From positions 453,663 through 517,662 of the forward strand of contig CP011210.1 of the NCBI GenBank assembly GCA_001029675.1: a DNA stretch of 64,000 bases. The letters run 5' to 3'. The notes under the pieces are model-generated. The model made no database searches. It was not told where the DNA came from and saw only the letters and a list, made by a program, of their open reading frames with translations. The number at the start of each line of letters is the position of its first letter. Within the stretch, counting starts at the first letter, position 1. The position numbers and the translations under genes are program-made. This DNA comes from Candidatus Beckwithbacteria bacterium GW2011_GWC1_49_16. GTDB lineage: Bacteria > Patescibacteriota > Microgenomatia > UBA1400 > CG1-02-47-37. Shown one piece after another: positions 1-64,000 of the stretch.

Positions 1-86
1 GGGCGGTAAAGGAACCGGTTTAGAATAAACAGGAGCACCCCAAAATTAACCAGCTGAAACAGTAGTTGATACCACTTAATCGACAC
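1..86 (-). CDS. atpF: ATP synthase F0 subunit b (AtpF), N-terminal fragment running off the window edge
   Basis: The reverse complement gives AGGAGG, then 8 nt, then GTG and VSIKWYQLLFQLVNFGVLLFILNRFLYRP. This is a hydrophobic b-subunit-like N-terminus directly downstream of atpE in the usual atpB-atpE-atpF order. The gene is partial and is not in the ORF track. Confidence 0.5.
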   Translation of the reverse strand, partial: MSIKWYQLLFQLVNFGVLLFILNRFLYR

Positions 87-109
87 TTTAAATTGCCTCC
101 TTTTGGTTT

Positions 110-346
<237 letters not shown>

Positions 347-355
347 CTAAATAAT

Positions 356-1099
356 TTAATGATGCTCGCTTGAAACGGCGATGTTGATAAAGACTAAGGT
401 GAGCATAGCAAAAACCAGCGCCTGAATGAAGCCGACAAAGATTTCCAAGGCCACAAAAGGCAAGGGGCCGAACAAAGGCAGGAGAAAGGCGATGACGATG
501 AGCAAGACCTCGCCGGCAAAAATGTTGCCAAACAGCCTGAAAGTAAAAGAGATGAGACGGGAGAACTCGGCGATGATTTCTAAAAAGCCGACAAAAAAGT
601 TTATCGGATTGGTCAGGTTAAAAAACTTTTTAAAATAACTGATCCCCTGGTATTTGTAGCCGTAGATTTGTACCGAGGCCATGGCAAAAATGGCTATCGC
701 TAAAGTGGTGTGGACGTCGGCGGTGGCCGCCCGCAAAAGCGGCACAAAACGCTCCTGGCCGTTAACTACTTTGATCAGGCCGATGGTATCCAGGCCCGGG
801 AGTAACTCGGCCCAGCTGCCAAAAATGACAAATAGAAAAATAGTAGTAAACAGGGGGAAAAATTTCCCCGCGTGGTGCGGAGTGACGGATTGGACGAATT
901 CATAGAGGCTCTCGATGACTGTCGCCACAAAGAGAGCGAAATTACTCTTTTTGTTTTGTTTTAAATGCTGGTAAAACCTAATGGCCACTAAGCTTAAGCC
1001 GGCGGATACCAGAAGGCTCACCAACATCGAGTTGGTGAATTCAAAGTGTCCTAAATTAAAAATCGGCTCTGCCGATATCGAGATGTGTAGTTCAGCCAC
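356..1099 (-). CDS. atpB: F0F1 ATP synthase subunit a
   Basis: 247 aa polytopic membrane protein. Its C-terminal region has the conserved Arg/Glu-containing helices typical of subunit a (RLFGNIFAGEVLL...). It lies immediately upstream of atpE. Confidence 0.88.
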   Translation of the reverse strand: MAELHISISAEPIFNLGHFEFTNSMLVSLLVSAGLSLVAIRFYQHLKQNKKSNFALFVATVIESLYEFVQSVTPHHAGKFFPLFTTIFLFVIFGSWAELLPGLDTIGLIKVVNGQERFVPLLRAATADVHTTLAIAIFAMASVQIYGYKYQGISYFKKFFNLTNPINFFVGFLEIIAEFSRLISFTFRLFGNIFAGEVLLIVIAFLLPLFGPLPFVALEIFVGFIQALVFAMLTLVFINIAVSSEHH

Positions 1100-1162
1100 T
1101 TTAAATTTTTTTTGCTTTATTGGCCGTCTTTAGGATAACAACAGGCGGCAAAAGTGTCAAGG

Positions 1163-2011
1163 TTATAACAGTTTATCCAGCGGCAGGCCCAAGAGCGAGT
1201 CAAGTTGGCTTTTTAAGCTGGCGGCGGTTTCCCGGGAGTCGGGCCAAGGGGAAAAGCGGTAGTGGTCGAGGATCGCCAGTAACAGCTTAGCTTGCTCTGG
1301 CGGCAAAGGAAAAGTGTGCTGGTATTGATCTTTCAGGTTTGCCTCTGCCGAAAAGGCTAAGCTACCTTTGCCACCTTTGGCCTCTTGCAACTCCTTGATC
1401 AGTTTTATCTTGGTGGCTTTGTCAAGTTTTTCGTCGCGGAGTCTCATTAGTTCCGAAAGGTGCAAGAAAAGAATCCGGGCAACATGGCGCATGATGACGT
1501 CGTGCACCAGCGGTGAGGGTTCGCCGCGAAAACCTAAGTTGGTGGAGCGGGAAAAAACCATCTTGTCGATGCCGGTCAGTATCAAATCGACCTCGGGGTG
1601 GATGGCGTTACTAAACAGGGTGGAGAGTAACGCGTCGGCAATAGTCATGCGGGTTTTGTAAGACTCGACGTAGTTTTCGTTGATGTGGCTGTCGGTGGCC
1701 CAAAAGACGAGTTTTTTGACCAGGCGGCGGCGTTCGAGCCTTCCCGATTTGGTATCCGGATTGGCTTTTAAGAATTTATCTACTCTGGTTTCCACCGCTT
1801 TTGAGTGGATGACGGTGACGCTCTTTTTTCTTTCCCGGGCGAGTTTGACGCGGAACTTTAAGAATTTTCGGGCGTCGGCCTCGCCGAACAGGCCGGCCAT
1901 AAAGTCAAAGCGGGGATTCCAATCGTCTTTAAAAGCCAGTCTTAGGGCTAGGTCAAATCTTAACCAGGCGTAAACCGCCAGCATCAAAAAATACTTCACT
2001 CCCCTTTTCAT
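1163..2011 (-). CDS. hypothetical protein with an N-terminal hydrophobic segment
   Basis: 282-aa ORF with core-like GC content. It is directly upstream of atpB but is too long and too hydrophilic to be AtpI. No recognisable motif. Confidence 0.45.
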   Translation of the reverse strand: MKRGVKYFLMLAVYAWLRFDLALRLAFKDDWNPRFDFMAGLFGEADARKFLKFRVKLARERKKSVTVIHSKAVETRVDKFLKANPDTKSGRLERRRLVKKLVFWATDSHINENYVESYKTRMTIADALLSTLFSNAIHPEVDLILTGIDKMVFSRSTNLGFRGEPSPLVHDVIMRHVARILFLHLSELMRLRDEKLDKATKIKLIKELQEAKGGKGSLAFSAEANLKDQYQHTFPLPPEQAKLLLAILDHYRFSPWPDSRETAASLKSQLDSLLGLPLDKLL

Positions 2012-2038
2012 CGTTTTAGTTTACCACGAGCGGTTATT

Positions 2039-2311
2039 TTACCGATTCAGATACATAATTTCCTTAAAAACTCTTCTCAGTTGAATTTTCAACTCGGCCC
2101 TACCTTTACCGCCTTTTAAGTAGACCTCTCGTCCTTTTGCGTCAGCTCTGTTTTTGTAGGCTTCGTAGTAAATTAACTCTAACGGTAAACGATGTTTGGT
2201 TGCTTTAACGTAGCCGTTATTGTGTTTTTTAAGCCTCGCCTTTAAGTCGGGAGTATAGCCGGTGTAAAGTTTTCTATCTTTCTTTGAGAATAAAATATAG
2301 ACGTAGTGCAT
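2039..2311 (-). CDS. GIY-YIG nuclease family protein
   Basis: 90 aa. MHYVYILFSKKDRKLYTGYTPDLKARLKKHN matches the GIY-x10-YIG motif and the conserved Arg of the UPF0213-type small GIY-YIG proteins. It is the first AT-rich gene of the island. Confidence 0.8.
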   Translation of the reverse strand: MHYVYILFSKKDRKLYTGYTPDLKARLKKHNNGYVKATKHRLPLELIYYEAYKNRADAKGREVYLKGGKGRAELKIQLRRVFKEIMYLNR

Positions 2312-2340
2312 CGCGGTTTTCGTTAATCTGGCTTCGTTTT

Positions 2341-2395
2341 GATAGAGGTGAGTCCGCTTAGCGGACTATCACCTCGCTGAGCGAGGTGAGCCATA
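2341..2395. repeat. palindromic stem-loop cluster with mutually exclusive pairings
   Basis: GGTGAG-[AGTCCGC TTAG GCGGACT]-ATCACC-[TCGC TGAG GCGA]-GGTGAG. The central TCACC can pair with either flanking GGTGA. It lies in the divergent intergenic region between the GIY-YIG gene and the 2574 gene. Confidence 0.3.
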
Positions 2396-2455
2396 CGGGT
2401 CTGGAACCCTTTAGTCCCATAACCAGTAACTTTCGTAGTGTATCATATCAAGGCT

Positions 2456-2498
2456 AAATGAGACAAATGAGACACTATAAAAAGGGGTGTCTCAAATG
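2456..2498. promoter_or_regulatory. operator-like array: two direct copies and one inverted copy of (A/T)TTGAGACA
   Basis: The sequence reads aaatGAGACAaatGAGACActataaaaaggggTGTCTCaaatg and lies about 75 nt upstream of the 2574 start codon. A TATAAA element sits between the half-sites. Confidence 0.4.
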
Positions 2499-2573
2499 CT
2501 AGTGATGTAGTTTGATATAGACAGCCTTGATATTGGAACTCACATCCTGTAAGTAATATACTTGAACTAATAT

Positions 2574-3218
2574 ATGGCAAAAAAGACAAAACTAGTGAGC
2601 ATGCGAAAACCGATCTATTTAGTGCTATTTATAGTAATTCTCGCTCTCGGTGCTCTAATCTGGTACAAAAACTGGCAAAGCAAGTTTGAGGCTCCGAAAC
2701 AAGGTACTCAATTAATTGGGTTTACGATTAAGAAAGACACTTCCTTAATGGCGGTAGTTGGCGATCTTCACTATTACGGATTTATTAAGGATGAGGATGC
2801 CTTTAAATACGCTTTAGAGCACACAAAGGACAATACTCCAGGCAAGGCGAATGCTCTTACCATTGGTAATAACACTATCGACCGAGAAGCTAGATATAAA
2901 ATCTCTCAGAGTATGACTGCTTGGCAAATAGCAGACGTACTGCTTAACCAAGGTGAACTTAGTACATGCGACCATGGCTGTCCTGATAGTAATTTTGATC
3001 CAGAACTTCTTCCTGGTGGGGATTTAGCTCCTACTCTGAAAGAAAAGTATTCTGGGGTCAAAACTTACGAAGATTGCACTAAGGCAATTGGTCATGACGG
3101 AGGTCAACTCTCTTCAGAGCAATATGCCCAAAGAACAGGAATCAGAAGATGTGTTGCCCCTGATGGTCGAGAATTTACTCAAGGAAAAGAGGGTTGGTCG
3201 GACGTTCCTACTCCTTAG
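2574..3218 (+). CDS. hypothetical membrane-anchored or secreted protein
   Basis: 214 aa with an N-terminal TM/signal anchor (IYLVLFIVILALGALIWY) and a Cys-containing extracytoplasmic domain. No recognisable family. Confidence 0.5.
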   Translation: MAKKTKLVSMRKPIYLVLFIVILALGALIWYKNWQSKFEAPKQGTQLIGFTIKKDTSLMAVVGDLHYYGFIKDEDAFKYALEHTKDNTPGKANALTIGNNTIDREARYKISQSMTAWQIADVLLNQGELSTCDHGCPDSNFDPELLPGGDLAPTLKEKYSGVKTYEDCTKAIGHDGGQLSSEQYAQRTGIRRCVAPDGREFTQGKEGWSDVPTP

Positions 3219-4012
3219 CTAGTTATTTTTTCTTTATTTACCAGCGCCACGCTTTTGTTTAGCTCGTCCTTCAAAACGCTGAGCTCTGTTAACAACCCCT
3301 GTTTTCCAAAATATTTGGCTGCCACCTCCATTATTCTGCGTAACATATCAAATGCTCCAATCAAGTTGTTTTCCTGACCCTTAGTTTGTGGACCAGCAGA
3401 AAAGGTGGTGACATCATCAATTTTTGCAGACACTAATTGATTCAATACAATTGGCTGTGAATGAGCGTGCTGACTGGCTAAATTGTAGAAAACATCGTAC
3501 TCCCAACTACACCCAGTCTTCTTACAGAGTTCCTTAAAACTATAGCCTGACCATTTATACTTATCTGGCCTCTTATACCTCTTGTAAAACTGGATCTTTG
3601 CTTTGAGTCTTGCTTGGTAAATATCCAACGGAAACTCTTTCTTAAGCCTTCTTTTATTTTTTGCGTAGTCGAGCATGAAAAATTGTTGTACTTGGATATG
3701 CTCAATATATCGCCTAGCTCGAGTGTCTCTTTTTGTTTCATTAAGAATGTAGGTTAAATTTACCAAATCCTCAAACATTGAACGGACGATACTGTCCGCC
3801 TCCATACCATATCCAGACTTACACAAAATAACAGTAGCAGAATGACTGCGAATAGCTTTAGCAATTAAAGCTAGAAGAATATCAGTTTTGCGTGTTTTTG
3901 ATGGTGCCGTAAAACTGTTGAAGTGTTTTCCAGCCGCCGTTAATAAACGATCATTAAGTTCAAATAAACTCAATGAATCTTCAATGACACTTTTTGTCTG
4001 GTCTCTATTCAT
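3215..4012 (-). CDS. hypothetical protein, last gene of the LexA-CBASS operon (possibly HEPN-like)
   Basis: 265 aa. Its start overlaps the upstream gene's stop by 4 nt. It contains an R-x4-H (RRYIEH) and HAH residues. A JAMM-like spacing was checked and does not fit. Confidence 0.5.
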   Translation of the reverse strand: MNRDQTKSVIEDSLSLFELNDRLLTAAGKHFNSFTAPSKTRKTDILLALIAKAIRSHSATVILCKSGYGMEADSIVRSMFEDLVNLTYILNETKRDTRARRYIEHIQVQQFFMLDYAKNKRRLKKEFPLDIYQARLKAKIQFYKRYKRPDKYKWSGYSFKELCKKTGCSWEYDVFYNLASQHAHSQPIVLNQLVSAKIDDVTTFSAGPQTKGQENNLIGAFDMLRRIMEVAAKYFGKQGLLTELSVLKDELNKSVALVNKEKITS

Positions 4013-5679
4013 AGGTTAATTTTATTTCCCTTGCTATCGGCAATACTCATCTGTATTTTAGACTTTTGCTTCGGATATTTCTTCAAAAACTCTTGGTTTT
4101 CACTGACTAAAGATACGGTGTAATAAACAGTTCCATCTTTCCTTTTCAAATCTCTGCCGTGGAGTAAGCCCTCTCTCCTAAGTTTTTTAATCGAAGATGG
4201 ATGGACTCCGTGATTAGATGTAATCTGCAATCTTTCAAACCAGTTACTTTTATCGTCATGGCGATGCTTGAGGGGTGGAATAACGCCTTCTTTGATATTG
4301 TTCCAGCAATCTCTGCACCATAAACCGTTTAATGTCCACCAGATATCCTTTCCGTAGTAATACTCTCCACAAATTCCACAAGTATATGGACCTTTACCGT
4401 CGTCAAGGTAGAATCCTTCTGGCTCTTTCTCAAGTCTTCTTTTTCGTGTTGCTTCGATTCCATCAAATTCACCAGACATTCTTGCGAGTTGAACCAGGTT
4501 ATGACTCATATACTTAGCTCGTTTTTCTGAGTCACTGTTTGATTTTGGAGTTTTAACTTCTTTTTTGGCTCCAACCAATTCAAGTAAATCTTCTTCTTGC
4601 TCATATGCTTTCAGAGTGCCAGACAGATATCCAAGGCGATAGCGGATTCCATCACTCATAAGTCTCCAGTTGGTGTCTTCTAAAGTATCTTTCAGGAGTT
4701 TCTTGAGGGTTGCTTCGCTTATATTAGGATTTCTTGTTGAGTTAGCATCTAAAACATTAAAAGGAATCGTAACAAACCTGCCCATATCAGGTTTATCCAG
4801 CGTGAACTTAACGTATTTCTCCTTTTCCAATTTTTCAGTAAGCAATTTCTCGATTTCAAGAACGGTTAATCTTTTTAGATTGACTGCTGTTTGGTAGGCT
4901 TTGTCATCATATTTCTGTTTTTCTTCTTCATACACTTCATGACCTACTTCCATTGCTTCGAGTGTTTCGACGTGTTCTATGCCATCTTTTTCGTTTAAAC
5001 AAAACTCTCCTCGATACTTTTCAAGAAGTTTTTTGCCTTCTTCTTCCTTTTTCTTTTGCTCTTCCTCCCATTTCTTATGCTCCTCATCATGTTTAGCAAG
5101 ATCCTCAATTTCAGTTTTTGTATAACCACAGGCTTTGCATTTATGTTTCCAAGTAATGACTTTGCCTTTTCGAGTAGCTTTTATATCCATTTCTTCTTTG
5201 CACTTTGGGCAAAGGTCAGGCTTTGATAAGCGGATCTCATTATCGTCATATACCCACTGTTGTTTCTCGCATTTACTGCATTTAAAAAGAAACATCATGC
5301 GCATGATCGGGTTATCGTATGAGTAATCAAGGTGTTTTGAAGAATTGAAAGACATTGAACCGCCACAGAGGGGGCAAACAATTCCTTCTGGGATTGGAGT
5401 GTGATCTTGCTTATCCTGTTTTAGTTTGTCTTCTTCCATCCACTTCTGGATAGTTTCTTGTTTCTTTTCATACCTTTTGCCTTTTATAGTAAAAAGGGTA
5501 CGATGAAGCATAAGGTTTGCGTCATGCGATTTGACTTCTTGGGAAATATCCTTAAGCTCTTCGCTAGTAAGACTAGTTTTATAAATATCCTGAAACATTT
5601 TTACCGTATCAAGACACTCTTCAATGGTATGAAGGTCGTAGCGGTCAACATAATTTTGTTCATCATTTAGGTATTGCAT
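4009..5679 (-). CDS. multi-zinc-ribbon protein with a coiled-coil/Lys-Glu-rich linker, function unknown
   Basis: 556 aa with three CxxC...CxxC clusters (CPLCGG...CSKC; CPKC...CKAC; CGICGE...CRDC). The gene is translationally coupled on both sides, overlapping its neighbours by 17 nt and 4 nt. Confidence 0.5.
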   Translation of the reverse strand: MQYLNDEQNYVDRYDLHTIEECLDTVKMFQDIYKTSLTSEELKDISQEVKSHDANLMLHRTLFTIKGKRYEKKQETIQKWMEEDKLKQDKQDHTPIPEGIVCPLCGGSMSFNSSKHLDYSYDNPIMRMMFLFKCSKCEKQQWVYDDNEIRLSKPDLCPKCKEEMDIKATRKGKVITWKHKCKACGYTKTEIEDLAKHDEEHKKWEEEQKKKEEEGKKLLEKYRGEFCLNEKDGIEHVETLEAMEVGHEVYEEEKQKYDDKAYQTAVNLKRLTVLEIEKLLTEKLEKEKYVKFTLDKPDMGRFVTIPFNVLDANSTRNPNISEATLKKLLKDTLEDTNWRLMSDGIRYRLGYLSGTLKAYEQEEDLLELVGAKKEVKTPKSNSDSEKRAKYMSHNLVQLARMSGEFDGIEATRKRRLEKEPEGFYLDDGKGPYTCGICGEYYYGKDIWWTLNGLWCRDCWNNIKEGVIPPLKHRHDDKSNWFERLQITSNHGVHPSSIKKLRREGLLHGRDLKRKDGTVYYTVSLVSENQEFLKKYPKQKSKIQMSIADSKGNKINL

Positions 5680-6496
5680 TCTTTTTGTTTAATCCTTTTA
5701 AACTGAATACTGGCTGTTTAAAATGAGATCCACCGAACATGCTGTTCCATTCATCTTTGTCATTTATGTAGAAACTAGAAATGTCTTTACTGCTAACAGG
5801 TTTTTTATAATGCAACAGGATTATTGCTCGCATATTATTCAGTAGTGAGCAGACAAAGAGACACTTCCCGAAAATTCTGCCAATCTTAAAATTCAACGTA
5901 TGCTGTAAGACTATTGGAACTCCATCTCTGGTTTCCTTAGAAAAATAAGTAATCGTACTATCGGAGTCGTTCAGCTTAAAATGTTGTCCATTCCCAACGG
6001 AGATAGAAAGAGTTGTCTGGCTATGATTGGCTTTAACCCTATAACCATGTTTATAGGCATTGAGCAGATCGTAGTCGCCTAAATAATCCTTAGCGACTTC
6101 CTTAATTAAATTTGTATAAAGATTATATTTCTCATTTGTTCCACTATTATCTTTGAGAACAGAAAAGATTAATTTAAAAAACCAGGATGAAAGTTCCGTC
6201 GTCTTAGCGAAATTCTCACTAATGAAGTTGCGAAGATTAAAAGAATCGATAAATAAGGCTGAAGGGAATCTGTCAACCGTGACCGACAAAGCATGAGAGT
6301 TAATAAATAAAATCTCTGTCGCCTGTAAATAAAGCGTATATAAATCTAAGACAACTCTGTTTTGTTTTTTCTTATCCTTCAATCTTTCAAACTTGTTATA
6401 TAGCTGGATTGTCTTTTTAGTCAAACTATCGAAATCAGCATTTTCGTAGTGTGAAAGTTTAAAATCATCCAATTCTTTTTCTAAATCCGGAGTCAT
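5663..6496 (-). CDS. hypothetical protein co-transcribed with the CBASS effector
   Basis: 277 aa. It overlaps the effector gene by 4 nt (ATGA coupling). The region is AT-rich. No recognised motif. Confidence 0.5.
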   Translation of the reverse strand: MTPDLEKELDDFKLSHYENADFDSLTKKTIQLYNKFERLKDKKKQNRVVLDLYTLYLQATEILFINSHALSVTVDRFPSALFIDSFNLRNFISENFAKTTELSSWFFKLIFSVLKDNSGTNEKYNLYTNLIKEVAKDYLGDYDLLNAYKHGYRVKANHSQTTLSISVGNGQHFKLNDSDSTITYFSKETRDGVPIVLQHTLNFKIGRIFGKCLFVCSLLNNMRAIILLHYKKPVSSKDISSFYINDKDEWNSMFGGSHFKQPVFSLKGLNKKNAIPK

Positions 6497-7119
6497 AGCG
6501 TTTTATATTCCAGTTGTTCAGCATCCTCGAAATTTTCAGCAATCATGCAGGAATACCTGTCCAAGATAACAGTCCCAGCACCTTTTCTATCTGTAAAGTA
6601 ACTACCGAGCAATTTCTTGACTGGATTCCCTACAATATCAAATACGCTTGCTCCATCATGCGGTCTGTTATTATCTCTCTTACCATAAGGTGCTTCACTC
6701 TTATACAGATAAACAAGCTTTTTTCTATCTGGTTCTTCTTCAATCTTGGCGGTGACAGATTTAGAAGCCGACGGTTTCTTAAAGAATGAGCGGACTGATA
6801 CAGAAGTAAAAGTCTGATTAATAGCAACATAAATATCAGTCTCGCCGCTCATACCTTTCTCGTCACTCTCAAATTTTAGTTTTCCTTTCCATGTTCCATA
6901 AAGAATTGGCACTCCTAAAAATTGAGCTAGATATTTAAAGATCCACTTTCTCCAAATCCATTTATCATATGTAGTCCAGATAATAACCACCAAACTAGTT
7001 GCTCCCGACAACCAACGGAACAAGTTATCGTCAATAGACTGTCTCGTTACGAACGATAAAACAAAGATAAGTACTGAATATAAGAGAATGGCAGTTTTGA
7101 TTATTCGTTGCTGATTCAT
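6493..7119 (-). CDS. 2-TM membrane effector, Cap15-like candidate CBASS effector
   Basis: 208 aa. Two N-terminal hydrophobic helices (IIKTAILLYSVLIFVLSFV; SLVVIIWTTY) are followed by a soluble domain of about 130 aa. Its start lies 1 nt after the cyclase stop. Confidence 0.55.
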   Translation of the reverse strand: MNQQRIIKTAILLYSVLIFVLSFVTRQSIDDNLFRWLSGATSLVVIIWTTYDKWIWRKWIFKYLAQFLGVPILYGTWKGKLKFESDEKGMSGETDIYVAINQTFTSVSVRSFFKKPSASKSVTAKIEEEPDRKKLVYLYKSEAPYGKRDNNRPHDGASVFDIVGNPVKKLLGSYFTDRKGAGTVILDRYSCMIAENFEDAEQLEYKTL

Positions 7120-7120
7120 A

Positions 7121-8023
7121 TTATTTATTTAATAAGTTATAGGCACTCTTTATAAATTGTTTAGCATCATCTTTGGTCCAGTTTTGTTGTCCGTGGAATA
7201 AATATTTACATCCATTTACCTCACGCCACCTACAATCTTCAGAAAGAGTGTACTCGTCTTTTAGTAAATATGTCCACACCTCCTCACATCCTCTCAAAAC
7301 AATATCACGCCAAATCTCATTATTTGTGTAAATAGGATTGCTGACGTTATATGCCAAACTTTCAATCATGAATGATGGAAAGGGCGAGGTGTTGTTATTC
7401 TCAGAAAGGTGACCGTTAACATTTTTTAGAATACGTGCCACATTTTTAAATCGCTTCGAGGTCGAAGTATTTTTCTCAATTCCATTTTCAAGATGTTGAT
7501 CAGGGTAATTGAAATGTCTAATGCCATCAGGTCTGTTTAAAATTAACTGTATACCTTGGTTGTAATTTGTAGATCCAGTCGAATAATAATACCGATATGT
7601 GGTACATGGAATTATGTCAGCATCCAGTATCTTATCTGACCCTCTAATTTTGAAAACCTTATTACCTGATGAATCGACCAAGTTCTTCCCGAACTCAGTT
7701 TCTAGTGCTTTCTGTAAGCGAAGTTTAAAATCAATTTCTGAAATGCCTGTATAGCCGAAAAGACCAGTATTTGAAAATCCAACGCCTTCAGCATAGTTCA
7801 GGTTGATCATATCTTGTAGCTCAACAGCAATATCAATGTCTGAGTCATGTCTAACATTAGTATTATTTGGATAGGATCCTTTTGCAAAAACCCTAATACC
7901 CAAGTCACTCAAATGAGTATCAACAGCTGATTTAACAGTATCTTTTGTCTTTTCTGCTCTTTCCTCCTCGTTGTTAAACCAAGGTTTGATCCAGCCAGAT
8001 AGTTGATCATCGCTAATATTCAT
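7121..8023 (-). CDS. cGAS/DncV-like nucleotidyltransferase (CD-NTase, SMODS-type CBASS cyclase)
   Basis: 300 aa. It has the Pol-beta superfamily signature FAKGSYPNNTNVRHDSDIDIAV (GS...DxD) and a downstream third acidic residue (ILDADIIP). Its size and motif spacing are typical of CD-NTases. Confidence 0.7.
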   Translation of the reverse strand: MNISDDQLSGWIKPWFNNEEERAEKTKDTVKSAVDTHLSDLGIRVFAKGSYPNNTNVRHDSDIDIAVELQDMINLNYAEGVGFSNTGLFGYTGISEIDFKLRLQKALETEFGKNLVDSSGNKVFKIRGSDKILDADIIPCTTYRYYYSTGSTNYNQGIQLILNRPDGIRHFNYPDQHLENGIEKNTSTSKRFKNVARILKNVNGHLSENNNTSPFPSFMIESLAYNVSNPIYTNNEIWRDIVLRGCEEVWTYLLKDEYTLSEDCRWREVNGCKYLFHGQQNWTKDDAKQFIKSAYNLLNK

Positions 8024-8043
8024 AGATAGTTATTTTTTATTCA

Positions 8044-8253
8044 TCACTTTGCCTTACTCCTGTTATATGGATGCCTGTTGTGCGGCATAAGTGAAACATT
8101 TAAATCTTGAGCCTTAGCTTGTATCGCCCCAGGAGTTCTACTCATCTTTAATCCAATAACTCTCGTAGGGGTGTTACCTCTCGCGAGTTTTCGTAGTTGG
8201 GATTCCTGAGTCGGAGACCATTGTTTTCCTTGATTTGCTGGTTTCTTTGTCAT
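8044..8253 (-). CDS. small HTH DNA-binding protein resembling the GcrA N-terminal domain
   Basis: 69 aa. WSPTQESQLRKLARGNTPTRVIGLKMSRTPGAIQAKAQDLNVSL follows the W-x3-E...L-x2-L...G...I...L...R...A...AK...L pattern of GcrA-type or phage HTH proteins. Its start is 2 nt from the lexA stop and its stop is 20 nt upstream of the cyclase start. Confidence 0.45.
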   Translation of the reverse strand: MTKKPANQGKQWSPTQESQLRKLARGNTPTRVIGLKMSRTPGAIQAKAQDLNVSLMPHNRHPYNRSKAK

Positions 8254-8255
8254 AA

Positions 8256-8879
8256 TTAATCACCGCCTTTCTTAATAACATCCTCGACAACGCCTTGAAT
8301 AGAGAAGTCTTCAAATAATAATATTGGTTTATTTTTTGGGTTAGTAGATTCTGGTTGAAGACGTACGTAGCCATCTTCAGGAATTATCTTCTTAATTGTT
8401 GCCTCATCACCAATAAGTGCGACTACACGACTACCGGGGTCAGCTGTTTGCTGTTTTTTAATTAGGACAAAATCTCCATCATCAATTGTTTTTCCGGAAA
8501 CTCTGGCGTTATTCATACTGTCGCCTATTGCCCGTAGGAAAAAATAATTGTCCGGAGTTCCACTGATCTTCGAAGCATCAAATTGAATGTAGGCCTCAAC
8601 ATTTTCGGTAGCTAAGAATGGAACTCCACACGCTACATTGCCTACAAGGGGAATTTGTACTTTGTCAGATGAGTCCGGTAAAGCTAATCCTCGAGTATTT
8701 TCCAGATACCCCTTTTCTTTCAGTGCATCAGTGTGTCGCTGAACGGAGCTTATACTAGCTAAACCCAAGGTCACACGAAGTTCTTCAAGTGTGGGAGTTG
8801 TACCATTTTTATTTGCCTGATCCTTAATAGAAGACAGGACTATCTTTTGCTTTGAGGTTAAAGTCTTTCTCATACGCAC
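8256..8879 (-). CDS. lexA: LexA-like S24 autopeptidase repressor
   Basis: 207 aa. The N-terminus is a LexA-type winged helix (TPTLEELRVTLGLASISSVQRHTDALKEKGYLE). It has a VACG cleavage-site-like segment, the Ser nucleophile GDSM and a downstream KK. Confidence 0.85.
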   Translation of the reverse strand: MRMRKTLTSKQKIVLSSIKDQANKNGTTPTLEELRVTLGLASISSVQRHTDALKEKGYLENTRGLALPDSSDKVQIPLVGNVACGVPFLATENVEAYIQFDASKISGTPDNYFFLRAIGDSMNNARVSGKTIDDGDFVLIKKQQTADPGSRVVALIGDEATIKKIIPEDGYVRLQPESTNPKNKPILLFEDFSIQGVVEDVIKKGGD

Positions 8880-9084
8880 TATTCTACTCTAACTAGCGTA
8901 ATTATGCAAGGGGATTAGTTATTATAAAAAGCCTGTCAAGGGGGTAATTTCATCAAACAGTTTATAAATTGCTGTGTTGATTTAGCCCAATATATCGGTC
9001 TATTTATCATGTAACCCAGGGTTTCACCCACCCCTCCGTGTCACCCGGGCTATATCAAAACGGGGTGATATTGTTATCTTAATT
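8880..9084. promoter_or_regulatory. divergent promoter/operator region between the lexA operon and the ParB-MTase/terminase operon
   Basis: Contains ACAG-N11-CTGT (8957-8975) and CTGT-N20-ACAG, neither of which is a canonical SOS box. It also contains two direct TCACCC copies plus an inverted GGGTGA (9024-9068) just upstream of the 9085 start. Confidence 0.4.
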
Positions 9085-10407
9085 ATGAAAAACATACCTA
9101 TCCAAACGATCGAAGTTCCAATAATGGACCTAGTCTCACCAGACTACAATCCTCGTAAGCATGACGATCTGGCAAAGGAACAATTAAAAGAAAGTATCAG
9201 ACGCTTTGGGATCGTTGACCCAATTGTGGCAAACTCTGCACCAACTCGTAAAAATATAATCATCGGTGGAAATTTTAGATGGGAAACCATAAAGGAGTTG
9301 GGATATAAAACTGTTCCAGTCGTTTATGTAGATATTTCAGATCTGGAAAAGGAAAAAGAGTTGAACATTCGTCTCAATAAGAATACAGGTGAATTTGATT
9401 GGGATTTACTTGCTAAGTTTGATGAGTCATTCCTTGCTGATATTGGTTTTTCCAGTGGTGAACTCGATGGTATTTTTGATATTGACGTCCCAGAAGAATT
9501 CGACCTTGAAAAAGAACTTAAAAAGTTAAATATCCAGAAGATCAATGTTCAAAAAGGTGACATCTATTCTCTTGATGACTCAAAACTAATGTGTGGGGAT
9601 TCTACTATTGAAGCTGATATCTTAAAACTCATGGATGGTAAAAAAGCAGATATGTGTCTGACTGATGAACCATATTTGCTCGATTACGTTGGTGCAAAAC
9701 GTCACGGAAAACCAACAACTGGCTTTGGTGCCAAACGTAACAGAAGGTATCTTGAAACCGATGTTTTGCCGCCTAACTTTATATCCCTTTGGATGTCAAA
9801 TATCGCAAAGGTAGCAAAACCAGATTTCAGCATCATCTCGTACGAAAATTGGAAGAACACCCGAGCCATGTGGGACGAGATCGAGAAGTATTGGAAGGTG
9901 CGCAACATGCTGATATGGAGATTACCAAACAGACACCAGGGGTTTTCAGCTAAATATAAATTTTTCTCAAAATACGATATAGCTATGGTTGGAACAAGTG
10001 AGGGAAACCAAATAAATACAGAGGTGGAAGAAGAACTCCTGCAAAACGAATACGAAACCGCCTTGTATGCAACTTCAGGAAAGCCTCATTGGGAAGGCTA
10101 TGAACATGGAAAGAAGAATCAGCCAACCGATTTTATAGAGTTTAATGCTTCGGATGAAAAACACTCTGGTCAGGGAGTTGTGTTTGGCTGTAAGCCTACA
10201 GAGATTCTTATCCCCTATATCAAGATGCTTACAAAACGTGGCGATTTAATTGTCGAGCCATTTGGGGGAAGTGGAAGCACTCTAATTGCGGCCACCAAAA
10301 TGAAACGACGATGTTACATCATGGAAAAGTCTCCTGTATATACAGAGGTAATTATAAAACGCTGGGAAAATTTAACGGGACAAAAAGCCAAAAAAATCTA
10401 TGGATAA
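9085..10407 (+). CDS. ParB-like nuclease domain fused to a DNA methyltransferase (beta-class N6A/N4C)
   Basis: 440 aa. The N-terminus has a ParB/Srx fold (DYNPRKHD...IVDPIVAN...IIGGNFRWE). The C-terminus has a degenerate DPPY-type motif (TDEPYL) followed by an FGGSGST AdoMet-binding motif, in the permuted beta order. Phage and plasmid ParB-MTase fusions have this architecture. Confidence 0.75.
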   Translation: MKNIPIQTIEVPIMDLVSPDYNPRKHDDLAKEQLKESIRRFGIVDPIVANSAPTRKNIIIGGNFRWETIKELGYKTVPVVYVDISDLEKEKELNIRLNKNTGEFDWDLLAKFDESFLADIGFSSGELDGIFDIDVPEEFDLEKELKKLNIQKINVQKGDIYSLDDSKLMCGDSTIEADILKLMDGKKADMCLTDEPYLLDYVGAKRHGKPTTGFGAKRNRRYLETDVLPPNFISLWMSNIAKVAKPDFSIISYENWKNTRAMWDEIEKYWKVRNMLIWRLPNRHQGFSAKYKFFSKYDIAMVGTSEGNQINTEVEEELLQNEYETALYATSGKPHWEGYEHGKKNQPTDFIEFNASDEKHSGQGVVFGCKPTEILIPYIKMLTKRGDLIVEPFGGSGSTLIAATKMKRRCYIMEKSPVYTEVIIKRWENLTGQKAKKIYG

Positions 10408-10819
10408 CACTATCGAAAAAAGGCAATCAAAAAATAAAGAACAGCTGTTAGAGATACTAAAGAAAACTCCAATAGTTCAAATTGCCTGTGAAAAGGCTGG
10501 AGTAAGTCGAGCCACCTATTATCGATGGCGTAAAGATAACTCTGGATTTTCTCAGGCAAGTGATCAGGCATTATTAGATGGAAGCTTGCTGATAAATGAT
10601 ATGGCCGAAAGTCAAATGATAAGCGCTATCAAAGACAAGAATATGACTGCCATAATCTTTTGGCTTAAGACTCATCATGATGCCTATCGCAATAGAGTTG
10701 AAGTAACCACAACCAATGGCAACCAAGAAATTAACCTTACAGATGAACAAAAGGAACTGTTAAATAAAGCAATAGAGATGGCGGCATTAATTCCGCCCAA
10801 AGAAAACAGCAATGAATGA
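10400..10819 (+). CDS. terS: phage terminase small subunit (HTH type)
   Basis: 139 aa. It has an N-terminal HTH (IACEKAGVSRATYYRWRKDN) and directly precedes, and overlaps, the terminase large subunit. Confidence 0.65.
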   Translation: MDNTIEKRQSKNKEQLLEILKKTPIVQIACEKAGVSRATYYRWRKDNSGFSQASDQALLDGSLLINDMAESQMISAIKDKNMTAIIFWLKTHHDAYRNRVEVTTTNGNQEINLTDEQKELLNKAIEMAALIPPKENSNE

Positions 10820-12356
10820 CCAAGAACAAATAATCAAACAAATTCAGGAAAATCCTGACTTTCGGAAAGTATTAACGAAGGAGAATTTCTATTGGTTTTT
10901 TGTTACCTACTTTCCCCATTATATAACTTGCCCAACCGCTGATTTTCAAAAGGAAATCTTCAATCTCATTCAGAATGAGGAATTACAAAAAATCACAATC
11001 ACAGCCTTTCGCGGGTCGGCAAAATCTACTATTGCAACTTTGGCACTACCCATTTGGGCAATGGTCGGTAAACCCACCAAAAAATATACTCTACTAGTGA
11101 GCTTAACTCAGGGGCTTGCCAAGCAAATTCTTACGAACATAAAACAGGAGCTTTCATCAAACGAACTCCTAATGCGGGATTTTGGACCATTTTCAGAAGT
11201 GGCTGAAGAATGGCGATCTAACTCTCTTGTAATACCACGTTACAATTCCAGAATTTCAGCCATATCGCAAAGTGAAAGAATTAGAGGTCTCAGGCATAGG
11301 CAGTACCGACCAGACCTTATCATTATTGATGATGTTGAGGATCTAGAATCGGTTAAGACAAGAGAAAGCAGAGACAATCTTTGGAATTGGTTTTCGGGTG
11401 AAATAAAGCCTATTGGAGATAGTGGTACCAGAATTATTACCGTAGGCAATTTACTACATTTGGACTCGCTAATGATGCGGATTAAGCAAAACGTTCAAGC
11501 AGGCGCAATGGACGGTATTTATAAAGAATTTCCTTTGTTAGATAGTTATGGAAATATTGCCTGGCCTGGAAAATATCCGACTATGGAGGATATTGAAGCC
11601 AAAAGAAAAGATGTTGCCGACGAGGCAGCTTGGTATCGAGAATTTTTACTAAAAATTATTGCGGACGAAGACAGAATTGTTAAAGGAGCTTGGATTAAAT
11701 ACTACGACACCCTACCGGACTTTGATCGCTATCCGGCAAGATTAATTGCCATAGGAGTCGACTTGGCTATTTCTCTTTTGGCGTCAGCAAATTTAACAGC
11801 CTTAGTACCAGCATACATAGTTGGTTACGGAGACAATCTCCAAGTTTATATTTTGCCTTACATTTTAAACAAACGATTGGATTTTCCTCAAACTATTCAG
11901 GCAATTAAAATTCTTACTGAAAAACTAAAAGTCGGTTATAGACCGCACCCTAGGGTATATATAGAAAGCGTGGGGTATCAGAGTGCGGCTGCCCAACAAC
12001 TAATAGTAGAGCATGTTCTGGCCGAGGAAGTTAGAATTCCACAGTTAGACAAAAGATCAAGACTATCGATAATTTCTCCACTTATTGAGCAAGGCAAAGT
12101 ATTTTTTCCCAGATCAGGAGCTGAAGTGTTAATTGATCAATTACTGAACTTTGGAGTGGAAAAATACGATGATCTAGTTGATGCTTTCACCTTACTTATG
12201 TCAAAAATAATTGAAACAGACCACCCAACGAACAGAAGTACTCATTCAGATTTGCCACCAGAACCAGATCCACACCCTGGTTTGACATGGTCACTTGAAC
12301 ATATGAATGACTTAGGATTTGATCTTGAAACCATCAAACTAAATATGGTTTTCTAA
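10812..12356 (+). CDS. terL: phage terminase large subunit
   Basis: 514 aa with a Walker A (FRGSAKST), a Walker B (DLIIIDDVED) and a C-terminal RNaseH-like nuclease region. No portal or capsid genes follow. Confidence 0.85.
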   Translation: MNDQEQIIKQIQENPDFRKVLTKENFYWFFVTYFPHYITCPTADFQKEIFNLIQNEELQKITITAFRGSAKSTIATLALPIWAMVGKPTKKYTLLVSLTQGLAKQILTNIKQELSSNELLMRDFGPFSEVAEEWRSNSLVIPRYNSRISAISQSERIRGLRHRQYRPDLIIIDDVEDLESVKTRESRDNLWNWFSGEIKPIGDSGTRIITVGNLLHLDSLMMRIKQNVQAGAMDGIYKEFPLLDSYGNIAWPGKYPTMEDIEAKRKDVADEAAWYREFLLKIIADEDRIVKGAWIKYYDTLPDFDRYPARLIAIGVDLAISLLASANLTALVPAYIVGYGDNLQVYILPYILNKRLDFPQTIQAIKILTEKLKVGYRPHPRVYIESVGYQSAAAQQLIVEHVLAEEVRIPQLDKRSRLSIISPLIEQGKVFFPRSGAEVLIDQLLNFGVEKYDDLVDAFTLLMSKIIETDHPTNRSTHSDLPPEPDPHPGLTWSLEHMNDLGFDLETIKLNMVF

Positions 12357-12361
12357 CAACC

Positions 12362-12387
12362 ACAGAAAGACCCTTCGATCTTTCTGT
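12362..12387. terminator. bidirectional intrinsic terminator hairpin between convergent genes
   Basis: Perfect 9-bp stem ACAGAAAGA/TCTTTCTGT with an 8-nt loop. On the plus strand it is followed by ATGGTTTATTTTT. Confidence 0.6.
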
Positions 12388-12392
12388 ATGGT

Positions 12393-12911
12393 TTATTTTT
12401 CACCCTTAAGTTCTTTGTAGTAAGAGTCCTTAAGTGGGTACTCCTTATATGGTCCAAAAGCATATCCAACGGTTGCAACCATATGATCAGCTAGAAAAAC
12501 GGTATTCTTTTTTTTCCAGGTCTCTCGCTGTTCAACTGTGTAGTCGTAACTAAGCATTTTGGTATATTCAGCGTCGAGATCAAATGCTTTTTTGTCGTCA
12601 TATAGAGTGACGTTACATTTTTTCTTACAGCTCTTTTGGACTTCCTCTGCTATTCCCTCGGGATTGGTCTCTCCGGGTTTGATTAAAATGCTAATGTTTT
12701 CATCAGCTTTATTTTCGACTCTAGCCAAAATCTCGTATTCAAAGGCTGGTTTGGTAGTAGCTTCAGCAACCAATTCCTGTTTTTCAGGCGGGGTTTGAAT
12801 ACTGGCTTGGTCGGTAGAAGAGTCCTTACCAACGAGTCCCAAGACGATTATTAAGAGAAGTCCTCCTCCGATAATTAATAGTAATTTCTTCATATTCTCA
12901 CCTCCTTTCAA
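12393..12911 (-). CDS. hypothetical secreted or membrane-anchored protein
   Basis: 172 aa with an N-terminal signal anchor (KKLLLIIGGGLLLIIVLGLVG) and no lipobox Cys. Confidence 0.5.
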   Translation of the reverse strand: MKGGENMKKLLLIIGGGLLLIIVLGLVGKDSSTDQASIQTPPEKQELVAEATTKPAFEYEILARVENKADENISILIKPGETNPEGIAEEVQKSCKKKCNVTLYDDKKAFDLDAEYTKMLSYDYTVEQRETWKKKNTVFLADHMVATVGYAFGPYKEYPLKDSYYKELKGEK

Positions 12912-13009
12912 TGATGTTGTAATACTAACTTACATTTAAGCATATTTCAAGGCTAAATGCTCGCTTTAAGCTAGTGGTGCTCTAGCTCATGGCTATCAAT
13001 AATTAGGAC

Positions 13010-13222
13010 ATGGGCAAAATTACTAAGAATCAAGTAAAATTTGGACACAGAATTCAAAAGAGACGTCAGGGGCTTGGTATAACCCAGGAAGAACTCGCAG
13101 ACAGAGTAAGTCTAAGCAGAACACACATGGGACATATCGAACAAGGTAGGAGATCCCCTTCGCTTGAAGTCTTAAACAAGATTGCAAAAGCACTCAAAAC
13201 TTCCCCAAAAGATTTCTTTTAA
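13010..13222 (+). CDS. XRE-family HTH transcriptional regulator
   Basis: 70 aa. LGITQEELADRVSLSRTHMGHIEQGRRSPSLEVLNKIAKAL is a classic Cro/C1-type HTH. Confidence 0.75.
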   Translation: MGKITKNQVKFGHRIQKRRQGLGITQEELADRVSLSRTHMGHIEQGRRSPSLEVLNKIAKALKTSPKDFF

Positions 13223-13336
13223 TCCCGATTCATCTTCACTTTTTCAGGAAAAGCAATAATTATTTGGCGTCTCAAACTATTGAAAAATGGCAAAGATTTT
13301 TGTATGATATTGATATCAATTGGTAGGTAAATCTAT

Positions 13337-13504
13337 ATGGAAGAACTATTAACTCTCAAAGAAGCGGCACAAGTCTTAAAGGTTCATGCGAATACATTGC
13401 GTTTATGGGACAAAAAGGGTGTTCTGAAAGCTATACGTATTGGGGTAAAAAGGGTGAGAAGATATAAAAAGGAAGATATTGAAAAGTTTATACACAAGAA
13501 ATAA
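13337..13504 (+). CDS. small MerR/excisionase-type HTH protein, possible R-M controller
   Basis: 55-aa ORF not in the track because it is under 60 aa: MEELLTLKEAAQVLKVHANTLRLWDKKGVLKAIRIGVKRVRRYKKEDIEKFIHKK. It matches the AlpA/Xis/MerR-N HTH signature and ends 2 nt before the hsdR start. Confidence 0.55.
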   Translation: MEELLTLKEAAQVLKVHANTLRLWDKKGVLKAIRIGVKRVRRYKKEDIEKFIHKK

Positions 13505-13506
13505 TT

Positions 13507-16017
13507 ATGCAAAAAGAAGCAAAAGCACGGATCAAAATTAACAATCTTCTTCAGGAGTCCGGCTGGAGATTTTTTGATGATGAGCATGGAACGGCGAATA
13601 TAGTTCTAGAAAACAATGTCAAATTGACAAAGCAGGTAGTTGACGAATTAGGCAATGATTTTGATAAAACCAAGAACGGTTTCATAGATTTTCTTCTACT
13701 TGATGAAAAGTGTTTCCCTTATGCAGTGCTGGAAGCTAAATCTGAGGACAAAGATCCTCTAGATGGGAAAGAGCAGGCTAGAAGATACGCCCAGTCACAA
13801 AACGTTCGTTTTATTGTTCTTTCCAATGGTAATGTTCATTACTTCTGGGATTTAGAGCGAGGCAATCCATCTTTTATTTCCTCGTTTCCCACACAAGAAT
13901 CTCTCAAACATTTTGTTTCGTACAAGCCAGACTCTAAGAAATTGACAGAAGAAAAAGTTTCAGAAGATTACATAGCTTTAACTCAAAATCCTACATACCA
14001 AAAAGATCCTCGCTGGCAAGATGAGGTACTTAAACACGATCAAATTCAAGAACAGGATTTGAAGTTTCTACGCCCATATCAACTTAGGGCCATAACTGCT
14101 TTGCAAGAATCTGCCCAAAATGGCAATGACCGTTATCTTTTTGAAATGGCAACTGGTACCGGTAAGACTCTAACCTGTGCCGCCGTTATCAAGCTTTTCC
14201 TGAAAACTGGCAATGCCAAACGAATTCTCTTTTTAGTTGACCGTATTGAGTTGGAAGATCAGGCGGCCAAGAATTTCAAAAAATATTTGGCTAAAGATTT
14301 CACCAGCGTTATTTATAAAGAAAATCGTGATGATTGGCGTAAAGCTGAAATTGTGGTTTCGACTGTTCAAAGCCTTTCAACTAATAATAAATATCAGAAG
14401 TTATTTAATCCTACCGATTTTGATTTAATTATCTCTGACGAGGCACACCGTTCAATTGGTGGTAATAGTAGAGCTGTCTTTGAGTATTTCGTGGGTTACA
14501 AGCTAGGACTTACGGCTACGCCTAAAAACTACCTGAAAGGTATTGATCCAAATCAGCTTAATGCTCGTGATCCTCGGGCTTGGGAAAAACGTCAACTTCT
14601 AGATACCTATAAGACTTTTGGTTGTGAAACAGGAGAACCAACCTTCCGCTATAGTCTTCTTGACGGTGTCAAAGAAGGTTTTCTGGTCAACCCAATAGTT
14701 GCTGATGCCAGAACGGAGATTACTACACAACTCCTTTCTGATGAAGGGTATTCTCTTTTAGTTGATACAGAAGAAGGCAAAGAGGAACAAGTTTTTTATC
14801 AATCAGATTTTGAGCGAAAGTTTTTCTCTGACAAAACTAATCTAATTTTTTGTGAGACTTTCTTAAAGAATGCCTTGATGGATCAAATCTCTGGAGAGGT
14901 TGGCAAAAGCATTATTTACTGTGTGAGTCAAAAACATGCCAGTAAAATTACACAGCTTCTAAATCAGCTCGCTGATAGTTACTGGCCAGGAAAATATAAT
15001 TCCGATTTTGCTGTGCAGGTAACTTCTAATATTCCTGATGCTCAGCAATTCACAATAGGCTTTGCTAATAACAACCTTAATGGTCACACGCCTTGGCTGG
15101 AAGGTTATAAGTCCAGCAAAACTAGAGTTTGCGTGACGGTGGGTATGATGACTACTGGCTATGATTGCCAAGATATATTAAATCTTTGTTTAATGCGGCC
15201 AATTTTTTCCCCAACAGATTTCATTCAGATCAAAGGACGTGGTACACGAAAATACGCCTTTACCTTTGAAAATCGTGAGAATGGTGAAATTGAGAAAGTC
15301 AGGGTTGATAAAGAAAAATTCAAATTATTTGATTTCTTTGCTAACTGTGAGTATTTCGAAGAGAAATATAACTATGATGAAATTCTAAAAATTCCTAAGA
15401 CAATTTCGGGCACAGGACCAGGCGGAGAACCTACGGTTAATATTGATGTGACCATTGGTATCCCAGATCCTCTCAAAACATTCCAAGAAAAAGCGATTGG
15501 TTTACAAGGAATGAAAGTAGATCGCAAGATTTTTGAAAAGTTTGAGGAAACGGTTAAGGCAGATTCTTTCATCAAAGAAAAATACGAAGCTGGCGATATG
15601 CAGGCAGTTGAGGATTATGTGAAGACTGAGGTTTTTGATAAACCTGAAGATTATTTCAATTTAGACAAGCTTCGTAAATCAGTCAAGGTTGACCGTCGGC
15701 TTTCCCTGGGAGAAATAATGGATAAGATTTTTGGGCGGTTAGATAAATTTAAAGATAAAGATGAACTTTTAGAGGAAGAGTTTGAAAAGTTTATCTCAAT
15801 TTACAAGCCAGATAGTAAGTACTACTACCCAATAAAGAATTTCCTCAAAGCTTATATTACTGATAACGAGATTAGAGAAATTGTAGAAACAAAGGAATAC
15901 GGTCGGTTTGCAACAAACCCAAAAGTATCACTAGTAGACTTTAAGGCCTTGAACGGGTACCGTGACGTCGTGCCAGAGTATGTAAAGGACTACGTATCAG
16001 TTAATACGTATATGTAA
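13507..16017 (+). CDS. hsdR: type I restriction enzyme R subunit (short form)
   Basis: 836 aa. The N-terminus is an HsdR_N-type PD-(D/E)xK domain (IDFLLLDEKCFPYAVLEAKS). SF2 helicase motifs follow: GTGKT (Walker A), DLIISDEAHRS (DEAH), and TTGYDCQ motif VI. Confidence 0.8.
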   Translation: MQKEAKARIKINNLLQESGWRFFDDEHGTANIVLENNVKLTKQVVDELGNDFDKTKNGFIDFLLLDEKCFPYAVLEAKSEDKDPLDGKEQARRYAQSQNVRFIVLSNGNVHYFWDLERGNPSFISSFPTQESLKHFVSYKPDSKKLTEEKVSEDYIALTQNPTYQKDPRWQDEVLKHDQIQEQDLKFLRPYQLRAITALQESAQNGNDRYLFEMATGTGKTLTCAAVIKLFLKTGNAKRILFLVDRIELEDQAAKNFKKYLAKDFTSVIYKENRDDWRKAEIVVSTVQSLSTNNKYQKLFNPTDFDLIISDEAHRSIGGNSRAVFEYFVGYKLGLTATPKNYLKGIDPNQLNARDPRAWEKRQLLDTYKTFGCETGEPTFRYSLLDGVKEGFLVNPIVADARTEITTQLLSDEGYSLLVDTEEGKEEQVFYQSDFERKFFSDKTNLIFCETFLKNALMDQISGEVGKSIIYCVSQKHASKITQLLNQLADSYWPGKYNSDFAVQVTSNIPDAQQFTIGFANNNLNGHTPWLEGYKSSKTRVCVTVGMMTTGYDCQDILNLCLMRPIFSPTDFIQIKGRGTRKYAFTFENRENGEIEKVRVDKEKFKLFDFFANCEYFEEKYNYDEILKIPKTISGTGPGGEPTVNIDVTIGIPDPLKTFQEKAIGLQGMKVDRKIFEKFEETVKADSFIKEKYEAGDMQAVEDYVKTEVFDKPEDYFNLDKLRKSVKVDRRLSLGEIMDKIFGRLDKFKDKDELLEEEFEKFISIYKPDSKYYYPIKNFLKAYITDNEIREIVETKEYGRFATNPKVSLVDFKALNGYRDVVPEYVKDYVSVNTYM

Positions 16018-16022
16018 ATATT

Positions 16023-19000
16023 ATGTTAACTCAAGAAACAAAACGAAAAATAGATTCAGCCAGAGATATCCTGGTTGGTAAAGTTCCTGATCCTAAAGCT
16101 CAAGTTGAACAAATTACAACAGCCATGATCTATAAATTCATGGATGATATGGATAAAGATGCTGTGGAACTTGGAGGCAAAGCTCGCTTCTTTACTAATG
16201 GATTTGAAAAATATGCTTGGAGCAAACTTTTAGATTCTAGATTGGGTGGACACGAACGATTAGACCTTTACGCTGAAGCCATAGTACAGATGTCCAGTAA
16301 TCCCCATATTCCCCAATTATTTAGGGATATTTTTAAGGACGCATTTCTACCATATCGTAGTCCGGAAACATTGAGCTTATTCCTTAAGGAGATCAACAGT
16401 TTTACATACGATCATAGTGAGGATTTAGGTGATGCTTTTGAGTATCTACTTTCTATCATGGGTTCCCAAGGAGATGCTGGGCAGTTTCGTACTCCACGTC
16501 ACATAATCGATTTTATAGTAGCTGTAGTTGATCCCAAAAAAGACGATTCAATTTTGGACCCTGCTTGTGGAACTGCTGGATTTTTAATCTCTGCATATAA
16601 ACACATTCTCAAACAACACGATGGTAGGGATGATCCGAAACATAAAGAAAAACCGTTAACACCTGACGACAAAAAGCGATTAATGAACAATCTTTTCGGC
16701 TACGATATTAGTCCTGACATGGTTAAGCTCTCCAAAGTAAACATGTACCTGCATGGCTTTGCTGAACCCAAGATTTTTGAATATGACACTCTTTCTAGCG
16801 ATGAAAAATGGGACGAGACATATGACGTAATTATGGCAAACCCACCATTTATGACTCCAAAAGGCGGCATACGCCCACACAAGCGGTTCAGCGTACAAGC
16901 AAATCGTGCCGAAGTGCTGTTTGTGGATTATATTAAAGAACACCTACGGCCGAATGGTCGAGCGGGAATTATTGTACCTGAGGGGATCATTTTTCAGTCA
17001 GGCAATGCATATAAACAACTCCGTAAAATGTTAGTTGAAGATGGTCTGTTTGCGGTAGTTTCATTACCTAATGGAATATTCAATCCTTACTCTGGGGTAA
17101 AGACAAGTATTTTGTTTTTTGATAATGTGTTAGCAAAAAGAACAAATGAAATATTGTTCGTAAAAATTGACAGCGATGGATTTGACCTCGGAGCTCAAAG
17201 AAGGAAAATTGAAAGTAATGACCTCACTGCCGCCCTGATAATTTTGAAGAAATATATAGAGGACCCCAACACTACTCTCCTAATCGAAGTAAAAAACTTA
17301 GCCACCTTGGTTTCAAAAACAAGAATTTCTGAGAAGGGTGATTATAACTTGAGTAGTGATGAATACAAACAAACCGAAGTAATAAGCAACAAGAGATGGC
17401 CAATGAAGGAATTGGGAAGTTTATTCGAAATGATAAACGGGAGAGCATTTAAAAAAGAAGAATGGAAAACCAACGGAACGCCCATTATCCGAATAGCAAA
17501 TCTCAATGACAATAATGCTGAATTCAATTATTTTGAAGGAAATTGTGATGATAAAATTATTGTCAAAAATGGCGACCTACTTTTTTCCTGGTCAGGAACT
17601 CGTGGCACTTCATTCGGCCCACATATATGGAATAGAGGCAAGGGTGTTCTTAATCAACACATATATAAATTTCAACCCTTACAAGGAGATATAGATATTG
17701 CTTTTGCTTATCTTGTTATAAAAATAATTGTTCCCGAGATCGAAGCCCAAGCTCATGGTGCTGGGGGTCTGGTACATATTACGAAAGAAAAACTTAAACA
17801 TTTTAGAATTCCTGTTCCACCACTTCCTGTTCAAAAGCAAATAGTTGAACAAATTGAAGGTTATCAAAAGATCATTGAGGGAGCAAAACAAGTTGTAAAA
17901 AATTGGAAACCAATAACTGATATCAATCCTGATTGGGAAACAGCACTGATCCAGGATCTTTGTACTTTGGTGCGTGGTAGTTCACCTAGGCCTAAAGGAG
18001 ATAAACGGTATTACGATGGAAAAATCCCCAGACTGATGGTCTCAGACGTAACTAGAGATGGCATGTATACAACTCCCCAAACTGATTCGCTTACAGAAGA
18101 AGGATCTAAGCTTAGTCGTCCAATGAAAAAGGGTGAAGTTGTAATGGCTGTAAGCGGTAATCCAGGGTTGCCAACAATTCTTACAGTTGACGCATGTATC
18201 CATGACGGTTTTGTCGGATTTAGAAAGCTGTCCAGTAAAATAATTCCAGAATTTCTATATTTTATACTTTTGCGCCAAAAGGATGAAAATAACTCTCGAT
18301 CAGTTGGTGCAGTATTTAAAAATCTAACTACAGACCAAATAAAGAAGTTTAAGATTCCTGTCCCCCCTATCAATATCCAACTTGAATTAGTTGAACAAAT
18401 AACCCAAGAGCGTCAGGTTGTTGGTGCCAATGAAGAAATCATCAGAGAGTATGAGGCTAAAATTCAGAACGAGATAAAGGATGTTAATGATGGAAAAGCA
18501 CACTCTCCCCTAAGTAAGAATCAAAATGAACTAATTAAACAGCTTAAGGACGACTTTGAGTCAATTGAGTCAGAAGTTATTAGGATGATGGGCAACAAGG
18601 AGATATTCAAAGAGATTATTGAGATCTCTAAAAGAAATAGCCAGATAAATAAGGGTAACTCCCTGTGGGACTTTCTAAAAGAAAGTTATGTTGCACTAAT
18701 GGTGTCTGCGGTTTGTAGGCAAATTGATACAGACGAACGTTCGTCTAGCTTGGTAAATCTTTTAAGAACAATTCTTTTTAACCCGACAGTTATCCAGAGC
18801 TTAAACAAGGACTGGTATAGCGAACAATATCATCGCGATAACGACATCTTTCCAGGTTTCATGGAAGGAATCGGGAAGGGTGATTTTGAGGAACACTTTG
18901 GTTCAAAAGAATATGTAGATCCAGCTATCGTTTACATGGATCTAAAGAAGCTAGAGGAAGATACAAAAGAAATAAAGAAATACCGCAATAAAAGAATTGC

Positions 19001-19184
19001 CCATTTTGATAAAAAGGAATCACTTTTCAAAGCAAATTATGATGATTTGCATAAAGCAGTAGAAACTGTACGATCAATCGCAAGTAAATATTACTTACTG
19101 CTTAAACAGGGTGGCAATGATCTTATTCCGTCTGATCAAACCGATTGGCAGGAGATACTAACAATTCCCTGGATCAAAAAATAA
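16023..19184 (+). CDS. hsdMS: type I R-M HsdM-HsdS fusion with a C-terminal HEPN/Abi-like domain
   Basis: 1053 aa. The N-terminus is an N6-adenine MTase (DPACGTAGFL motif I; MANPPF motif IV). Two HsdS target-recognition domains follow (LGSLFEMINGRAFKKEEW...NQHIYKF; LCTLVRGSSPRP...FILLRQK) around a central conserved helix. The extra C-terminal domain of about 250 aa contains RNKRIAHFD (R-x5-H). Confidence 0.8.
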   Translation: MLTQETKRKIDSARDILVGKVPDPKAQVEQITTAMIYKFMDDMDKDAVELGGKARFFTNGFEKYAWSKLLDSRLGGHERLDLYAEAIVQMSSNPHIPQLFRDIFKDAFLPYRSPETLSLFLKEINSFTYDHSEDLGDAFEYLLSIMGSQGDAGQFRTPRHIIDFIVAVVDPKKDDSILDPACGTAGFLISAYKHILKQHDGRDDPKHKEKPLTPDDKKRLMNNLFGYDISPDMVKLSKVNMYLHGFAEPKIFEYDTLSSDEKWDETYDVIMANPPFMTPKGGIRPHKRFSVQANRAEVLFVDYIKEHLRPNGRAGIIVPEGIIFQSGNAYKQLRKMLVEDGLFAVVSLPNGIFNPYSGVKTSILFFDNVLAKRTNEILFVKIDSDGFDLGAQRRKIESNDLTAALIILKKYIEDPNTTLLIEVKNLATLVSKTRISEKGDYNLSSDEYKQTEVISNKRWPMKELGSLFEMINGRAFKKEEWKTNGTPIIRIANLNDNNAEFNYFEGNCDDKIIVKNGDLLFSWSGTRGTSFGPHIWNRGKGVLNQHIYKFQPLQGDIDIAFAYLVIKIIVPEIEAQAHGAGGLVHITKEKLKHFRIPVPPLPVQKQIVEQIEGYQKIIEGAKQVVKNWKPITDINPDWETALIQDLCTLVRGSSPRPKGDKRYYDGKIPRLMVSDVTRDGMYTTPQTDSLTEEGSKLSRPMKKGEVVMAVSGNPGLPTILTVDACIHDGFVGFRKLSSKIIPEFLYFILLRQKDENNSRSVGAVFKNLTTDQIKKFKIPVPPINIQLELVEQITQERQVVGANEEIIREYEAKIQNEIKDVNDGKAHSPLSKNQNELIKQLKDDFESIESEVIRMMGNKEIFKEIIEISKRNSQINKGNSLWDFLKESYVALMVSAVCRQIDTDERSSSLVNLLRTILFNPTVIQSLNKDWYSEQYHRDNDIFPGFMEGIGKGDFEEHFGSKEYVDPAIVYMDLKKLEEDTKEIKKYRNKRIAHFDKKESLFKANYDDLHKAVETVRSIASKYYLLLKQGGNDLIPSDQTDWQEILTIPWIKK

Positions 19185-19185
19185 T

Positions 19186-19833
19186 ATGTTGGGTCAAGAT
19201 GTGACTAATAATAACCAGATACAAACATTTATAAGTTCAAATCAATTATGGATTGGTATCGTTTTGGGTTGGCTGCTCACAAGAGTCATGGAGATGTTAC
19301 GTAAACCCTCTATAAGTTTTGGACCTGCTAACGATTCTGAATTCGTTAGAGGGAATAAAAAATTTAAGTTTATAAATGTCACAGTTAAAAACGCTAAGCA
19401 AAATTTTCTGAAGAAATTTTTCTTCGGTAATCCAAGCTTAAATAATGCAAGAGTTTGGGTATCTTTTAAAGACTTTACATCTAACATTGAAATATTAAAA
19501 ATAAATGGTAGATGGGCTTCGACTAAGGAACCTGTAGATTACAGCTCAGGACAACCATTAATTGCAGAGATTCTTCTTCCTTCCCGAGATACGATTCCAC
19601 AAGGAGAAGAAGCCAATATATCAATAGCTATAAAGGAGTCTACAGAAGATTCTTTTTTTGCCTTCAACAATGATAGTTACTTGTACAACTGGAAAAATCC
19701 AGATTTTGAGCTTAAAGATAATAAATATTGGTTAGAAATACGTCTTCTGGCTGATGGAAATGAATATATTGGAAAATTTTTGTTTTCCAATCCATCAAAA
19801 AGTCTTAAAAACTTTAAGATTCACGAATCATAA
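19186..19833 (+). CDS. hypothetical protein trailing the R-M operon
   Basis: 215 aa. It starts 2 nt after the hsdMS stop and has one N-terminal hydrophobic helix. The region is AT-rich. Confidence 0.45.
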   Translation: MLGQDVTNNNQIQTFISSNQLWIGIVLGWLLTRVMEMLRKPSISFGPANDSEFVRGNKKFKFINVTVKNAKQNFLKKFFFGNPSLNNARVWVSFKDFTSNIEILKINGRWASTKEPVDYSSGQPLIAEILLPSRDTIPQGEEANISIAIKESTEDSFFAFNNDSYLYNWKNPDFELKDNKYWLEIRLLADGNEYIGKFLFSNPSKSLKNFKIHES

Positions 19834-19924
19834 TAATTACGGCTTATACTCATCAACCACGCCGTAAAGCAATTTGAAGAGTAACCCCTTTTGAGCCTAG
19901 ACTTCCACGACCCTTCCCGGTACC

Positions 19925-21280
19925 TTGTACCCTGAAATGAGTACAACATACAACCAAAATACGACGATAGAGCCACCAAAAATCGAATATTGCCTCTATG
20001 CACGAAAATCTTCGGAATCTGATGAACGTCAGGCAATGTCCATCGATTCTCAAATCGACGAAATGCTGACTCTGGCTAAGAGAGATAATCTCAAAATTAA
20101 GGAGGTTAAGAAAGAAAGTCATTCAGCCAAAATGTCTGGCTCCAGGCCAGTGTTTACTCAACTTCTTCAAGAACTACGCCAAAAGAAATTTAATGGGATT
20201 CTCACTTGGGCTCCTGACAGATTAAGTAGAAATGCTGGCGATTTGGGATCTGTAGTTGATCTTATGGATCAGGGAAAGCTAATAAAAATTCAAACCTACT
20301 CACAGAGCTTCTCGAATAGCCCAAACGAGAAATTCTTACTCATGATTCTCTGCTCTCAAGCAAAGCTTGAAAACGACAACAAAGGTCTAAATGTCCAACG
20401 AGGACTACGAACTAAGTGTGCGATGGGCTGGAGACCCAGCATAGCCCCCGCAGGATACCTTAATCAGGCTGGCGATGGTCATAAGGATGAACTCATCATT
20501 CTCGATCCCGAACGATCATCTTTCATTGCTCAAATGTTCGAAAGAGTTGGGCATCAAGGCCATAGTGGTCGAGCGATTAAGAATTGGCTTGATAGGATAG
20601 GATTCACAACCAGATTAGGAAACAAGATGCCACTAAGCAAAGTCTACTCAACACTTAATAACCCCTTTTACTATGGAGAATTTGAATTCCCAGTCGGCAG
20701 TGGAACTTGGTATCAAGGAAAACATAAACCCTTGGTTACAAAAGAATTATTCGACAAGGTTCAAGAAGTCCTCATGGTTCCACCCAAAAGTTATCACAAC
20801 AAGATATTTCCATTTAAGAGTATCTTTCGGTGTGGGGGTTGCGGAGGTGGAGTAACGGCTGAAGAAAAAATCAGAAAATTAAAACACGGCGGGTATGCCA
20901 AACATACCTATTATCACTGCGGCAGATCTCTCAATTATGAATGTGACGAGCCATATATTACAGAAGATGACTTAGTAAAACAGTTAATTGCTAATATCGA
21001 TAAAATCAAATTTAATCATACGGGGGTAACAAGAAAAATTCAGGAAGATATTGAACGGTACCACAGACTCAAAACTCAAGTACTTCATCAGGAATTTATA
21101 GATGGACACTTAGCTGAATTTAACAGAATTCCCCAGACTTCAGCTGATAAAAATGAAATGACCAAAAACTATCTATTACACATCTTGCAGATCGGAACAG
21201 CTGAGGAGCGACAGGAAGCTCTCTCATTCATTAAAACAAAATTTATTCTGTCAAAAAGAGCAATAACAATACAAAAATAG
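19925..21280 (+). CDS. large serine recombinase (integrase type)
   Basis: 451 aa. It has a resolvase catalytic N-domain (YCLYARKSSESDERQAMSIDSQ), a recombinase domain, and a zinc ribbon (CGGCGG...HCGRS...C). It lies next to the tRNA-Glu 3' end. Confidence 0.85.
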   Translation: MYPEMSTTYNQNTTIEPPKIEYCLYARKSSESDERQAMSIDSQIDEMLTLAKRDNLKIKEVKKESHSAKMSGSRPVFTQLLQELRQKKFNGILTWAPDRLSRNAGDLGSVVDLMDQGKLIKIQTYSQSFSNSPNEKFLLMILCSQAKLENDNKGLNVQRGLRTKCAMGWRPSIAPAGYLNQAGDGHKDELIILDPERSSFIAQMFERVGHQGHSGRAIKNWLDRIGFTTRLGNKMPLSKVYSTLNNPFYYGEFEFPVGSGTWYQGKHKPLVTKELFDKVQEVLMVPPKSYHNKIFPFKSIFRCGGCGGGVTAEEKIRKLKHGGYAKHTYYHCGRSLNYECDEPYITEDDLVKQLIANIDKIKFNHTGVTRKIQEDIERYHRLKTQVLHQEFIDGHLAEFNRIPQTSADKNEMTKNYLLHILQIGTAEERQEALSFIKTKFILSKRAITIQK

Positions 21281-21455
21281 CCTCAACACCAAGACTGGTG
21301 TTCTTCTCGTGGCTTAAATGCAGGGGAAAAATAGAGGGAAATCTGTGTATTACAGGATCTAAAACGACATTTCGAACAATTCGATCAAAGATTAGCAAGC
21401 AACATCGGGCTTTTCAGCGCAGGCCAACGGGTCGCGCTGAACCTTACGATATATG

Positions 21456-21527
21456 TGACCCCACAGGGAATCGAACCCTGGTTTTCAGGATGAAAACCTG
21501 ATGTCCTAACCGCTAGACGATGGGGCC
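21456..21527 (-). tRNA. tRNA-Glu (UUC)
   Basis: Cloverleaf folded by hand from the reverse complement: GGCCCCA/TGGGGTC acceptor, TCAGG-TTTTCAT-CCTGA anticodon arm (anticodon TTC), T-loop TTCGATT. 72 nt with no encoded CCA. Confidence 0.85.
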
Positions 21528-21556
21528 CTTCGGCAAGCTCAGGGCTAAAGCCCTGG

Positions 21557-21628
21557 TGAGCCCGGAAGGGATCGAACCTTCGACGCACAGATTAAAAGTC
21601 TGTCGCTCTACCACTGAGCTACGGGCCC
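21557..21628 (-). tRNA. tRNA-Lys (UUU)
   Basis: The reverse complement GGGCCCGTAGCTCAGTGGTAGAGCGACAGACTTTTAATCTGTGCGTCGAAGGTTCGATCCCTTCCGGGCTCA folds as a tRNA with anticodon loop CTTTTAA. 72 nt. Confidence 0.85.
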
Positions 21629-21736
21629 GCAAACTTCAAGTATTTTATCAAATAATTGATGCTACCAGCAAATGGGAAATTTTACTTTTAAAACCTATCG
21701 GAATTCAAGACGATCGTTGCGGGCTGGGAGAGGTTA

Positions 21737-22000
21737 TTATGGTTTTCTTGGACCAAAAAGAACGAAGCTTGTGCCGTAGTTGGTTTTGTCATCTGGATCG
21801 CGAAGGCTAATCCAGCCGGCTTGGGCTTCCCGCCAAAATTCCGGATAACGCTCAATCCATTCTTGACGATCGAGTAGGGTGATTTTTTCTTCGTCAGGGG
21901 CGGTTAGCTCGGTAACGGTGCTTTTAAGTTGGGCAATGAAGCTTTTGGCAAAAGGAATGGCTAAAACGCCTGCCTCGCCTAACTTCCTTAATTGACCCAA
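21737..22000 (-). CDS. hypothetical small protein (cassette cargo)
   Basis: 87-aa ORF downstream of the ATPase gene inside the repeat-bounded cassette. No motif recognised. Confidence 0.35.
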   Translation of the reverse strand: MGQLRKLGEAGVLAIPFAKSFIAQLKSTVTELTAPDEEKITLLDRQEWIERYPEFWREAQAGWISLRDPDDKTNYGTSFVLFGPRKP

Positions 22001-22078
22001 AGTAAACTTTTTTGGATTGTCGAATATTTAGGTTGAGTCCTCTGGCTGTTTCATCCTTGTATGACAAACTAATTTCTT

Positions 22079-23413
22079 TCAATACACCTTCCATACTCTT
22101 TTAGAGCCCACAGAGATATCGAATTTCCCAACTGCCACTGGCTGGTCGAGCATAACTATATGTCTGACTTCAGGGTTATACCAATAGCTTTTGTTCAGAG
22201 TGCCGCTGTAAACAAAGTAAGCAATACCTAGCTGTTGGAACAGGCTTTCCGTCATGTAGCCCACCATGGCCGGGTTTTCTACCTCGTCAAAGTGAGCATG
22301 GGCGTGAATTAAGAAAGAGTTGTTTTTTTTACTAAAAACTGGAATACCTAATAAACCCTGTTGATAAGCATAGACAAAGTTATCCCCGGCCTTCTCGATG
22401 CCATAATATTCGTTGTCCAGGTAATTAACCCCGGTGCTAATAAAATTGTTTCTATCAGAATGCCAAATACTCACTTTTCTCATTTCCATCTCAAACATCT
22501 TAGACCTGTTTTCTGGAGTGTAGTAGGCGTACGGACCAATTACCCCAAGGACTCGTCTAAAGATGTAATCGGAGATGTTTGGGGCAAAGACGTCGATTTC
22601 TGCTGGTCCATCAGATTGAAGTATCTCGTCATAAATTTTATAACTTTCCGGCGCCACAAATACAGGATCCTCGTGCACTACTCCTTTGTTTTTTAATCGT
22701 TCTTGCTCGAGCACAGCGCCAGAGAGGTAATCGCCAAATTTCTTCCCTCTAATACTGTAAAATACATCCCGAAGTTGTTCGACCTTATCTAAAACATCTT
22801 GAGGAATCAGTTCGTATGACAAATATTTGAAAGGTTTGGTTTCTCTTCCTAGGTTATTTTTTAGGTATCTGCCGGCGATAAAAACAACCATATCTTCGGT
22901 TACCCCTGACCAACTAAGCATTGTGGCCAGGGTGGGAATTCCAAGCGAGTACCGATGGACCGTATCTCGTGATAAAGACGACTCGCCTTCTAGGTATGCC
23001 CTGTCTAAAAATTGGTCCATTTCTGTCTCAGTCATCCCTTTTAAGGTACGATGATGGATTTTAAATTTCTCCTGTCGAGCTAGTTTTTTTAAATTTTTAT
23101 CATAAACAGAGTCGTTTTGAAAACTTAGCGGCCTTCCTGTAAAGATAGCCCTTGTGTGATTTGAAAGTTCTTTAATTGCGTCTTGATTGTAATAGGTTAT
23201 ATCGTCCTCGGAGAAAAAGTAGACCTCAGACTGGTGGGTTATTTGTTGTAAGTGGTTGACTAGAGTAGTTTTGCCAATCCCTCTAAAGCCCTCAATAATC
23301 ACCAGTTGTTTGTTGTCTGTGGGGGAATTTTGGAAAATATCAAGCACGGCTACTGCCAATTCCTTTTGGCTAGTTGTCAGCTCGATCGGTGATTGATGAA
23401 GCAGGTCTTTCAT
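22079..23413 (-). CDS. P-loop ATPase (AAA / Arch-ATPase-like) with an uncharacterised C-terminal domain
   Basis: 444 aa. It has a Walker A (IIEGFRGIGKTTLVNHL) and a Walker-B-like hydrophobic-strand-D segment. Cassette cargo. Confidence 0.6.
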   Translation of the reverse strand: MKDLLHQSPIELTTSQKELAVAVLDIFQNSPTDNKQLVIIEGFRGIGKTTLVNHLQQITHQSEVYFFSEDDITYYNQDAIKELSNHTRAIFTGRPLSFQNDSVYDKNLKKLARQEKFKIHHRTLKGMTETEMDQFLDRAYLEGESSLSRDTVHRYSLGIPTLATMLSWSGVTEDMVVFIAGRYLKNNLGRETKPFKYLSYELIPQDVLDKVEQLRDVFYSIRGKKFGDYLSGAVLEQERLKNKGVVHEDPVFVAPESYKIYDEILQSDGPAEIDVFAPNISDYIFRRVLGVIGPYAYYTPENRSKMFEMEMRKVSIWHSDRNNFISTGVNYLDNEYYGIEKAGDNFVYAYQQGLLGIPVFSKKNNSFLIHAHAHFDEVENPAMVGYMTESLFQQLGIAYFVYSGTLNKSYWYNPEVRHIVMLDQPVAVGKFDISVGSKRVWKVY

Positions 23414-23523
23414 TAGACGTATTATAGGTCATTTAATAGGGAAAGCAATCCTTACAGGGATAAACCTTGAAGGTTATGAAGGTTAAGCAGATGGGAAATT
23501 ATAGTTTTAAAACCTATCAGAAT

Positions 23524-23964
23524 TTAAGACGATCGTTGAGAAACGGGAGAGGTTTTGGCGGCAGTTTTTGGTTTGGCTGCTTTGGGGGTAGCTTTGGCTT
23601 TGGGGGTAGGTTTAACGACGGCTTTGGTTTTAACGCGGGTGGCGTGGCGGCCGATGCGGGAGCGTAAGTAATTCAGCTTGGCGCGCTTGGGGTGGCCTTT
23701 TTTGACTACTTTGATCTTGGTGATGGATGGGGAAGCCAAGGGCCAGATTTTTTCCACACCGACAGCGTCGGCGGCGATTTTGCGGACGGTGAAGGTTTTA
23801 CCCATTCCCCTGCCCTTAATTCCCATGACTATGCCTTCGAAGGCCTGGGACTGGGTTTTGCCTGCCTCGCCTTTGGCCGGGTCGGCTTCGGTGAACTGGT
23901 GGGTGACTTTGATGGTGTCACCGACGCGAAAGCTGGTTTGATTGAATTTGGCGTAGAGTGCCAT
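23524..23964 (-). CDS. rplS: 50S ribosomal protein L19 with a Lys/Ala/Pro-rich C-terminal extension
   Basis: 146 aa. The core (FRVGDTIKVTHQFTEADPAKGEAGKTQSQAFEGIVMGIKGRGMGKTFTVRKIAADAVGVEKIWPLASPSITKIKVVKKGHPKRAKLNYLR) is L19-like. The tail is KPTPKAKATPKAAKPKTAAKTSPVSQRSS. Confidence 0.85.
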   Translation of the reverse strand: MALYAKFNQTSFRVGDTIKVTHQFTEADPAKGEAGKTQSQAFEGIVMGIKGRGMGKTFTVRKIAADAVGVEKIWPLASPSITKIKVVKKGHPKRAKLNYLRSRIGRHATRVKTKAVVKPTPKAKATPKAAKPKTAAKTSPVSQRSS

Positions 23965-23978
23965 ACCGAGGGATTATA

Positions 23979-25697
23979 CTATTTCACTCCCGAGGAGTCC
24001 ATGCGGCTTGCCTCGCCGGCAGGCGGGCCACCTCGGGAGTGGTAGGCAGAGGCGGCTTTCAAGTATTCGATAAAAATCGGGTGGGGAAATAAGGGGCGGG
24101 ACTTGTATTCGGGGTGGCCCTGGGTGCCTAAGAAAAAAGGGTGGACCTTACGGGGCAGTTCGATAATCTCGACCAAATCCTCTTTAAGCGCGCGGGCGGA
24201 AATGACCAGGCCGGCTTTTCTCAACCGATTTAAATAGTCGCGGTTGAATTCATAGCGGTGGCGGTGGCGTTCTTCGGTCAGGCCGCGCCTTTTATTGATA
24301 AAGCCGCGGTGGCGGTTGTAAATCTGCCAGGCTAAAGTTTTAGGACTGACTAGAGCCCGCCAACTGCCCAGCCTCATCGTGCCGCCGTAGGCACGGGCTT
24401 TAAGGTTTCTCAATTGGGCCGGAATGATGTGGATCACCGGGTGGGCCGTTTTTGGTTTGATTTCAGTCGAATGGGCGCCTTTGAGCTGGGCGACGTTTTG
24501 AGCAAACTCGACTACACTAAGCTGCATGCCGAAGCACAGGCCCAAGTAGGGAATTTTTTCTTCCCGGGCGTATCGAATTGCCTGGATCATGCCGGACACA
24601 CCCCTTGGCCCCCAACCGATGGGGACGATGATGCCGTCGACTCCGGCAAGCAACTTTTTGACGTTAAAACGATTTAATTTTTGCGAGTTGATTTCTCTGA
24701 TTTTCAAGTCGACCCGGGAATTGGCGGCGGCGTGCCTTAAGGCTTCGACCAAGGAACGGTAAGAGTCGGTCAGGTGGTAGTCACCGGTGGAAAAATATTT
24801 GCCGACGATGGCGATTTCGGCCGAGTGGATTTTTTTCTGGTTGGTTTTTTTGATAAAGTCGTGCCAATCTTTAAGTTGAGGCTTTTTGGGTTTTAAACCC
24901 AGTTTGGCTCTTAATCTTTGGGTGAGATTTTGAGAGTCGAAAATTAAGGGCAGCTCGTAGATGTTGGCAACATCCGGCGAGGAGATGATGTCTTCGGCTT
25001 CGAGGTTGCAAAACAGGGCAAAACGCTCGCGCCGACGCTTATCAATGATCCGGTCGGCCCGGGCGACAATAAAATCGGGCTGGATGCCCATGGAGTTTAA
25101 CTGCTTGACTGACAGCTGGGTGGGTTTGGTTTTGGGTTCCCCCAGGTGCGGCGGGGTGGGCAGGTATGACACGTGGACGTGGACGACGGTGTCGTGGTGT
25201 TTTAATTTCATTATCCGGGAGGCCTCGTAGTAGAGGATGTTTTGGTACTCACCGGCGGTGCCGCCAAGCTCGACCACCACCACGTCGGCTTGGTCTTTTT
25301 TGCCCACGGCTTTGATTTTTCTGATGATCTCGTCGGTGACGTGGGGAATGGCTTCGACGTCCTCGCCGCCGTAGTCAAAATTCCTTTCCCGGTCGATAAC
25401 GGTTTTGTAGATTTGGCCCAAGGTGATGAAGTTATCGATGGAGAGGTTGGTGTTTAAAAACATCTCGTAGGTGCCGATGTCCATGTCGGTTTCGGCGCCG
25501 TCGGCGCACAAAAACGGGTCGCCGTGCTCGATGGGGTTAATTAAGCCGGCGTCGAAGTTTAAATAGTTTTCGCACTTGACCGGGACAACTTTAAGGCCGG
25601 TGGACTTTAAAAGCAGGGAGATGGCGCCGGTAATCAAGCCTTTACCCAGTCCGGATAAAACTCCACCAGAAACGAAGATGTAGCGCGTTTGCGGCAT
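23979..25697 (-). CDS. pyrG: CTP synthase
   Basis: 572 aa. The N-terminus reads MPQTRYIFVSGGVLSGLGKG, and the C-terminal half is a glutamine amidotransferase domain (GLCFGMQL). Confidence 0.9.
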   Translation of the reverse strand: MPQTRYIFVSGGVLSGLGKGLITGAISLLLKSTGLKVVPVKCENYLNFDAGLINPIEHGDPFLCADGAETDMDIGTYEMFLNTNLSIDNFITLGQIYKTVIDRERNFDYGGEDVEAIPHVTDEIIRKIKAVGKKDQADVVVVELGGTAGEYQNILYYEASRIMKLKHHDTVVHVHVSYLPTPPHLGEPKTKPTQLSVKQLNSMGIQPDFIVARADRIIDKRRRERFALFCNLEAEDIISSPDVANIYELPLIFDSQNLTQRLRAKLGLKPKKPQLKDWHDFIKKTNQKKIHSAEIAIVGKYFSTGDYHLTDSYRSLVEALRHAAANSRVDLKIREINSQKLNRFNVKKLLAGVDGIIVPIGWGPRGVSGMIQAIRYAREEKIPYLGLCFGMQLSVVEFAQNVAQLKGAHSTEIKPKTAHPVIHIIPAQLRNLKARAYGGTMRLGSWRALVSPKTLAWQIYNRHRGFINKRRGLTEERHRHRYEFNRDYLNRLRKAGLVISARALKEDLVEIIELPRKVHPFFLGTQGHPEYKSRPLFPHPIFIEYLKAASAYHSRGGPPAGEASRMDSSGVK

Positions 25698-25714
25698 AAA
25701 GTATTATACCCGAT

Positions 25715-28700
25715 TTAGTCAATCCTGCCTTTGAAGGGTTTGATCAGCTGAATGATTTTCTCTTCGGTTGTAGTAAAGTCGACGCCGTAGGGCAGGCGGA
25801 TTTTTTGGCTGTAGCCGTTTTGGCTCAAATTGATGGAAACGGGTTGATCGCCGGGGTGGGATTCAAGTAAATTTTTTAATTTGACCATGGTATTTTTGGG
25901 AGTGGAAGAATTAAGGTAGATTGTATGGTTTGGGCTCCTGGTGTCAGTGGTTTTTGGAGTTTGGGACTGGGGAGATTTGACGCTGTCAACCAGAATCGCC
26001 AGCTTGTCCTTAAAGTCAACTTTGCCGGTGATCAGTAAAGGCCTGTCGGGAGCTAAAAACTTGGCGGCGGCGGCGTAGACTTTAGGGAAAATGACCAACT
26101 CAATGGTGCCGGTTTCGTCTTCGAGTTCGGCAAAAGCCATCAACTGGTTTGATTTTTTGGTGCGGATGGTTTTTAAGTTTTTCAAAACTCCGCCCAAAAG
26201 TACCTGGCGGTTCAAGTGGACTTGGCGGTCGAGTTCGGAAACTTGGTGGGAGGCTTGTTTCCTGATTTTTTTCAAAGCGTCGGCCATGGGGTGCTCGGTT
26301 AAGTAAAAACCCAAGAGCTGGCGCTCAAAGTTAAGGAGGTCGGTTTTGCCAAGTTCGGCGACTTCAGGGAGGACGTCGGTAAAGTGGCTGCCGGGGTTGT
26401 CGCGGGCTGCGCCAAAGAGCGAAGTTTGGGGACTGGTAAGCTCTTTTTGGTATTGAGCCGCTTTTTGGCGGATGGCTTCCAGCCCGACCAGCATCGCCGA
26501 GCGTTTGCCGAAAGCGTCCAGTGCCCCCACTTGGATGAGGCTTTCGAGCACTTTCTTGTTGACTTTTTGCTGGTCGACGCGGCGGCAAAAGTCAGTCAAA
26601 GATTTAAAGGGGCTTTTATCCCTTTGAGCTAAGATAGCTTTGATGGCGGCGACGCCGACGTTTTTTATGGCAGATAAACCAAAGCGGATGGACTTTTGGT
26701 TTAAAGAATGTTTGTCTTTGATGATGGTGAAACCGACTTTGGACTGGTTAATATCCGGGGGCAAAACGGCAATGCCCATTTGCTTTGATTCTTCGACGGC
26801 GACGGGGATTTTGTCTTTGTTGCCGGACTCGGCGGTGAGCAGTGCGGCCATGAACTCAACCGGGTAGAGGGCTTTCATGTAGGCGGTCTGGTAAGCGATC
26901 ATGGCGTAAGCGGTGGCGTGGGCTTTGTTGAAACCGTAGCCGGCAAATTTGTCGATGTAGCCCCAGACGCGGTCGGCGATTTCCTTGGAATAACCTTTTT
27001 CCCGAGCCTGGCGGATAAATTTTTCTTTCTCTTTGACCATTAAAGCCCGTTTTTTCTTGCCGATGGCCCGGCGCAAAATATCGGCCTCGCCCAGGGAGTA
27101 GCCGGCCATGATGTTGGCAATTTGTAAAGCCTGCTCCTGGTAGACGGCGATGCCGTAGGTTTCTTCCAAAACTTCTTTTAAGTCGGGGTGGGGGTAGCGA
27201 ACGCGGGAGGGATTTAGTTTTCCGGCAATAAAGTCGTCGATTAGCTCCATCGGGCCGGGGCGGTAAAGAGCCACCATGGCGGTGATGTCGGAAAAGCGGG
27301 AAGGTTTTAATTTTCTGGCGACCCGGCGCATGCCGGCCGACTCTAATTGAAAAATGCCGATGGTGTTGCCCGTCGACAAAAGCTTAAACACCGCCGGTTC
27401 GTCTAAGGGGATTTCGGAGATGTCGACCTTATCCCCTGACTGCTCCTCGACAAACTCGATCGCCTTTTGGAGAATGGTCAGGTTTCTCAAGCCCAAAAAG
27501 TCGATTTTTAACAAACCAATGGCGTCGGGCGAGATGTTGCAGTCTAACGAGTACATGTCGTATTGGGTCATCACCCGTTCGTTTTTAGTCTCAAGCTGCA
27601 GCGGGGTGTACTCGGTCAAAGGTTTGTCACCGATGACCACGCCGGCGGCGTGGGTCGAAGCGTGCCTGGCGGTACCCTCGACTTTTTTAGCCAGATTAAG
27701 TAGCTCTTTAAAGTCGTCCTGTTTGTAGTATTCCTGGAGTTCGGTGGAGTTGACCAGTGCCTCTTCTAAAGAAAAGCCAAAGGGAATGAGTTTGGCGATG
27801 CGGTCGGGGTCGGAGTAGGGCATGCCCAAGACCCGGCCGATGTCTCTGATGGCGCCGCGGGCCTCCATGGTGCCGAAGGTAATGATCTGGGCCACCTTGT
27901 CTTTGCCGTACTTGTTGGCGACGTAGTCGATGACTAAGTCCCTGCGGTCGTCGGCAAAGTCAAGGTCGATGTCCGGAGGACTGGGGCGCTCGGGGTTTAA
28001 AAAGCGCTCAAAAGGAATGTTGTGTTCGATCGGGTTGATTGAGGTAATCCGCAAAGCGTAGGCGACCAATGAGCCGGCGACTGAACCCCGCCCGGGGCCG
28101 ACCCGGACGTGGTTTTTCTTGGCCCAGTTGACAAAGTCAGCGACGATCAGAAAGTAAGTGGCAAAGCCTTTGTCGTTGATAACGTCTAACTCGTAGTCGA
28201 GGCGCTTTTGGACGTCTTTTTTGATAGGAGTAAAGCGTTTTTTTAAACCCTCTTGGGCGAGTTTAGTTAAGTACTTTTCCGGTTTTTTGAAGCCTGAAGG
28301 CAAAGGGAAGGCGGGCAGGATCCATTTACCGGTGGGAATCTCCACATTACATTTGTCGGCGATTTTGAGGGTATTTTCCAAAGCATCGGGAGTCTCGGGG
28401 AAAAGATCCGCCATTTCCGAAGCCGATTTTAAATAGTAGTCAGGGGAGCCGATCATGGTCAGGCGGTTTTCATCGGAGAGAACAGTTTTGGTCTGGATGG
28501 CCAGAAGTGCGTCCTGGGCCTTGGCGTCTTCGGCATTGACGTAATGGACGTCGTTGGTGGCCACCACCGGGATGCCAAGCTGGCGCGACAGGTCAAGAAT
28601 TTTTTGGTTTAAACCTTTCAGCTCGGGAATACCCTGGTGGGATTGAAGTTCTAAATAAAAATCTTCGCCAAAGGCTTCGATAAACTTTTTGCACCAGGCT

Positions 28701-29167
28701 TTGGCTTCTTTTTCGTTGCCGTCTCTTAAGCATTTGGGGATAATTCCCTGCATGCAGGAGGAAGTGGCGATCAGTCCTTTAGAGTATTTTTTCAGAGTGT
28801 CCCAGTCAAAGCGGGGGCGGTAATAGTAGCCTTCAAGGTGGGCGATAGTGGTCAGCTGCATTAGGTTTTTATAGCCGGTGATGTCGCGGGCCAGAAGCAG
28901 CTGGTGAAAGGTTTTTTTATTGACTCCGGGGGAGCGGTCGGCCATATCAGCGGTAGTCAGGTAGCCCTCCATGCCGATGATCGGTTTTAGCCCGGCCTTT
29001 TTGGCGGCGTTTTGGAACTTAACCGCGCCGTACATGACGCCGTGGTCGGTCAGGGCCAGGGACTTCATCTTTAGAGCTTGGGCGCGGGCGATGAGTTCGT
29101 CGATGTCGGAGAGTCCGTCTAACAGGGAGTATTCGGAGTGAACGTGAAGATGAACGAAGTCAGCCAT
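25715..29167 (-). CDS. dnaE: DNA polymerase III alpha subunit
   Basis: 1150 aa. The N-terminal PHP domain begins HLHVHSEYSLLDG. The polymerase core and an OB-fold C-terminal region follow. Confidence 0.9.
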   Translation of the reverse strand: MADFVHLHVHSEYSLLDGLSDIDELIARAQALKMKSLALTDHGVMYGAVKFQNAAKKAGLKPIIGMEGYLTTADMADRSPGVNKKTFHQLLLARDITGYKNLMQLTTIAHLEGYYYRPRFDWDTLKKYSKGLIATSSCMQGIIPKCLRDGNEKEAKAWCKKFIEAFGEDFYLELQSHQGIPELKGLNQKILDLSRQLGIPVVATNDVHYVNAEDAKAQDALLAIQTKTVLSDENRLTMIGSPDYYLKSASEMADLFPETPDALENTLKIADKCNVEIPTGKWILPAFPLPSGFKKPEKYLTKLAQEGLKKRFTPIKKDVQKRLDYELDVINDKGFATYFLIVADFVNWAKKNHVRVGPGRGSVAGSLVAYALRITSINPIEHNIPFERFLNPERPSPPDIDLDFADDRRDLVIDYVANKYGKDKVAQIITFGTMEARGAIRDIGRVLGMPYSDPDRIAKLIPFGFSLEEALVNSTELQEYYKQDDFKELLNLAKKVEGTARHASTHAAGVVIGDKPLTEYTPLQLETKNERVMTQYDMYSLDCNISPDAIGLLKIDFLGLRNLTILQKAIEFVEEQSGDKVDISEIPLDEPAVFKLLSTGNTIGIFQLESAGMRRVARKLKPSRFSDITAMVALYRPGPMELIDDFIAGKLNPSRVRYPHPDLKEVLEETYGIAVYQEQALQIANIMAGYSLGEADILRRAIGKKKRALMVKEKEKFIRQAREKGYSKEIADRVWGYIDKFAGYGFNKAHATAYAMIAYQTAYMKALYPVEFMAALLTAESGNKDKIPVAVEESKQMGIAVLPPDINQSKVGFTIIKDKHSLNQKSIRFGLSAIKNVGVAAIKAILAQRDKSPFKSLTDFCRRVDQQKVNKKVLESLIQVGALDAFGKRSAMLVGLEAIRQKAAQYQKELTSPQTSLFGAARDNPGSHFTDVLPEVAELGKTDLLNFERQLLGFYLTEHPMADALKKIRKQASHQVSELDRQVHLNRQVLLGGVLKNLKTIRTKKSNQLMAFAELEDETGTIELVIFPKVYAAAAKFLAPDRPLLITGKVDFKDKLAILVDSVKSPQSQTPKTTDTRSPNHTIYLNSSTPKNTMVKLKNLLESHPGDQPVSINLSQNGYSQKIRLPYGVDFTTTEEKIIQLIKPFKGRID

Positions 29168-29208
29168 TTGAATTATCTTACCACACCTTCAGGATCTGAT
29201 CCCGTAGG

Positions 29209-30495
29209 CTAGACTTGAAGGCGTTTGAGCAGGAGTTTGCGGGCGGCAACGGCATCGGCTTGGCCGCGGGTGAGTCTCATTACCTGGCCGACTAAAAAGG
29301 CAACGGCCGAACTTTTACCGGCTTTGATTTTGGCGACGACGTCGGGGTTGTCTTTAATTACCTGGTCGATTATACCTAAGTCGACGGTTTGCTTTTGAGT
29401 GAGAGTCTTCAGCTGTTCGGCTGCCGGTTTATCCAATGAGATTTTGTGGTTGATGATTAAATTGGCCAGCTTTTCTGGCGATACTTTAAGGGTCTGGGCG
29501 GTTTTGACCGAGTTTTTAAAGTAAGTTAGCCTTGAAGCTTTGGCGACCAAAAGTGAAGCAAGTTTAGGCGGGAGATTAAAGCGGTCGACCAAATCTTTGG
29601 CCTTGGCTTCCGGCAGCCGGGGCAGTTTGGCGCGGATGGCAGCGATGTCTTTATCGGAAAAGACCATTGGTGGAATGTCCGGCTCGGGAAAGTAACGGTA
29701 GTCCTCGGCGGTTTCTTTGTAGCGCTGGACAAAAGTGGAGCGGGTTTTGGGGTCGTAGCCGCGGGTTTCCTGCCTGGGGGTTTTACCGGCCTTTAAGAGT
29801 TTTTCCTGGCGGGATAATTCATAGTCGATGGCTTGTTCGACAAATCTAAACGAGTTTAGGTTTTTGACCTCGACCTTGTAGGCGAGTGACTCCCCCATCG
29901 AGACGTTGGCTTCGAGTCTCATTGAGCCTTTTTCCATGTCGCAGTCGGAGACTTTAAGGGTGCGCAGAATAGCGGTTAGTTTCTTCAAAAACTCTTTGGC
30001 CTCGGCGCCCGAGGCAATGTCCGGCTCGGTGACGATCTCGACCAAGGGCACGCCCGAGCGGTTAAAGTCGACCAAAGATACGCGCTTGCCGCCGACGGTT
30101 TGGTGGATGAGTTTGCCGGTATCTTCTTCCAGATGCACCCGGGTGAGGTTAATGATTTTACCCGAGTCCAAAGCCAGCTGGCCGCCGCGGCACAAAGGCT
30201 CGTCGTACTGGGAGATCTGGAAGCCTTTGGGCAGGTCGGGGTAAAAGTAGTGCTTGCGGTCAAACTTGGAAGTTTTATTGACGGTTGAGCCAAGCGCCAG
30301 GCCGATCATCATCGTCCAGTCGACGGCCTTTTTGTTGGGTACCGGCAAAGCCCCGGGCAACCCTAAACAAACCGGGCAGGTGTGAGTGTTGGGTTTGACA
30401 GCAAAGTGCTCAGCCGGGCAGCCGCAAAACATTTTCGAGGCGGTAGCCAGCTCGACGTGGACTTCCATGCCGATGGTGGGAGTGAGTTTAAGCAT
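29209..30495 (-). CDS. gatB: Asp-tRNA(Asn)/Glu-tRNA(Gln) amidotransferase subunit B
   Basis: 428 aa. TIGMEVHVELATASKMFCGCPAEHF...THTCPVCLGLPGALPV is a GatB signature. It overlaps gatA by 8 nt. Confidence 0.85.
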   Translation of the reverse strand: MLKLTPTIGMEVHVELATASKMFCGCPAEHFAVKPNTHTCPVCLGLPGALPVPNKKAVDWTMMIGLALGSTVNKTSKFDRKHYFYPDLPKGFQISQYDEPLCRGGQLALDSGKIINLTRVHLEEDTGKLIHQTVGGKRVSLVDFNRSGVPLVEIVTEPDIASGAEAKEFLKKLTAILRTLKVSDCDMEKGSMRLEANVSMGESLAYKVEVKNLNSFRFVEQAIDYELSRQEKLLKAGKTPRQETRGYDPKTRSTFVQRYKETAEDYRYFPEPDIPPMVFSDKDIAAIRAKLPRLPEAKAKDLVDRFNLPPKLASLLVAKASRLTYFKNSVKTAQTLKVSPEKLANLIINHKISLDKPAAEQLKTLTQKQTVDLGIIDQVIKDNPDVVAKIKAGKSSAVAFLVGQVMRLTRGQADAVAARKLLLKRLQV

Positions 30496-31918
30496 AGTCG
30501 GTTACCGGTTTTTTTAAGTGCCAGTCGGTGGCGGCCTGGTAAGCGGCGCTTACCGCCAGCACCAATCCCTCGGCAAACTGGGGGCCGGTGATCTGCAGGC
30601 CGACGGGCAGGCCAGTGACAAAGCCGCAAGGGACGCTGGTGCCGGTGAGGCCGGCGACACTTGAGGGTTCCATGAGCATGTCGACGATCTCGCCAAACAT
30701 GGGGCTGTCTTTGCTGGCGCCGACTTTAAGGGCCGGGCCGGGGGTGACCGGACCGATAACCAGGTCGTACTTTCGAAAAGTTTTTTTAAACTCTTCGATA
30801 ATTAAGGTTCTGACTTTTTGGGCCTTGTTGTAATACTGGTCGTAGTAGCCGGCTGACAGGGCAAAAGAACCGAGCATGACGCGGTTTTTGGCTTCGTGGC
30901 CAAAATGACTTCTGTCGTTGCCGTAGCGGACGCCGTCGTAGCGGGCCAGGTTTGACGAGACTTCGGAGCGCTGGACCAGGGTATAAACGCCGATTGAATA
31001 GTGCGGGTCGATGAGTGAAATTTGGTCAATTTTGGCACCCAAGCCTTCTAGTTTTTTTAAAGCGTTTTCGATTAGTTTGGCCGTAGCCTTATCCATCTCC
31101 TTGACCAGATACTCCTTGGGAACAGCCAGACGCCTGCCCTTCAAGGATAAACCTTGAAGGTGGCCAAGGTTTAAGTTTACCGGTCGACCCGAGGTGGTAG
31201 CATCAAAGGGGTCGGGGCCAGCGATGACTTGATACACTCTGGCAGCGTCGGCGACGGTTTTGGTTAAAGGGCCTGGAGAATCGGTTGATGAAGCCATGGC
31301 GATGACGCCGTAGCGGGACACGCGGCCGTAGGTGGGTTTTAAACCGGTGATGCCGCACCAGCAAGCCGGGCCTCTGACCGAGCCGGCGGTTTCGGAACCG
31401 ATGGCAAAAATGCACATGTCGGCGGCCACAGCTGCGGCCGAGCCTCCTGAAGACCCGCCGGGAGTATGATTCAGGTTCCAGGGGTTTCTGGTGGTGCCGT
31501 AGTCTGAAGTTTCGGTGGACGAGCCGTGGGCCCAGGCGTCCATGTTGGTTTTACCCAAAAGGACGGTGCCGGCAGTCTTCAAGCGGGCATAAACCGTGGC
31601 GTCGTATTGAGGAATGTAGTCGTCTAAAACTTTAGAGGAAGCAGTGGTTTTCAACCCGGCAGTCAAAAAGTTGTCTTTTAAAGCGTAAGGGATGCCCAAA
31701 AGCGGTTGGGTTTTAAAGGCGTTGCCATCGGAGCGGATTTTTAAGTCTGCAGCCTTGGCGGCTTTCAAGGCGTCGGGGTTCAGGGTCAAAAAAGCGTTTA
31801 GCTTGGGGTTTAAGCGCTTGATTTCGTCAAGGCAAGCCAGGGTCAGCTCGACCGAAGAAAATTTCTTGACCTTCAAGCCTTCGAGGGCTTCGGTGAGAGT
31901 CAACTGATTAAGTTTCAT
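30488..31918 (-). CDS. gatA: Glu-tRNA(Gln) amidotransferase subunit A (amidase signature family)
   Basis: Amidase signature GGSSGGSAAAVAA. The track ORF extends to 31966. The internal Met (MKLNQLTLTEALEGL) at 31918 gives the usual 11-nt overlap with gatC, so either start is possible. Confidence 0.85.
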   Translation of the reverse strand: MKLNQLTLTEALEGLKVKKFSSVELTLACLDEIKRLNPKLNAFLTLNPDALKAAKAADLKIRSDGNAFKTQPLLGIPYALKDNFLTAGLKTTASSKVLDDYIPQYDATVYARLKTAGTVLLGKTNMDAWAHGSSTETSDYGTTRNPWNLNHTPGGSSGGSAAAVAADMCIFAIGSETAGSVRGPACWCGITGLKPTYGRVSRYGVIAMASSTDSPGPLTKTVADAARVYQVIAGPDPFDATTSGRPVNLNLGHLQGLSLKGRRLAVPKEYLVKEMDKATAKLIENALKKLEGLGAKIDQISLIDPHYSIGVYTLVQRSEVSSNLARYDGVRYGNDRSHFGHEAKNRVMLGSFALSAGYYDQYYNKAQKVRTLIIEEFKKTFRKYDLVIGPVTPGPALKVGASKDSPMFGEIVDMLMEPSSVAGLTGTSVPCGFVTGLPVGLQITGPQFAEGLVLAVSAAYQAATDWHLKKPVTDYA

Positions 31919-32234
31919 CAAAGATGGCCGGGACAACAAAGTATCCCTTATGAGAATTTTTGGCATTGACTAGAGCTTTTTGTTGCGATAGCACCCGTGA
32001 TTTATCGACCTTATCGGGCCGATAGACGTTTTTCAGGCCGGTGACCTGGAAGGTGGAGCCAACTTTTTTGGTGTTAAGTTGTTCTAGCTTGTCAACTGTC
32101 TTAAGCGTCGCCTCAAAACCGGTTTTAAAGCCGGCAGCCTCATTAGGGCTGACCGTCATCTTAGAAAGCTCGGCCAAGTGGGAGACGTTGATTTTGGATT
32201 TGGTTTTGTCCATAAAAAAAACTAGCGCCTTCAA
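31908..32234 (-). CDS. gatC: Glu-tRNA(Gln) amidotransferase subunit C
   Basis: About 100 aa. INVSHLAELSKMTVSPNE is a GatC N-terminal motif. The gatC-gatA-gatB gene order fits. Confidence 0.75.
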   Translation of the reverse strand: MKALVFFMDKTKSKINVSHLAELSKMTVSPNEAAGFKTGFEATLKTVDKLEQLNTKKVGSTFQVTGLKNVYRPDKVDKSRVLSQQKALVNAKNSHKGYFVVPAIFDET

Positions 32235-32337
32235 GAGCTAGTTTAGCAAAGTTTGGCTCAACCAACCAGCTCTCCTAGGTTTAGGAGTTTTGTTGCTGAT
32301 TGAGTTGAGAAAGATACATTGGGGGTAAGTTATCAAT

Positions 32338-34920
32338 TTAAGCCTTCAAAGTCAAGGCGCCTTTGGCGGCGTCGATGGTAACGGTAGTTCCCTCTTTGAC
32401 TTTATTTTCGATGATCATCAGTGACAGGGGGTCGAGGATCTCGTTTTGGATGACTCTTTTTAAGGGCCGGGCGCCAAAAGCGTCGTCAAAGCCTTTTTGG
32501 CTTAAGTACTTCTCGGCCGCCGGGGTGACTTTGAGGGTGATTTTTTTGTCGGCTAGACGCCGGTTGACCCGGTCAAGCTGGAGCTTGACGATTGAGTTAA
32601 GCATTTCCGGGGTGAGTTGGTCGAAGATGATGATCTGGTCCAGACGGTTGATAAACTCGGGGCGGAAAGACTGGTTAACTAGCTCCCAGATTTTCTGTTT
32701 CATTTCTTCCTGTTTGTCTTTTTTGCCGGCGTAATCCTGAATAATGTTGCCGCCAAGGTTACTGGTCATAATCACAACGGTGTTTTTAAAGCTGATGGTT
32801 CTGCCCTTGCCGTCGGTCAGTCTGCCCTCGTCAAGGATCTGAAGGAATGCGTTAAAAATCTGCGGGTGGGCTTTTTCGATCTCGTCAAAGAGGATGACCG
32901 AGTAGGGTTTTCTCCTGACCGCCTCGGTCAGCTGGCCGCCCTCTTCAAAGCCGACGTAGCCGGGCGGGGCGCCGATTAAGCGCGCCAGGGAGTGGCTTTC
33001 CGAGTACTCGCTCATGTCGGTTCTTACTAGCGCCTTTTCGTCGCCGAACAAAACCTCGGCTAAGGCTTTGGCCAGTTCGGTTTTGCCCACACCCGTCGGG
33101 CCCATGAAGATAAACGAGCCGATGGGGCGGGGTTCTTCGCTAATCCCCGCCCGGGACCGCCTGATGGCGCCGGCGACTTCGCGGACGGCCTCGTCTTGGT
33201 TGACGACGCGCTGGTGGAGTTCGTCTTCAAGGTGGGCCAGTTTTTCGGCCTCGGTAGAGAGGAGTTTGGCCACCGGCACGCCGCTCCAGCGGGAGACGAC
33301 CTGGGCGATGTCTTCCTCGGTGACTGACAGCTTTAAAATTTTATCTTCGTCGGGGATTTTCTCCCAAGTTTCTTGGAGCTTGGTCAACTCCTTTTCAATT
33401 TGGGGTAAATCGCCGTATTTGATTTTGGCGGCTTCTTCGAGTTTGACCTCGCGCTCGAGCGTTTCCAGCCTGGTTTTTAGCTCGTCAGCCTGGCCTTGGA
33501 GTTTTTGGATTTTGGTCAGTAATTCTTTTTGACTCGCCCACCTTAATTTCAACTTGGTTTCTTTTTCTTTGAGGGGAGCTAAGTTTTTCTTGATTTCGGC
33601 TAGTCTGGCCTGGGCGGTTTTTGATTTCTCCTTTTTGAGGGCGGCCTGTTCGATTTCTAGTTGGGTAATTTGGCGTTTTAATTGGTCAAGTTCCTCCGGT
33701 TGCGATTCGGACTCGATTTTTAGGCCCGAAGTGGCTTCGTCAACCAAGTCGATGGCTTTGTCGGGCAAAAAGCGGTCGGCAATGTAGCGGTCGGAGAGCT
33801 TGGCGGCGGCAACGACGGCGTCGTCAGTGATCTTGATGCCGTGGTGGACTTCGTACTTTTCTTTAAGGCCGCGGAGGATGGAGACGGTGTCGGCTACGCT
33901 CGGCGGGTTGATCAGCACCGGCTGGAAGCGGCGCTCGAGCGCCGCGTCTTTTTCGATGTGCTGGCGGTATTCGCTGACAGTCGTGGCGCCGATGGCGTGG
34001 AGTTCGCCGCGGGCTAAGGCCGGCTTTAAGATGTTGGCCGCGTCGATGGCCCCTTCGGCCGCCCCGGCCCCGACCAGGGTGTGGAGTTCGTCGATAAACA
34101 GAAGGTAGCGGCCGGCGCCTTTTTGGATTTGTTTTAAGACGGCTTTTAGCCGGTCTTCAAACTCGCCCCTGAACTTGGAGCCGGCCAAGATCGAAGCCAG
34201 GTCCAAAACCAGCACTTCTTTGTCTTTTAAAGTTTCGGGGACGTCGCCGGAAGCGACGCGCTGGGCCAAGCCTTCGGCGATGGCGGTCTTACCCACGCCG
34301 GGATCGCCGATTAGTACGGGATTGTTTTTGGTGCGCCGGGAAAGTACCTGCATCAGCCGTCTTATCTCTTCGTTCCGGCCGATGACCGGGTCGAGCTTGC
34401 CGGCGCGGGCCAACTCTGTCAGGTTGGTGGTAAATTTTTCCAAGGCTTGGTATTTGCCTTCGGGATTTTGGTCGGTCACTTTTTCGCCTCCTCTGACGTC
34501 TTTTAAGACCGCGTTGATTTTATCGGCGGTGACGTTTGCTTGTTTGAGGATAGCACTAGCTTGGCAGTCTGTCAATGAGAGTGCTAAGAGCAGATGTTCG
34601 CGGGAAACATAGTCGTCGCCCAAACTTTTAGCTTGCTTCTCGGCTTGATTTAAGACTTCTGCCAGTTCCCGGGCGACTCGCGGTTGGCTGCCGCCTTCTA
34701 CTTTCGGTTCTGCTTCCAGTTTTTCCTGGGCTGCCTGGCTGATTTCTGCCGGCGAGGCCTCAAGCTGCTTTAAGATCTCTACCACCACCGAGTCAAAGTC
34801 TGTCAGTAAGGCTAAAAGCAGATGAAGCGAGTTGACTTCCGCGTTTTTGGCGTCAGTTGCCAGCTTAACGGCAGCGGCCAGGGCTTGTTGTGATTGGTGG
34901 GTTAACTTTTCCGGATCCAT
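32338..34920 (-). CDS. clpB: ATP-dependent chaperone ClpB
   Basis: 860 aa with two AAA+ modules ([18 protein letters not shown]; [16 protein letters not shown]), a long coiled-coil middle domain and a Clp N-domain. Confidence 0.9.
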
Positions 34921-34943
34921 GGGCAGTAAACCTATTTTACCCT

Positions 34944-35846
34944 TTAGGCCATCTGGCGCAAGGCGCGGATGCGTTCGGATACGGGCGGGTGGGTGTTGAA
35001 AAGGCCGGCAAACCAGCCGATTGAGTCATGGCGGTTTTTTAAGGGGTTGGCGATATACAAATGAGCGGTGGCTTTGTTGGCCGCTTCTAAAGGTTCGCGG
35101 TCATGGGAGATTTTTTCCAAAGCCCGGGCCAGGCCTTGGGGAAAGCGGGTGATCTTGACTGCCGAGGCGTCGGCCAATAACTCGCGCCGGCGGGAGACGG
35201 CCAGTTTGATCAGGTTGGCAATCAAAGGCGAAAGCAGGGCTAAAACGACACCGACGACAAAAATGACCACCTTGACTTGATTTCTGTCGTTGTCCCGACC
35301 CCGGCCCCAGTAGGTAGCCCGCAAAAACCAGTCGGCGAGCAAAGTGACCAAGCCGACCAGAACGGTGACTAAAGACATCACCCTGATGTCGTAGTTTTTT
35401 ATATGGGAGAGTTCGTGGGCGATCACCCCCTCAAGCTCGGTGCGATCAAGTTTGTCGATTAGCCCGGTAGTGGCGCAAACGACGGCATGGCCTGGGTCGC
35501 GGCCGGTGGCAAAGGCGTTGGGAGCAGAGTCGTCGATAACATAGAGTTTGGGCAGGGGCAGTCGGGTGGCCAGACACAAGTTTTCGGTGACGGTGTAAAA
35601 CTTAAAGTCTTTTTTTCTTGAAGCGGGCCTGGCTTTGGAAATGGCCAGGATGATTTTGTCCGAGTTGTAGTAGGAAAAAAAGCTCACCAGGCCGGAAAAG
35701 ATTAAAGCCAGGCCGACCCAGGACAGGCCGTAACCGGAAGCCTCACCCAAAACCCAGGCAACTAGGGCGATAAAGGCGACAAAGAAAGCGATGATCAGGG
35801 CGCTTTTTCTTTTGTTTCGATCTACCTGTTCGTAGACGTTGAGCAT
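34944..35846 (-). CDS. htpX: M48 zinc metalloprotease HtpX
   Basis: 300 aa with TM helices and an HELSHI (HExxH) motif. Confidence 0.85.
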   Translation of the reverse strand: MLNVYEQVDRNKRKSALIIAFFVAFIALVAWVLGEASGYGLSWVGLALIFSGLVSFFSYYNSDKIILAISKARPASRKKDFKFYTVTENLCLATRLPLPKLYVIDDSAPNAFATGRDPGHAVVCATTGLIDKLDRTELEGVIAHELSHIKNYDIRVMSLVTVLVGLVTLLADWFLRATYWGRGRDNDRNQVKVVIFVVGVVLALLSPLIANLIKLAVSRRRELLADASAVKITRFPQGLARALEKISHDREPLEAANKATAHLYIANPLKNRHDSIGWFAGLFNTHPPVSERIRALRQMA

Positions 35847-36433
35847 TAAAGATCGACTTTGGGAGTTTTGGTGTCTGCGGCTTTAACTTCCAGGTGTTCA
35901 CCGGTTTCTGGGGTTTTGAGGCCCTCTTTTGGCTTAAAACCAAAAAGGCCGGCCAACAGGCTTGAGGGTAGGGTGACCACCATCACATTGTAGTCGGCGG
36001 TTAAATCAATCAGGGTGCGGCGCGAGTACATCACTTTGTCGGCGGTGTCGCGCAATTCGTCCATGAGGCTTTGAGTCGGCCCGGCGGCCTTGAGTTCGGG
36101 GGTGTCTTCAAAGACGGCCCTGATGCCGGGAAGGGCCCCTTGGAGTTGTGAGGCGGCGGCGACCAGGTTTTGGACTTGGCCTGATTTGACGGCCGTCAGG
36201 ATTGATTTTCTGGCGTCAGTCAAGGCTTTGATCGCTGCCGACTCGTGCTTCATATAGCCCTTGACCGAACTGACCAGGTTGGGGATCAAATCCGCTTGGC
36301 GTTTCAGCTGGTTGCCGATTTCCTGGATCGAAGCTTTGAGCCTGGTTTCGATGGTCTTAAATTTGTTGTAAACGGAGAAGATATAGAAGGCGATGAGAAG
36401 CGCCAAGATGATGAGGATAGTGCTCAAGCTCAT
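35846..36433 (-). CDS. lemA: LemA family protein
   Basis: 195 aa with an N-terminal TM helix and the LemA-like sequence YNKFKTIETRLKASIQEIGNQLKRQADLIPNLV. Confidence 0.8.
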   Translation of the reverse strand: MSLSTILIILALLIAFYIFSVYNKFKTIETRLKASIQEIGNQLKRQADLIPNLVSSVKGYMKHESAAIKALTDARKSILTAVKSGQVQNLVAAASQLQGALPGIRAVFEDTPELKAAGPTQSLMDELRDTADKVMYSRRTLIDLTADYNVMVVTLPSSLLAGLFGFKPKEGLKTPETGEHLEVKAADTKTPKVDL

Positions 36434-38190
36434 AAGTTAAGTATAGCGGCAAGTTTGGCGTATGGCAAGGTGTTAATCACGTCGCGGGCTTCGGCCCAGC
36501 CGCGGCGGGCGACAGCAACGCCGGAGGCGATACCGCCTAACTGGTCTGCTGCGTGGGCATCGGTGTTGACAGCCAGCTTGACACCCAGGTCAACGGCTCG
36601 TTTGACCAGGCTGTCGGGCAGGTCGAGCCTTTCGGGCGAGCTGTTTATTTCCAAAACTTTGTGGTTTTTGAGGCAAAAAGCAAAAATTTTGTCCCAGTCG
36701 AGGTTGACCGGTGGGCGGCGGTTGAGCATCCGGGCCGTGGGGTGGGCCAGTATTTTGGCCTTGGGGTGGCTCAAACCAGTGAGTAAGCGCTGGGTAGCCG
36801 TCTTTAAGGGCTGGCGGAAGCTTGAGTGAATCGAGACCAGGGCAAAATCGAGCAGGTCAAGACCCTGTTCAGGTACTGCCAGGCTGCCGTCAGGCTTGAT
36901 GTCAACTTCGAGTAAATTTAGTACCTTTATTTTCATTTTATTTTCATGCGAGGTGTTAAACTTATCTATCTTATCCTTTCGGGCTTTTATAATAGCTATT
37001 ATTTGTTTAGAGGTGTGGTTGGTGGTGGCCGGGTTATGGTCGGCAACACCTAAGTATTGGTAGCCCAGCGACCTGGCTTTGAGTACCAAATTCTTGAGGG
37101 AATCGGCACCTAAGTCGTGGCTGGTTTGAATGTCTATATCAGAGTGGACGTGGAGGTCGCCTTTAATGTCGTCTAGTTCCACCAGCTTAGGCAACACTTT
37201 CGTAGTAATCTCTCCCCTGTCCTCGCGCAGTTCGGGGGGAATGTATTTTAAACCCAGGGCGGCGTAAAATTTCTCTTCAGAAGCGAATTTTTTCAAGGAT
37301 TTCCCCTTTTTGATGCCATATTCTGACAGGCTAAGGCCTTTTTTAAGAGCCAGCTCGCGCAATTTGACGTTATGGCTTTTAGAGCCGGTAAAGTGCTGCA
37401 CGAGCGAGCCGTACTCGTCAGGCGGGTGAAAGCGTACGTCCACCTGGCGGCCGTTCTTGAGTAACACCGAGACCTTTTTTTCGCCTTGGTCGGTGATTTT
37501 TTTGATCTCGGGGAATTTCAAGAAGTAGGCGGCGGCCCCTTGAGGGTTTTTGGTGGCCACGGCGATGTCGATGTCGCCGACGGTGTCTTTTTGGCGCCTT
37601 AAACTACCCAAATGCTCGGCCTTGATTACCAGGGGCGACTTCTGGAGGTGGTCAAGGATTTTTCGGGCCAGATGCGAGGCCGCGCTCAAAAGCATTCGAT
37701 CTTCTTTCTGGTGAAACTCGCTAATACCCTGAATAATATCTTTTTCAGATTGCTCGCCAAAACCTTCAACGCGCCGCAGCTTGCCCTCCTGGGCCAGCCT
37801 TTTTAACCTGGGAACGGCGGTTGAGGCTTGGTTTAACTTCAGTTTAGTCGCCAACTTGTAGGCAGTCTTGGGGCCGATTCCGGGCACTTCCATCAGTTTA
37901 AACATGGCTTCAGGTAAGCCTCTAAAGATTTGGTCAAAATGTTTCACCCTGCCGGTTTGGAAAAGCTCGTCCAAGTGGGCGGCGATGTTTTTGCCGATGC
38001 CGGGTACTTGGTCGAGTTTTCCCTCACGCCATAAATCTTTTAACTCCTGCGGAGACTTTTCGATCGAGGCGGCGACGTTTTGGTAGGCGATAATCCGGAA
38101 ACGGTTCTTTTTCTTGATTTCAAGGGCCGAGGCCAAGGCCCGAAACAGACCGGCCAGTTCCCGGTTGTCCATGTGGCGGTGGGTTTTCAT
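36430..38190 (-). CDS. polX: DNA polymerase X family protein with a C-terminal PHP domain
   Basis: 586 aa. It has helix-hairpin-helix motifs (GIGKNIAAHLDEL; VPGIGPKTAYKL), a Pol-beta-like palm, and a PHP domain (LHVHSDIDIQTSHD). Confidence 0.8.
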   Translation of the reverse strand: MKTHRHMDNRELAGLFRALASALEIKKKNRFRIIAYQNVAASIEKSPQELKDLWREGKLDQVPGIGKNIAAHLDELFQTGRVKHFDQIFRGLPEAMFKLMEVPGIGPKTAYKLATKLKLNQASTAVPRLKRLAQEGKLRRVEGFGEQSEKDIIQGISEFHQKEDRMLLSAASHLARKILDHLQKSPLVIKAEHLGSLRRQKDTVGDIDIAVATKNPQGAAAYFLKFPEIKKITDQGEKKVSVLLKNGRQVDVRFHPPDEYGSLVQHFTGSKSHNVKLRELALKKGLSLSEYGIKKGKSLKKFASEEKFYAALGLKYIPPELREDRGEITTKVLPKLVELDDIKGDLHVHSDIDIQTSHDLGADSLKNLVLKARSLGYQYLGVADHNPATTNHTSKQIIAIIKARKDKIDKFNTSHENKMKIKVLNLLEVDIKPDGSLAVPEQGLDLLDFALVSIHSSFRQPLKTATQRLLTGLSHPKAKILAHPTARMLNRRPPVNLDWDKIFAFCLKNHKVLEINSSPERLDLPDSLVKRAVDLGVKLAVNTDAHAADQLGGIASGVAVARRGWAEARDVINTLPYAKLAAILNL

Positions 38191-38260
38191 CGCTTAATCA
38201 TATCATGATTTTAAGATTGACTCGGGTAAATCTTATCTGATAATATAGGCTTGTTAGTTA

Positions 38261-38335
38261 GGACCCGTAGTGTAGTCGGTTTAACACGCATCCCTGTCAA
38301 GGATGAGATCGCCGGTTCGAATCCGGTCGGGTCCG
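38261..38335 (+). tRNA. tRNA-Asp (GUC)
   Basis: GGACCCG/CGGGTCC acceptor, anticodon arm CATCC-CTGTCAA-GGATG, T-loop TTCGAAT. A CCA is encoded after the discriminator G (to 38338). Confidence 0.85.
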
Positions 38336-38372
38336 CCACTGCCCATAATTTCTGTCCAGAAAGGAGGAGACT

Positions 38373-38957
38373 ATGGAAACATACGAACAAGATTCAAGGC
38401 TTAAAACTTTTCTTAAAACTTTACGCTTGAAAGAATCGACCATCAGCATGGTATTGGGTGCCTTGGTAGTGGTAGTGGTTGGAGTTTTAATTTACAACTA
38501 TTTTGCCAACATCAACCGCCCCGAACAACCGATAGTCGAAGAAGGGGTGAAGCTGGTTGAGGAAGAGGGTGAACTTGTGCCAGAAGCCTTACCTACCAGT
38601 CACACGGTTGCTGCCGGTGAGGATTTGTGGAAAATTGCCCAAACCTACTACGAATCCGGCTATAACTGGGTGGATATTGCCAAGGAAAACAAGCTAGTAA
38701 ACGCCAACCTGATCGAGGTGGGCCAAGAACTGACTATTCCCAGAACTCCGGTAATCAAGGTGGAGGTCGCCTCTGAGCCCGAGCTCTCTATTTTGGAAAC
38801 AGAGTACGTTGTGGTTAAAGGCGATTTTCTCTGGGAGATTGCGGTCCGCGCCTACGGCGACGGTTACCGCTGGCCGGAGATTTACGAAGCCAACGCTGAT
38901 CAAATCGCCGATCCCAACGTTATCGAAGTCGGGCAGGTGCTCACCTTACCCAGATAA
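38373..38957 (+). CDS. LysM peptidoglycan-binding domain protein (two LysM repeats)
   Basis: 194 aa with an N-terminal TM helix and two LysM motifs (HTVAAGEDLWKIAQTYY...; YVVVKGDFLWEIAVRAYGDG...). Confidence 0.8.
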   Translation: METYEQDSRLKTFLKTLRLKESTISMVLGALVVVVVGVLIYNYFANINRPEQPIVEEGVKLVEEEGELVPEALPTSHTVAAGEDLWKIAQTYYESGYNWVDIAKENKLVNANLIEVGQELTIPRTPVIKVEVASEPELSILETEYVVVKGDFLWEIAVRAYGDGYRWPEIYEANADQIADPNVIEVGQVLTLPR

Positions 38958-39072
38958 CCCCCACTTCGTCAAGGCTACGTGGGCTCTCCGATTTACAATT
39001 CCCCTGCCGGGGGATAAAATTTGATGTGCTAAAAGCAAAAAGCGGGCTTGCCTCGCCGGAGCTTTAGCGTAG

Positions 39073-39145
39073 GCGGGAATAGCTCAGTTGGTAGAGCGTC
39101 TGCTTCCCAAGCAGAAGGTCGCGAGTTCGAGACTCGTTTCCCGCT
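39073..39145 (+). tRNA. tRNA-Gly (CCC)
   Basis: GCGGGAATAGCTCAGTTGGTAGAGCGTCTGCTTCCCAAGCAGAAGGTCGCGAGTTCGAGACTCGTTTCCCGCT folds with a GCGGGAA/TTCCCGC acceptor and anticodon loop TTCCCAA. Confidence 0.85.
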
Positions 39146-39264
39146 CAATTTAATTTGCCGCTTTTAACGTCTCATTGGTGGCGGATATTTTTGGCAGTCG
39201 GGGTGGGTTTGTCCAGGCCTTCATTCTTGTCTTCGGACATGGTTTAATTATAATATAATAAGAC

Positions 39265-39522
39265 ATGACTGAAAACTTAAACGAAGTTTACAACTCATGC
39301 CACGATCCCAACATAAAGAAAGTTGCCGGGGCTAAGACGCCAAAGGGGAAATTAAACAGAGTTCTTAGCGTCGGTGAGGGTCCTTACAATGCAGGAGATT
39401 ATGCCGAGAAGCTCGCAGCCGACTTGGTTGATCCAGTTAGAGCGAATCAAAGAAGACAAAGAAAGACTCGGTTGTCGGATAATCAAAAAAAGGCCATTCT
39501 CGAACGCAATGGCATAGTTTAA
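39265..39522 (+). CDS. hypothetical small basic protein
   Basis: 85-aa ORF downstream of tRNA-Gly. Assigned by coding potential only. Confidence 0.35.
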   Translation: MTENLNEVYNSCHDPNIKKVAGAKTPKGKLNRVLSVGEGPYNAGDYAEKLAADLVDPVRANQRRQRKTRLSDNQKKAILERNGIV

Positions 39523-39532
39523 AATTATCGTT

Positions 39533-39736
39533 ATGACTGAATCGCCTTCCACTTTACACTCGAGGCTAGGTCAGATAGATAAGATCGTGGCCGACAAGGA
39601 AGGGTTAGAATCGCCTGGCGACATTCGCCAGGCTTTAATTAGGCAGACTCAACTAACTGATAAGGAAGCCGCAGTCGAAGCAGAACAACCCACGGCAGCT
39701 AAGAAAAACTTGCCTCCAAAAGTTTTAAGTCGTTAA
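39533..39736 (+). CDS. hypothetical small protein
   Basis: 67-aa ORF 10 nt after the previous ORF. No motif. Confidence 0.3.
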   Translation: MTESPSTLHSRLGQIDKIVADKEGLESPGDIRQALIRQTQLTDKEAAVEAEQPTAAKKNLPPKVLSR

Positions 39737-39836
39737 TGAGCTTGCTGAAGCCAAGCAAATGCTAGAAGATTTGATTTTAGGAAAATAAGTCCCAGAACTG
39801 CTTTGACAAGAAGTTTGGCGGTGGGTAGAATGATTT

Positions 39837-41654
39837 ATGCTCGAGAAATTGGCAAAACTGGTAAGATACTGGGTGGTGCGGTCGACGACCAAGGCAGGTT
39901 CGGGCCACCCGACGACGGCGCTGTCGGCCACCGATTTGCTGGTGGCGCTTTTTTTTAACCATTTAAACTACGACCTTGACCGGCCCGGCCACCCCAACAA
40001 CGACCGGGTGATATTTTCCAAAGGCCACGGAGCGCCTTTGCTTTACGCTTTGTACGCGGCGGCGGGGGCGATTAAGCCGGAAGAATTGGATAATTTGCGC
40101 CAGTTTGACAGCGAGCTTGAGGGCCACCCGGTGCCAAGATTCAAGTACGCCGAGGTAGCCACCGGTTCTTTGGGCCAGGGCTTGTCGGTGGGCTTGGGGA
40201 TGGCTTTAAACGGAAAGTATTTGGATAAACTGCCGTACAAAACTTATGTGCTCTTGGGCGACTCGGAGATGGCCGAAGGCAGTGTTTGGGAAGCGGTGGA
40301 ACTAGCCGCCCATTATCAGACCGACAACCTGGTGGCGATTATCGACGTCAACCGCTGGGGCCAGGCAAACCAAACCATGTACGGCCACGATACCGCGGCT
40401 TACGCCAAACGTCTGGAGGCTTTTGGCTGGCAGGTGATGATAATCGACGGGCACAACCTGACGGAGATCGAGACTGCTTTTGCCTGGGCCAAAAAGGCCG
40501 AAGGCGCGCCCAAGGCGATCGTGGCCAAAACCATCAAAGGCCGCGGGGTCAAGTTCCTGGAAGATAAACCCGGCCACCACGGGGTGCCTTTGAGTGAGGC
40601 GGAGTTGGCGCGAGCAACTAAAGCCTGGGGTAAGATTGATTTTGAAGTTCGGGGTAAGATAGCCAAACCCGAAGATAAAAAGCCGGCCAAGGCAAGGGCC
40701 GGAGGCAAGATAGAGCTGGACTATCCGGACGACTGGCCGACGAGAAAAGCCTACGGGCTAGGACTGGCTTTAGCGGGCAGCAAAAATGCGGCAGTAGTGG
40801 CTTTGGACGCGGAGGTAAAAAACTCGACTTATGCCCAAACCTTTGGCGACAAGTTCCCGGAGAGGTTTTTTGAGATGTACATTGCCGAGCAAAACATGGT
40901 GGGCGTGGCCTTGGGGCTTAGTAAGTGCAGCAAGGTGCCGTTTGCCTCGACGTTTGCGGCTTTTTTGACCCGGGCCTTTGACCAGTTGAGGATGGCGGCT
41001 TACTCAAAACCCAACTTAAAGATCGTCGGCAGCCACGCCGGGGTGTCGATCGGCCAGGACGGGCCGAGTCAAATGGGGCTGGAAGATATGGCCATGATGC
41101 GGAGTTTGCCGGGGTCGGTGGTGTTTTACCCGGCAGACGCGGCGGCGACGGTGAAATTGGTAGCAGTGATGACGGAGACAGACGGGTTGATGTATTTAAG
41201 GACCACCAGGCCGGCGACTAATAAAATCTATGCTGAAAACGAGGCATTTAAGGTTGGAGGCAGTAAAACTTTGGTTTCAGGCAAAGACGACCAAGTGACT
41301 ATCGTGGCCGCGGGCATTACTGTCTACGAGGCGTTGACTGCCGCCCACGAGTTAAAAGGCGAAGGGATTAAGGTGAGGGTGATCGACGCTTACTCAATAA
41401 AACCGGTTGACAAACAGGGCTTGCTTGCGGCGGCCAAGGAGGCGGGCGGGAAAATAATCACCGTGGAAGACCACCGGCCCGAAGGGGGCTTAGGAGAAGC
41501 GGTGATGGAGGCGGTGGCGGCAGAGTCAGTCAAGGTTTACCAACTGGCGGTTGGCAAAATCCCCCGCTCGGGGACGAAGGACGAGCTTTTGGCTTTTGAA
41601 GAAATCGACGCCGCTGCCATTGTCAAAAAAGTCAAAGAAATTTTGGTAAAATAG
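39837..41654 (+). CDS. tkt: transketolase (single-chain, short form)
   Basis: 605 aa. It has an N-terminal TPP-binding domain (GSGHPTTALSATDLL...GHGAPLLYALY), a pyrimidine-binding domain and a C-terminal domain. Confidence 0.9.
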   Translation: MLEKLAKLVRYWVVRSTTKAGSGHPTTALSATDLLVALFFNHLNYDLDRPGHPNNDRVIFSKGHGAPLLYALYAAAGAIKPEELDNLRQFDSELEGHPVPRFKYAEVATGSLGQGLSVGLGMALNGKYLDKLPYKTYVLLGDSEMAEGSVWEAVELAAHYQTDNLVAIIDVNRWGQANQTMYGHDTAAYAKRLEAFGWQVMIIDGHNLTEIETAFAWAKKAEGAPKAIVAKTIKGRGVKFLEDKPGHHGVPLSEAELARATKAWGKIDFEVRGKIAKPEDKKPAKARAGGKIELDYPDDWPTRKAYGLGLALAGSKNAAVVALDAEVKNSTYAQTFGDKFPERFFEMYIAEQNMVGVALGLSKCSKVPFASTFAAFLTRAFDQLRMAAYSKPNLKIVGSHAGVSIGQDGPSQMGLEDMAMMRSLPGSVVFYPADAAATVKLVAVMTETDGLMYLRTTRPATNKIYAENEAFKVGGSKTLVSGKDDQVTIVAAGITVYEALTAAHELKGEGIKVRVIDAYSIKPVDKQGLLAAAKEAGGKIITVEDHRPEGGLGEAVMEAVAAESVKVYQLAVGKIPRSGTKDELLAFEEIDAAAIVKKVKEILVK

Positions 41655-41661
41655 GAGTCAA

Positions 41662-41734
41662 GCCTGCGTAGCTCAACCGGTAGAGCAACGGTATCGTAAA
41701 CCGTAGGTAGTCGGTTCGAGTCCGACCGCAGGCT
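41662..41734 (+). tRNA. tRNA-Thr (CGU)
   Basis: GCCTGCG/CGCAGGC acceptor, anticodon arm ACGGT-ATCGTAA-ACCGT, T-arm GTCGG-TTCGAGT-CCGAC. 73 nt. Confidence 0.85.
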
Positions 41735-41736
41735 CT

Positions 41737-41815
41737 GGGCGGTATCGCCCGCCTGCAACGCTTTGCGTAGCAATGCGGGCAGGGAAACTGCAAGTCGCGA
41801 GTTCGAATTTCACTC
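41737..41815 (+). other. degenerate tRNA-like or structured element immediately after tRNA-Thr
   Basis: It contains the hairpin GGGCG-GTAT-CGCCC and the pairing CCCGC...GCGGG. Its 3' part (GCAAGTCGCGAGTTCGAATTTCACTCCTGGCTCT) resembles the T-arm plus acceptor of tRNA-Thr (GGTAGTCGGTTCGAGTCCGACCGCAGGCTCT) and ends in the same GGCTCT. It cannot be folded into a complete cloverleaf. Confidence 0.25.
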
Positions 41816-41821
41816 CTGGCT

Positions 41822-43054
41822 CTAGTTAGGGATAAAATCAAAAACTTCTAATATCGAGGTTGGTTCTAAGCGGTAAGGAGTTTGTTTCCCCTCATAAAAT
41901 CCGTATCTTTGAATCATATCCGGAAGTAAACAGGAACATTTCAAGGAAACACCTGTGTCTAAATTAGTGATGGTCATGTCTGACGCTGTTCCGGTTTCGT
42001 CCTCAAAAGGAGAAAATTGCATTCCTCTGAAAGTGTCCATTTCAACTCTAAATTTCCTCCCGCCTAAACTAAACTGGGTGCCAAATCCTTTAAAATAGTG
42101 TTCTCTAGCGTAAAAAAGAGGAGCAGCCAAATCCTGGTGGGTTAATTTTTGCGATAATACAAAGTCGTTGTCCGACGCCATTATATACAACAGTGATTCA
42201 TTCTCCCCAAGGAAGCCAGCCATAGAATCTCGCATTGGGCGCATTCTAGATTCAAGCTTTTCAACTGGCTGCCCGTTAATTTCCGTAAGCTCCTTTATTA
42301 GTTCCGTCTCATTCCTTCCACCTATCTTGAACCCGCTCTGTTCAGCAACAATTTCTAATGGTCGTATGTCAAGCTCTTCGGGCTCAACGTTGCGCAAAAG
42401 TTTTTGACTGCCCTCGACCAAACTGCCACCATATATGAGATTAATTTTAAACTCCATGGTGCTGTTTCTGACGGTTAGAACTGTGCTTGCTCCACCCCAT
42501 TCGTAAGGTTCTTCTGTGCAATCAATTATTTGAGTTTTATCATCGAGCATTGCCTGTAGAGCGGGTCTTATCGGCTTGGTCATTCTTTCTACTTTCCCAC
42601 CTGATGTCCAGGCAATTACTTCTCCGCTTTCACCTTCATATTGAAGTTGGTATCTAAAAATATTGGGTTCAATGAGGTCAGATTCAAAACCTGTCTCTAA
42701 AAGTTGTTGTTCAATTGTCTTATCTTGAAACTTGGTAAAGTCAGGTTTTCTTTCTCCGCTGAAACCACCACCGCTGCCGTTAAGCGTTCTTTCCATTACA
42801 GTCAAGTCAGATGTAATTGTTATTAGGGAAAAACCTTCCTTAAAATATCCCTCGCCGACTTGTAACGCTAAAATTCTTTTCCAGTCTGTGTGAGAGTCAT
42901 AATCAACCATCAACGTCAATGTGCCATTGTCTTTAATGTCGACCACAGCTCCGCCATTTTCAAATATACTGGATTTCCCAAGGCGGTTAAAACCAACTTG
43001 ATTTAGTTCTTTCATCCTATCCGTTTGGGCCCGAGAAAGTTCTTGTTGATCCAT
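41822..43054 (-). CDS. hypothetical protein (AT-rich ORF next to the tRNA-like element)
   Basis: 410 aa with Gly-rich segments and no recognisable motif. It is visibly AT-richer than the flanking tkt and downstream genes. Confidence 0.5.
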   Translation of the reverse strand: MDQQELSRAQTDRMKELNQVGFNRLGKSSIFENGGAVVDIKDNGTLTLMVDYDSHTDWKRILALQVGEGYFKEGFSLITITSDLTVMERTLNGSGGGFSGERKPDFTKFQDKTIEQQLLETGFESDLIEPNIFRYQLQYEGESGEVIAWTSGGKVERMTKPIRPALQAMLDDKTQIIDCTEEPYEWGGASTVLTVRNSTMEFKINLIYGGSLVEGSQKLLRNVEPEELDIRPLEIVAEQSGFKIGGRNETELIKELTEINGQPVEKLESRMRPMRDSMAGFLGENESLLYIMASDNDFVLSQKLTHQDLAAPLFYAREHYFKGFGTQFSLGGRKFRVEMDTFRGMQFSPFEDETGTASDMTITNLDTGVSLKCSCLLPDMIQRYGFYEGKQTPYRLEPTSILEVFDFIPN

Positions 43055-43163
43055 AATCTGTATAGTGTACCTCTAATTTTTTAATTGTCAATAACTATAG
43101 GTTAATTAAATACTGGACTAGACTTGTTCTTAGGCTGTAGAATCTTCTTGTAAGAGATTAATT

Positions 43164-43880
43164 ATGGCAGTAAAAAAAACCAGATTAGAACGAAAAAAGG
43201 AAAAAGAGAGCTTGAAGCAGGCTTGGGGCTACCTGGTGCTCATCTTGGCGCTTTTGTGGTTGATCGTCAAACTGGGCTTGCCGGCTTTGGTGAAAATGTC
43301 CACCTTTATCGGTAATTTGCGCCAGCCCGAGCCGATCGAGCAAACCGCTGCCACTCCGGTCTTGCCGCCGAGGCTCGAGGCTTTGCCGGCAGACACAAAT
43401 AAAGCCCAACTTAACGTGGCCGGTTATTCTCAAGAGGGAACGACGGTTAAACTTTACCTGCGGGGCTTGAGCGTGACCGAGACAATCGCCGACAAGGAAG
43501 GCAGGTTTGTGTTCAGCGACGTCAATTTGCGCGTGGGGGAAAATGAAATTTACACCGTGGCCGGCGATGACAAAGGCAACACCAGCGACAGGTCAAACGT
43601 GTTTGTGGTTAGTTTTGACCAATCAGCGCCGCAGTTGACGGTGGAAACTCCCAGCGAGTCTGACAGATTTTTTGATAACGACAACCCGATCACCGTAGCC
43701 GGCCAGGCGGAAGCGGAAGTAACGGTTAAAATCAACGGCCGGATAGTGAAAGCTGGCGACGACGGCAGTTTTACCACCCAACTAACCCTTGAAGAGGGCG
43801 ACAATCAAATCGAGGTGTTGGCGGTAGACCGGGCGGAGAACGAGACTGTCAAGCTGGTCACGGTCAACTATACGCCTTAG
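43164..43880 (+). CDS. membrane-anchored surface protein with Ig-like/BIG-type beta repeats
   Basis: 238 aa. An N-terminal TM helix (LVLILALLWLIVKLGLPAL) is followed by a Pro-rich linker and repeated beta-rich segments (TVKLYLRGLSV...; EVTVKINGRIV...). Confidence 0.5.
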   Translation: MAVKKTRLERKKEKESLKQAWGYLVLILALLWLIVKLGLPALVKMSTFIGNLRQPEPIEQTAATPVLPPRLEALPADTNKAQLNVAGYSQEGTTVKLYLRGLSVTETIADKEGRFVFSDVNLRVGENEIYTVAGDDKGNTSDRSNVFVVSFDQSAPQLTVETPSESDRFFDNDNPITVAGQAEAEVTVKINGRIVKAGDDGSFTTQLTLEEGDNQIEVLAVDRAENETVKLVTVNYTP

Positions 43881-43891
43881 GCTTGAGGGTT

Positions 43892-44716
43892 TTAAGTTTC
43901 GGTTAAACCTCGATACATAATTCCAGAGTTTTTTCTTAGGGTTGCGATTCTTTGCAGGTATCGTTTCGGGTCTTCTTTAATGAAACCCTGATTGACCAAC
44001 CAATTTACTTTTTCAAGAGATGGTAACTCTTTTGGTTTAAACCACTCCTTTAGGTCTTCGATGACTGCAGTTTGTAGACTGGGGTTTTGGGTTAGAATTA
44101 AGTCTTTCCTAACCGATAACGGATCGAAATGTTTTTTCTTAAAGTCGTGCATTGTTGATTTCGTTTTACTAAAAGACTCTCGGAAATTGTCAGCTAATTG
44201 AAATAAAAAGGCGTTGGCGTTTTTCGGACTTTCAAATATACCTGGCGGAGTATTTTTAACGACGCTTTCTGAAGCCTCTGGGTCTATCGTTGTTTGGCCG
44301 TTTTCTAGGGCCTGAACCGTTAAGGATTTTAATCCGGACTCTGTCAATTGTTCTGTCTGACTAAGAATATTTAATACATAGGGAAAAACGTAGGGAACAA
44401 AAAGATGTGATGCAGAAATTAACTCCAGTTCAGGTCTTAAATAGGACAATTTTTGTGTTTCAGCTATTTGCCCAAAAACGCTGTTAATCAATATTGAAGG
44501 CGAGGTTGTTTTTGGGACCTGAATCGACTCGACCCTAAATGCTTGCCTAGTGTCGGGACTTGATATCCCCAAGGCTAAGGAGTACAAAATAAGTTTCCCC
44601 AAGACTTGGTCGCTGGCTTGTTTTTTCTTTTCCCAGTCACTCAAGTCGCCAAGGTCAAAGCGAAATTCTTCTAGATACTTTATGGCGTTGTCTATCTGGA
44701 GAAATTCTTTTGTCAT
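43892..44716 (-). CDS. hypothetical protein
   Basis: 274-aa ORF with no motif. It may head or join the downstream envelope cluster. Confidence 0.4.
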   Translation of the reverse strand: MTKEFLQIDNAIKYLEEFRFDLGDLSDWEKKKQASDQVLGKLILYSLALGISSPDTRQAFRVESIQVPKTTSPSILINSVFGQIAETQKLSYLRPELELISASHLFVPYVFPYVLNILSQTEQLTESGLKSLTVQALENGQTTIDPEASESVVKNTPPGIFESPKNANAFLFQLADNFRESFSKTKSTMHDFKKKHFDPLSVRKDLILTQNPSLQTAVIEDLKEWFKPKELPSLEKVNWLVNQGFIKEDPKRYLQRIATLRKNSGIMYRGLTET

Positions 44717-44722
44717 AAAGTA

Positions 44723-45874
44723 TTATAGATTATTGTGAAGGGGGTTTTTAAAAGTGAAAAGGCAAAAAAGCCAAATCATCACCCAGGGATAAAAGAGCGA
44801 ATTGGTGAACAGGCTGTGGGTAAGGGCGGCCGCAAGCGACACTTGGGCCAGGGGGGAAAGGCTGCAGGCTTTAACCAGCAAGTTGAGGTAGGCGGCTAAG
44901 CCGATCAAGCCGGTGGTGGCTAAGACAAAAATAAGACTGGCGTCGTAACCTGCGGCAGCGTGGCTTAAGTCTTTCCCTGGATCGGTGACGGCAGCCGGCT
45001 GGTAGCGGACCAGGTTGAAGCCGGCGCCCAAGACAGGGTGTTGGCGCCACAAGGTTAAACCTTGACGGTAGTTGGTCAGCCTTTGCCCAATAGAAAAGGT
45101 GCGCAGTAAATTGACGCCTTCGCCACCAGGGCGGGGCAATAAGAGAAAAGCCAGCAGCACGCAGGAAGCAGCTACTAGAAAGACCCGAGATTTTCTTTTG
45201 ATGATTGAATAGACGGCTGCGGCGGCGAGAAGGGCCAGATAGGAGCTTCTCGAATAAGTCAAAAGCAGGCCGATAAGAACGGCGGCAGTGGCCGAGGAGT
45301 AGACCAGGGGCTGGAGTTTTTTTTGGTGGAAAAACAAGAGGATTAAGCTAAACAGGTAAATAAGACCGGTAAAGTTGGGGTCAAAAAGGGACGAGATTAC
45401 CCGGTAGAAGTGGTCGTCCCAGCCGGAAGCGGCCAAAAACCTGACGTCGGGGAAAAAGAGATACTGAAACAAACCCAAACCGACGAGGCTTAAACCGAAG
45501 ACGAGCAGGAGATTGGCTGGTTTGAGCCTGAGGTTTTTGACCAGGGCGGGGTCGGAAAAGACAAAGTAAAGGCAGGAGTAGAAAACGAAGCGCACCAGGT
45601 AGAGGCTGCCGACCAAGATTTGGTTTGGCGGGTGGCGGAAGAGGGCGGGCAGAAGCGAGGCCAAAGCGGCGGCGGTAAACCAAAGCAGCGGCCGGGCAAG
45701 CGGAGGCGGTTTCAGTTTTTTGAGTCCGGTTATTGACCAGAGGCAAACGATGGCGGCAATGACCAAATCGTGGAGATAAAGGTTGACGCCGGGGTAGGGC
45801 TGGGGTAAACGTTCCAGTTGGCCGAAAGGCAAAACCAGGAAAAGAGCGTAAATAAGCAGGGTTAAAACTTTCAT
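44723..45874 (-). CDS. O-antigen ligase/polymerase-like polytopic membrane protein
   Basis: 383 aa with about 10 TM helices and a large periplasmic loop, in the Wzy/WaaL style. It sits in a glycosylation gene context. Confidence 0.5.
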   Translation of the reverse strand: MKVLTLLIYALFLVLPFGQLERLPQPYPGVNLYLHDLVIAAIVCLWSITGLKKLKPPPLARPLLWFTAAALASLLPALFRHPPNQILVGSLYLVRFVFYSCLYFVFSDPALVKNLRLKPANLLLVFGLSLVGLGLFQYLFFPDVRFLAASGWDDHFYRVISSLFDPNFTGLIYLFSLILLFFHQKKLQPLVYSSATAAVLIGLLLTYSRSSYLALLAAAAVYSIIKRKSRVFLVAASCVLLAFLLLPRPGGEGVNLLRTFSIGQRLTNYRQGLTLWRQHPVLGAGFNLVRYQPAAVTDPGKDLSHAAAGYDASLIFVLATTGLIGLAAYLNLLVKACSLSPLAQVSLAAALTHSLFTNSLFYPWVMIWLFCLFTFKNPLHNNL

Positions 45875-47172
45875 AAGAGCTTAAATAGTTTAACCCGGGT
45901 GAGGTGGTTTTGGTAAATCAACTCGGCCGGTTTTAACTTTTCCGACAGGGTGTTGCCACTGCCCACCAAGACGTGAGTGTAGTTTTCCCGGGGGCCGGCC
46001 CAAGACTGATGGTCAAAGGGGAAATCCACATAGTAAAGGTTATGAATGTCATAGACCAAAACCTTACCACTCTCCCCCACCAGGTTCTTTATTTCTGCGT
46101 CGGCATCGTAAAAGTCGCCGAAGTCAAAGTTTAGATGCTCAAGCAGAAATTCCTGCCGGGACTCTTGCCCCAAAAGCACCGGTAAGTATTTGGCGTTGGC
46201 ATAAGCTCTAGCGCCGATGCCGACGACGGCCTGGGTGACAATCAAGACCAACGCCAGTTTTCTACCTACGGGATCAGATCCTGAAGTTAGACGGGCGGCG
46301 AAAACGGCCAAAAGTGCCAAAAGCGGTAGGGCGAAACGGCCAAAACCGGTTCCGGGCATCAACCACCAGATAATAAACAGCCAGAAAGTGATTGATTTAA
46401 GAATCTTTTTAAGCGGTGGTTTTAGTTTAAAGACGAGGATGGCGACCAGGGTGGCGACTGCCGGGCCGACGCGGAAAGCCGGGTCGAAAAAGAGCCTTGC
46501 CGGCCGGGTCAGCCAGTAGCCAAAGCCGTTAAAAAACCAATCGCCGGAGAGGTTGAAGCCTTCACCGAAAGGGTAAAAAAGGTTGCCGGTGGAGAAAAAA
46601 TTAACCAGCCAAAAAGGCAGAGCGCCCAAAGCGGCCCAAGGGACAGGGGTAAGGACCAGTCCAAAAGCCACAGCTTGGAGCTTGACGGCGCCGGAGAGAA
46701 CTAAAAATAGAGGCCGCCGCCAATCGGTAAAATAAACCGCGGCCAGAAACAGGGCGGTGAAACTAAGATCGACATAGGCGGTGGTGGCGAGCCAGCCGAC
46801 GAGCAGGGTCGAGTAGAAAAGCAGACCGGCAGCCAAGGCGGCGGTTTGAGGCAGTTTTTTTCTGGCGATTTTGAAGACAAAAAATGCGGCAATCATCCCG
46901 GAAAGCCAGTGGATCAGTTTAGGAGCTTGAACCGACAAAGGTAAAACCAAGGCGTAAACCGCTTCGCTCAAGCGGGGCAGGCCGGACCAGTAGAGCAGGC
47001 TTCCGGGGATCGGGGCCAGGGAGCGGTCGGCCAAAAACAGTCGTGCCTCAGGCAGATGATACCAGAGGGCGTCAAAGCCAAGTTCGGGGCCCAAGGCGCC
47101 GACCAGATTGATCAGAGCCTGAACGGCTAGAAGCAGCCACAAAAGCTTATCGATTGGCAAAAGTTTTTTCAT
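45871..47172 (-). CDS. polytopic membrane protein, possibly a GT-C-type glycosyltransferase
   Basis: 433 aa with many TM helices and an Arg/Asp-containing first loop (YHLPEARLFLADRS). Confidence 0.45.
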   Translation of the reverse strand: MKKLLPIDKLLWLLLAVQALINLVGALGPELGFDALWYHLPEARLFLADRSLAPIPGSLLYWSGLPRLSEAVYALVLPLSVQAPKLIHWLSGMIAAFFVFKIARKKLPQTAALAAGLLFYSTLLVGWLATTAYVDLSFTALFLAAVYFTDWRRPLFLVLSGAVKLQAVAFGLVLTPVPWAALGALPFWLVNFFSTGNLFYPFGEGFNLSGDWFFNGFGYWLTRPARLFFDPAFRVGPAVATLVAILVFKLKPPLKKILKSITFWLFIIWWLMPGTGFGRFALPLLALLAVFAARLTSGSDPVGRKLALVLIVTQAVVGIGARAYANAKYLPVLLGQESRQEFLLEHLNFDFGDFYDADAEIKNLVGESGKVLVYDIHNLYYVDFPFDHQSWAGPRENYTHVLVGSGNTLSEKLKPAELIYQNHLTRVKLFKLL

Positions 47173-47764
47173 AGACTTTGACCCTGACGGCCAAGGAGTG
47201 GAGCGACATGGCCAGGGCCAAAGCCAGACCGGGTAATCGATCCAAAAAGCCCAAGCGGAAAAAGTAATTGAGAATAAACTTGGCCGGCGGGTAGACGATC
47301 AACTGCCAGAGTTTGAATGCCGCATTTTGTCCGACCAGTTCCCGGGCGCGCAGCTCAGAGTAAAAGTTTAAGCGGTCAAGAAACAGGCTAAAGCTTAAGT
47401 TCCTTTGGTGAAGCAAAGGGGCGGATAAGGTTTTGAGCGGTAACCGGGAAACGAAGATTTCGTGGACCCGGCCGGTAAAGCGGCCTGTTCCTGGTTGGAC
47501 CAAGCGGGTGAACTTAACGGCAGCCGTTTCGCCAAACTTGAGATGCTTGCCCAAAAACCAGTCCTGACGGCGAAAGTTATAGTTAAACCGCCGGTCGGTG
47601 ACGGCCCGGTTGATTTGGCTTTTGAGCTCGGAGGTCAATTTTTCATCGCTGTCTAAAAACAACACCCAGGGAGTTTGGGCCTGCTTTAGGAGCCGGTTCC
47701 TTTCCCGGGAAAAATCGGCGATGCCGGGGCGGTTGAGGGTCATAACGGTTAAAGCCTTATTCAT
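47147..47764 (-). CDS. family 2 glycosyltransferase-like protein (short)
   Basis: 205 aa. TVMTLNRPG...PWVLFLDSDEKL has a GT2-type DxD region. Confidence 0.5.
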   Translation of the reverse strand: MNKALTVMTLNRPGIADFSRERNRLLKQAQTPWVLFLDSDEKLTSELKSQINRAVTDRRFNYNFRRQDWFLGKHLKFGETAAVKFTRLVQPGTGRFTGRVHEIFVSRLPLKTLSAPLLHQRNLSFSLFLDRLNFYSELRARELVGQNAAFKLWQLIVYPPAKFILNYFFRLGFLDRLPGLALALAMSLHSLAVRVKVYEKTFANR

Positions 47765-49958
47765 ACTTTAAAACCTGGATGTTTTCAAAATGGAATACGG
47801 TCGCACCCCGGGCGGGGGAAAAAGTTTCGGCCGGGGCTTCGTCGATCTGGTAGGTGAGATCGGCTGCCGGATCCTCGGGTGAGCCGAGCCACCAGAGAAG
47901 ATAACGGTAGTTGTCCAGGTAAGAAGCAAAGCCGATGTAGCTCGGGTTTTTCAGCTTGAAACTTTGGCCAGGGGCGTTGAGAGCGATGAACTTGGTCACT
48001 TCAATCCGCTGGCTTAGGGTCGGCCCCCGGGGGATGAAGCGGCGGCTGGCTAAATACCAGCTGTTGTAAAACGCCAAAGCCAGCAGTAAAGAGTAAACCA
48101 GCGCTTTGGGCTTGATTTTATCGGTCAGCCAAGCTAGTGCCAGCGCCCAAGCGGGAAACAGCACCGGAAAATAGGCTTCGGAGGGAGCGCCGTGAAAGTA
48201 AAAAGCGACCAGGTTTACCAGGATAAAGGCGAGTAAAAGCTTTAATTTAAGAGAAAGCGGTTTAAGCCTGAATCTTTTTGCCAGAACCAGGACGAGAATC
48301 AGAACCAGGGCCAAAGCCAGGCCTGGGCTGTCCCACAGGATAAATTTTTGCCAGTAGTTAAAGATGGTCAGGGTCACTTGCCTCAAGCTAGCCGGCGACA
48401 CGGTGTGGCGCTGGGAGTAGCCGAAGAAGCTCAAAAAACGGTAGCCAAGCCAGGCGGCAAAACCAAGGGTTTGGCTAAATTGGTGGGAAAAATCGTAGAT
48501 GATTTTGGGCAGCCAGGGAAGCAAGAAGGCGGCAGCGGCAAGCAGCAGCTGGCGTTTTTCGGGCAGCCGGCGTTTAAGGTAGGCGCCAAGAACCAGGACT
48601 AAGATTAAAGGGGCGGTGGTGAGCTCAAACTGAACCAGGGCGGCCCACAACAACACCGGCCAGAAAAGCGGCAGCTTATTTTTGACCCAAAAGTAAAGGC
48701 TAAAGATGAAAAGCAGGCTGATAAGCGGAATCGGGCTGGTGTGGTAGGGCATGCGGCTGTGAATGACCGACAAGGGAGAAGTGGCCAAAACCAGGCTGGC
48801 GGCCAGGGCGGCCGAGGCTTTGAACCAATAGCGGGCCAAGCGGTAGGTCAAATAAACGGTTAAGACGCCCAAAGTGGCGGTAACGATTGCCGGGGCGACG
48901 GGGTTAAAGTTAGTTAGTTTTAATGCCAGGGCAGTAAGCCAGATGAAAAACGGGCCTTGTTTGAGCCAAGGGACGCTGGAGTCGATGCCGACCAAGGGGA
49001 TGCTTCCGGTCAAAACCATATCGCGGGCGGCCAGGTAGTCGCGGCCCTGGTCGCCGATAAACATCATCAATTCGGGCAAATGAAAAAACCTTAACCAAGC
49101 GGCCAGGGCCAGGATAAAAAATAAGCCCAGGTTGGCCGGGGTCAAGCCGGTGGCCAGCTCGACCAACCACATGGAGAAGATGCCGAAGTGCTTGTTAAAA
49201 TAGTAGCGGCGGCTGGCGGCAAAAATGGCCCGGGTTGGGGCAGTCTGGGGGGTACTCCCCTGCCAATAGTGGACTAGTTTGGCTTGGGGGAGAATGAAAA
49301 GGCGGTAGCCTTTGGCCTTGAGCCGCTGGCCTAAGTCTGATTCTTCAAAGTACAAAAAGAAATTTTCGTCAAAACCCTTGAGCTGCTTAAAAACGCTGGT
49401 TTTGATTAAAAAGGCCGAACCGGGGACGACCTCGACTTGGCGCGGGGCCGGGTCTGTTTCGGCCGGCCAATTTTCCCAGTACTGTTGGGCTACGGGGTTT
49501 TTGGGCCAAAGGCGGTTTAACAGGGTTAAGGAAAAGATAGCCTTCAGGGGAGTCAGTTGGCTGGTACCCTGGAGCGGGTAGGGTTTAAGTTTGGCGTCGA
49601 CCAGCAAAGGGGCGGCGGCAGCAGCTTTGGGTTTAGACCGCAAAAACCTGACTAAAGCCTCCAGCGTGCCGGGAAGAAGCCTGGTGTCGGGGTTTAAAAT
49701 AAACAGGTATTTGCCCCGGGCGAGTTTGGCGCCCAAGTTGTTGCCGGCGGCGTAGCCGACGTTGCCGGGGCTTTTGACGTATTTGACCCGGGGGAATTTT
49801 CGTTTCAGGGCCTTTTCTATGGTCGGCGTTTCATCGTTGTCGACGACGATGGTTTCGAAAGCTGGTTGGGGGCGGGCTTGTTTGAGGCTGTCTAAACAGC
49901 GATAAAGCAGGCGGCGGTTTTGGTAGTGGACAATGACGATGGAAACTTGAGGTTTCAT
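47757..49958 (-). CDS. GT2 glycosyltransferase fused to a large polytopic membrane (GT-C-like) domain
   Basis: 733 aa. The N-terminus reads VSIVIVHYQNRRLLYRCLDSL...VVDNDETP...NVGYAAGNN and is GT2. The C-terminal 450 aa is a multi-TM domain. Confidence 0.7.
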   Translation of the reverse strand: MKPQVSIVIVHYQNRRLLYRCLDSLKQARPQPAFETIVVDNDETPTIEKALKRKFPRVKYVKSPGNVGYAAGNNLGAKLARGKYLFILNPDTRLLPGTLEALVRFLRSKPKAAAAAPLLVDAKLKPYPLQGTSQLTPLKAIFSLTLLNRLWPKNPVAQQYWENWPAETDPAPRQVEVVPGSAFLIKTSVFKQLKGFDENFFLYFEESDLGQRLKAKGYRLFILPQAKLVHYWQGSTPQTAPTRAIFAASRRYYFNKHFGIFSMWLVELATGLTPANLGLFFILALAAWLRFFHLPELMMFIGDQGRDYLAARDMVLTGSIPLVGIDSSVPWLKQGPFFIWLTALALKLTNFNPVAPAIVTATLGVLTVYLTYRLARYWFKASAALAASLVLATSPLSVIHSRMPYHTSPIPLISLLFIFSLYFWVKNKLPLFWPVLLWAALVQFELTTAPLILVLVLGAYLKRRLPEKRQLLLAAAAFLLPWLPKIIYDFSHQFSQTLGFAAWLGYRFLSFFGYSQRHTVSPASLRQVTLTIFNYWQKFILWDSPGLALALVLILVLVLAKRFRLKPLSLKLKLLLAFILVNLVAFYFHGAPSEAYFPVLFPAWALALAWLTDKIKPKALVYSLLLALAFYNSWYLASRRFIPRGPTLSQRIEVTKFIALNAPGQSFKLKNPSYIGFASYLDNYRYLLWWLGSPEDPAADLTYQIDEAPAETFSPARGATVFHFENIQVLKYE

Positions 49959-50977
49959 TTTCGGGCCAGTTTAAGTAAACTTTGCTCCAGTATAGCCAGG
50001 TGGTTGTCCCAGGTAAAATTGTTTTCAACGCGGCGGCGGCCGGCACTCCCCAGGGCTTGTGCCCGACGCGGGTTTTTGATCAAGTAAATAATTTTTTCAG
50101 CCAAAGCTTGAGGCGAGTTTTTGACCAAGAAACCGGTTTTTTGGTCGACGACGGTTTCCCGGTAGCCGCCTTGGTCGATGGCAATGACCGGAGTTTGGCA
50201 GGCCATGGACTCGATCGCGGTTAAGCCGAACGGCTCGTTGGCGCTTAAACACAGGCTGGCCAAACTTTGACTGTAGGCCCGGGCTAACCCCCTATCGGTC
50301 AAAGAGAACTTATCAACCACTTTAAGCTCGGGCCGAATCTTTTTTTCGATTAGGGCCAAGGCCTGTTTGGCTAAATCAAAGCCGGTGATTTTGGCTTTGG
50401 CGGCGACGAAAACAAGTTGATTTTTCTTGGGGACCGAACCGGCCCTGAAGACATCCCCGTCAACGCCGGGATAGCAAACTGTCGATGAGCGCTGGTAAGC
50501 TTTTTTAACATTTTTTTGGGTTGCTTTTGAGTTAACCAGAATCAGCTTGGCCGCCCGGGCGTTGGCTTTATCGATTGTCTTTCTTAACTTCCTGGTAACA
50601 GCCTCGTAGGCTTTGTTGGCCAAAGGCAGGTGGCTGGGAGCGGCCAATTCCGGTTCATACGCCAGGCGTAAAAGCTCGTGACAATAGTAAACCGAAGGGA
50701 TAGTCAGGTAAGGCAACAAAAAAGGCGCTTGGGTGAGTTGGTCGGGGTGAAGCAGGCAAACGTCGAAGCCTCCCCGGTTGATGGCGGCGGCGATTTTTTG
50801 ATGGGACCGATTAAGGCTGACAAAATTGGCGTAGTCCCTGGCCAGGCGGCTGCCTGAAAGAACCGGGCGGAGACGAAAAAGTTTAAGCCGATACTTTTGG
50901 CCTAAAAGTTTAAGCTGGTGGTCGACTACCCGCCTGGCGCCTCCCCGGGGCAGGTTATGAAAGACGGCAATGTTCAT
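49955..50977 (-). CDS. family 4 glycosyltransferase (GT-B)
   Basis: 340 aa with the EPFGLTAIESMACQTPVIA motif. Confidence 0.75.
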   Translation of the reverse strand: MNIAVFHNLPRGGARRVVDHQLKLLGQKYRLKLFRLRPVLSGSRLARDYANFVSLNRSHQKIAAAINRGGFDVCLLHPDQLTQAPFLLPYLTIPSVYYCHELLRLAYEPELAAPSHLPLANKAYEAVTRKLRKTIDKANARAAKLILVNSKATQKNVKKAYQRSSTVCYPGVDGDVFRAGSVPKKNQLVFVAAKAKITGFDLAKQALALIEKKIRPELKVVDKFSLTDRGLARAYSQSLASLCLSANEPFGLTAIESMACQTPVIAIDQGGYRETVVDQKTGFLVKNSPQALAEKIIYLIKNPRRAQALGSAGRRRVENNFTWDNHLAILEQSLLKLARK

Positions 50978-51947
50978 CGATGAGCTTGATAGATTGTAAA
51001 AAGTTGATTTTAAGTTTTTTGACGAGACTAGCTTGTTGGTTTTTGATTTGGGGGGCGTTTTTCCGAGCCGTGGCGATTTTTTTGGCCACCGAAGCCAAAG
51101 ATTCGTCGAGGGAAACGATCAGCGGCCGGTAGTTTTTGAGAGTCATTTTGACCGGCTGGGCCACTTTTTCGTTCAAAGGGATCGCCAGCGACGGAGTACC
51201 GACGGCCAAAGAAAATATCTGGCTGTGGCCCCTCATCCCCAAAACCAAGCGGCAACAGCGGTAGACGGAAAAGACTTTTTGCGGGCGGGAGGAATAGAAA
51301 ACTCGAGTTTGGGGAAAGATTTTTTGAAAAAGCCGTTTTTCTTTTTTGGCGTGGCAAATGACGATTTTTTCACCGCCGAGTTTTTTGACTACCCGGTCAA
51401 CCAGCCTTAATGTTTGACCTGATTTTTGCAGGTAAAACCGGGCATGGCTTGTGGCCAGGTTAATGCCTAAATCATAGGTTTTTTTAGATTGGAGATTTAC
51501 TCGATCGGGAAGAAAAAGGGACGGGCAACCGGTGATCTTGGTCTGAAGGCCGAGCCACTTTAAATAATTAAAGCTCCATTGGTCCCGGACGGTGTTTAAA
51601 AATGAAACTTCAACTAACCGTTTTAGCCTGCGGTTGTCTTGGGCGTTGAACTTTTGACGGCCGTCGAGGTTTAATCCGACGCCGACAATGGCCAAAGGGG
51701 TCGGGGAGGAAAAAAGGTTGGTGTTTTTTTCTAAAGACTTTAAGTGGTCCGGATGGTAGAGGCCGCCGCCGCCGAGAACAACCAGGTCGTAGGGCCTAAG
51801 GTCGACTCTTGAACGGTTAAAAAAAGCGGTGACCCAGCGGTCTTTTTTTTGCTTGAGGTATTTTTTCAAAGCCAAGGCGGCAAAAGCATCGCCGATGTTT
51901 TGTTCAAAACCGGTTTTAGAATAAGCCAGCAGATTGATGATTTTCAT
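50955..51947 (-). CDS. polysaccharide pyruvyl transferase family protein
   Basis: 330 aa. NIGDAFAALALKKYL...DLVVLGGGGL follows the CsaB/WcaK-like pattern. Confidence 0.55.
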   Translation of the reverse strand: MKIINLLAYSKTGFEQNIGDAFAALALKKYLKQKKDRWVTAFFNRSRVDLRPYDLVVLGGGGLYHPDHLKSLEKNTNLFSSPTPLAIVGVGLNLDGRQKFNAQDNRRLKRLVEVSFLNTVRDQWSFNYLKWLGLQTKITGCPSLFLPDRVNLQSKKTYDLGINLATSHARFYLQKSGQTLRLVDRVVKKLGGEKIVICHAKKEKRLFQKIFPQTRVFYSSRPQKVFSVYRCCRLVLGMRGHSQIFSLAVGTPSLAIPLNEKVAQPVKMTLKNYRPLIVSLDESLASVAKKIATARKNAPQIKNQQASLVKKLKINFLQSIKLIDEHCRLS

Positions 51948-53173
51948 TTGGGGTTATGGGTTAAAACCCTAAAGACAAAAAAGAAAACTACCGGAAAGGC
52001 TACCAGGGAAGAAAGCAGCGAAGCCTGGGCCGCGCCGACTATGCCTTGTTTTAAAGTCAAGGGGATAATAAAAAGCGCCAGGGCGGTTAAGCGGACGAAA
52101 GTAGTCACGGTAACGATTTTTTGTTTCTTTAGAGACAAAAACAAGGCCGAGCCGGAACCGGATATGGCCCGAACCACCCCATAGAGAGCTAAAACTTTAA
52201 GGGCCGGCGCGGCAGGCAGCCAGTTTGAGCCAAAAGCGATGGTGATTATCTCACCGGGATAGCTAAAGAGGATGAAACCCAAAGGCACGGTCAGCAGGAT
52301 GACGCTGGCCAGGGTTTTGAGATAGGCTTTTTTAAGCCTGTGTCTGTCGCCGGCGATCTTGACGTAAACCGGAAAGGTGACGTTGCCGACAACATCGCCT
52401 ATCTCTGTCACCGGTAAAGTGGCCAGTTTGAAGGCCATTTGGTAAAAACCCAAAGAAGTGGTGTTTAAGAGTTTGGCGACGACAGCGTCGTCTCCCTGGC
52501 TGGCTAAATAGTTAAAAACACCGGCCAAAGTCAACCACTTGCCCTGGCTGACGATGGCTTTAAACTGGGGCAGCCTGAATTTCAGCCTGGGCCAGGGTTT
52601 AATAAAGGCGAAAGAAAAAACCACCTCTAAAACGGCGCTGACTATCAGGGCGACAACCAGGGCGACGGCCGATTTGGTGATTAGCGCCAGGACGACGGCG
52701 GTGACAGTCTCTGCCAGAAAAATCGAAGACCGGAACCAAAAATCTTTGTTAAACTCCAGCTGTTTTTGAAACTTAACCCGGGCCGGGTTGATAAAACCCC
52801 TAATCAGGGCGACTAAACCGATCAGGTATAAAAGCGGCCCGCTGGCGGGACTGTTGAAAAAGTTAACAATTAAAGGCGTGGTCAAAACTATCAACAAGGC
52901 AATCAGCCCGCCCCTAAAGACGGAGACGATCCAAGCGGTGTTGAGGTGTTCTTTGACGTCCTGGTCTTCTTGAACCAAGAAAACGTTGACCCCGGTTTCG
53001 GTAATGATTTCCAAAAATGCCAGGGATAAAACGGCAATGCCGTAGACGCCAAACTGATCCGGCAGTAAAATTCTGGCTAAAATGGCGGTTCTTAAGAAAG
53101 TCAGGGAGCGGGCAAAGCCCCTAAAACCAGCCAGCCAGGAAAAACCCTTAACTGTGTCTTTGGTCAATGACAT
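51944..53173 (-). CDS. oligosaccharide/polysaccharide flippase (Wzx/MOP-like)
   Basis: 409 aa with about 12 TM helices. The N-terminus reads FSWLAGFRGFARSLTFLRTAILARILLPDQFGVYGIA. Confidence 0.7.
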   Translation of the reverse strand: MSLTKDTVKGFSWLAGFRGFARSLTFLRTAILARILLPDQFGVYGIAVLSLAFLEIITETGVNVFLVQEDQDVKEHLNTAWIVSVFRGGLIALLIVLTTPLIVNFFNSPASGPLLYLIGLVALIRGFINPARVKFQKQLEFNKDFWFRSSIFLAETVTAVVLALITKSAVALVVALIVSAVLEVVFSFAFIKPWPRLKFRLPQFKAIVSQGKWLTLAGVFNYLASQGDDAVVAKLLNTTSLGFYQMAFKLATLPVTEIGDVVGNVTFPVYVKIAGDRHRLKKAYLKTLASVILLTVPLGFILFSYPGEIITIAFGSNWLPAAPALKVLALYGVVRAISGSGSALFLSLKKQKIVTVTTFVRLTALALFIIPLTLKQGIVGAAQASLLSSLVAFPVVFFFVFRVLTHNPK

Positions 53174-53176
53174 AGC

Positions 53177-54064
53177 TTAGCTGTATTTTACCAGCAAACC
53201 CTTAAGCAGCCCGACCAAAACGGCCATGTCGGCGGTGACCTGTAAAAGCGGCAGGTAGATTAAAGCCAATGGGTGTTTGACTTTGAAGATGAATTTTTTG
53301 ATGGGCCAGAGAAGGTAGACAGGAAAAAGCAGGGGCACGGCGGTAAAAACAAGATAGCGCAAAGGCACGGTGAGGTTTTTTTTGAGGTGCGGGGCAAACC
53401 AGGCTTCGACGCTGCCTGAGGTATAGTTGACGTTCTGGCCGAAAAAACCAAAAAAGTTTTTAGCCTGGCGCCAGTGGACCAGAGCCTTTTTCTCGGTGAC
53501 CATATAGGTATGTTGGCGCAGGCGCTGGGCAAAAACCAGATCTTCGGCAAACTTCAACTTTTCCGGGTAGCCGCCGACTTTGGCCCAGGCGGATTTTTTG
53601 AAAGCGATTGAGCGCGACGAGGGTAAAAAGGTTTTGGGGTCGACTTTTTTTGAGGGTACGACCAAAAAACAGGCGCTAGTCAGCTGAAAGACGTTTTCCA
53701 CTTCGGGCAGATAAAAGCCGGCCACGGCGTCGACGGCTTTTTTCATCAAGGGGGCGGTGATGAGTTTAAGCCAGTCGGGTTTCAATCTGCAGCCGGCGTC
53801 GGAAACGGCGATGAGGTCATTGGTGGCGGTTTTGACGGCCAGATTCCTGCCGACTGAACGGTTGGCGCCGGGTTTGACCAGCAGTTTGATTTTTCCCTGG
53901 CGATAGAGGAGGTGGCTTTTGATTTTTTCGACAGTGCCGTCTTTGGAGCCGGCGTCGACGATGACGATTTCGTCCGGGGGTTTGGTCTGGTCGTCGAGGG
54001 AATCAAGCAGGTCATCGATGACTGGAGCTTCGTTAAAGACCGTGGCGATAAAACTGACTTTCAT
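53177..54064 (-). CDS. family 2 glycosyltransferase
   Basis: 295 aa. VSFIATVFNEAPVIDDLLDSLDDQT...IVIVDAGSKDGT. Confidence 0.8.
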   Translation of the reverse strand: MKVSFIATVFNEAPVIDDLLDSLDDQTKPPDEIVIVDAGSKDGTVEKIKSHLLYRQGKIKLLVKPGANRSVGRNLAVKTATNDLIAVSDAGCRLKPDWLKLITAPLMKKAVDAVAGFYLPEVENVFQLTSACFLVVPSKKVDPKTFLPSSRSIAFKKSAWAKVGGYPEKLKFAEDLVFAQRLRQHTYMVTEKKALVHWRQAKNFFGFFGQNVNYTSGSVEAWFAPHLKKNLTVPLRYLVFTAVPLLFPVYLLWPIKKFIFKVKHPLALIYLPLLQVTADMAVLVGLLKGLLVKYS

Positions 54065-54727
54065 CTAATATGGCTCTGCTTTGGCCGTCGGTTTGGCCTG
54101 GTTAACTTTATACGTCTCTTTGACAAAAAAGTCCACCCCGTCGCATTGAATCCTGGCGTAGGCGCCGTTGTCAACGGCGTAGGCCGGCAGCTGGTCGTAG
54201 CCGGCAAAGCCCAAACGGATGAGAAGCACCCGCAAAACGCCGCCATGGGTGACCAGCAAGACGTTTTTGCCCTGGTAGGCGACGGCGGTTTGGCGCAAAA
54301 ACCTGATAACCCGGTCCATCAGTTCCTGGTCGCTTTCGACTTCGGGGTTAGTTCTGAAAGTAAATCTGTCTTCGTCAGACATTTTTTGGTATTTTTTGAT
54401 CAGACGGGCAAATTTCTTTTGATAATCCTCGTAAACTTGGCCTTCATAGCGGCCAAAGGTTCTCTCCCTTAGAGCCTCGGTGGTCTCTACCGCCAGCTTT
54501 TTCTCGGCGGCTATAATCTCGGCGGTGCGCCGGGCCCGCAACAAGTCGGAGGAGAAAACGGCGGCAAAGTTGATGTCTTTGAGTTTTTTGGCGGTGTCTT
54601 TGGCCTGGTTGATGCCGGTCTGGGTCAAGGGAGAATCAGTGTGGCCCATGATGGTGTGGGTAATGTTCCACTCGGTCTCGCCGTGGCGAACCAGATACAG
54701 GGTGCAGAAGTTTTTGCCTGAAACCAT
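54065..54727 (-). CDS. histidine phosphatase (phosphoglycerate mutase) family protein
   Basis: 220 aa with the LYLVRHGETEWN (RHGE) catalytic motif. Confidence 0.75.
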   Translation of the reverse strand: MVSGKNFCTLYLVRHGETEWNITHTIMGHTDSPLTQTGINQAKDTAKKLKDINFAAVFSSDLLRARRTAEIIAAEKKLAVETTEALRERTFGRYEGQVYEDYQKKFARLIKKYQKMSDEDRFTFRTNPEVESDQELMDRVIRFLRQTAVAYQGKNVLLVTHGGVLRVLLIRLGFAGYDQLPAYAVDNGAYARIQCDGVDFFVKETYKVNQAKPTAKAEPY

Positions 54728-54733
54728 TAAAGT

Positions 54734-55606
54734 TTATGGTAGCACAAAGTGGCAAAGTAAATCTTCTTTTCTAACCCAAACGGTTTTAGGCTGATAGCCT
54801 TTCAAATGAAGGTTTTTTACTATCGAAGCCGTGTTAGTATTAAAGTGATTGAGATAGTCAGGTGAATGTATCTCGACAAAAATGTGGTCTGGCCTAATAC
54901 TGCCTAATCCGTCAATCACTTTTTCTTCGGCTCCTTCAACGTCGATTTTTATAATATTTGGCGCAGGCCAGCCATCGGCAACGAGACTATCTATTCTTCT
55001 GGTGGTAACTTTTTGAGTACCTTTAAATCTATGAACGTCTTCTAGGCTAGGACACTGACCAGAGGAATTGTCGACATGTAATATTTCCTCGCCGTCATGA
55101 TCGCTGATGGCTATCTGTAAACAATCTATTTGAGAAGAGACTTTATTGCTTATGACGTTGTCAGTTAGTTTTTGGAAAGTAGGAAGATTGGGCTCAAAAG
55201 CAACGATCTTACTCGTAGGTTCTTTTTTAGCAGAGACAATGGAGTAGCTGCCAATATAAGCTCCTATGTCCCACAATGCAGAACCCGGTTGTACCGCTTC
55301 AAGAAGCCTGGCCATGTATTTTTCCTCGTGGCCGGAGCCTTTTCTAATTAAAAACTCCTGAATCGAGGAAGCTACTGAATTAACCAGGGATTTTTCTCCA
55401 TTTCTCCCTAGATAGACCAGTGGAAAAATTCCATATCTTAGCTGAAAAAGTCGTTTTCTTAATGTAAAAGGAAGAAATTGACGATAAACTCTTCTTAAAA
55501 GCTGATCAGACTGGATTTCTTGATCTGGAATGTCAAGTACTAATATTTGAGGAACTGTTTCTAAATCAAGAATAGGCCCGATGGATATAAATTTGCTTCT
55601 TTCCAT
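54734..55606 (-). CDS. FkbM-family methyltransferase
   Basis: 290 aa with the WDIGAYIGSYSIV SAM-binding motif. The gene is AT-rich. Confidence 0.6.
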   Translation of the reverse strand: MERSKFISIGPILDLETVPQILVLDIPDQEIQSDQLLRRVYRQFLPFTLRKRLFQLRYGIFPLVYLGRNGEKSLVNSVASSIQEFLIRKGSGHEEKYMARLLEAVQPGSALWDIGAYIGSYSIVSAKKEPTSKIVAFEPNLPTFQKLTDNVISNKVSSQIDCLQIAISDHDGEEILHVDNSSGQCPSLEDVHRFKGTQKVTTRRIDSLVADGWPAPNIIKIDVEGAEEKVIDGLGSIRPDHIFVEIHSPDYLNHFNTNTASIVKNLHLKGYQPKTVWVRKEDLLCHFVLP

Positions 55607-55652
55607 GCGGGTATTATAGCAAATCTAGTCTTATAGTGTTATTTCTAGAGAC

Positions 55653-56660
55653 TTAAGATTTCCAAAGCCTAAGGTAATCATCAACCACTTTGTCCCAAGT
55701 TTGCCCTTGGGCAAAACGATAAGCAGCCTCGATCATTTTGTCGATTTTTCTGGGTTTATTCCTGGCGCTTTCAAACTGGCTCACCAGCTGGCTGGCCGAG
55801 CCGGCAATAAAGATGAATTTAGCTCCGGGGAAAAGAGTCAGGTAGTCTTTTTTCAAGGGATTTTGGTAGAGGGCGAAAACCGGGCGGCGGCGGGCCATGG
55901 CCTCAAGGATGGTCAGATAAGACGAGGCAAAGATATAAGCGGGCCGGTTTAAAAACTTACCAATATCTTTGACCAGGCCGGTAACCTGGCCTAATTTCTC
56001 GGCCTGACCGCGAAGGCTGCCGTCGCCGACAAAAGTGATTTTTAAATTGTACCGGGCTTTGATTTGTTTTAAAGCCTTCAAATATTCACTTACTGCCAAG
56101 TCGGGTTCAAGCCTGCCGATAAAAATAACCTCCCTTAAGCCCCTTCCCCCAATAAAGTTCTGATGTATCGATACATCGATACCGCCGTAGGTGACCGCGC
56201 CAGCTTTGGTGCCATAGTGATTGATAAGATAATCGCCGACGCAGATGTTGCCGGAAGATAAACTCTCCCAGATTTTTCTGGCCAGTTTGTTTTTGGCCGG
56301 CACCGGAAACTTACCCTCCCAACCGTGGAAGGTGGTAAAGACCGGTTTTTTGGGATACAGAAAACTAAAGGGCAAGTACCAAAAGAAAACGTCGTGGCAG
56401 TGGACCAAGTCGGCTTTTTGGATTAGACTCCGCCGGCGCCAAAGATTTAACCATATCCCCCATTTTGAGTTTGAATAGGGGAGTCTGACGATTTTTATGC
56501 CCCGGTGGCTGGCAATTTCGGCCAGTCCCCTTTTATGTTTCAAGGTGACTACGGTTATTTGGTGGCCTTTTTCCGCCAACCTGGCGCTCACCTCCTCTAC
56601 GTGCTTCTCCACCCCGCCGATGTGGGGGTAGAAAAGCCTGGTGAGCATGAGTATGGTCAT
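55653..56660 (-). CDS. family 4 (GT-B) glycosyltransferase
   Basis: 335 aa. The N-terminus reads MLTRLFYPHIGGVEKHVEEVSARLAEKGHQITVVT. Confidence 0.7.
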   Translation of the reverse strand: MTILMLTRLFYPHIGGVEKHVEEVSARLAEKGHQITVVTLKHKRGLAEIASHRGIKIVRLPYSNSKWGIWLNLWRRRSLIQKADLVHCHDVFFWYLPFSFLYPKKPVFTTFHGWEGKFPVPAKNKLARKIWESLSSGNICVGDYLINHYGTKAGAVTYGGIDVSIHQNFIGGRGLREVIFIGRLEPDLAVSEYLKALKQIKARYNLKITFVGDGSLRGQAEKLGQVTGLVKDIGKFLNRPAYIFASSYLTILEAMARRRPVFALYQNPLKKDYLTLFPGAKFIFIAGSASQLVSQFESARNKPRKIDKMIEAAYRFAQGQTWDKVVDDYLRLWKS

Positions 56661-57427
56661 TTATCCGGTTTTACCCCAACTAAAATTATCTGGGATTCCC
56701 CAAAGATCTTTAGAGTTATCCAATCCAGAAAGCTTACCAAATAAGTAAGTGGGCCTCTAATAAATTTGATAAAAAATCCAAGCCTTTGAGAGAGAAATAA
56801 CAAATTTCTCAAAATTCCTTCTGTTTTCTTTATCTCTTTGGTTTTAAACCCGCATCTAGTCGTCAGTTCCTTTAAAGACCTCTCTGTATATCTTCTTAAA
56901 TGTCCAACTCGTCTATCAAAGTCTTTAGCATATCCTATTCGATAAAGAGGCGCATTGTATGAGGGGACTGTTATAATAATCTTTCCTCCTTTTTTAATTA
57001 ACTTATGTATTTTAAAAAGGATTACTTCTTCGTTTTTCAAGTGCTCGAGTATTTCAGAGCAAATTACTAAATCGAATTTCTTATTTACCTTTAAACCTCT
57101 ATTAAAGTCCCCCCTGATAAATCTAGTCTTATTTCTTAAATTAAATGACCTTGCAGACTTCTCGGAAATATCTACTGCCTTTTTCGAAATTTCTATTCCG
57201 ACGACGTTAAACCCTTTCTTTGCTAGGTAAAGAGAAATAGCGCCCGTCCCACTGCCTATGTCTAAGACTGTTCTTCCTTTAATTTTTTTAAAGCCTTCTT
57301 TAAACAGTTCGTTATCAAATGTTCTTAAGAGATTAAGGTAAGTAAAGTTGTTCCTGCCAATAATTCTTCTTGGTATTGTAGAATTTTTATGAAATTTGTC
57401 ATATAAACTAACGTTGTCTCTTCTCAT
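56657..57427 (-). CDS. class I SAM-dependent methyltransferase
   Basis: 256 aa with motif I VLDIGSGTGAISLYLAKKG. The gene is AT-rich. Confidence 0.75.
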   Translation of the reverse strand: MRRDNVSLYDKFHKNSTIPRRIIGRNNFTYLNLLRTFDNELFKEGFKKIKGRTVLDIGSGTGAISLYLAKKGFNVVGIEISKKAVDISEKSARSFNLRNKTRFIRGDFNRGLKVNKKFDLVICSEILEHLKNEEVILFKIHKLIKKGGKIIITVPSYNAPLYRIGYAKDFDRRVGHLRRYTERSLKELTTRCGFKTKEIKKTEGILRNLLFLSQRLGFFIKFIRGPLTYLVSFLDWITLKIFGESQIILVGVKPDK

Positions 57428-57477
57428 AGTTTAGTTTATCACGACATAGTAGGTCCTTGACAAATAATTCTTTTTAG

Positions 57478-60081
57478 GTGTACCTTCAAGGAGCAATGTT
57501 TCTTCGTCTGCCCAGGGTATTGGTGTTTTTCTTAGGTTTTCTTTTTGTCCTCTTAATATTTCCAAATAAAAGCAGCGCTGCAGTTTTATTTCAGGATAAT
57601 TTTGATGACGGAAATGCCAATGGGTGGATAGTTGCAAGAAACATGCAATGGGGAAATAACTTATTGCCATGCTATAAAGAAGGTCAACCGACAGACTGGG
57701 CTGTTCAGGACGGAAAATATGGGATTTATATAGTCGGACAGAGTTGTGTTACTGAAACAATGCCAGCAAGCTGGGATAATTCGTGGAACAACTACATTTT
57801 TGAAGCTGACGTTATTTTCGTCAGAGGAACTGATGGGAATATCGCTTTCAGATATTCGGGAAGTCCTAATTTCGATTGGTATGGCTACCATTTTCAAATC
57901 GACTCAAATCCAAGCTTTTCAAAAGTTACTCTTCAAAGAGTCTTAAACACAAGCATTTATTCAGATAACTCAGTTTTCTATCTGGAACGCAACACCCCTT
58001 ATCACCTAAAAATTATTGTTAACAATGAAGAGATAAAACTATTTATAAATGATAATTTGGCTCTAGATTACCCAGATGCTGGAGGCAGATTCACCACAGG
58101 CAGAATCGCATTACAAGCCAGCGTTGGAGGTGATCCAGAATCACAAGTCTGGTTTGACAATGTTGTGGTCAGCTCAATCGGTGACGAGCCAGAGGAAAAA
58201 GATCCGGTTGTGTTGCTGCCAGGGTTTGGAGCAAGCTGGGACAAGACGGCCCTGGTGATAGGAGGTCCTGGCGATGACTGGACTAAAACTCCGTTCGTCA
58301 ACGTCTACGACAACTTGAGAAATACTTTTATCGACAACGCCGGCTATACCGAAGGCGATGATTACTTTGAGTTTTACTACGACTGGCGCAAGCCGTTGAC
58401 CGATTTAGCCGATGACTTTGATGACTTTCTTCAAACAACGGTGCTCACGGATAAGCCGGAAGACACTAAAGTCGACCTAGTCGGTCACAGCCTTGGAGGA
58501 ATGGTGGCCAGAGTCTTTGCCCAAGAACATGGCATAGATAAACTAGACGAGATCGTCACCACTGGTTCACCCCATGAGGGAGCCATTCCAGCCTGGCTGG
58601 CTTGGTCGGGAGCGGAGGTGGGCGAACGCTGGTCGTGGCAGTGGTTAGCGCTGCAGCTTTATCTTCAAATCCACAACTTGGGTTACGCCTCACCAGTGAC
58701 TGCGGTGCGGGGTTTGACTCCGGGGCTTAAAGATTTGCTGCCTATTTTTGACTTTGCCAAAGACGAGGGCGACTCGGTAATTCCTTATACCAGTTTGACC
58801 GGCATCAATGACTATTTGGACAGCCTTGAATCAAGCCTATCCACAGAAGTTAAAGGTGTCTTAAACACCATTGCCGGCCGTGAAGACGACCCTGATCGGA
58901 ATACGGTTGAATGGTTGACTCTGGGAGAGAGAAGCTGGATCGACCAACTTTTGGGTAGGTGGCCTGACGGCAAACCGGTGGCCAAAGAAACCACAGACGC
59001 TGGTGACTTAACTGTGTTGCAAAAAAGCGCCACAGTCAGCGGCGTTGCCTCGACGGCCGTGGTCAATACCACTCACGTTAGTTTGCCGCAAACAAAGGAA
59101 GGCATCCAAGCAATTCTTGATGCTTTAGACTTATCGGGGGTAGCTCCGGCAACTGGCGTCGATCCTCTGCCGCGAAACCCATCCTTGGTTTTCTTTCTCC
59201 ACTCGCCAGCCGAATTGACCGTAACTGCGCCCGACGAATCTCAAGCTGGCTTCGGCGTCGCCTCGCCGATGGCCAACTCCCTTTACAGCCCGGAAGACAA
59301 ACTTTTGGTTATTTACAACGCCTTGGCCGGAATTTATGGAGTGGAAATTTTGGGAACCGGCACCGGTCCATACCACTTGGAAGTCGGCCAGTTGACCGAA
59401 GCGGGTGAATTTTTCAACACCTTAAGCGAAACTACTTCTGCCGGAGAAACCGACACTTTTCAACTTGACTTTAACCCCGAAGACCCTTTGGCTCAACCGG
59501 TCGTCGATGAAACCGGAAAAACCCAACTACTCTTGGCCAAAGCCAGGCTGGAAGAACTCAAAGACGCCGTTAACCGGCGCTGGTTTAAAAACTTTATCGA
59601 CCAAATGATTCGCTTAATTGACCGGGCCGTGGAGAAAATCGATCAGGGCAGATTCCTCTGGGCCCAAGTCTATGTGCAGAGAACCTTGCTGACCGACTAC
59701 TATCTGCGCTTGTTTTCAGACAGACACTGGAGTTTTTGGGGGCTTACTTCCCAAGAGCAAATCTTGGCTCATAATTTGGCCGCAGAGGCGGGTCAATACT
59801 TGGAAGAGGCTTTTGTGATTACTTTTGACTTAAGCGGTCGCAGGTTAACTTCCCGGCAAGTGCAAAGTTATATCAGAGAGACGGAGAGGTTAAAGGCCCG
59901 GGTCGACCGCCGACTGGAAAGCTACGGTCAAGAGAATCAACTTTTGGGTGAAACCTACGAGCTGGCAGAGGCCAGTCTTGCCGGAGCCAAGGCTGATTTT
60001 GACTCGGGGAACTTAAGTAGCGCTTACGCCCAGCTTTTGGCCGCCAAAATTCTCTATCAGGAAGCCTTAGGCCTGCTGTAG
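57478..60081 (+). CDS. secreted protein with an N-terminal concanavalin/LamG-like lectin domain and an alpha/beta-hydrolase (lipase/PGAP1-like) domain
   Basis: 867 aa. It has a signal peptide and a jelly-roll-like domain (FQDNFDDGNANGWIV...RIALQASVGGDPESQVWFDNVVVS). A nucleophile elbow, GHSLGGMVAR, follows. Confidence 0.6.
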   Translation: MYLQGAMFLRLPRVLVFFLGFLFVLLIFPNKSSAAVLFQDNFDDGNANGWIVARNMQWGNNLLPCYKEGQPTDWAVQDGKYGIYIVGQSCVTETMPASWDNSWNNYIFEADVIFVRGTDGNIAFRYSGSPNFDWYGYHFQIDSNPSFSKVTLQRVLNTSIYSDNSVFYLERNTPYHLKIIVNNEEIKLFINDNLALDYPDAGGRFTTGRIALQASVGGDPESQVWFDNVVVSSIGDEPEEKDPVVLLPGFGASWDKTALVIGGPGDDWTKTPFVNVYDNLRNTFIDNAGYTEGDDYFEFYYDWRKPLTDLADDFDDFLQTTVLTDKPEDTKVDLVGHSLGGMVARVFAQEHGIDKLDEIVTTGSPHEGAIPAWLAWSGAEVGERWSWQWLALQLYLQIHNLGYASPVTAVRGLTPGLKDLLPIFDFAKDEGDSVIPYTSLTGINDYLDSLESSLSTEVKGVLNTIAGREDDPDRNTVEWLTLGERSWIDQLLGRWPDGKPVAKETTDAGDLTVLQKSATVSGVASTAVVNTTHVSLPQTKEGIQAILDALDLSGVAPATGVDPLPRNPSLVFFLHSPAELTVTAPDESQAGFGVASPMANSLYSPEDKLLVIYNALAGIYGVEILGTGTGPYHLEVGQLTEAGEFFNTLSETTSAGETDTFQLDFNPEDPLAQPVVDETGKTQLLLAKARLEELKDAVNRRWFKNFIDQMIRLIDRAVEKIDQGRFLWAQVYVQRTLLTDYYLRLFSDRHWSFWGLTSQEQILAHNLAAEAGQYLEEAFVITFDLSGRRLTSRQVQSYIRETERLKARVDRRLESYGQENQLLGETYELAEASLAGAKADFDSGNLSSAYAQLLAAKILYQEALGLL

Positions 60082-60629
60082 TTGGCACCAGGAAAGGTGC
60101 CGGCAAATCTACTTATCTCTATGCCTGTATCGTCGAAAACATCGACCATGTATCTTTTATTGCCCAGCTCAACCGTAGAAATTAATTCCTTAGGTGCCAA
60201 AGGTTGAAGCCCAAACTTTTCAATGATCTCCTCTAAGGTTCTGATTTCAGTTGAGGGTAATTGAGAAAACTCTAACGTATATGAAGGCTCTCCCCTTTCA
60301 AACACCAAAACTCCTTTATGTAAGGTTATGGGCGCCAGCACGGGAATTGATAAATTAGTTAATTGACTTAAAGCCATTAAAGTTTCGTAGGCTCTCTCGG
60401 CGTAACCTCGAGAGTTTTCGTTTTCCGCAGGGTAAAGTTTCATAAATAGTCCAACTGAATCACTTGATGCCGACAACCTCAAAGTGAACTCATAGAGTCG
60501 GCTCTCCAGCTCCCAATCCCCTTTGGGAGAAAAGTCTATCGGAAACCCTTCGCCGTTAAACTCAAGCATTCCTAGGAAATTTTCCGCCTGGATGGTTGCG
60601 TATTCAACAGAAACTTTTTCTCTGTCCAT
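60057..60629 (-). CDS. hypothetical protein
   Basis: 190-aa ORF convergent with the lipase gene. No motif. Confidence 0.4.
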   Translation of the reverse strand: MDREKVSVEYATIQAENFLGMLEFNGEGFPIDFSPKGDWELESRLYEFTLRLSASSDSVGLFMKLYPAENENSRGYAERAYETLMALSQLTNLSIPVLAPITLHKGVLVFERGEPSYTLEFSQLPSTEIRTLEEIIEKFGLQPLAPKELISTVELGNKRYMVDVFDDTGIEISRFAGTFPGANYSRPKAS

Positions 60630-60651
60630 GTTCGGTATTATATCAGGTCAG

Positions 60652-62725
60652 TTTAAATTAGCCTCTTAATCGCTTCTAGGTAAACGTGTTTGTTTTTGCG
60701 GGCGGGGAAGTCCTGGGAGATTTGATTGCGTAGAGAAGTTTTTAGTCACTTTCTTAACTTTTCAAGGAGATCTCTTAAATAAACTTCTAGTAAAAATTCT
60801 GACTCTGGTATATATTTTTGCTCATACTCTTGAAAAACTCCGTAACTTTCAAGTAAATATAAATTTTCAATCGTTAATTGTATTTGTTTTATTAATTGGA
60901 TTCGTTGGTCCAATAAAATATCCTCTATTTGACGAAAGGGATTAAAGCCCAATGTTGGCTGGTCGCAAATTTTAAGAAGGAACTCAGAAACTTTTTGAAA
61001 ACTTTTTCCTACTTCTTCAAAGTCTGGAGTAGTGGTCAGCTCTTTACCCAAGGAGTCTAATTCTGAAAACCATCTAATTAAGTTGCTATTATCATAGGGT
61101 GGTGGTTTTTGGTTAATTTCTCTCAGAATTTCTACCCTACCTCTATTTTTCGTGTTAGTTATCTTAAATTCTTGATCCCAAATAGCAATATAGGTGCCTT
61201 TTTTTGCTGATATGGTCCCCAGAATATCTTGTGGGTTACCGTCGTATTCTTTAACAACCACACCCAGAAATAAAATGTCATTTCTTGACGTTAATGTGGT
61301 GAAATGGTCTCCTCCTCTGCCGCCGGTATGGTCAACTCTAGGCGCGAGAATCATTCCAGGTATTCGTTCGTCTCTGACATACTGCAACTCGACAATCGCA
61401 GCTGCATTACTAAAATGACCAATGCTAACTTTTCTTAGACCAAAAAACCCACTAAAAACCGTGTCTGGAAGGATCAAGAGATAATTTGAGTGTTGCTGAT
61501 TGAATTTGAGTAATATGTCCATATCGTCTAGGCTAAATCCGCCTGCACCTACTTGAATTATCCCCCGTCCTTTCCGCGAATCAATGTTAACAACATCTGT
61601 TCCTTCGAAAAGAACGGTTCCTTCTTGGGGTTCGAGTTCTAAATCTTTTACGGGGGTTCTATTTTCAGGCGAATGCTGAACAACGATGCCTGGACTTTCT
61701 GATTGATCAATAGCAAACTCCCAGTAAGATGAGGTTTTGTCTGTTAATGTTTTTTGCCAGGCCCTGATAAGCTCTACTAGTTTAGGAACTTGAGGGTATA
61801 TTGATTTTTCAATTTCGAAACTTCGTCTAATAGTAATAGTTTCTAATTGGGTCGTATTTAGATTAACCACGTCAACTTTTGTTATCGACTGAAGAGCTTT
61901 AAAGATTGTTTTTATATCAGAAATTTTTTCTTTTTTTAAAACAATTGCCTCGCTTGTCTCTACTGCTTTAGTTCCAAGACCTATTACTAGACGTAGGATG
62001 GGCTCGTCATTAACTAAAGTTAGGACTCCAGATAAAGACGGCATAAAGTAATCCCCAAACCTATCCCCGACTACCGGATGAATTAGCATTCCCATTCCGG
62101 AATTTGTCCGCTCTAAATTAACAACTTTATCAGATGAAAAAAAGCTAGCAAAAATGCTTTTCTGATTCTCCTCCAGAACAGCTAAATCTTCCTGAGTGTC
62201 TCCTGTCTTGATATAAAACGTAGTGTAATATATTCCCGTTCCACCTCTTTCGTCTGTGGCGGAAGACCTTATAGCTATAGGAATTCCTTTGGGTATAAAA
62301 GACAAAATTTCTTGGTTTATTTCTGATAAATGTGGAGGAATTTCCCCTTGTTCAATTTCAAAATCTTGAGTTGAATTACGAAAATCGTTATACTGAATGA
62401 ACTCGTGAAAAAGTGACGACCCGATGCTAATCCCAGGTAGAACAGAAATCCCACTTAGATTTTGTTCATCCAAATTAATTAAATCTCTGGTTTTCAGGCC
62501 TGGATTGGAACCATAGCTAATCCACTCCTTACCGAATTGAGATTCAGTTGGCTTTTGGTTTTCTGACATACGGTCTTATAACTATTAATATAAGACCGTA
62601 TTTTATCATACGGGTGCTGAGCCTACTGGTTTAAGCACTAAGATGAGAACAAGCCTGACTTAAACTAACTTCTTAATCGCTTCCAAGTAAACGTGTTTGT
62701 TTTTGCGGGCGGGGAAGTCCTGGGG
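60652..62725. mobile_element. cargo cassette inserted at the 3' end of the uridine-kinase-like gene, bounded by ~65-bp imperfect direct repeats (60652-60717 and 62659-62725)
   Basis: The repeat is tt[a/c]aa[t/c]ta[g/a]c[c/t]TCTTAATCGCTTC[T/C]A[G/A]GTAAACGTGTTTGTTTTTGCGGGCGGGGAAGTCCTGGG. The relic copy still encodes ...ARKNKHVYLEAIKRLI-stop, against ...ARKNKHVYLEAIKKLV-stop in the live gene. The cargo is a single 607-aa gene and there is no recombinase. Confidence 0.55.
60746..62569 (-). CDS. hypothetical protein with a PPDK_N/PEP-synthase-like nucleotide-binding motif (cassette cargo)
   Basis: 607 aa. IPIAIRSSATDERGGTGIYYTTFYI resembles the V(A/R)VRSSATAED motif of PEP synthase and pyruvate phosphate dikinase ATP-grasp N-domains. 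The C-terminal 350 aa is unrecognised and the gene is AT-rich. Confidence 0.45.
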   Translation of the reverse strand: MSENQKPTESQFGKEWISYGSNPGLKTRDLINLDEQNLSGISVLPGISIGSSLFHEFIQYNDFRNSTQDFEIEQGEIPPHLSEINQEILSFIPKGIPIAIRSSATDERGGTGIYYTTFYIKTGDTQEDLAVLEENQKSIFASFFSSDKVVNLERTNSGMGMLIHPVVGDRFGDYFMPSLSGVLTLVNDEPILRLVIGLGTKAVETSEAIVLKKEKISDIKTIFKALQSITKVDVVNLNTTQLETITIRRSFEIEKSIYPQVPKLVELIRAWQKTLTDKTSSYWEFAIDQSESPGIVVQHSPENRTPVKDLELEPQEGTVLFEGTDVVNIDSRKGRGIIQVGAGGFSLDDMDILLKFNQQHSNYLLILPDTVFSGFFGLRKVSIGHFSNAAAIVELQYVRDERIPGMILAPRVDHTGGRGGDHFTTLTSRNDILFLGVVVKEYDGNPQDILGTISAKKGTYIAIWDQEFKITNTKNRGRVEILREINQKPPPYDNSNLIRWFSELDSLGKELTTTPDFEEVGKSFQKVSEFLLKICDQPTLGFNPFRQIEDILLDQRIQLIKQIQLTIENLYLLESYGVFQEYEQKYIPESEFLLEVYLRDLLEKLRK

Positions 62726-63511
62726 GGCTTCGACCTGGAGGGAGTTGTCAAAAAGTATGGCTTTATCGGCCAGAGTCCCCTGGCGCAAAGCGTCAAGATA
62801 GGGTTTGACGAACTGGAGATAACCGGGTTTGGTGGTGGAGGCGATTTGGTCTTGAGAGTCTTTTTTAGTGCGGCCGCGTTCTTGGACGTCGCGGTTGATG
62901 CGGCGAGCCACACAGATTTCCCAGGGAGCATCGACGCCGATAAGCAAGTCTGCCTCGTCTTTTAAAGCGTGGGCGGCCATGATGCCGGAAACGACGATAA
63001 TCGATTTGGGTGCGAGCTCGGGGCGACCCCGATCGACCCGGCTATGAATGGAAAAGTCGTACTCGGGCAGGGTAACGGTATGACCCTGGCGGAGGAGCGA
63101 CAGGTGAAGCCTTTGCAAGTCCCAGTCGACTGAGTTGGGGTGGTCGTAGTTGTTGGAATATATCCCTGGTTGGCTGTCGCCGAACAGCTTGCCGGTAGGG
63201 CCGTAGTAAAGGTCGGAAGGCAGGTGGACGACGGACTCTGCCAGCTCTTGCTGGATGACTTCGATGACCGTGTCTTTTCCCGAGCCGCTGGGGCCGAAGA
63301 TGACCACGGTTTTAGGCGTTTGGGCTAGCGAGCTTTTGGGACCAGATTGCCTAAGATAACCCCAGCGGGGGTCGTTCCTGGCGGCGGTTAAAAATTCCAG
63401 CGCTTGCTGGCTTTCGACTTTGATAATCAGGCCTTCGGGGTCGCCGATGGCCATCCAGGGCATGATCTTTGCCTTAGGGACTTTTTGGAGCAGGGCTTTT
63501 AAGTCGGGCAT
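62660..63511 (-). CDS. udk: uridine kinase / phosphoribulokinase-family P-loop kinase with an N-terminal extension
   Basis: 283 aa. P-loop VVIFGPSGSGKDTVIEV, then IGVDAPWEICVARRINRDVQERGRT (an Udk-like R..RD..ERGR motif). Confidence 0.65.
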   Translation of the reverse strand: MPDLKALLQKVPKAKIMPWMAIGDPEGLIIKVESQQALEFLTAARNDPRWGYLRQSGPKSSLAQTPKTVVIFGPSGSGKDTVIEVIQQELAESVVHLPSDLYYGPTGKLFGDSQPGIYSNNYDHPNSVDWDLQRLHLSLLRQGHTVTLPEYDFSIHSRVDRGRPELAPKSIIVVSGIMAAHALKDEADLLIGVDAPWEICVARRINRDVQERGRTKKDSQDQIASTTKPGYLQFVKPYLDALRQGTLADKAILFDNSLQVEAPQDFPARKNKHVYLEAIKKLV

Positions 63512-63569
63512 TGTCTAGAACAATATAGCATATCTAGTGGTCAATTTGACTATAGGGTATAATTCACAC

Positions 63570-64000
63570 ATGGAGCCGAAACCGCTTCCCGATAGCCAAA
63601 GTCTAAATCTGCCATACAGCCAAGAGATCGAAACGGCTGGCATCAAGATTGCCTCGATTGTTCAATCTTACCGAAAAGGTCAGATAGAAACCAAAGAAGC
63701 CAGATCACAACTATCAAGCTGGCTGATGAAAAAATTTACCTATGAAGAATTTCGTGAAGCTGTAAAGGCAGCCTTTGGCAGAAACATAACAGACCCAGAC
63801 ATTTTACCGGTTAACCAATCGCGGAACTGGTCAGCTAAGGAGTTAGCTTCTTCGCTCAGGCGGCCAGTAGTTTTTGGCGGTACCGGTCTAGCGGTTGTGT
63901 TCGTAGACATGTTTGATTCTGGCATATCAGCGGCACATAAATATCCGATGAATTATGACTTGTTGGTAAGTTACTTTAAAAGACATCCCGATAAACTATT
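63570..64000 (+). CDS. hypothetical protein, 5' partial ORF running off the window end
   Basis: ATG at 63570 with an open frame to the window end (MEPKPLPDSQSLNLPYSQEIE...). It is not in the track because no stop lies within the window. Confidence 0.35.
   Translation, partial: MEPKPLPDSQSLNLPYSQEIETAGIKIASIVQSYRKGQIETKEARSQLSSWLMKKFTYEEFREAVKAAFGRNITDPDILPVNQSRNWSAKELASSLRRPVVFGGTGLAVVFVDMFDSGISAAHKYPMNYDLLVSYFKRHPDKL

Follow-up and report, generated by a model that had tools for sequence, protein, structure and literature searches.

The element and its host site

The window (the whole 64-kb stretch of DNA that was analysed, whose positions serve as coordinates throughout) contains at 2387 to ~21458 a 19,072-bp island that belongs, as an intact member, to a widespread family of mobile integrative elements in the ultra-small Patescibacteria (CPR). 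Its insertion point is the tRNA-Glu 3′ end, within a host block (pyrG–rplS–tRNA-Lys–tRNA-Glu–core gene–atp operon) that is otherwise conserved. Relatives carry the empty site (L174 and L173; L numbers denote the related loci compared), where rplS–tRNA-Lys–tRNA-Glu is followed by ~0.8 kb, the core gene and atp. No empty site was found in 24 same-species contigs, which are 98.6–100% identical. GC content is ~0.38 in the island and ~0.50 outside, and GC3 per gene is 0.27–0.38 as against 0.61–0.68 in atpE, atpB, core282, rplS and pyrG. In the window's GC profile the drop spans ~2000 to ~23450; GC stays low beyond the tRNAs because of a separate second insertion of 1.8 kb at 21667–23554, with 69-nt repeats on both flanks. 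The island has the atp operon on one side and rplS/pyrG on the other. The original prediction of a horizontally acquired island between the atp operon and tRNA-Glu is borne out by the composition break and the empty site in relatives; the genes it named were all found, and neither clade-wide conservation of the gene set at this position nor a core-like composition was seen. The features are collected in Table 1.

Table 1. Features of the element and its borders, by position in the window.
Feature	Position	Strand	Basis
GIY-YIG gene, outside element	2039-2311	-	Pfam 3e-16
Left junction (attL) and integrase-specific left arm, GTGAGCCATACGGGTCTGGAACCC...	2387-2426	+	Shared homology start
Family-wide cis element; core 2456-2497, AAATGAGACAAATGAGACACTATAAAAAGGGGTGTCTCA	2438-2535	+	
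p214, N-terminal TM/secreted-type protein, accessory	2574-3218	+	Translation
DUF5677 protein, cargo, last gene of leftward operon	3215-4012	-	Pfam DUF5677 8.8e-30
p556, multi-zinc-ribbon protein, cargo	4009-5679	-	CPR-restricted family
p277, cargo	5663-6496	-	93% identical in L012
CBASS effector, Cap15-like 2TM	6493-7119	-	Pfam Cap15_CD_rec 7.5e-15; PADLOC 2TM effector 6.6e-38
CBASS CD-NTase (oligonucleotide cyclase)	7121-8023	-	PADLOC cyclase 3.3e-100
p69, small regulator-like protein	8044-8253	-	phrog_323 2e-07
LexA-type autocleavable repressor, first in leftward operon	8256-8879	-	Peptidase_S24 9e-23; LexA_DNA_bind 1.7e-12
Divergent regulatory region, repressor operon vs packaging operon	8880-9084	.	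205-bp intergenic
ParB_N-domain/N6_N4 DNA methyltransferase fusion (ParB-MTase), core gene 1	9085-10407	+	Pfam; phrog_498 1.2e-77
TerS with N-terminal HTH, core gene 2	10400-10819	+	PHROG terS families 6.5e-11 to 2e-05
TerL, intact, core gene 3	10812-12356	+	phrog_38 2.5e-76
Hairpin between convergent TerL and p172	12358-12393	.	dG -12.9 kcal/mol, z -3.83, U-rich tail
p172, signal-peptide/lipoprotein-like	12393-12893	-	166 aa from ATG behind GGAGG; read from sequence
XRE/C-protein-like HTH, 70 aa	13010-13222	+	HTH_3 3e-15; PADLOC control protein 2.7e-15, capH 1.2e-12
Excisionase-family/mad1-like HTH, 55 aa	13337-13504	+	TIGR01764 36.7 vs 28.8 bits; PADLOC mad1 3e-12
Type I restriction subunit HsdR, cargo	13507-16017	+	ResIII 2.9e-41, HSDR_N; PADLOC REase_I 1.1e-52
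HsdM-HsdS-AbiU2(HEPN) fusion, 1053 aa, cargo	16023-19184	+	N6_Mtase 1e-56, Methylase_S 1e-42, HEPN_AbiU2 4e-12
p215, cargo	19186-19833	+	Between HsdM-HsdS-AbiU2 fusion and recombinase
Large serine recombinase/integrase, core gene 4	19925-21280	+	Resolvase, Recombinase, Zn_ribbon_recom
Right arm and junction (attR), ends ...GATATATGTGACCC inside tRNA-Glu 3′ end	21281-21461	+	
tRNA-Glu(UUC), integration target, host	21455-21527	-	ARAGORN, Rfam

Core genes and regulatory switch

The invariant core of the family consists of the ParB-domain methyltransferase, TerS, TerL and the large serine recombinase. The methyltransferase is present in 148 of 163 and in 67 of 80 loci of two locus sets. TerL has no Pfam match; its Walker A (G68-S69-K71-S72-T73), Walker B (D173-D174-E176) and nuclease residues (D317/D454/D457) are invariant among 31 homologues. 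The nearest deposited phage TerLs, which we take to belong to Mu-like phages, are ~27% identical to it. The recombinase also matches an integrase family (phrog_95, 3e-58) and leaves a 175-bp gap to the tRNA-Glu 3′ end. Purifying selection acts strongly on each of the four core genes, with dN/dS of about 0.01–0.1 (ParB-MTase 0.03–0.06, TerS 0.02–0.14, TerL 0.01–0.07); the recombinases of the window and L012 share 98% amino acid identity at dS ~1.0 (omega 0.016). In PADLOC, neither TerS nor TerL nor the recombinase matches a defence model, known or candidate, and the core is no catalogued defence system.

Divergent from the packaging operon lies the LexA-type repressor, which scores 134.8 bits against TIGR00498 (NCBIfam lexA equivalog cut-off 110.95) and has a counterpart in the equivalent position in ~38 loci. 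The small p69 gene travels with it, adjoining it in L026, L039, L065, L072, L217, L218 and L221, and the region between the two operons contains several short direct and inverted repeats. Downstream of TerL, the hairpin is a probable bidirectional terminator, judging from its stability and tail. The recombinase beside the tRNA, the repressor divergent from the methyltransferase, terS and terL, and the convergent terminator had all been anticipated by the original prediction and are present. Beyond the terminator, the 70-aa HTH gene is semi-conserved after TerL (56 loci). The 55-aa HTH gene, missing from the first listing, sits directly upstream of hsdR and seems rather to belong to the R-M/MADS cargo; no recombination directionality factor was identified in the element.

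Cargo

Two variable regions, the left arm and the TerL–recombinase interval, contain mainly defence genes: R-M, CBASS, Thoeris-like and similar genes across the family, CBASS and type I R-M in the window. R-M and CBASS cargo had been predicted correctly, whereas the GIY-YIG gene counted with it lies outside, since the element begins at 2387. The HsdM-HsdS-AbiU2 fusion also matches mad2/mad5 (PADLOC) and recurs as the same ORF, also of 1053 aa, in L006–L009. The leftward operon further holds a three-gene cassette (p277, p556 and the DUF5677 gene) beyond that first account. More than 600 homologues of p556 exist, all named ones from Patescibacteria, some of them in islands without a terminase; its AF2 model (pLDDT 85) has no significant fold match in the PDB, and a replicase fold is likewise absent from it. 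Neither p277 nor p215 matches a family in Pfam, PADLOC, PHROGs or NCBIfam. Copies of p214 (76–94% identical) occupy the equivalent position in L012, L014, L020, L021 and L023, and p172 homologues (67–79%) follow TerL in L017, L020 and L093, a position taken in other elements by SHOCT or DUF4352 secreted proteins. As predicted for portal and capsid genes, the 64 kb contain no homologue of the portal, capsid or protease of related phages, and no replication module is recognisable, whether in this copy or in the most frequent Pfam families of the two variable arms.

Ends and a conserved cis site

Exactly at 2387, the window becomes homologous to L012, L021 and L178, and the sequence to the left of that point is unrelated. 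The left-arm block is confined to loci with a tRNA-Glu-type recombinase and is 93–98% identical (the recombinase end of L021 lies beyond the fetched sequence). The right arm is conserved in the window, L012, L011, L177 and L178, while in L030 conservation ends at GTGACCC. The junctions, 2386/2387 and ~21455–21461, fall inside the two intervals in which att cores had been proposed. Both ends share the core GTGA(G/C)CC and show no significant repeat when compared with each other; a short core without long repeats fits the expectation for a serine recombinase. The predicted attP junction reads …GATATATGTGA / GCCATACGGG…, the slash marking the joint.

Just inside the left end, the core of the cis element contains TGAGACA three times, twice as a direct repeat and once inverted. 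This site occurs once in the window and in ~41 loci, in the same orientation in 41 of 42 cases and nearly always upstream of the ParB-MTase gene. It is 90–100% identical over ~28 nt even where TerL is <50% identical, and a search of the true-phage loci gave no match. It is a candidate pac site or TerS- or ParB-binding site.

The family across Patescibacteria

We compared 242 TerL loci of Patescibacteria from three collections, with flanks of up to 10 kb each. In 222 of them no portal, protease or capsid homologue lies within the flanks; 198 of these 222 have the ParB-MTase and TerS genes upstream of TerL, with TerS beside it. A large serine recombinase is present in 146 of the 222 and lies downstream on the same strand in 138 (median gap 1 kb). 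The other 20 loci have portal or capsid genes and are true phages, none with a recombinase. The element TerLs form a clade apart from these 20 (neighbour-joining tree, midpoint-rooted, no support values). De novo clustering yields only four broadly conserved families, and no unannotated gene of the element occurs in more than ~10% of loci. In compact members (L177, L178, L032, L033) the recombinase directly follows TerL; element sizes, estimated from coordinates, are ~9.5–21 kb.

In several loci the recombinase is followed by a tRNA, which differs between genomes (Glu, Gln, Ser); tRNA-Glu is also found after the related recombinases of L011 and L177. Recombinases 93–98% identical, with the same arms, occur in four different flanks. 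Modules are mosaic: the window and L012 share 98% identity in the recombinase and only 64% in TerL. Several contigs carry two elements; circular or terminally redundant contigs are absent among 240 loci. One relative, L255, appears decayed, with a truncated TerL and a fragmented resolvase. The family is large and apparently undescribed; we found no published description of such elements.

Comparison with known mobile elements

Among established satellites, a large terminase in addition to terS is encoded only by the capsid-forming PICIs (cfPICI), chromosomal islands without tail or lysis genes that integrate site-specifically and carry accessory or defence genes (PMC10085698). The element resembles them in all these respects. 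However, cfPICI also encode capsid, portal/protease, head-tail adaptor/connector and primase-replicase, usually with a tyrosine integrase and an AlpA regulator (PMC10085698); the element has none of these, integrates by a large serine recombinase, has a ParB-methyltransferase at the head of its packaging operon and resides in Patescibacteria, a phylum absent from that survey. Classical PICIs, with a core of integrase, regulator, primase-replicase, capsid-morphogenesis gene and terS (PMC10085698), and SaPIs share with it a size of ~10–20 kb, an integrase at one end, a divergent repressor/operon switch, missing virion genes, defence cargo and terS-based packaging redirection (predicted for the element). 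Unlike them, it has an intact terL and neither primase-replicase nor capsid-size gene, and no sequence relationship was seen; the lack of a recognisable replication module also separates it from P4 and PLE. PLE of Vibrio cholerae is a phage satellite that guards its host against the helper phage; like the element, it uses a large serine recombinase for integration. It differs in having a replication initiator of its own, a capsid-size scaffold and a nuclease effector; it is not known to encode a terminase and is known only from Vibrio.

Temperate CPR phages (L137/L138 and L155–L171), whose portal is fused to Mu-F and which encode an S78 protease and an HK97 capsid, have a homologous TerL (36–45% identity) and, in 6 of 20 phages, a ParB-methyltransferase upstream of the terminase. 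Unlike in the element, their TerL belongs to a separate clade and its gene is immediately followed by those for portal, protease, capsid and connector, with no serine recombinase beside it; the TGAGACA site is absent. They are likely both the evolutionary source of the packaging module and the kind of helper involved. Tycheposons (10.1101/2020.12.28.424599) and pipolins (PMC11551731), examples of integrative elements with defence islands, likewise target tRNAs and gather cargo or defence systems in modular variable regions. Tycheposons are defined by tyrosine recombinases plus replication genes, and some carry terS or a capsid gene but not a complete terminase; the element has a complete terminase, a serine recombinase and no recognisable replication genes. 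It also differs from pipolins, which are defined by a primer-independent PolB.

A probable satellite with its own terminase

We favour, with slightly better than even confidence, an intact satellite-like element with a full terminase that is packaged in helper capsids and carries immunity genes from cell to cell; it probably spreads by stealing helper-phage capsids. Of the two alternatives in the original prediction, the satellite or PICI-like one is preferred. While integrated, the LexA-type repressor would be co-expressed with CBASS and the remaining leftward operon and would shut down the divergent packaging operon. The repressor may then undergo RecA-stimulated self-cleavage, as for LexA/CI, when DNA is damaged or a helper phage infects the cell, so that methyltransferase, TerS and TerL are produced, while the recombinase would excise the element. 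The repeat site at the left end may be recognised by TerS, and the complete terminase encoded by the element would pack its DNA into procapsids provided by a CPR phage, co-infecting or resident, of the related portal + Mu-F/HK97 type, after which the recombinase would re-integrate it at tRNA-Glu of a new cell.

A second reading, which we regard as unlikely, gives the terminase module a role other than moving its own element in captured capsids. It could compete for or sabotage the procapsids of infecting phages, comparable to SaPI packaging-interference proteins, or start headful packaging in situ at the left-end site (lateral-transduction/GTA-like, as with Mu-type terminases), so that element and adjoining host DNA are transduced in capsids supplied by a phage or an unlinked locus. 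The wealth of defence genes, the missing replication module and circular forms, and the fixed, near-identical element in all same-species contigs agree with this, as do the portal + Mu-F fusion of related phages and the left-end site oriented toward the element; the pac site of Mu likewise lies at its left end, and the nearest TerLs are presumably Mu-like. However, TerS, TerL and the recombinase fit no defence model, and the tight linkage and co-orientation with the integrase, the many integration sites and the mosaic exchange argue for selection on the element's own transfer. For pure interference, an intact nuclease and ATPase and a conserved cis site would be needless.

That the island is a degraded prophage, the headline of the original prediction, which lost structural and lysis genes, kept terS/terL as leftovers and had its gap filled by defence genes, is very improbable. 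Its phage-derived genes, the CI-like divergent switch and the state of L255 would suit such a history, and the module clearly descends from a phage with the ParB-MTase–TerL–portal/protease/capsid order of the true phages. The idea is largely refuted by the recurrence of one layout in 222 loci of very diverse Patescibacteria, none with a structural remnant in the flanks compared, the separate TerL clade, the low dN/dS with invariant catalytic motifs and the family-specific cis site; nor would independent decay be expected to produce the TerL–serine recombinase order repeatedly. Least credible of all is a complete unconventional virus with unrecognisable capsid proteins among p214, p277, p556, the DUF5677 protein, p172 and p215: several genes do lack annotation, but only four families are broad, the compact members have nothing between TerL and recombinase, and the p556 model has no capsid- or portal-like fold, with p556 also occurring in terminase-free islands.

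The retention of terL without structural genes is a defining, maintained trait of this family rather than an accident of decay, because it recurs across these loci in a TerL clade of its own under purifying selection. Read as a satellite, the element would be one that brings a full terminase yet no capsid, and that carries immunity genes with it.

Insertion at the 3′ end of tRNA-Glu

The GC content of the window drops from ~0.50 to ~0.38 across positions ~2000 to ~23450, and every island gene has a GC3 of 0.27–0.38, against 0.61–0.68 in atpE, atpB, a 282-aa core gene, rplS and pyrG. The host is a Patescibacteria bacterium of Microgenomates type. All same-species contigs, which come from many samples, carry the island, at 98.6–100% identity, between identical flanking proteins. 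A scan of genome contigs with the 282-aa flanking core protein gave no match; relatives were instead reached via protein homologues and the contigs bearing them. In these more distant relatives, the empty site anticipated by the original prediction is found: relative L174 reads dnaE–pyrG–rplS–tRNA-Lys–tRNA-Glu, ~830 bp, core gene and atp operon, without the island, and relative L173 has this block too, with other genes interposed.

The exact limits come from related elements. Among four elements with 93–98% identical recombinases or the same arms (the window copy, L012, L021 and L178), homology starts exactly at GTGAGCCATACGGG, window position 2387, and the flanks beyond it are unrelated. At the other end, the non-coding right arm past the recombinase is conserved in the window copy, L012, L011, L177 and L178, and in L030 it stops at …GATATGTGACCC, the final bases of the window tRNA-Glu, which lies with tRNA-Lys on the minus strand beside the recombinase end. 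Together, these data give both junctions GTGA(G/C)CC in common. When flanking repeats, direct or inverted, were sought as att sites, none was significant, and nothing longer than GTGA(G/C)CC is shared between left and right; a short common core without a long flanking repeat is what is expected for a serine recombinase. By this comparison, the element is 19,072 bp long and constitutes an integrative element inserted at a tRNA 3′ end. The island originally drawn at 2039–21455 therefore stands, with its left limit corrected to the junction, its right limit to ~21458, and the GIY-YIG gene left outside; the att core exists in short form only.

A likeness noticed by eye, CCA(A/T)ACGGGTC…GAACC in direct orientation in both arms, failed a shuffle test. 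GC-rich hairpins lie just outside the left junction (CACCTCGC-TGA-GCGAGGTG, region 2312–2386) and just inside the right one (TTCAGCGC-13 nt-GCGCTGAA, region 21400–21440). Rfam finds only tRNAs over the whole window, so the GC-rich hairpin region at 2312–2430 is not a known RNA.

Neighboring acquisitions

The GIY-YIG gene, proposed earlier as island cargo, has an intermediate composition (GC3 0.44), and 75 bp with host-like GC lie between it and the junction. It is missing in two of the four elements with the same left arm (L021 and L178) as well as in L174, the relative with the empty site, and looks to be a small acquisition in its own right. Homologues with 38–53% identity sit beside element ends or the target tRNA in L010, L012 and L037, and the gene may be independently mobile, favoring tRNA neighborhoods.

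Beyond the tRNAs lies a separate 1.8-kb segment of lower GC, flanked on both sides by a 69-nt direct repeat (86% identical). It is present in all same-species contigs and encodes an AAA-ATPase and an 87-aa ORF and no integrase. The right repeat copy extends over the final ~10 codons of rplS, as if a second insertion had duplicated the 3′ end of this gene.

Gene content of the element

All genes named in the original prediction are present. A leftward operon encodes, in order, a LexA-type repressor, p69 (like p215, p277 and p556, an island protein named by its length in aa), a CD-NTase, a Cap15/2TM effector, p277, p556 and a DUF5677 protein. Divergently from the repressor, the packaging operon encodes a ParB_N + N6_N4 methyltransferase (ParB-MTase), TerS and TerL, and ends at a hairpin (dG −12.9 kcal/mol, z −3.8) followed by a convergent lipoprotein-like gene. 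Onward lie an XRE HTH gene, a 55-aa HTH gene, HsdR, an HsdM–HsdS–AbiU2 fusion, p215 and the recombinase.

TerL matches phrog_38 at 2.5e-76 and no Pfam family, and retains all Walker A, Walker B and nuclease residues that are invariant among 31 homologues. The large serine recombinase is of the phage integrase type, with all three domains: Resolvase (PF00239, 1.5e-19), Recombinase (PF07508, 1.4e-11) and zinc beta-ribbon (PF13408, 2.7e-07). The repressor combines a LexA winged-helix DNA-binding domain with an S24 self-cleaving peptidase domain and scores above the NCBIfam LexA equivalog cut-off, by which we annotate it as a LexA-type protein. The island contains no virion or lysis gene by Pfam and PHROG; portal, major capsid, tail and lysis genes of a functional Caudoviricetes prophage are all absent, and homologues of the portal, protease and capsid of related phages occur nowhere in the 64 kb. 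No island protein matches a primase, helicase or replicase. PADLOC gives no match for TerS, TerL, the recombinase, LexA or p69, which argues against the core module being a known defense system.

Features of the window and of related loci, each in its own coordinates
Feature	Locus	Position	Strand
GIY-YIG gene	window	2039–2311	−
Hairpin outside left junction	window	~2360–2385
Integrative element	window	2387–~21458
DUF5677 gene	window	3215–4012	−
p556, ~555 aa	window	4009–5679	−
Cap15/2TM effector	window	6493–7119	−
CD-NTase	window	7121–8023	−
LexA-type repressor (predicted)	window	8256–8879	−
LexA–CBASS operon	window	8879–6493	−
ParB-MTase	window	9085–10407	+
TerS	window	10400–10819	+
TerL	window	10812–12356	+
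55-aa HTH, mad1-like	window	13337–13504	+
HsdR	window	13507–16017
HsdM–HsdS–AbiU2 fusion, 1053 aa	window	16023–19184	+
Large serine recombinase	window	19925–21280
Hairpin inside right junction	window	~21413–21441
1.8-kb segment	window	21629–23523
69-nt repeat, left copy	window	21667–21735
87-aa ORF	window	21737–22000	−
AAA-ATPase gene	window	22079–23413	−
69-nt repeat, right copy	window	23486–23554
GIY-YIG homologue	L010	2459–2767
GIY-YIG homologue	L012	301–717
GIY-YIG homologue	L037	~14115
Right arm beside tRNA-Lys(UUU)	L178	10242–10468
Left-end motif, two copies	L182	1597; 16706
LexA–CBASS operon	L217	1929–107	−
LexA–CBASS operon	L038	6625–4435	−
p556-family gene	L255	10001–11665
p556-family gene	L256	10001–11635

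A family of capsid-less elements in Patescibacteria

TerL homologues with 55–88% identity occur on long Patescibacteria (CPR) contigs with the same layout. Scans with a TerL alignment gave at least 558 matches in species-representative genomes, 349 in IMG/VR and at least 529 in metagenomes, and the best 80 from each collection were examined. Tblastn with the island proteins and de novo ORF clustering across 163 loci revealed only four broadly conserved families: TerL (163/163), ParB-MTase (148/163), TerS (at least 105/163) and the serine recombinase (103/163).

Portal, protease and capsid homologues are missing from 222 of 242 loci, and 198 of these 222 carry both ParB-MTase and TerS. The recombinase is found in 146 of the 222 capsid-less loci (138 downstream on the same strand); its median distance from TerL is 1 kb, and 55 pairs are directly adjacent. 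In 104 of the capsid-less loci the sequence continues for 9 kb or more past TerL, and 81 of these 104 have the recombinase. The remaining 20 loci, with a portal + Mu-F fusion, S78 protease, HK97 capsid and connector, form a separate clade of the TerL tree, and none has the recombinase. At least six scanned loci have a tRNA for Glu, Gln or Ser on the minus strand after the recombinase. Sizes, estimated from coordinates between left-end site and recombinase, are ~9.5–21 kb. Circular or terminally redundant contigs, as a sign of an excised form, were absent among 240 loci.

Several loci depart from the common layout. The right arm of L178 adjoins tRNA-Lys(UUU), by ARAGORN, instead of tRNA-Glu; its recombinase is 93% identical to that of the window, and ~1.3 kb (a 404-aa ORF) separates it from the right arm. 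Two different family members lie within 15–35 kb on one contig in several cases (L013 + L043 on CAYOTA010000001.1, L112 + L120, L118 + L125 and L123 + L131), and L182 has a second left-end motif 2.9 kb past its recombinase, which suggests tandem or neighboring insertions. L084, L089, L101, L103, L104, L110 and L044 either show the TerL family in two successive ORFs or have an additional ~2 kb between TerS and TerL. A split gene, an intein or homing-endonuclease insertion, or a duplication may be responsible. Many records with typical CPR element content titled 'uncultured Gammaproteobacteria/Pseudomonadales/Bdellovibrionales' (L013, L015, L018, L019, L023, L028 and others) are probably taxonomic mislabels of MAGs.

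Selection and mosaicism of the core

Pairwise dN/dS, calculated only where dS was estimable, is 0.012–0.072 for TerL, 0.02–0.14 for TerS, 0.03–0.06 for ParB-MTase and 0.012–0.06 for orthologous recombinase pairs. Judged by these ratios, the core genes are maintained by selection and are not decaying. Between the window element and L012, the recombinase proteins are 98% identical at a dS of ~1.0, p214 94%, ParB-MTase 86% and TerL 64%, a mosaic of modules that indicates recombination among co-circulating elements.

A family-wide site at the left end

Some 50 nt inward from the left junction is the motif AAATGAGACAAATGAGACA(C/G)TATAAAAA-GGGN-TGTCTCA, followed ~25 nt further by GATGTAGTTTGATATA in about half of the sequences. 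It occurs once in the window and in ~41 loci, in the same orientation in 41 of 42 cases and nearly always upstream of ParB-MTase. Over ~28 nt its identity is 90–100%, also between loci whose TerL proteins are <50% identical. No true-phage locus has a match. Whereas the conserved non-coding arms at the two ends (LEFTa and RIGHT) follow recombinase type, the motif does not, and thus its most likely binding partner is one of the universal core proteins. We infer a candidate recognition site, either pac-type and bound by the HTH-bearing TerS or parS-like and bound by the ParB domain.

Defense cargo and the repressor switch

Across the family, the interval between TerL and recombinase holds type I/II/III/IIG R-M systems, MADS-like methylases, PLD and SNase nucleases, reverse transcriptases, PIF1-type helicases and secreted DUF4352 proteins, and the left arm holds LexA-type repressors, type I R-M, Thoeris TIR, SMODS/SAVED/4TM CBASS, GNATs and HNH proteins. 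The 25 Pfam families listed as most frequent in each of these variable arms include no replicase or virion family. The window cargo comprises a type I CBASS, in which the cyclase (3.3e-100) adjoins the 2TM/Cap15 effector (6.6e-38) and neighboring genes match neither Cap2/Cap3 nor HORMA/TRIP13; the p277/p556/DUF5677 cassette; and a type I R-M system with HsdR, HsdM and two HsdS target-recognition domains. In the latter, HsdM, both target-recognition domains and a C-terminal HEPN AbiU2 form a single protein, preceded by HsdR and an HTH protein matching mad1 of the MADS system, an unusual R-M/abortive-infection hybrid. This HTH belongs to the excisionase family, and a role as recombination directionality factor is weakened by its mad1 match and its position directly upstream of hsdR.

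p556 has three CxxC...CxxC zinc ribbons and belongs to a family of >600 proteins, all named members of which come from Patescibacteria. Its genes always sit beside variable defense-like genes (CBASS, KAP NTPase, SNase, DUF4238, DUF5677), including in terminase-less islands. A deep alignment and an AF2 model (pLDDT 85) without a significant PDB match argue against a replicase or portal.

In relatives, MerR/HTH_17 proteins can take the place of the LexA-type repressor. In three elements, an operon headed by a LexA-type (S24) repressor gene runs straight into CBASS, the CD-NTase being present with or without Cap15; one of the three is very distant (32–34% identity, overlapping genes). This could be a CBASS coupled to DNA damage through LexA, much as under CapH/CapP control, or plain co-transcription of repressor and defense. 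The recurrence of the operon suggests a testable new mode of CBASS regulation.

Comparison with known satellites

We used the PICI and cfPICI definitions of a satellite survey (PMC10085698), which does not mention Patescibacteria and whose SatelliteFinder treats Tyr and Ser integrases as interchangeable. As in PICIs, the integrase lies at one island end (beside attR) and a regulator is divergent, here LexA-type instead of an alpA, merR or stl homologue. TerS is present and virion and lysis genes are absent, but alongside TerS there is an intact TerL, which classical PICIs lack (PMC10085698). The element falls outside PICIs because it has no primase-replicase module. TerL is shared with cfPICIs, whereas their own capsid, protease/portal and head-tail adaptor/connector are absent from the element (Pfam/PHROG), and neither the window nor the 222 loci have a homologue of the portal, protease or capsid of related phages, which places the element outside cfPICIs. 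Serine integration is common to PLEs.

The best TerL identity among deposited phages and plasmids is ~27%, and the element is not represented there. The phages concerned are presumably Mu-like. Dudek et al. 2017 reportedly described a 'capsid-less complete Saccharibacteria phage', which could be a free form of this family; no close TerL exists among deposited phages or plasmids. Full-text literature searches, in which subscription journals are thinly covered, turned up no description of a ParB-MTase/TerS/TerL/serine-recombinase element in CPR bacteria. Overall, this is a satellite-like integrative element with an unusual core.

Proposed function

The features established from sequence are a tRNA-site integrative element, a complete terminase under selection, a serine integrase, a divergent LexA-type/packaging switch, a conserved end-proximal site and defense cargo, with neither capsid nor replicase. 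The satellite-like alternative of the original prediction is the one we favor, by a modest degree of confidence. In the resident state, the repressor would be made together with the defense genes, as in lambda cI-rexAB. Damage or infection would inactivate the repressor, allowing expression of the packaging operon and integrase; the element would then be excised, and its own terminase would fill procapsids of helper CPR phages (the portal + Mu-F/HK97 kind) with element DNA. Against a satellite stand the fixation of the element in the sampled population and the searches for an excised form, a helper and a replication module, none of which was found.

Best placed among the rivals is a terminase used for interference, or for in-situ Mu-like headful packaging (lateral transduction, or with an unlinked capsid locus), an account we consider unlikely. 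Plain prophage decay, the 'degraded prophage' first proposed, is very improbable given the low core dN/dS, the intact TerL motifs and the capsid-less state of most related loci. Least probable is a virus with unrecognized capsid genes.

Significance for Patescibacteria

Patescibacteria make up a large share of bacterial diversity and have tiny genomes, and their gene exchange and phage resistance are poorly understood. CRISPR is rare, mostly absent, in these bacteria (PMC6509639). Through the window, a conserved mobile element comes into view that occurs in hundreds of species-level genomes and combines a complete phage packaging motor, a serine integrase and swappable defense cassettes. It also supplies parts of practical use: numerous large serine integrases that target tRNAs and whose att sites can be defined, and a compact terminase/putative pac pair.

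More tentatively, the family could represent a new class of 'terminase-only' phage satellite, in which a complete TerS/TerL motor, ParB-methyltransferase and serine integrase, without capsid or replicase, would use their own left-end TGAGACA-repeat pac site and commandeered CPR phage procapsids. Such satellites would probably be the commonest mobile element of Patescibacteria and the main shuttle of restriction, CBASS, Thoeris-like and other immunity genes, and it would follow that a self-cleaving repressor of the LexA type can control CBASS. If satellites, they would account for many of the 'viral' calls made in CPR metagenomes, because 349 IMG/VR contigs carry a TerL relative and 62 of the best 80 examined are of the capsid-less kind. 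They would also be, as far as we found, the first reported for Patescibacteria, with a new hijacking design: a full terminase, no capsid and no replicase.

Follow-up and report, generated by a model that had tools for sequence, protein, structure and literature searches.

A LexA-led operon with a CBASS cyclase-effector pair as a probable SOS-inducible defence slot on a mobile element of Patescibacteria

Abortive-infection systems such as CBASS need restraint, and the known transcriptional controls, CapH/CapP, CapW and CapK/CapS, all sense DNA damage without an SOS repressor. An operon in which LexA stands ahead of a CBASS cyclase and effector raises the question of whether the repressor controls the defence genes behind it, and whether it does so for CBASS in particular or for whatever defence system occupies that position. 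The locus described here and about 60 related loci suggest a simpler solution to the problem of restraint, in which a self-cleaving LexA and the defence genes share one operon.

Within the window, by which we mean the whole 64-kb stretch of DNA analyzed, seven open reading frames run on the minus strand between positions 3215 and 8879, and an ORF listing confirmed exactly the layout and the junctions (2, 20, 1, -4, -17 and -4 nt) given in an earlier note on this DNA. In order of transcription they are lexA (8256..8879, 207 aa as called), a small second gene encoding a basic 69-aa protein (8044..8253), a CD-NTase of the CdnE clade, the CBASS cyclase (7121..8023, 300 aa), a Cap15 effector (6493..7119, 208 aa), a 277-aa cargo protein of an uncharacterised family (5663..6496), a 556-aa backbone protein (4009..5679) and a 265-aa DUF5677 protein as a variable terminal cargo gene (3215..4012). 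Three of the six junctions are coupling junctions of the ATGA or TAAxATG type, and a weak candidate for a terminator-like hairpin lies about 50 nt past the last stop codon (3141..3164, minus strand). Scans inside the operon, including the stretch between lexA and the cyclase, where independent promoters or terminators had been named as evidence against a single unit, found no excess over chance, with 14 promoter-like sites against 20.5 expected and six terminator-like sites against 4.3. The spacing, the coupling junctions and these scans support the proposal that the seven genes are read as a single transcription unit from the lexA promoter.

The repressor at the head of the operon combines an N-terminal winged-HTH DNA-binding domain (Pfam LexA_DNA_bind, PF01726, 1.7e-12) with a C-terminal self-cleaving S24 peptidase domain (Peptidase_S24, PF00717, 9e-23), and its score of 134.8 bits against the NCBIfam equivalog model TIGR00498 passes the curated cutoff of 110.95. 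The likely true start is the ATG at 8873, which gives a protein of 205 aa, the length of a homolog that is 100% identical to it (P0094). An alignment of 24 LexA homologs revealed that Cys84-Gly85 (VACG), Ser121 (GDSM) and Lys163 (TIKK) are invariant, so that the protein has both the Ser/Lys dyad and the Ala-Gly or Cys-Gly scissile bond by which LexA repressors are recognized; a Cys-Gly cleavage site is of the UmuD type. The recognition helix, SSVQRH, is likewise invariant across homologs of 64-100% identity. RecA-dependent self-cleavage of the protein is predicted. No recA or other SOS gene was found in the 64-kb window.

The region from 8880 to 9084, which the earlier note had singled out for LexA binding, does hold a conserved promoter and a palindromic candidate operator. 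The promoter is of the sigma-70 type (TTGCAT-17-TAGAAT) and is conserved in relatives: the -35 box, read from the sequence on the minus strand at 8904..8909, keeps its position and the form TTGCAy, and the -10 box, 17 nt further on (8881..8886, minus strand), has the same geometry in nearly all of them. Since the ATG at 8873 lies only 7 nt past the -10 box, the lexA mRNA is predicted to be leaderless. The candidate operator, TACGCTAGTTAGAGTA (8885..8900, minus strand), takes up the promoter spacer and extends into the -10 box. It departs by one mismatch, in the right half, from the 16-bp family palindrome TACGC-N6-GCGTA that sits between the -35 and -10 boxes, and it is the sole copy in the window. 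In 2.34 Mb of related loci all 20 exact copies of the palindrome lie directly upstream of lexA, where a rough estimate of the number expected by chance is about 2. The palindrome is conserved across distinct lexA promoters, with both N5 and N6 spacing variants, while in about half of the family promoters the left half-site TTACGCTA is kept and the right half is degenerate, so the operator model may be incomplete. A Patescibacteria LexA motif was reportedly published by Sanchez-Osuna in 2017. A search near the divergent methylase and terminase genes and elsewhere within 10 kb of lexA found no second operator. On this pattern LexA most likely binds the 16-bp spacer palindrome and represses its own operon.

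The pair of genes that makes the operon a CBASS locus is equally well defined. The 300-aa protein matched the PADLOC Cyclase model at 3.3e-100, its family profile matched solved CdnE structures at 3e-80, and the GS...DxD...D active site is intact, with G49, S50, D62, D64 and D136 invariant. The 208-aa protein has two N-terminal TM helices and a cyclic-dinucleotide-binding beta-barrel, the build of a Cap15 effector, and matched Pfam Cap15_CD_rec at 7.5e-15 and PADLOC 2TM at 6.6e-38. CdnE and Cap15 are adjacent in 80 of 80 genome loci. The other five operon genes gave no match to the PADLOC models of CBASS accessory proteins; with a CD-NTase active site, an adjacent receptor-domain effector, and neither Cap2/Cap3 nor HORMA/TRIP13, the operon cargo is, as judged from its domains, a minimal type I CBASS. 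The identities first proposed for these genes thus stand: the S24 repressor is a bona fide LexA by its Pfam domains and TIGR00498 score, the 300-aa protein is a CD-NTase, and the 2-TM effector paired with it is Cap15.

In 80 other genomes the pair is found without LexA, either with nothing but its two genes or controlled by a divergent XRE regulator. Given that it can form such a self-contained module, one may ask whether these two genes, or the three at the end of the operon, are transcribed from internal promoters independently of LexA. Weak promoter-like matches do lie within genes, and in one relative (L118) lexA and the cyclase gene are 170 nt apart. At the window's locus the six junctions, three of them gaps (2, 20 and 1 nt) and three overlaps (4, 17 and 4 nt), are too tight to accommodate an intergenic promoter, the promoter-like matches fall below chance expectation, and two related loci (L001 and L009) keep the tight junctions, so that we regard separate units as highly improbable. 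The supported reading is that of one co-transcribed seven-gene unit led by a genuine LexA.

Is the regulator then dedicated to CBASS? The earlier note had described a LexA-headed CBASS operon and had considered lexA directly before a CD-NTase unusual. LexA does head the cyclase operon, and the arrangement is present, but it recurs within the family and is not a one-off, and LexA is not specific to CBASS, since other defence systems share the same slot. Further loci with LexA ahead of CdnE-Cap15 carry LexA proteins 90%, 78% and 65% identical to that of the window, and in one (L011) an independent LexA-like protein of 27% identity heads the pair. Across the approximately 60 related Patescibacteria loci the recurring backbone is LexA, in most cases accompanied by a small second gene and frequently also by the 556-aa protein, while the genes after lexA differ: CBASS cyclases are found in about 40% of informative loci, followed by Thoeris, AbiEii, large helicases and others. 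Individual loci with the shared backbone carry AbiEii, SMODS cyclases, Thoeris, a large helicase or a 1255-aa unknown, and metagenome loci add SAVED, SLATT, HORMA, ThsB/ThsA, KAP NTPase and SspH as well as type I and type IV restriction enzymes.

The remaining operon genes fit this division into backbone and cargo. The 69-aa protein matched phrog_323 at 2e-7, is one of three alternative second genes after lexA in the element family, and directly follows lexA in eight loci with differing cargo. It had been labelled GcrA-N-like, a label we do not retain: there is no Pfam match even at E = 10, and among sub-significant matches of its family profile to PDB the GcrA DNA-binding domain (5yiu, E 1.5) ranks behind SANT (E 0.057) and Myb (E about 0.6). 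The protein is probably a Myb/SANT-like three-helix DNA binder. The 556-aa protein contains four CxxC zinc ribbons, a coiled coil, an alpha/beta domain, and a C-terminal zinc ribbon with a winged-helix-like domain, and it probably binds DNA; Foldseek gave no significant PDB match for its AF2 model (pLDDT 82). Its gene is kept beside LexA across elements with different cargo, and in some relatives it precedes lexA and is not part of the unit under LexA control. The 277-aa protein has a helical N-terminal domain that may be HEPN-like and a C-terminal beta domain; it lacks the HEPN catalytic motif Rx4-6H, the Arg position being occupied by an invariant Leu within the invariant motif L145-N-A-Y-K149-H150-G. 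The 265-aa protein matched Pfam DUF5677 at 8.8e-30, and its position in L009, a locus 97% related, is filled by another gene, of 260 aa. Judged by this comparison of loci, the element backbone comprises LexA together with the 556-aa protein and the small second gene, none of them CBASS-specific, and the genes after lexA form an exchangeable defence slot, occupied here by CdnE-Cap15 with the putatively HEPN-like 277-aa protein and the DUF5677 protein.

The surroundings of the operon point to a mobile element. lexA lies within an island of about 19 kb with 38% GC, against about 51% in the flanks, which also holds restriction-modification genes. Divergent from lexA is a backbone module on the plus strand encoding a ParB_N-N6/N4 DNA methyltransferase, a small terminase (TerS) and a large terminase (TerL) (9085..12356); at the island edge, beside tRNA genes, is a large serine recombinase (19925..21280, plus strand), and tRNA-Glu and tRNA-Lys mark the border (21455-21628). 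The ParB-methylase/TerS/TerL module stands opposite lexA in about 15-17 of the approximately 27 loci with enough upstream sequence, and related elements are flanked by recombinases. Judged by the GC content, the tRNA border and the recombinase, the operon belongs to an integrative mobile element of Patescibacteria of about 19 kb. No capsid, portal or tail genes follow the terminase, the island ORFs being terminase, methylase, restriction-modification, regulator and recombinase genes; it is not a complete prophage, and such elements may be phage satellites. Only one relative was found in IMG/VR.

A different view would make lexA the housekeeping SOS repressor of the host, the genes downstream a chromosomal defence hotspot, and the methylase and terminase a domesticated neighbour. 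The equivalog threshold is passed, conservation across the family is very strong and includes a common operator and a DNA-reading helix that does not vary, homologs are named 'transcriptional repressor LexA' in their sources, and in L092 housekeeping genes surround lexA and no recombinase is visible. Yet the lexA of the window is inside the low-GC island bounded by tRNAs and the serine recombinase, and the lexA block occupies differing chromosomal sites in different genomes, beside FUR/ZnuA and DnaG in L001, tRNA synthetases and Suf in L092, and elsewhere in others. With 474 and 628 homologs, the LexA and 556-aa families are also comparable in size, which fits two backbone genes of one element. 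We therefore consider a housekeeping role for this lexA quite unlikely.

If lexA belongs to the element, it could still serve the element's life cycle, as a master repressor like phage CI or SXT SetR, with the defence genes having landed behind a reliably active promoter like rexAB behind lambda cI. Constitutive expression in the resident element would then be what matters, and damage induction would be incidental or even harmful to defence. LexA is indeed tied to the ParB-methylase/TerS/TerL/recombinase backbone and to no single defence system, the cargo is highly variable, the leaderless repressor mRNA resembles that of lambda cI from PRM, and in one transcriptome survey defence expression correlated negatively with recA expression. 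Against this, the sole conserved operator is at lexA's own promoter and the terminase and recombinase genes show none, so a life-cycle switch is not visible; the recognition helix is invariant family-wide, whereas phage repressors diversify their immunity specificity; and genes behind an autoregulated lexA are necessarily co-induced on LexA cleavage, as for E. coli dinF. Such hitch-hiking seems unlikely to us, if less so than a housekeeping role.

We favor, as rather likely, an autoregulated and probably SOS-inducible operon that acts as a defence-cargo slot on the mobile element; the arrangement suggests that defence expression is linked to DNA damage through the predicted inducibility of the operon. 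In the proposed mechanism, the sigma-70-type promoter would yield a leaderless lexA message for the whole operon, and LexA would sit on the spacer palindrome and repress its own operon. Because the repressor heads that operon, negative autoregulation would keep expression of the genes behind lexA low and steady, a basal set-point with a boost and not an off state. RecA filaments on single-stranded DNA, arising from DNA damage or possibly from phage replication or prophage induction, would lead LexA to cleave itself, and the entire operon would be boosted. On infection, CdnE would make a cyclic dinucleotide, and Cap15 would bind it and disrupt the membrane. More tentatively, these elements, a widespread family in Patescibacteria and perhaps phage satellites, may have in a genuine, RecA-responsive LexA their own alarm, which drives a plug-in defence slot; any system placed there (CBASS, Thoeris, AbiE or helicase systems) would then answer to the SOS signal.

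If confirmed, the SOS-inducible operon would tie classical SOS signalling directly to immunity, offer a modular 'defence slot' that can be mined for new systems, as many cargo genes there are without annotation, and add a new family of mobile elements in Patescibacteria, a group in which such elements and the regulation of genes are still poorly understood. The alarm reading, if true, would provide the first example in which classical LexA chemistry governs anti-phage immunity in general, and would give a handle on the regulation of suicide defence in ultra-small symbiotic bacteria.

The LexA-led operon would be a variation on the already known control of bacterial immunity by DNA damage. In CapH/CapP control of CBASS, a DNA-damage signal leads to proteolytic inactivation of a repressor encoded beside the immune operon, and CBASS expression rises (Lau et al., bioRxiv 10.1101/2022.04.27.489752). 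What CapH/CapP, CapW (WYL) and CapK/CapS would share with the present locus is a regulator by the immune operon, its proteolytic loss after damage, and a use common to several defence types. Here, a single S24 LexA would both bind DNA and cut itself, presumably via RecA filaments, without a separate ssDNA-activated metallopeptidase, a WYL domain or a kinase, and it is the first gene of the operon, whereas their regulators are divergently transcribed. A CapH/CapP module was rejected for this locus: the seven genes and their neighbours encode no ImmA/IrrE-type zinc metallopeptidase, and in the absence of a CapP-like enzyme the regulator differs from CapH/CapP, as had been claimed. The publications on CapH/CapP, CapW and CapK/CapS make no mention of LexA or S24 regulators.

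LexA-led operons themselves have precedents. In E. coli lexA-dinF a self-repressing LexA leads an operon whose downstream gene is SOS-inducible, and the lexA2-imuA-imuB-dnaE2 cassette carries a LexA copy along with its cargo; here the cargo is phage defence and not repair or mutagenesis, is interchangeable among relatives, and lies with its repressor on an integrative mobile element. Lambda cI-rexA-rexB joins an S24 self-cleaving repressor and a leaderless message to a co-transcribed abortive-infection system on a mobile element. Both loci pair an S24 repressor with defence genes, but the DNA-binding domain is a LexA-type winged HTH here and a CI-type HTH in lambda, no operator is seen here at the divergent genes, and the element has terminase genes without virion genes. 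Type I CBASS systems of the CdnE/Cap15 kind (PDB 7x4f, 7x4c, 6e0m, 7n34) have the same two-gene domain content, with the catalytic residues intact in the window's enzyme, whose closest solved relatives make cyclic dipyrimidines or cUMP-AMP; here, backbone genes of the LexA-led operon flank the pair, which is cargo. P2 prophages, P4-like satellites and SXT ICEs have a conserved backbone with a defined slot that exchanges unrelated defence systems. The present elements, hosted by Patescibacteria, share this plan of backbone and exchange slot but differ in that the slot lies within the repressor's own operon, so that all cargo would inherit LexA control.

The operon runs along the minus strand from 3215 to 8879, and the ORF listing recovered the seven-gene layout of the earlier note, with junctions of 2, 20, 1, -4, -17 and -4 nt; three of the six show coupling motifs (TAAxATG or ATGA). 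That note had also named a LexA-like protein, a CD-NTase and a 2-TM effector, and all three identities held. The first gene, lexA (8256-8879, minus strand), encodes a LexA DNA-binding domain and an S24 peptidase domain and scores 134.8 bits against the NCBI curated LexA cutoff of 110.95. The third (7121-8023, minus strand) matches the PADLOC CBASS cyclase model at 3.3e-100, its family profile matches solved CdnE enzymes at 3e-80, and the active-site residues GS/DxD/D are invariant in the family alignment. The fourth (6493-7119, minus strand) encodes Cap15, with two TM helices and a cyclic-dinucleotide receptor barrel. Genes for a 277-aa protein (p277, 5663-6496) and a 556-aa protein (p556, 4009-5679) follow, and a DUF5677 gene (3215-4012, minus strand) comes last, with a weak terminator-like hairpin on its 3' side (3141-3164). 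Independent promoters or terminators between the genes, which would divide the seven into separate transcription units, were looked for by consensus scan; internal matches occurred at a level not above chance, and we consider such a division highly improbable.

Three of the products are less readily classified. The 69-aa product of the second gene gave no Pfam match, even at E=10, and matched a phage "transcriptional regulator" PHROG at 2e-7. When a profile of its seven-member family was compared with the PDB, only sub-significant matches were obtained, to SANT (0.057), Myb repeats (~0.6) and the GcrA DNA-binding domain (1.5). The last value and the missing Pfam match leave its earlier assignment to GcrA unsupported; on these comparisons a small DNA-binding protein of Myb/SANT-like type is the probable identity. 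PDB sequence searches found no match for it or for p556 and returned noise alone for p277. The p277 family is small and uncharacterised (71 representative clusters), and Pfam scans of 47 members revealed no consistent family. AlphaFold models p277 with very high confidence (pLDDT 95), and the invariant motif, LNAYKHGxR, has Leu at the position occupied by Arg in HEPN nucleases. In the predicted model of p556 (pLDDT 82), a helical hairpin and a zinc-ribbon domain with four CxxC motifs are accompanied by a coiled coil and an alpha/beta domain, and the C-terminus holds a further zinc ribbon with a winged-helix-like domain. Foldseek against the PDB gave this model no match below E 0.02, and the matches were to generic alpha/beta domains only.

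Alignment of the window with two relatives revealed a conserved TTGCAy-17-TAnAAT promoter in the divergent intergenic region upstream of lexA. We prefer TTGCAT-17-TAGAAT because it alone is conserved in relatives, and set aside the automatic-scan promoter TTTATA-16-CATAAT (8928-8901). Since the start codon, probably at 8873 for a 205-aa LexA, lies 7 nt after the -10 box, the lexA message is predicted to be leaderless; the same geometry recurs in most of 59 distinct lexA promoters. The promoter spacer holds a 16-bp palindrome, TACGCTA-GT-TAGCGTA, whose copy in the window (8885-8900) has one mismatch and is the sole such site in 64 kb. Exact matches to TACGC-N6-GCGTA number 20 in the 2.34 Mb of DNA that was fetched, every one of them immediately upstream of lexA; a rough chance estimate for that much DNA is ~2 occurrences. 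Among the 59 promoters, 13 carry a perfect N6 palindrome, 8 a perfect N5 palindrome and 7 a near match, and most of the remaining 31 keep the left half-site TTACGCTA alone; the right half-site is degenerate in about half of the lexA promoters. The spacing between TACGC and GCGTA is 6 or 5 nt depending on the relative (related loci L125-L131, L147 and L156-L159 compared with the window, L001 and L009). Despite these spacing variants, the LexA recognition helix SSVQRH is invariant, which fits a shared candidate operator. Neither the surroundings of the divergent methylase and terminase genes nor the rest of the DNA within 10 kb yielded a second operator.

The same intergenic region contains a second conserved element, which in relatives reads as a perfect palindrome of 21 bp, AACCCCGTTGACAACGGGGTT, with GTCACGGAGGG after it (L009 6975-7015, L001 6990-7030, also L090 and L092). 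It has diverged in the window (~9005-9060), with a CCGATATATCGG-like palindrome nearby. The AACCCCGTTGACAACGGGGTT element has no Rfam match; it could be bound by another regulator, serve in packaging or form a small hairpin RNA.

We hypothesize that the LexA-headed operon is under negative autoregulation; this is the best-supported model and in our judgment a fairly probable one, in which we infer co-transcription, DNA binding, cleavage and induction. Autoregulation would hold LexA, CBASS and the other operon products at a basal set-point. LexA self-cleavage at Cys84-Gly85 by the Ser121/Lys163 dyad, on RecA filaments, would derepress the whole operon; no RecA Walker motif occurs within the 64-kb window. 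Phage would trigger synthesis by CdnE of a cyclic dinucleotide, expected to be a cyclic dipyrimidine, and Cap15 would disrupt the membrane, as described for CdnE/Cap15 systems.

LexA has 474 homologs, many of them 60-93% identical, and neighbourhoods among them share one backbone with different genes after lexA. Examples of the latter are DUF2188-AbiEii-536aa-p556, 172aa-SMODS cyclase-249aa-p556, 94aa-103aa-1035aa helicase, DUF2188-169aa-SMODS-262aa-p556, DUF2188-ThsB-ThsA-ThsB-NUDIX, and a 1255-aa unknown protein; genes in the related loci were called by simple ORF chaining rather than with a trained gene finder. A metagenome scan yielded 80 further loci, and 63 groups were left once redundancy was removed. 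Approximate tallies, counted on cluster representatives, for the ~36 groups with at least 2.5 kb downstream are ~15 with a CD-NTase/SMODS cyclase, 2 with Thoeris, 2 with AbiEii and 3-4 with a large DEAD/ResIII helicase. By Pfam and PADLOC, 101 cargo-cluster representatives also match SAVED, SLATT, bacterial HORMA, 4TM effector, KAP NTPase, SspH, and type I and type IV restriction components. The second gene is DUF2188 in 19 loci and the 69-aa protein in 8, with a 94-aa protein as the third alternative. The 556-aa family lies at the operon's 3' end; in some loci it is instead just upstream of lexA. Because the genes after lexA vary on a constant backbone, we assign LexA, the small second gene and p556 to the backbone, and CBASS, p277 and DUF5677 to the cargo. 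Thus lexA does head a CBASS operon in the window, as first described, but control specific to CBASS does not follow, since relatives place other cargo behind the same lexA backbone. This exchange of cargo behind one repressor also speaks for the alternative that the defence genes passively hitch-hike behind a life-cycle repressor, as in lambda cI-rexAB, a real but minor possibility.

Variant p556 arrangements are found in L125, L127, L130, L131, L132, L162 and L182. Where p556 directly precedes lexA, both genes share a strand and are separated by the lexA promoter and palindrome; other relatives have p556 split into N-terminal (~360 aa) and C-terminal (~190 aa) genes. In L095-L097 (7120-8901), a diversity-generating retroelement (bAvd and reverse transcriptase) is divergent from a LexA-DUF2188-Thoeris operon and adjoins a 1499-aa target-like protein, and the element carries relaxase and TraG-like genes in place of terminases.

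The CdnE and Cap15 genes also travel without LexA. A cyclase-family search of 185,579 species genomes identified 80 loci; the cyclase adjoins Cap15 in all 80, and LexA is absent from 79. Judged from these neighbourhoods, the two genes make up a type I CBASS that is sufficient by itself. A single Patescibacteria lineage (L005-L008) carries the pair, at 71% and 78% identity, in a conjugative-type element that has type IV secretion genes (TraC/TraG-like, T4SS pilins); there it adjoins a divergent 69-aa XRE-family HTH rather than LexA, so that the same cargo has another regulator. Relatives with 97% and 82% identical cyclases keep TerL-TerS-methylase divergent from LexA-69aa-cyclase-Cap15-277aa-556aa-like, and the order from LexA to CdnE-Cap15 recurs in L100, L102 and L118 (LexA identities 90%, 78% and 65%). 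The sole exception among the 80 is L011, from another Patescibacteria genome, where an unrelated LexA-like S24 repressor (27% identity) heads HNH-like (102 aa), DUF2188, CdnE and Cap15 genes (8799-11199). Its promoter motif differs, being a direct repeat of ATCCTACAAT (two copies), and the locus looks like an independent assembly of the LexA-headed CBASS logic.

The operon lies in a low-GC block from ~2.0 to 21.5 kb (~38% GC vs ~51% in the flanks), ending at tRNA-Glu and tRNA-Lys, which adjoin a large serine recombinase; an Rfam search of 1-24000 returned these two tRNAs and nothing else. No att-like direct or inverted repeats of at least 12 nt join its ends. Gene 1 scores as a LexA, and could be a host housekeeping LexA with a downstream defence hotspot; it sits within this island, and we regard that reading as unlikely. 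A module divergent from lexA comprises a ParB_N-DNA methyltransferase and small (TerS) and large (TerL) terminases (9085-12356, plus strand). It is conserved opposite lexA in L001, L009, L090, L091, L093 and L098, and in ~15-17 of the ~27 groups with enough upstream sequence. TerL is ~27% identical to its best phage matches, from a Mannheimia phage (annotated terminase large subunit) and Campylobacter/Helicobacter phages, and the whole island lacks capsid, portal and tail genes; the element could represent a phage satellite, a decayed prophage, a packaging module that has been domesticated, or another type. Such elements are rarely called viral, because an IMG/VR search with the single TerL protein found no relatives and one with the LexA alignment found one viral contig. 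Homologs with names come from Patescibacteria, for example Shapirobacteria and Roizmanbacteria.

Beyond the terminases the island carries a type I restriction enzyme and an HsdM-HsdS-AbiU2 fusion. A 55-aa HTH_17/MerR-like gene heads this restriction operon (13337-19184, plus strand), in which a 1053-aa protein joins the methylase-specificity subunit to an AbiU2 HEPN domain. Different restriction cargo follows the same small gene in L009 and L090, which suggests a second variable defence slot in the element's opposite arm. At the island edge lie genes for a 90-aa GIY-YIG protein (2039-2311, minus strand) and a 214-aa YceG-like membrane protein (2574-3218, plus strand), which may be part of the element; they recur beside related elements (GIY-YIG in L092, L126, L135, L141 and L153; YceG-like in L009, L103 and L104). 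A 444-aa AAA/STAND-like ATPase gene (22079-23413, minus strand), in a stretch of intermediate GC (0.43-0.44) between the tRNA genes and ribosomal protein L19, may be a further island gene.

Searches of the literature for LexA or S24 tied to CBASS or to defence in Patescibacteria turned up neither a precedent nor a description of this architecture, which extends across the family and marks out a defence slot in a Patescibacteria element not described before. DNA-damage control of CBASS as such is already known, from CapH/CapP, CapW and CapK/CapS; the LexA-headed defence operon is new as an architecture within the literature searched. As the earlier note had proposed for CapH/CapP, the regulator is a different one: none of these systems is described with a LexA/S24 repressor, whereas the operon here has one. 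LexA-headed operons are established (lexA-dinF, lexA2-imuAB-dnaE2), as is co-transcription of an S24 repressor with abortive-infection genes (cI-rexAB). None of these three is known to carry interchangeable immune cargo, whereas the family described here does.

Follow-up and report, generated by a model that had tools for sequence, protein, structure and literature searches.

Genes overlapping the 3′ end of a type I CBASS operon in a Patescibacteria integrative element are probably exchangeable cargo of a defence hotspot

The three overlapping genes that close the CBASS operon of Candidatus Beckwithbacteria bacterium GW2011_GWC1_49_16 are best explained (with a probability of roughly 0.6) as separately exchangeable cargo cassettes of a defence hotspot, which form the distal genes of a LexA-headed operon and do not constitute one system. 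The genes lie in the window analyzed here, a stretch of 64,000 nucleotides from contig CP011210.1, and encode proteins of 277, 556 and 265 aa, denoted p277, p556 and p265. In the proposed arrangement, the first cassette would be a type I CBASS (CD-NTase plus Cap15), followed by p277 as a putative Abi-type effector, possibly a nuclease; by p556, a non-enzymatic protein that may bind DNA as a regulator or sensor and would be the most conserved resident of the hotspot; and by the DUF5677 protein p265. At least one of the three genes probably helps to protect the host from phages or other mobile elements.

All three genes are on the minus strand: p277 at 5663–6496, p556 at 4009–5679 and p265, the final gene of the operon, at 3215–4012. 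Their overall span, lengths and overlaps, as given in the original prediction, were reproduced exactly from the ORF list, with p277 overlapping cap15 by 4 nt (ATGA, 6493–6496) and p556 by 17 nt (5663–5679), and p556 overlapping p265 by 4 nt (ATGA, 4009–4012). Because the genes overlap, the trio is likely to share a transcript with the CBASS genes. The sole terminator-like site that a consensus scan detected on the minus strand from 8879 to 3215 is a weak one within p556, and a terminator-like hairpin (3141–3164, minus strand, from the consensus scan only) is located 51 nt past the p265 stop. The two genes directly upstream of the trio constitute a true type I CBASS and correspond exactly to its minimal form: a CD-NTase (the CBASS cyclase; 7121–8023, minus strand; PADLOC cyclase PDLC00794, 3.3e-100) and a Cap15-type 2TM effector (6493–7119, minus strand; Pfam Cap15_CD_rec, 7.5e-15; PADLOC 2TM effector, 6.6e-38). 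The operon is headed by a LexA-like repressor (8256–8879, minus strand; Pfam LexA_DNA_bind, 9e-23, and Peptidase_S24, 1.7e-12; PHROG transcriptional repressor, 7.6e-24) that is paired with a 69-aa protein (8044–8253, minus strand; phrog_323 ‘transcriptional regulator’, 2e-7) and preceded by a promoter-like site (8928–8901, minus strand, a consensus match only).

CBASS repressors of the CapW/BrxR type and CapH-CapP regulators are known, and the present operon resembles those systems in having a damage-responsive-type repressor gene at its head. It differs in that the repressor is of the LexA/S24 self-cleaving type and is accompanied by the 69-aa protein, and in that this pair also heads other cargo; judging from the genes alone, the operon may be induced by DNA damage in the manner of LexA regulons. 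In the other genome loci compared (labeled L and a number), LexA-like homologues precede different cargo in L019, L023, L029, L036 and L090, all except L029 having the 69-aa partner too, and come after p556 in L035, L040, L042 and L044, the first three of which carry LexA-CD-NTase cassettes downstream of p556. The idea that the trio might be a separate defence system sharing the CBASS regulator therefore survives in spirit, as the hotspot is packed with defence genes and the LexA-like repressor also stands ahead of other cargo.

The trio very probably occupies the variable cargo region of a low-GC integrative element of ~21 kb that recurs across Patescibacteria. The GC content is 0.36–0.43 from ~2000 to 23500, compared with 0.50–0.55 outside. 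The cargo region is bordered by a convergent gene for a 214-aa YceG-like protein (2574–3218, plus strand), which is syntenic in L008, L014 and L018 (75–92% identity) beside differing cargo. On the other side is a divergent plus-strand backbone, assigned with Pfam, of a ParB-N6/N4 methyltransferase (9085–10407), TerS (10400–10819; PHROG, 6.5e-11) and TerL (10812–12356; phrog_38, 2.5e-76). The remainder of the island (13507–21280, plus strand) contains a type I RM system, with HsdR at 13507–16017 and an HsdM-HsdS-HEPN_AbiU2 fusion at 16023–19184, an ORF of 215 aa and, at 19925–21280, a large serine recombinase, the RM proteins and the recombinase again being Pfam assignments. No capsid, portal or tail genes were found between 2000 and 23500, and the element, with its serine recombinase and TerS/TerL, appears satellite-like. 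Across genomes, the defence genes of the hotspot include RM, CBASS types I and III, DSR1, Shedu, ThsB-TIR, RVT and Cas4-like nucleases. Prophages and phage satellites are known to carry defence hotspots, examples being those of P2/P4 and the immune systems borne by PICIs, and the present element is like them in its conserved backbone, which flanks a slot of interchangeable, unrelated defence systems, and in the apparent exchange of these systems via recombination in conserved flanking genes. In contrast, the host here belongs to the Patescibacteria, the backbone consists of a large serine recombinase, TerL/TerS and the ParB-methyltransferase and is devoid of virion genes, and the anchor gene is the undescribed p556; the likeness to satellites is read from gene content.

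p556 is a previously undescribed and widespread protein of Patescibacteria mobile elements, with a family of at least 628 clusters that are 52–100% identical across the full length. Three pairs of CxxC zinc ribbons and a KE-rich coiled coil had been described for it, and both features were confirmed: CxxC occurs six times (residues 102, 134, 157, 181, 434 and 455), making up three zinc ribbons, with all twelve cysteines invariant in 31 homologues, and K and E account for 58% of residues 194–226. Its domains are a helical hairpin (aa 1–93), two zinc ribbons (aa 97–193; window 5101–5391), the KE-rich coiled coil (aa 194–266), an alpha/beta domain (aa 273–360), the third zinc ribbon (aa 434–458) and a probable excisionase/HTH_17-like wHTH (aa 477–535; window 4075–4251). 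The AF2 model (pLDDT 84) had no fold match in the PDB. Pfam matches among the 31 homologues are weak but consistent (Zn_ribbon_IS1595 in 20, DUF1233 in 6, AbiEi_4 in 4 and HTH_17 in 3), and PADLOC-DB v2 returned a weak TniQ match alone (8.5e-4). It is about as likely as not that p556 works as a DNA-binding regulator or sensor and is not an enzyme; the protein could provide a backbone function of the element, or act as a sensor or as an anti-defence protein.

The genomic neighbourhoods of p556 were compared in 80 species-level loci retained from 110, for which all frequencies are biased and approximate, since the query genes served as anchors for gathering the loci, whose ORFs came from a simple caller. 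The cargo upstream of p556 includes a type III CBASS with HORMA, AAA and SAVED (L013), a split DSR1 (L113) and a type I RM system (L116), and among its 149 non-redundant neighbours are ResIII, Methylase_S, SAVED, SMODS, ThsB_TIR, RVT_1 and MvaI_BcnI. Proteins with Shedu SduA_C and of the DUF2779/Cas4-like kind are found as well. A minority of loci have other CD-NTases close to p556, on either side. The downstream gene varies and is on the opposite strand in ~20 loci; TerS/TerL homologues are present in 33 of the 80.

A possible, though less probable, interpretation is that p556 performs a backbone function of the element unrelated to immunity, as a transcriptional regulator, as the serine recombinase's directionality factor or in replication/maintenance, with p277 and p265 as unrelated cargo on either side. 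Consistent with this, p556 occupies a conserved site beside the ParB-methyltransferase, a homologue of which is found divergently upstream, 0.25–9.7 kb away, in 35/80 loci; the two share a divergent intergenic region of 250–540 bp and adjoin each other with zero cargo between them in L014, L058, L061 and L085. A serine recombinase is present in the flanks of 26/80 loci, one contig carries two p556 copies (L019 and L021), and the protein combines constant length and strong purifying conservation with zinc-ribbon and excisionase/HTH_17-like signatures and has no catalytic motif. However, the L008 element retains the same backbone without p556, and in the T4SS-type elements L024 and L031, which lack TerL and the ParB-methyltransferase, p556 sits in the hotspot/cargo slot, a position filled in L006 by an 807-aa protein plus p277. 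Furthermore, a short class of p556 (~360 aa) has no wHTH, and its central part has been exchanged among near relatives, as a specificity module would be: the identity between the window and L094 proteins is 78–95%, then 40–65%, then 80–94% along the chain. In L113, nucleotide homology is limited to the final ~170 codons of p556 plus p265. If the genes are exchangeable cassettes, as we favor, the conserved ends of p556 would serve as anchors for homologous recombination during cargo swaps.

p277 also represents a previously undescribed family, and a rare one (87 representatives). A confident structure model predicts two domains, one helical (aa 1–150) with a weak resemblance to HEPN and one beta (aa 154–265). 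Residues E61, N146, K149 and H150 are invariant in the family, down to ~20% identity; LLNAYKHGYR (aa 144–153; window 6038–6067) is an invariant motif. The HEPN catalytic Rx4-6H was considered and rejected as a family motif: R153-x4-H158 is present in the window protein, but several homologues have F or Y in place of H158. Tentatively, p277 may be a nuclease-type Abi effector, with an active site likely formed by E61/N146/K149/H150/R153 on the weakly HEPN-like helical bundle, and it could serve, in a PrrC-like manner, as a fallback once the upstream system has failed. Abortive-infection nucleases of the PrrC/RloC type reside within type I RM loci, and Abi proteins of the HEPN kind are also known; the putative nuclease p277 has no sequence relationship to PrrC/RloC and lacks an ATPase domain, and the canonical Rx4-6H is not conserved in it. 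p277 had no match among the PADLOC-DB v2 defence models. Genes of the family are located within or at the 3′ end of type I RM, CBASS, 815-aa-protein and other operons, beside cdn-cap15 in three of ~17 contexts; p556 follows p277 in five contexts.

p265 is a DUF5677 protein (PF18928; 8.8e-30, 104.4 bits where the Pfam cut-off is 27.1, covering positions 2–162 of the 166 in the model), and all 20 clusters of its close homologues are annotated as PF18928; no PADLOC-DB v2 defence model matched it. The R-x4-H and HxH clusters noted earlier are both present in the window protein (R100-x4-H105 and H182-x-H184), but R-x4-H is not a family motif because the polar residues conserved across three DUF5677 subfamilies are R77, E81, S180 and H184 only. 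In the window, L094, L113 and L114 the gene comes after p556, the two overlapping at an ATGA; L112 has p265 without p556, and close homologues come after DSR1 and other genes. DUF5677 is statistically enriched beside serine recombinases in Bacillota (PMC12632615), an association that p265 shares. In Enterococcus, a DUF5677 ORF was one of nine candidates tested, and it does not appear in the list of five with reduced plaquing (PMC12632615, preprint); compared with this type, p265 is distinguished by the translational coupling of its gene to p556.

It is unlikely that p277 and p556 make up, together with a protein of the DUF5677 type, a self-contained modular system of three components, a sensor/adaptor with effectors that plugs in behind various defence operons and in which the third position is interchangeable among distant DUF5677 paralogues. 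Such a system would account for the same gene order occurring with two DUF5677 subfamilies of ~20% identity (p265 in the window and L094, c15 in L115) and for the translational coupling at every junction. DUF5677-type genes directly follow p277 in four contexts (L001, L008, L095 and L096) and are next to p556 in ~10 (flanking it in L016, L024, L043, L049, L113, L114 and L116), distant paralogues being swapped at the position after p277 or p556, and the window and L115 are 93–94% identical in both p277 and p556. The recurrent pairings (p277-DUF5677, p556-DUF5677, p277-p556 and cdn-cap15-p277) argue against full independence of the cassettes. Nevertheless, 76 of the 80 p556 loci have no DUF5677-type neighbour and a p277 homologue was detected in just one (tblastn, 1e-5); p556 frequently closes its operon, or lies by itself next to the ParB-methyltransferase; p277 occurs without p556 or DUF5677, as in hsdM-p277-hsdS; L008 lacks the p556 that in L115 separates p277 from the same c15-type gene; and DUF5677 is widespread beyond Patescibacteria, where p277 is absent. 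It is similarly doubtful that p277, p556 and the DUF5677-type protein are a new modular unit added to the immune repertoire of the mobile elements of Patescibacteria, in which p556, with its zinc ribbons and coiled coil, would act non-enzymatically as sensor or adaptor between two effector-like proteins, the unit would dock 3′ of CBASS, DSR1, type I RM and 815-aa-protein operons as a guard or second layer, and swapping of the DUF5677 position and of the p556 middle domain would change specificity.

The proposed role of the trio (or at the least of p277) as a novel accessory or signal-sensing module of CBASS is very improbable: p277 does overlap cap15, and cdn-cap15-p277 is a conserved unit inherited jointly in the window, L097 and L102 (~70% nucleotide identity), but L097 carries it without p556 or p265, p277 occurs in at least 12 other contexts, all free of CBASS, p556 and p265 are never beside this CD-NTase/Cap15 outside the window, and homologues of the window CD-NTase, Cap15 or p265 were found in none of the 80 p556 loci (tblastn, 1e-5). 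The trio as a whole is thus, with high confidence, not a CBASS accessory set. Pfam and PADLOC scans agreed with the original prediction that p277, p556 and p265 carry no E1/E2/JAB, HORMA/TRIP13 or OGG/QueC signature, and revealed no nucleotide-binding or ubiquitin-like signature. The trio matches none of the accessory sets of type II (Cap2/Cap3), type III (HORMA/TRIP13) or type IV (OGG/QueC/TGT) CBASS and does not follow CD-NTases in other genomes, whereas the L013 operon beside a p556 homologue does show type III signatures. Among the elements with the closest trio genes, the p277-p556 block is behind an 815-aa protein (L115), the trio is behind a 1180-aa-like protein (L094), and p556 with a DUF5677-type gene comes after DSR1 (L113) or type I RM (L116). 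Each trio gene is found near defence genes but the trio is not with CBASS elsewhere; because of these defence neighbours, its separation from CBASS counts only partly against the original prediction. Homology does not count against it, as no housekeeping or prophage function was found for the trio: PHROGs gave only weak matches, to families of unknown function, and pattern scans of IMG/VR yielded no relatives of p556 or p277.

Patescibacteria (CPR) have tiny genomes, and their phage resistance is poorly understood. The present analysis points to a recurrent integrative element with a cargo slot that exchanges CBASS, DSR1, RM, Shedu and other systems, and whose very widespread resident, p556, has neither annotation nor a fold relative and may be used as a marker to mine CPR genomes for defence hotspots. 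Two of the three trio proteins, p277 and p556, belong to undescribed families, and p277 and the DUF5677-type genes are candidate new immune genes or back-up effectors. For CBASS biology the outcome is negative yet useful: translational coupling to an effector gene, however tight, is no evidence of membership of the system.

Seven consecutive features on the minus strand make up the gene array considered here: a LexA-like gene (8256-8879), a 69-aa ORF (p69, 8044-8253), a 300-aa ORF encoding a CD-NTase (cdn, 7121-8023; PADLOC cyclase, 3e-100), a 208-aa ORF encoding a Cap15-type 2TM effector (6493-7119; Pfam Cap15_CD_rec, 7.5e-15; PADLOC, 7e-38) and the three ORFs of the trio, p277 (5663-6496), p556 (4009-5679) and p265 (3215-4012), all taken from the six-frame ORF list. 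The PADLOC and Pfam matches of the CD-NTase and Cap15 therefore identify the upstream pair as a type I CBASS. The Cap15 gene, p277, p556 and p265 overlap by 4, 17 and 4 nt, in agreement with the original prediction, and two of the junctions are ATGA. A sequence scan located a promoter-like site 5' of the LexA gene, a terminator-like hairpin 3' of p265 and a single weak terminator-like site between the two; judged from the coupling, the genes from LexA to p265 are probably co-transcribed. The LexA/S24 repressor and ~69-aa protein pair (8044-8879, minus) also heads different cargo operons in four of the genome loci collected around homologues of the trio genes (L019, L023, L036 and L090; all such loci are numbered L001 to L116), and resembles a damage-responsive regulator that can be carried over from one defence cargo to another.

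The array belongs to a low-GC island (GC 0.36-0.43) of ~21 kb, from ~2000 to 23500, set in a genome of GC 0.50-0.55. Divergent from the LexA gene are genes for a ParB-N6/N4 methyltransferase, TerS and TerL (Pfam; PHROGs TerL, 2.5e-76), and farther on the island carries a type I RM system and a large serine recombinase (Pfam). The methylase and specificity functions of this type I RM sit in a single 1053-aa ORF (16023-19184, plus), where HsdM (N6_Mtase) and two target-recognition domains of HsdS are joined at the C-terminus to HEPN_AbiU2, a HEPN domain of the Abi type. Virion genes (capsid, portal, tail) were looked for between 2000 and 23500 and none was found; their absence rules out an ordinary prophage, and viral-contig scans were likewise negative. 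The recombinase, TerS/TerL, ParB-methyltransferase and RM genes, in the absence of virion genes, thus suggest an integrative element, satellite-like in character and equipped with several defence systems, possibly of an undescribed family; literature searches for such elements or for p556-like proteins in CPR returned nothing specific. The left edge (1163-2311, minus) carries two genes, one a 282-aa ORF lacking annotation and the other a stand-alone GIY-YIG protein of 90 aa; at the right edge, just past the serine recombinase, is an AAA/STAND-like 444-aa ORF (22079-23413, minus).

The original prediction had offered the trio as a new CBASS accessory or signal-sensing module or, alternatively, as a separate defence system sharing one regulator. 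Pfam and PADLOC scans of the trio gave 0 matches to CBASS accessory families, as that prediction had held, or to PADLOC models, and the co-occurrence test that it proposed failed. Because the signatures are absent and co-occurrence fails, the trio is probably not a CBASS accessory set (a probability of roughly 0.85), and the alternative of separate genes under a common regulator fits the data. The best reading would be a LexA-headed string of cassettes in a mobile-element cargo slot, in which, by the functions that we infer for every protein of the trio, p556 would be a conserved slot resident and an anchor for cargo exchange, p277 may be an add-on effector riding on other defence operons, and p265 is a DUF5677 gene.

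Homologues of p556 fall into at least 628 clusters, nearly all of ~555 aa, with full-length identities of 52-100%; where a cluster names its source, the label is Patescibacteria or Roizmanbacteria. A pattern scan with one genome per species found 110 p556 loci, of which 80 were kept and counted by tblastn and our own ORF clustering, with gene calls made partly by a simple ORF picker (the p556 homologue of L113 came from tblastn). In these counts, whose adjacency frequencies are biased because loci were collected by anchoring on the trio genes, a ParB-methyltransferase stands divergently 5' of p556, at 0.25-9.7 kb, in 35 of the 80 loci, TerS/TerL are present in 33, a serine recombinase lies within the flanks in 26, a LexA-like gene is present in 16 and p277 in 1, and a homologue of the window CD-NTase, Cap15 or p265 occurs in none. 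p556 directly adjoins the ParB-methyltransferase in 4 loci and cargo fills that gap in the others. Among the cargo 5' of p556 are a type III CBASS with HORMA, AAA+ and SAVED (L013), a split DSR1 (L113), and a type I RM with unannotated 300-aa and 1180-aa proteins (L116). A homologue of the 1180-aa protein stands 5' of the trio in L094. LexA-CD-NTase cassettes are also found 3' of p556; in L035, L040, L042 and L044 a LexA-like gene in this position heads another CD-NTase operon. The gene 3' of p556 is otherwise highly variable and on the opposite strand in ~20 loci, which rules out that p556 always requires a coupled downstream partner.

The cargo slot of T4SS-type elements can also hold p556 (L024, L031). 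The elements of L024, L031 and L006 have TrbC/pilin, PrgI, VirB4-like and M23 peptidase genes, and their slot, 5' of an HTH, 73-aa and PLDc_2 gene trio, holds either p556 with partners or an 807-aa protein with p277; they are a second type of mobile element drawing on the same cargo pool. Two loci on one 414-kb contig (CAZBEF010000001.1; L019 and L021) contain differing p556 copies, 77% and 68% identical to that of the window, so a single genome carries two or more elements or hotspots of this kind. Many MAG contigs with Patescibacteria-type elements (within L014-L093) are titled 'uncultured Gammaproteobacteria' or 'Pseudomonadales', which could reflect mislabelling or binning artefacts.

Comparison of individual loci reveals mosaicism. 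Against its L094 homologue (L094:2042-3709), window p556 is 78-95% identical over residues 1-240, 40-65% over 241-480 and 80-94% over 481-556. Against L113 (L113:7349-9004), nucleotide homology (82%) is limited to the last ~170 codons and the downstream p265 gene, with the p556 proteins 50% identical overall and the p265 proteins 87%. L115 and L008 agree in an 815/818-aa protein (92% identity between the two), in p277 and in the gene that comes next on the 3' side, but of the two only L115 has p556. These comparisons therefore indicate that the cargo on either side of p556, together with part of p556 itself, has recombined.

The six CxxC motifs and KE-rich segment originally noted in p556 were confirmed in the sequence. 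Its AF2 model (pLDDT 84) comprises a helical hairpin, a beta-rich double zinc-ribbon domain, a coiled coil, a small alpha/beta domain, a third zinc ribbon and a C-terminal helical/beta unit; members of a second size class, of ~360 aa, lack the C-terminal ribbon and wHTH. Searches of Pfam, PADLOC, PHROGs and NCBIfam gave zinc-ribbon noise at most, the profile against PDB sequences gave POP6 at 0.003 and zinc-finger noise only, and a Foldseek fold search returned 0 matches below E 1e-3. Across 31 members, Pfam matches to an IS1595-type zinc ribbon and an excisionase/HTH_17/AbiEi-like wHTH are weak but consistent. Cysteines, aromatics and basic residues make up its invariant positions, and no catalytic motif is seen among them. 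p556 might simply serve the element backbone, for example in regulation or as a recombination directionality factor, a proposal that overlaps with the cassette string in a cargo slot and that we consider rather unlikely.

The p277 family is rare: grouping at 90% identity gives 43 clusters, and a set of 1.84 billion proteins contains 87 representatives at the 50% level. No informative match was obtained in Pfam, PADLOC, PHROGs or NCBIfam, Pfam being empty for distant members too; its profile found no relative among PDB sequences, and hhalign found no homology to p265. AF2 models it with confidence (pLDDT 89, pTM 0.87) as a helical domain (1-150) followed by a beta domain (154-265). Among members down to ~20% identity E61, N146, K149 and H150 are invariant and Q58, L145 and R153 nearly so; window p277 carries R153-x4-H158, of which H158 is not kept in the family. 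The gene follows cdn-cap15 in the window, L097 and L102 (a block of ~70% nucleotide identity), lies between hsdM and hsdS in L004/5, L098, L100 and L104-106, and follows 807-818-aa proteins in L006, L008 and L115 and an SDH-type protease in L001. The 807-818-aa proteins (L115:5713-8160, L008:5542-7998, L006:5575-7998) are unannotated, end in a C-terminal CxxC...CxxC ribbon and had no match in Pfam or PADLOC. Just 3' of p277 in hsdM-p277-x-hsdS operons is a 207-211-aa protein (L004:8834-9457, L099:967-1602) with RNNYIH/RNNYLH, the canonical HEPN RNxxxH motif, likewise without a match in Pfam or PADLOC.

p265 is a clear DUF5677 member (Pfam, 8.8e-30) with close homologues in 20 clusters; its profile found nothing meaningful among PDB sequences. 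The R-x4-H and HxH strings to which the original prediction drew attention are present, but R100-x4-H105 is ruled out as a HEPN motif, since the DUF5677 subfamilies do not share it; the polar residues that they keep are R77, E81, S180 and H184. In L094, L113 and L114 a close homologue stands 3' of p556 and again overlaps it by ATGA, and L112 contains a close homologue but no p556; a second subfamily (Pfam, ~2e-11) lies beside p556 in L016, L024, L043 and L049. The 263-aa c15 family matches DUF5677 weakly, and p265 weakly in hhalign. Its alignment with both other subfamilies over GY..E...L.R...E and Y.L.S...H, and a joint HMM spanning the three, support its placement in the DUF5677 superfamily. 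In the literature searched, two papers mention DUF5677; it is enriched beside serine recombinases (PMC12632615), and of nine ORFs tested in Enterococcus, one of them a DUF5677 ORF, the five reported to have an effect do not include it by name (PMC12632615).

p277 is followed by p556 in the window, L094, L115, L010/11 and L015, and directly by c15 in L001, L008, L095 and L096; in L115 and L116 p556 is followed by a c15 gene that it overlaps by 4 nt. The order p277-p556-DUF5677 thus occurs with two paralogues of only ~20% identity. The repeated pairing of these three families lends some weight to a further reading, in which p277, p556 and DUF5677 would form a modular add-on docking 3' of different defence systems. 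We regard it as improbable, more so than a backbone role for p556.
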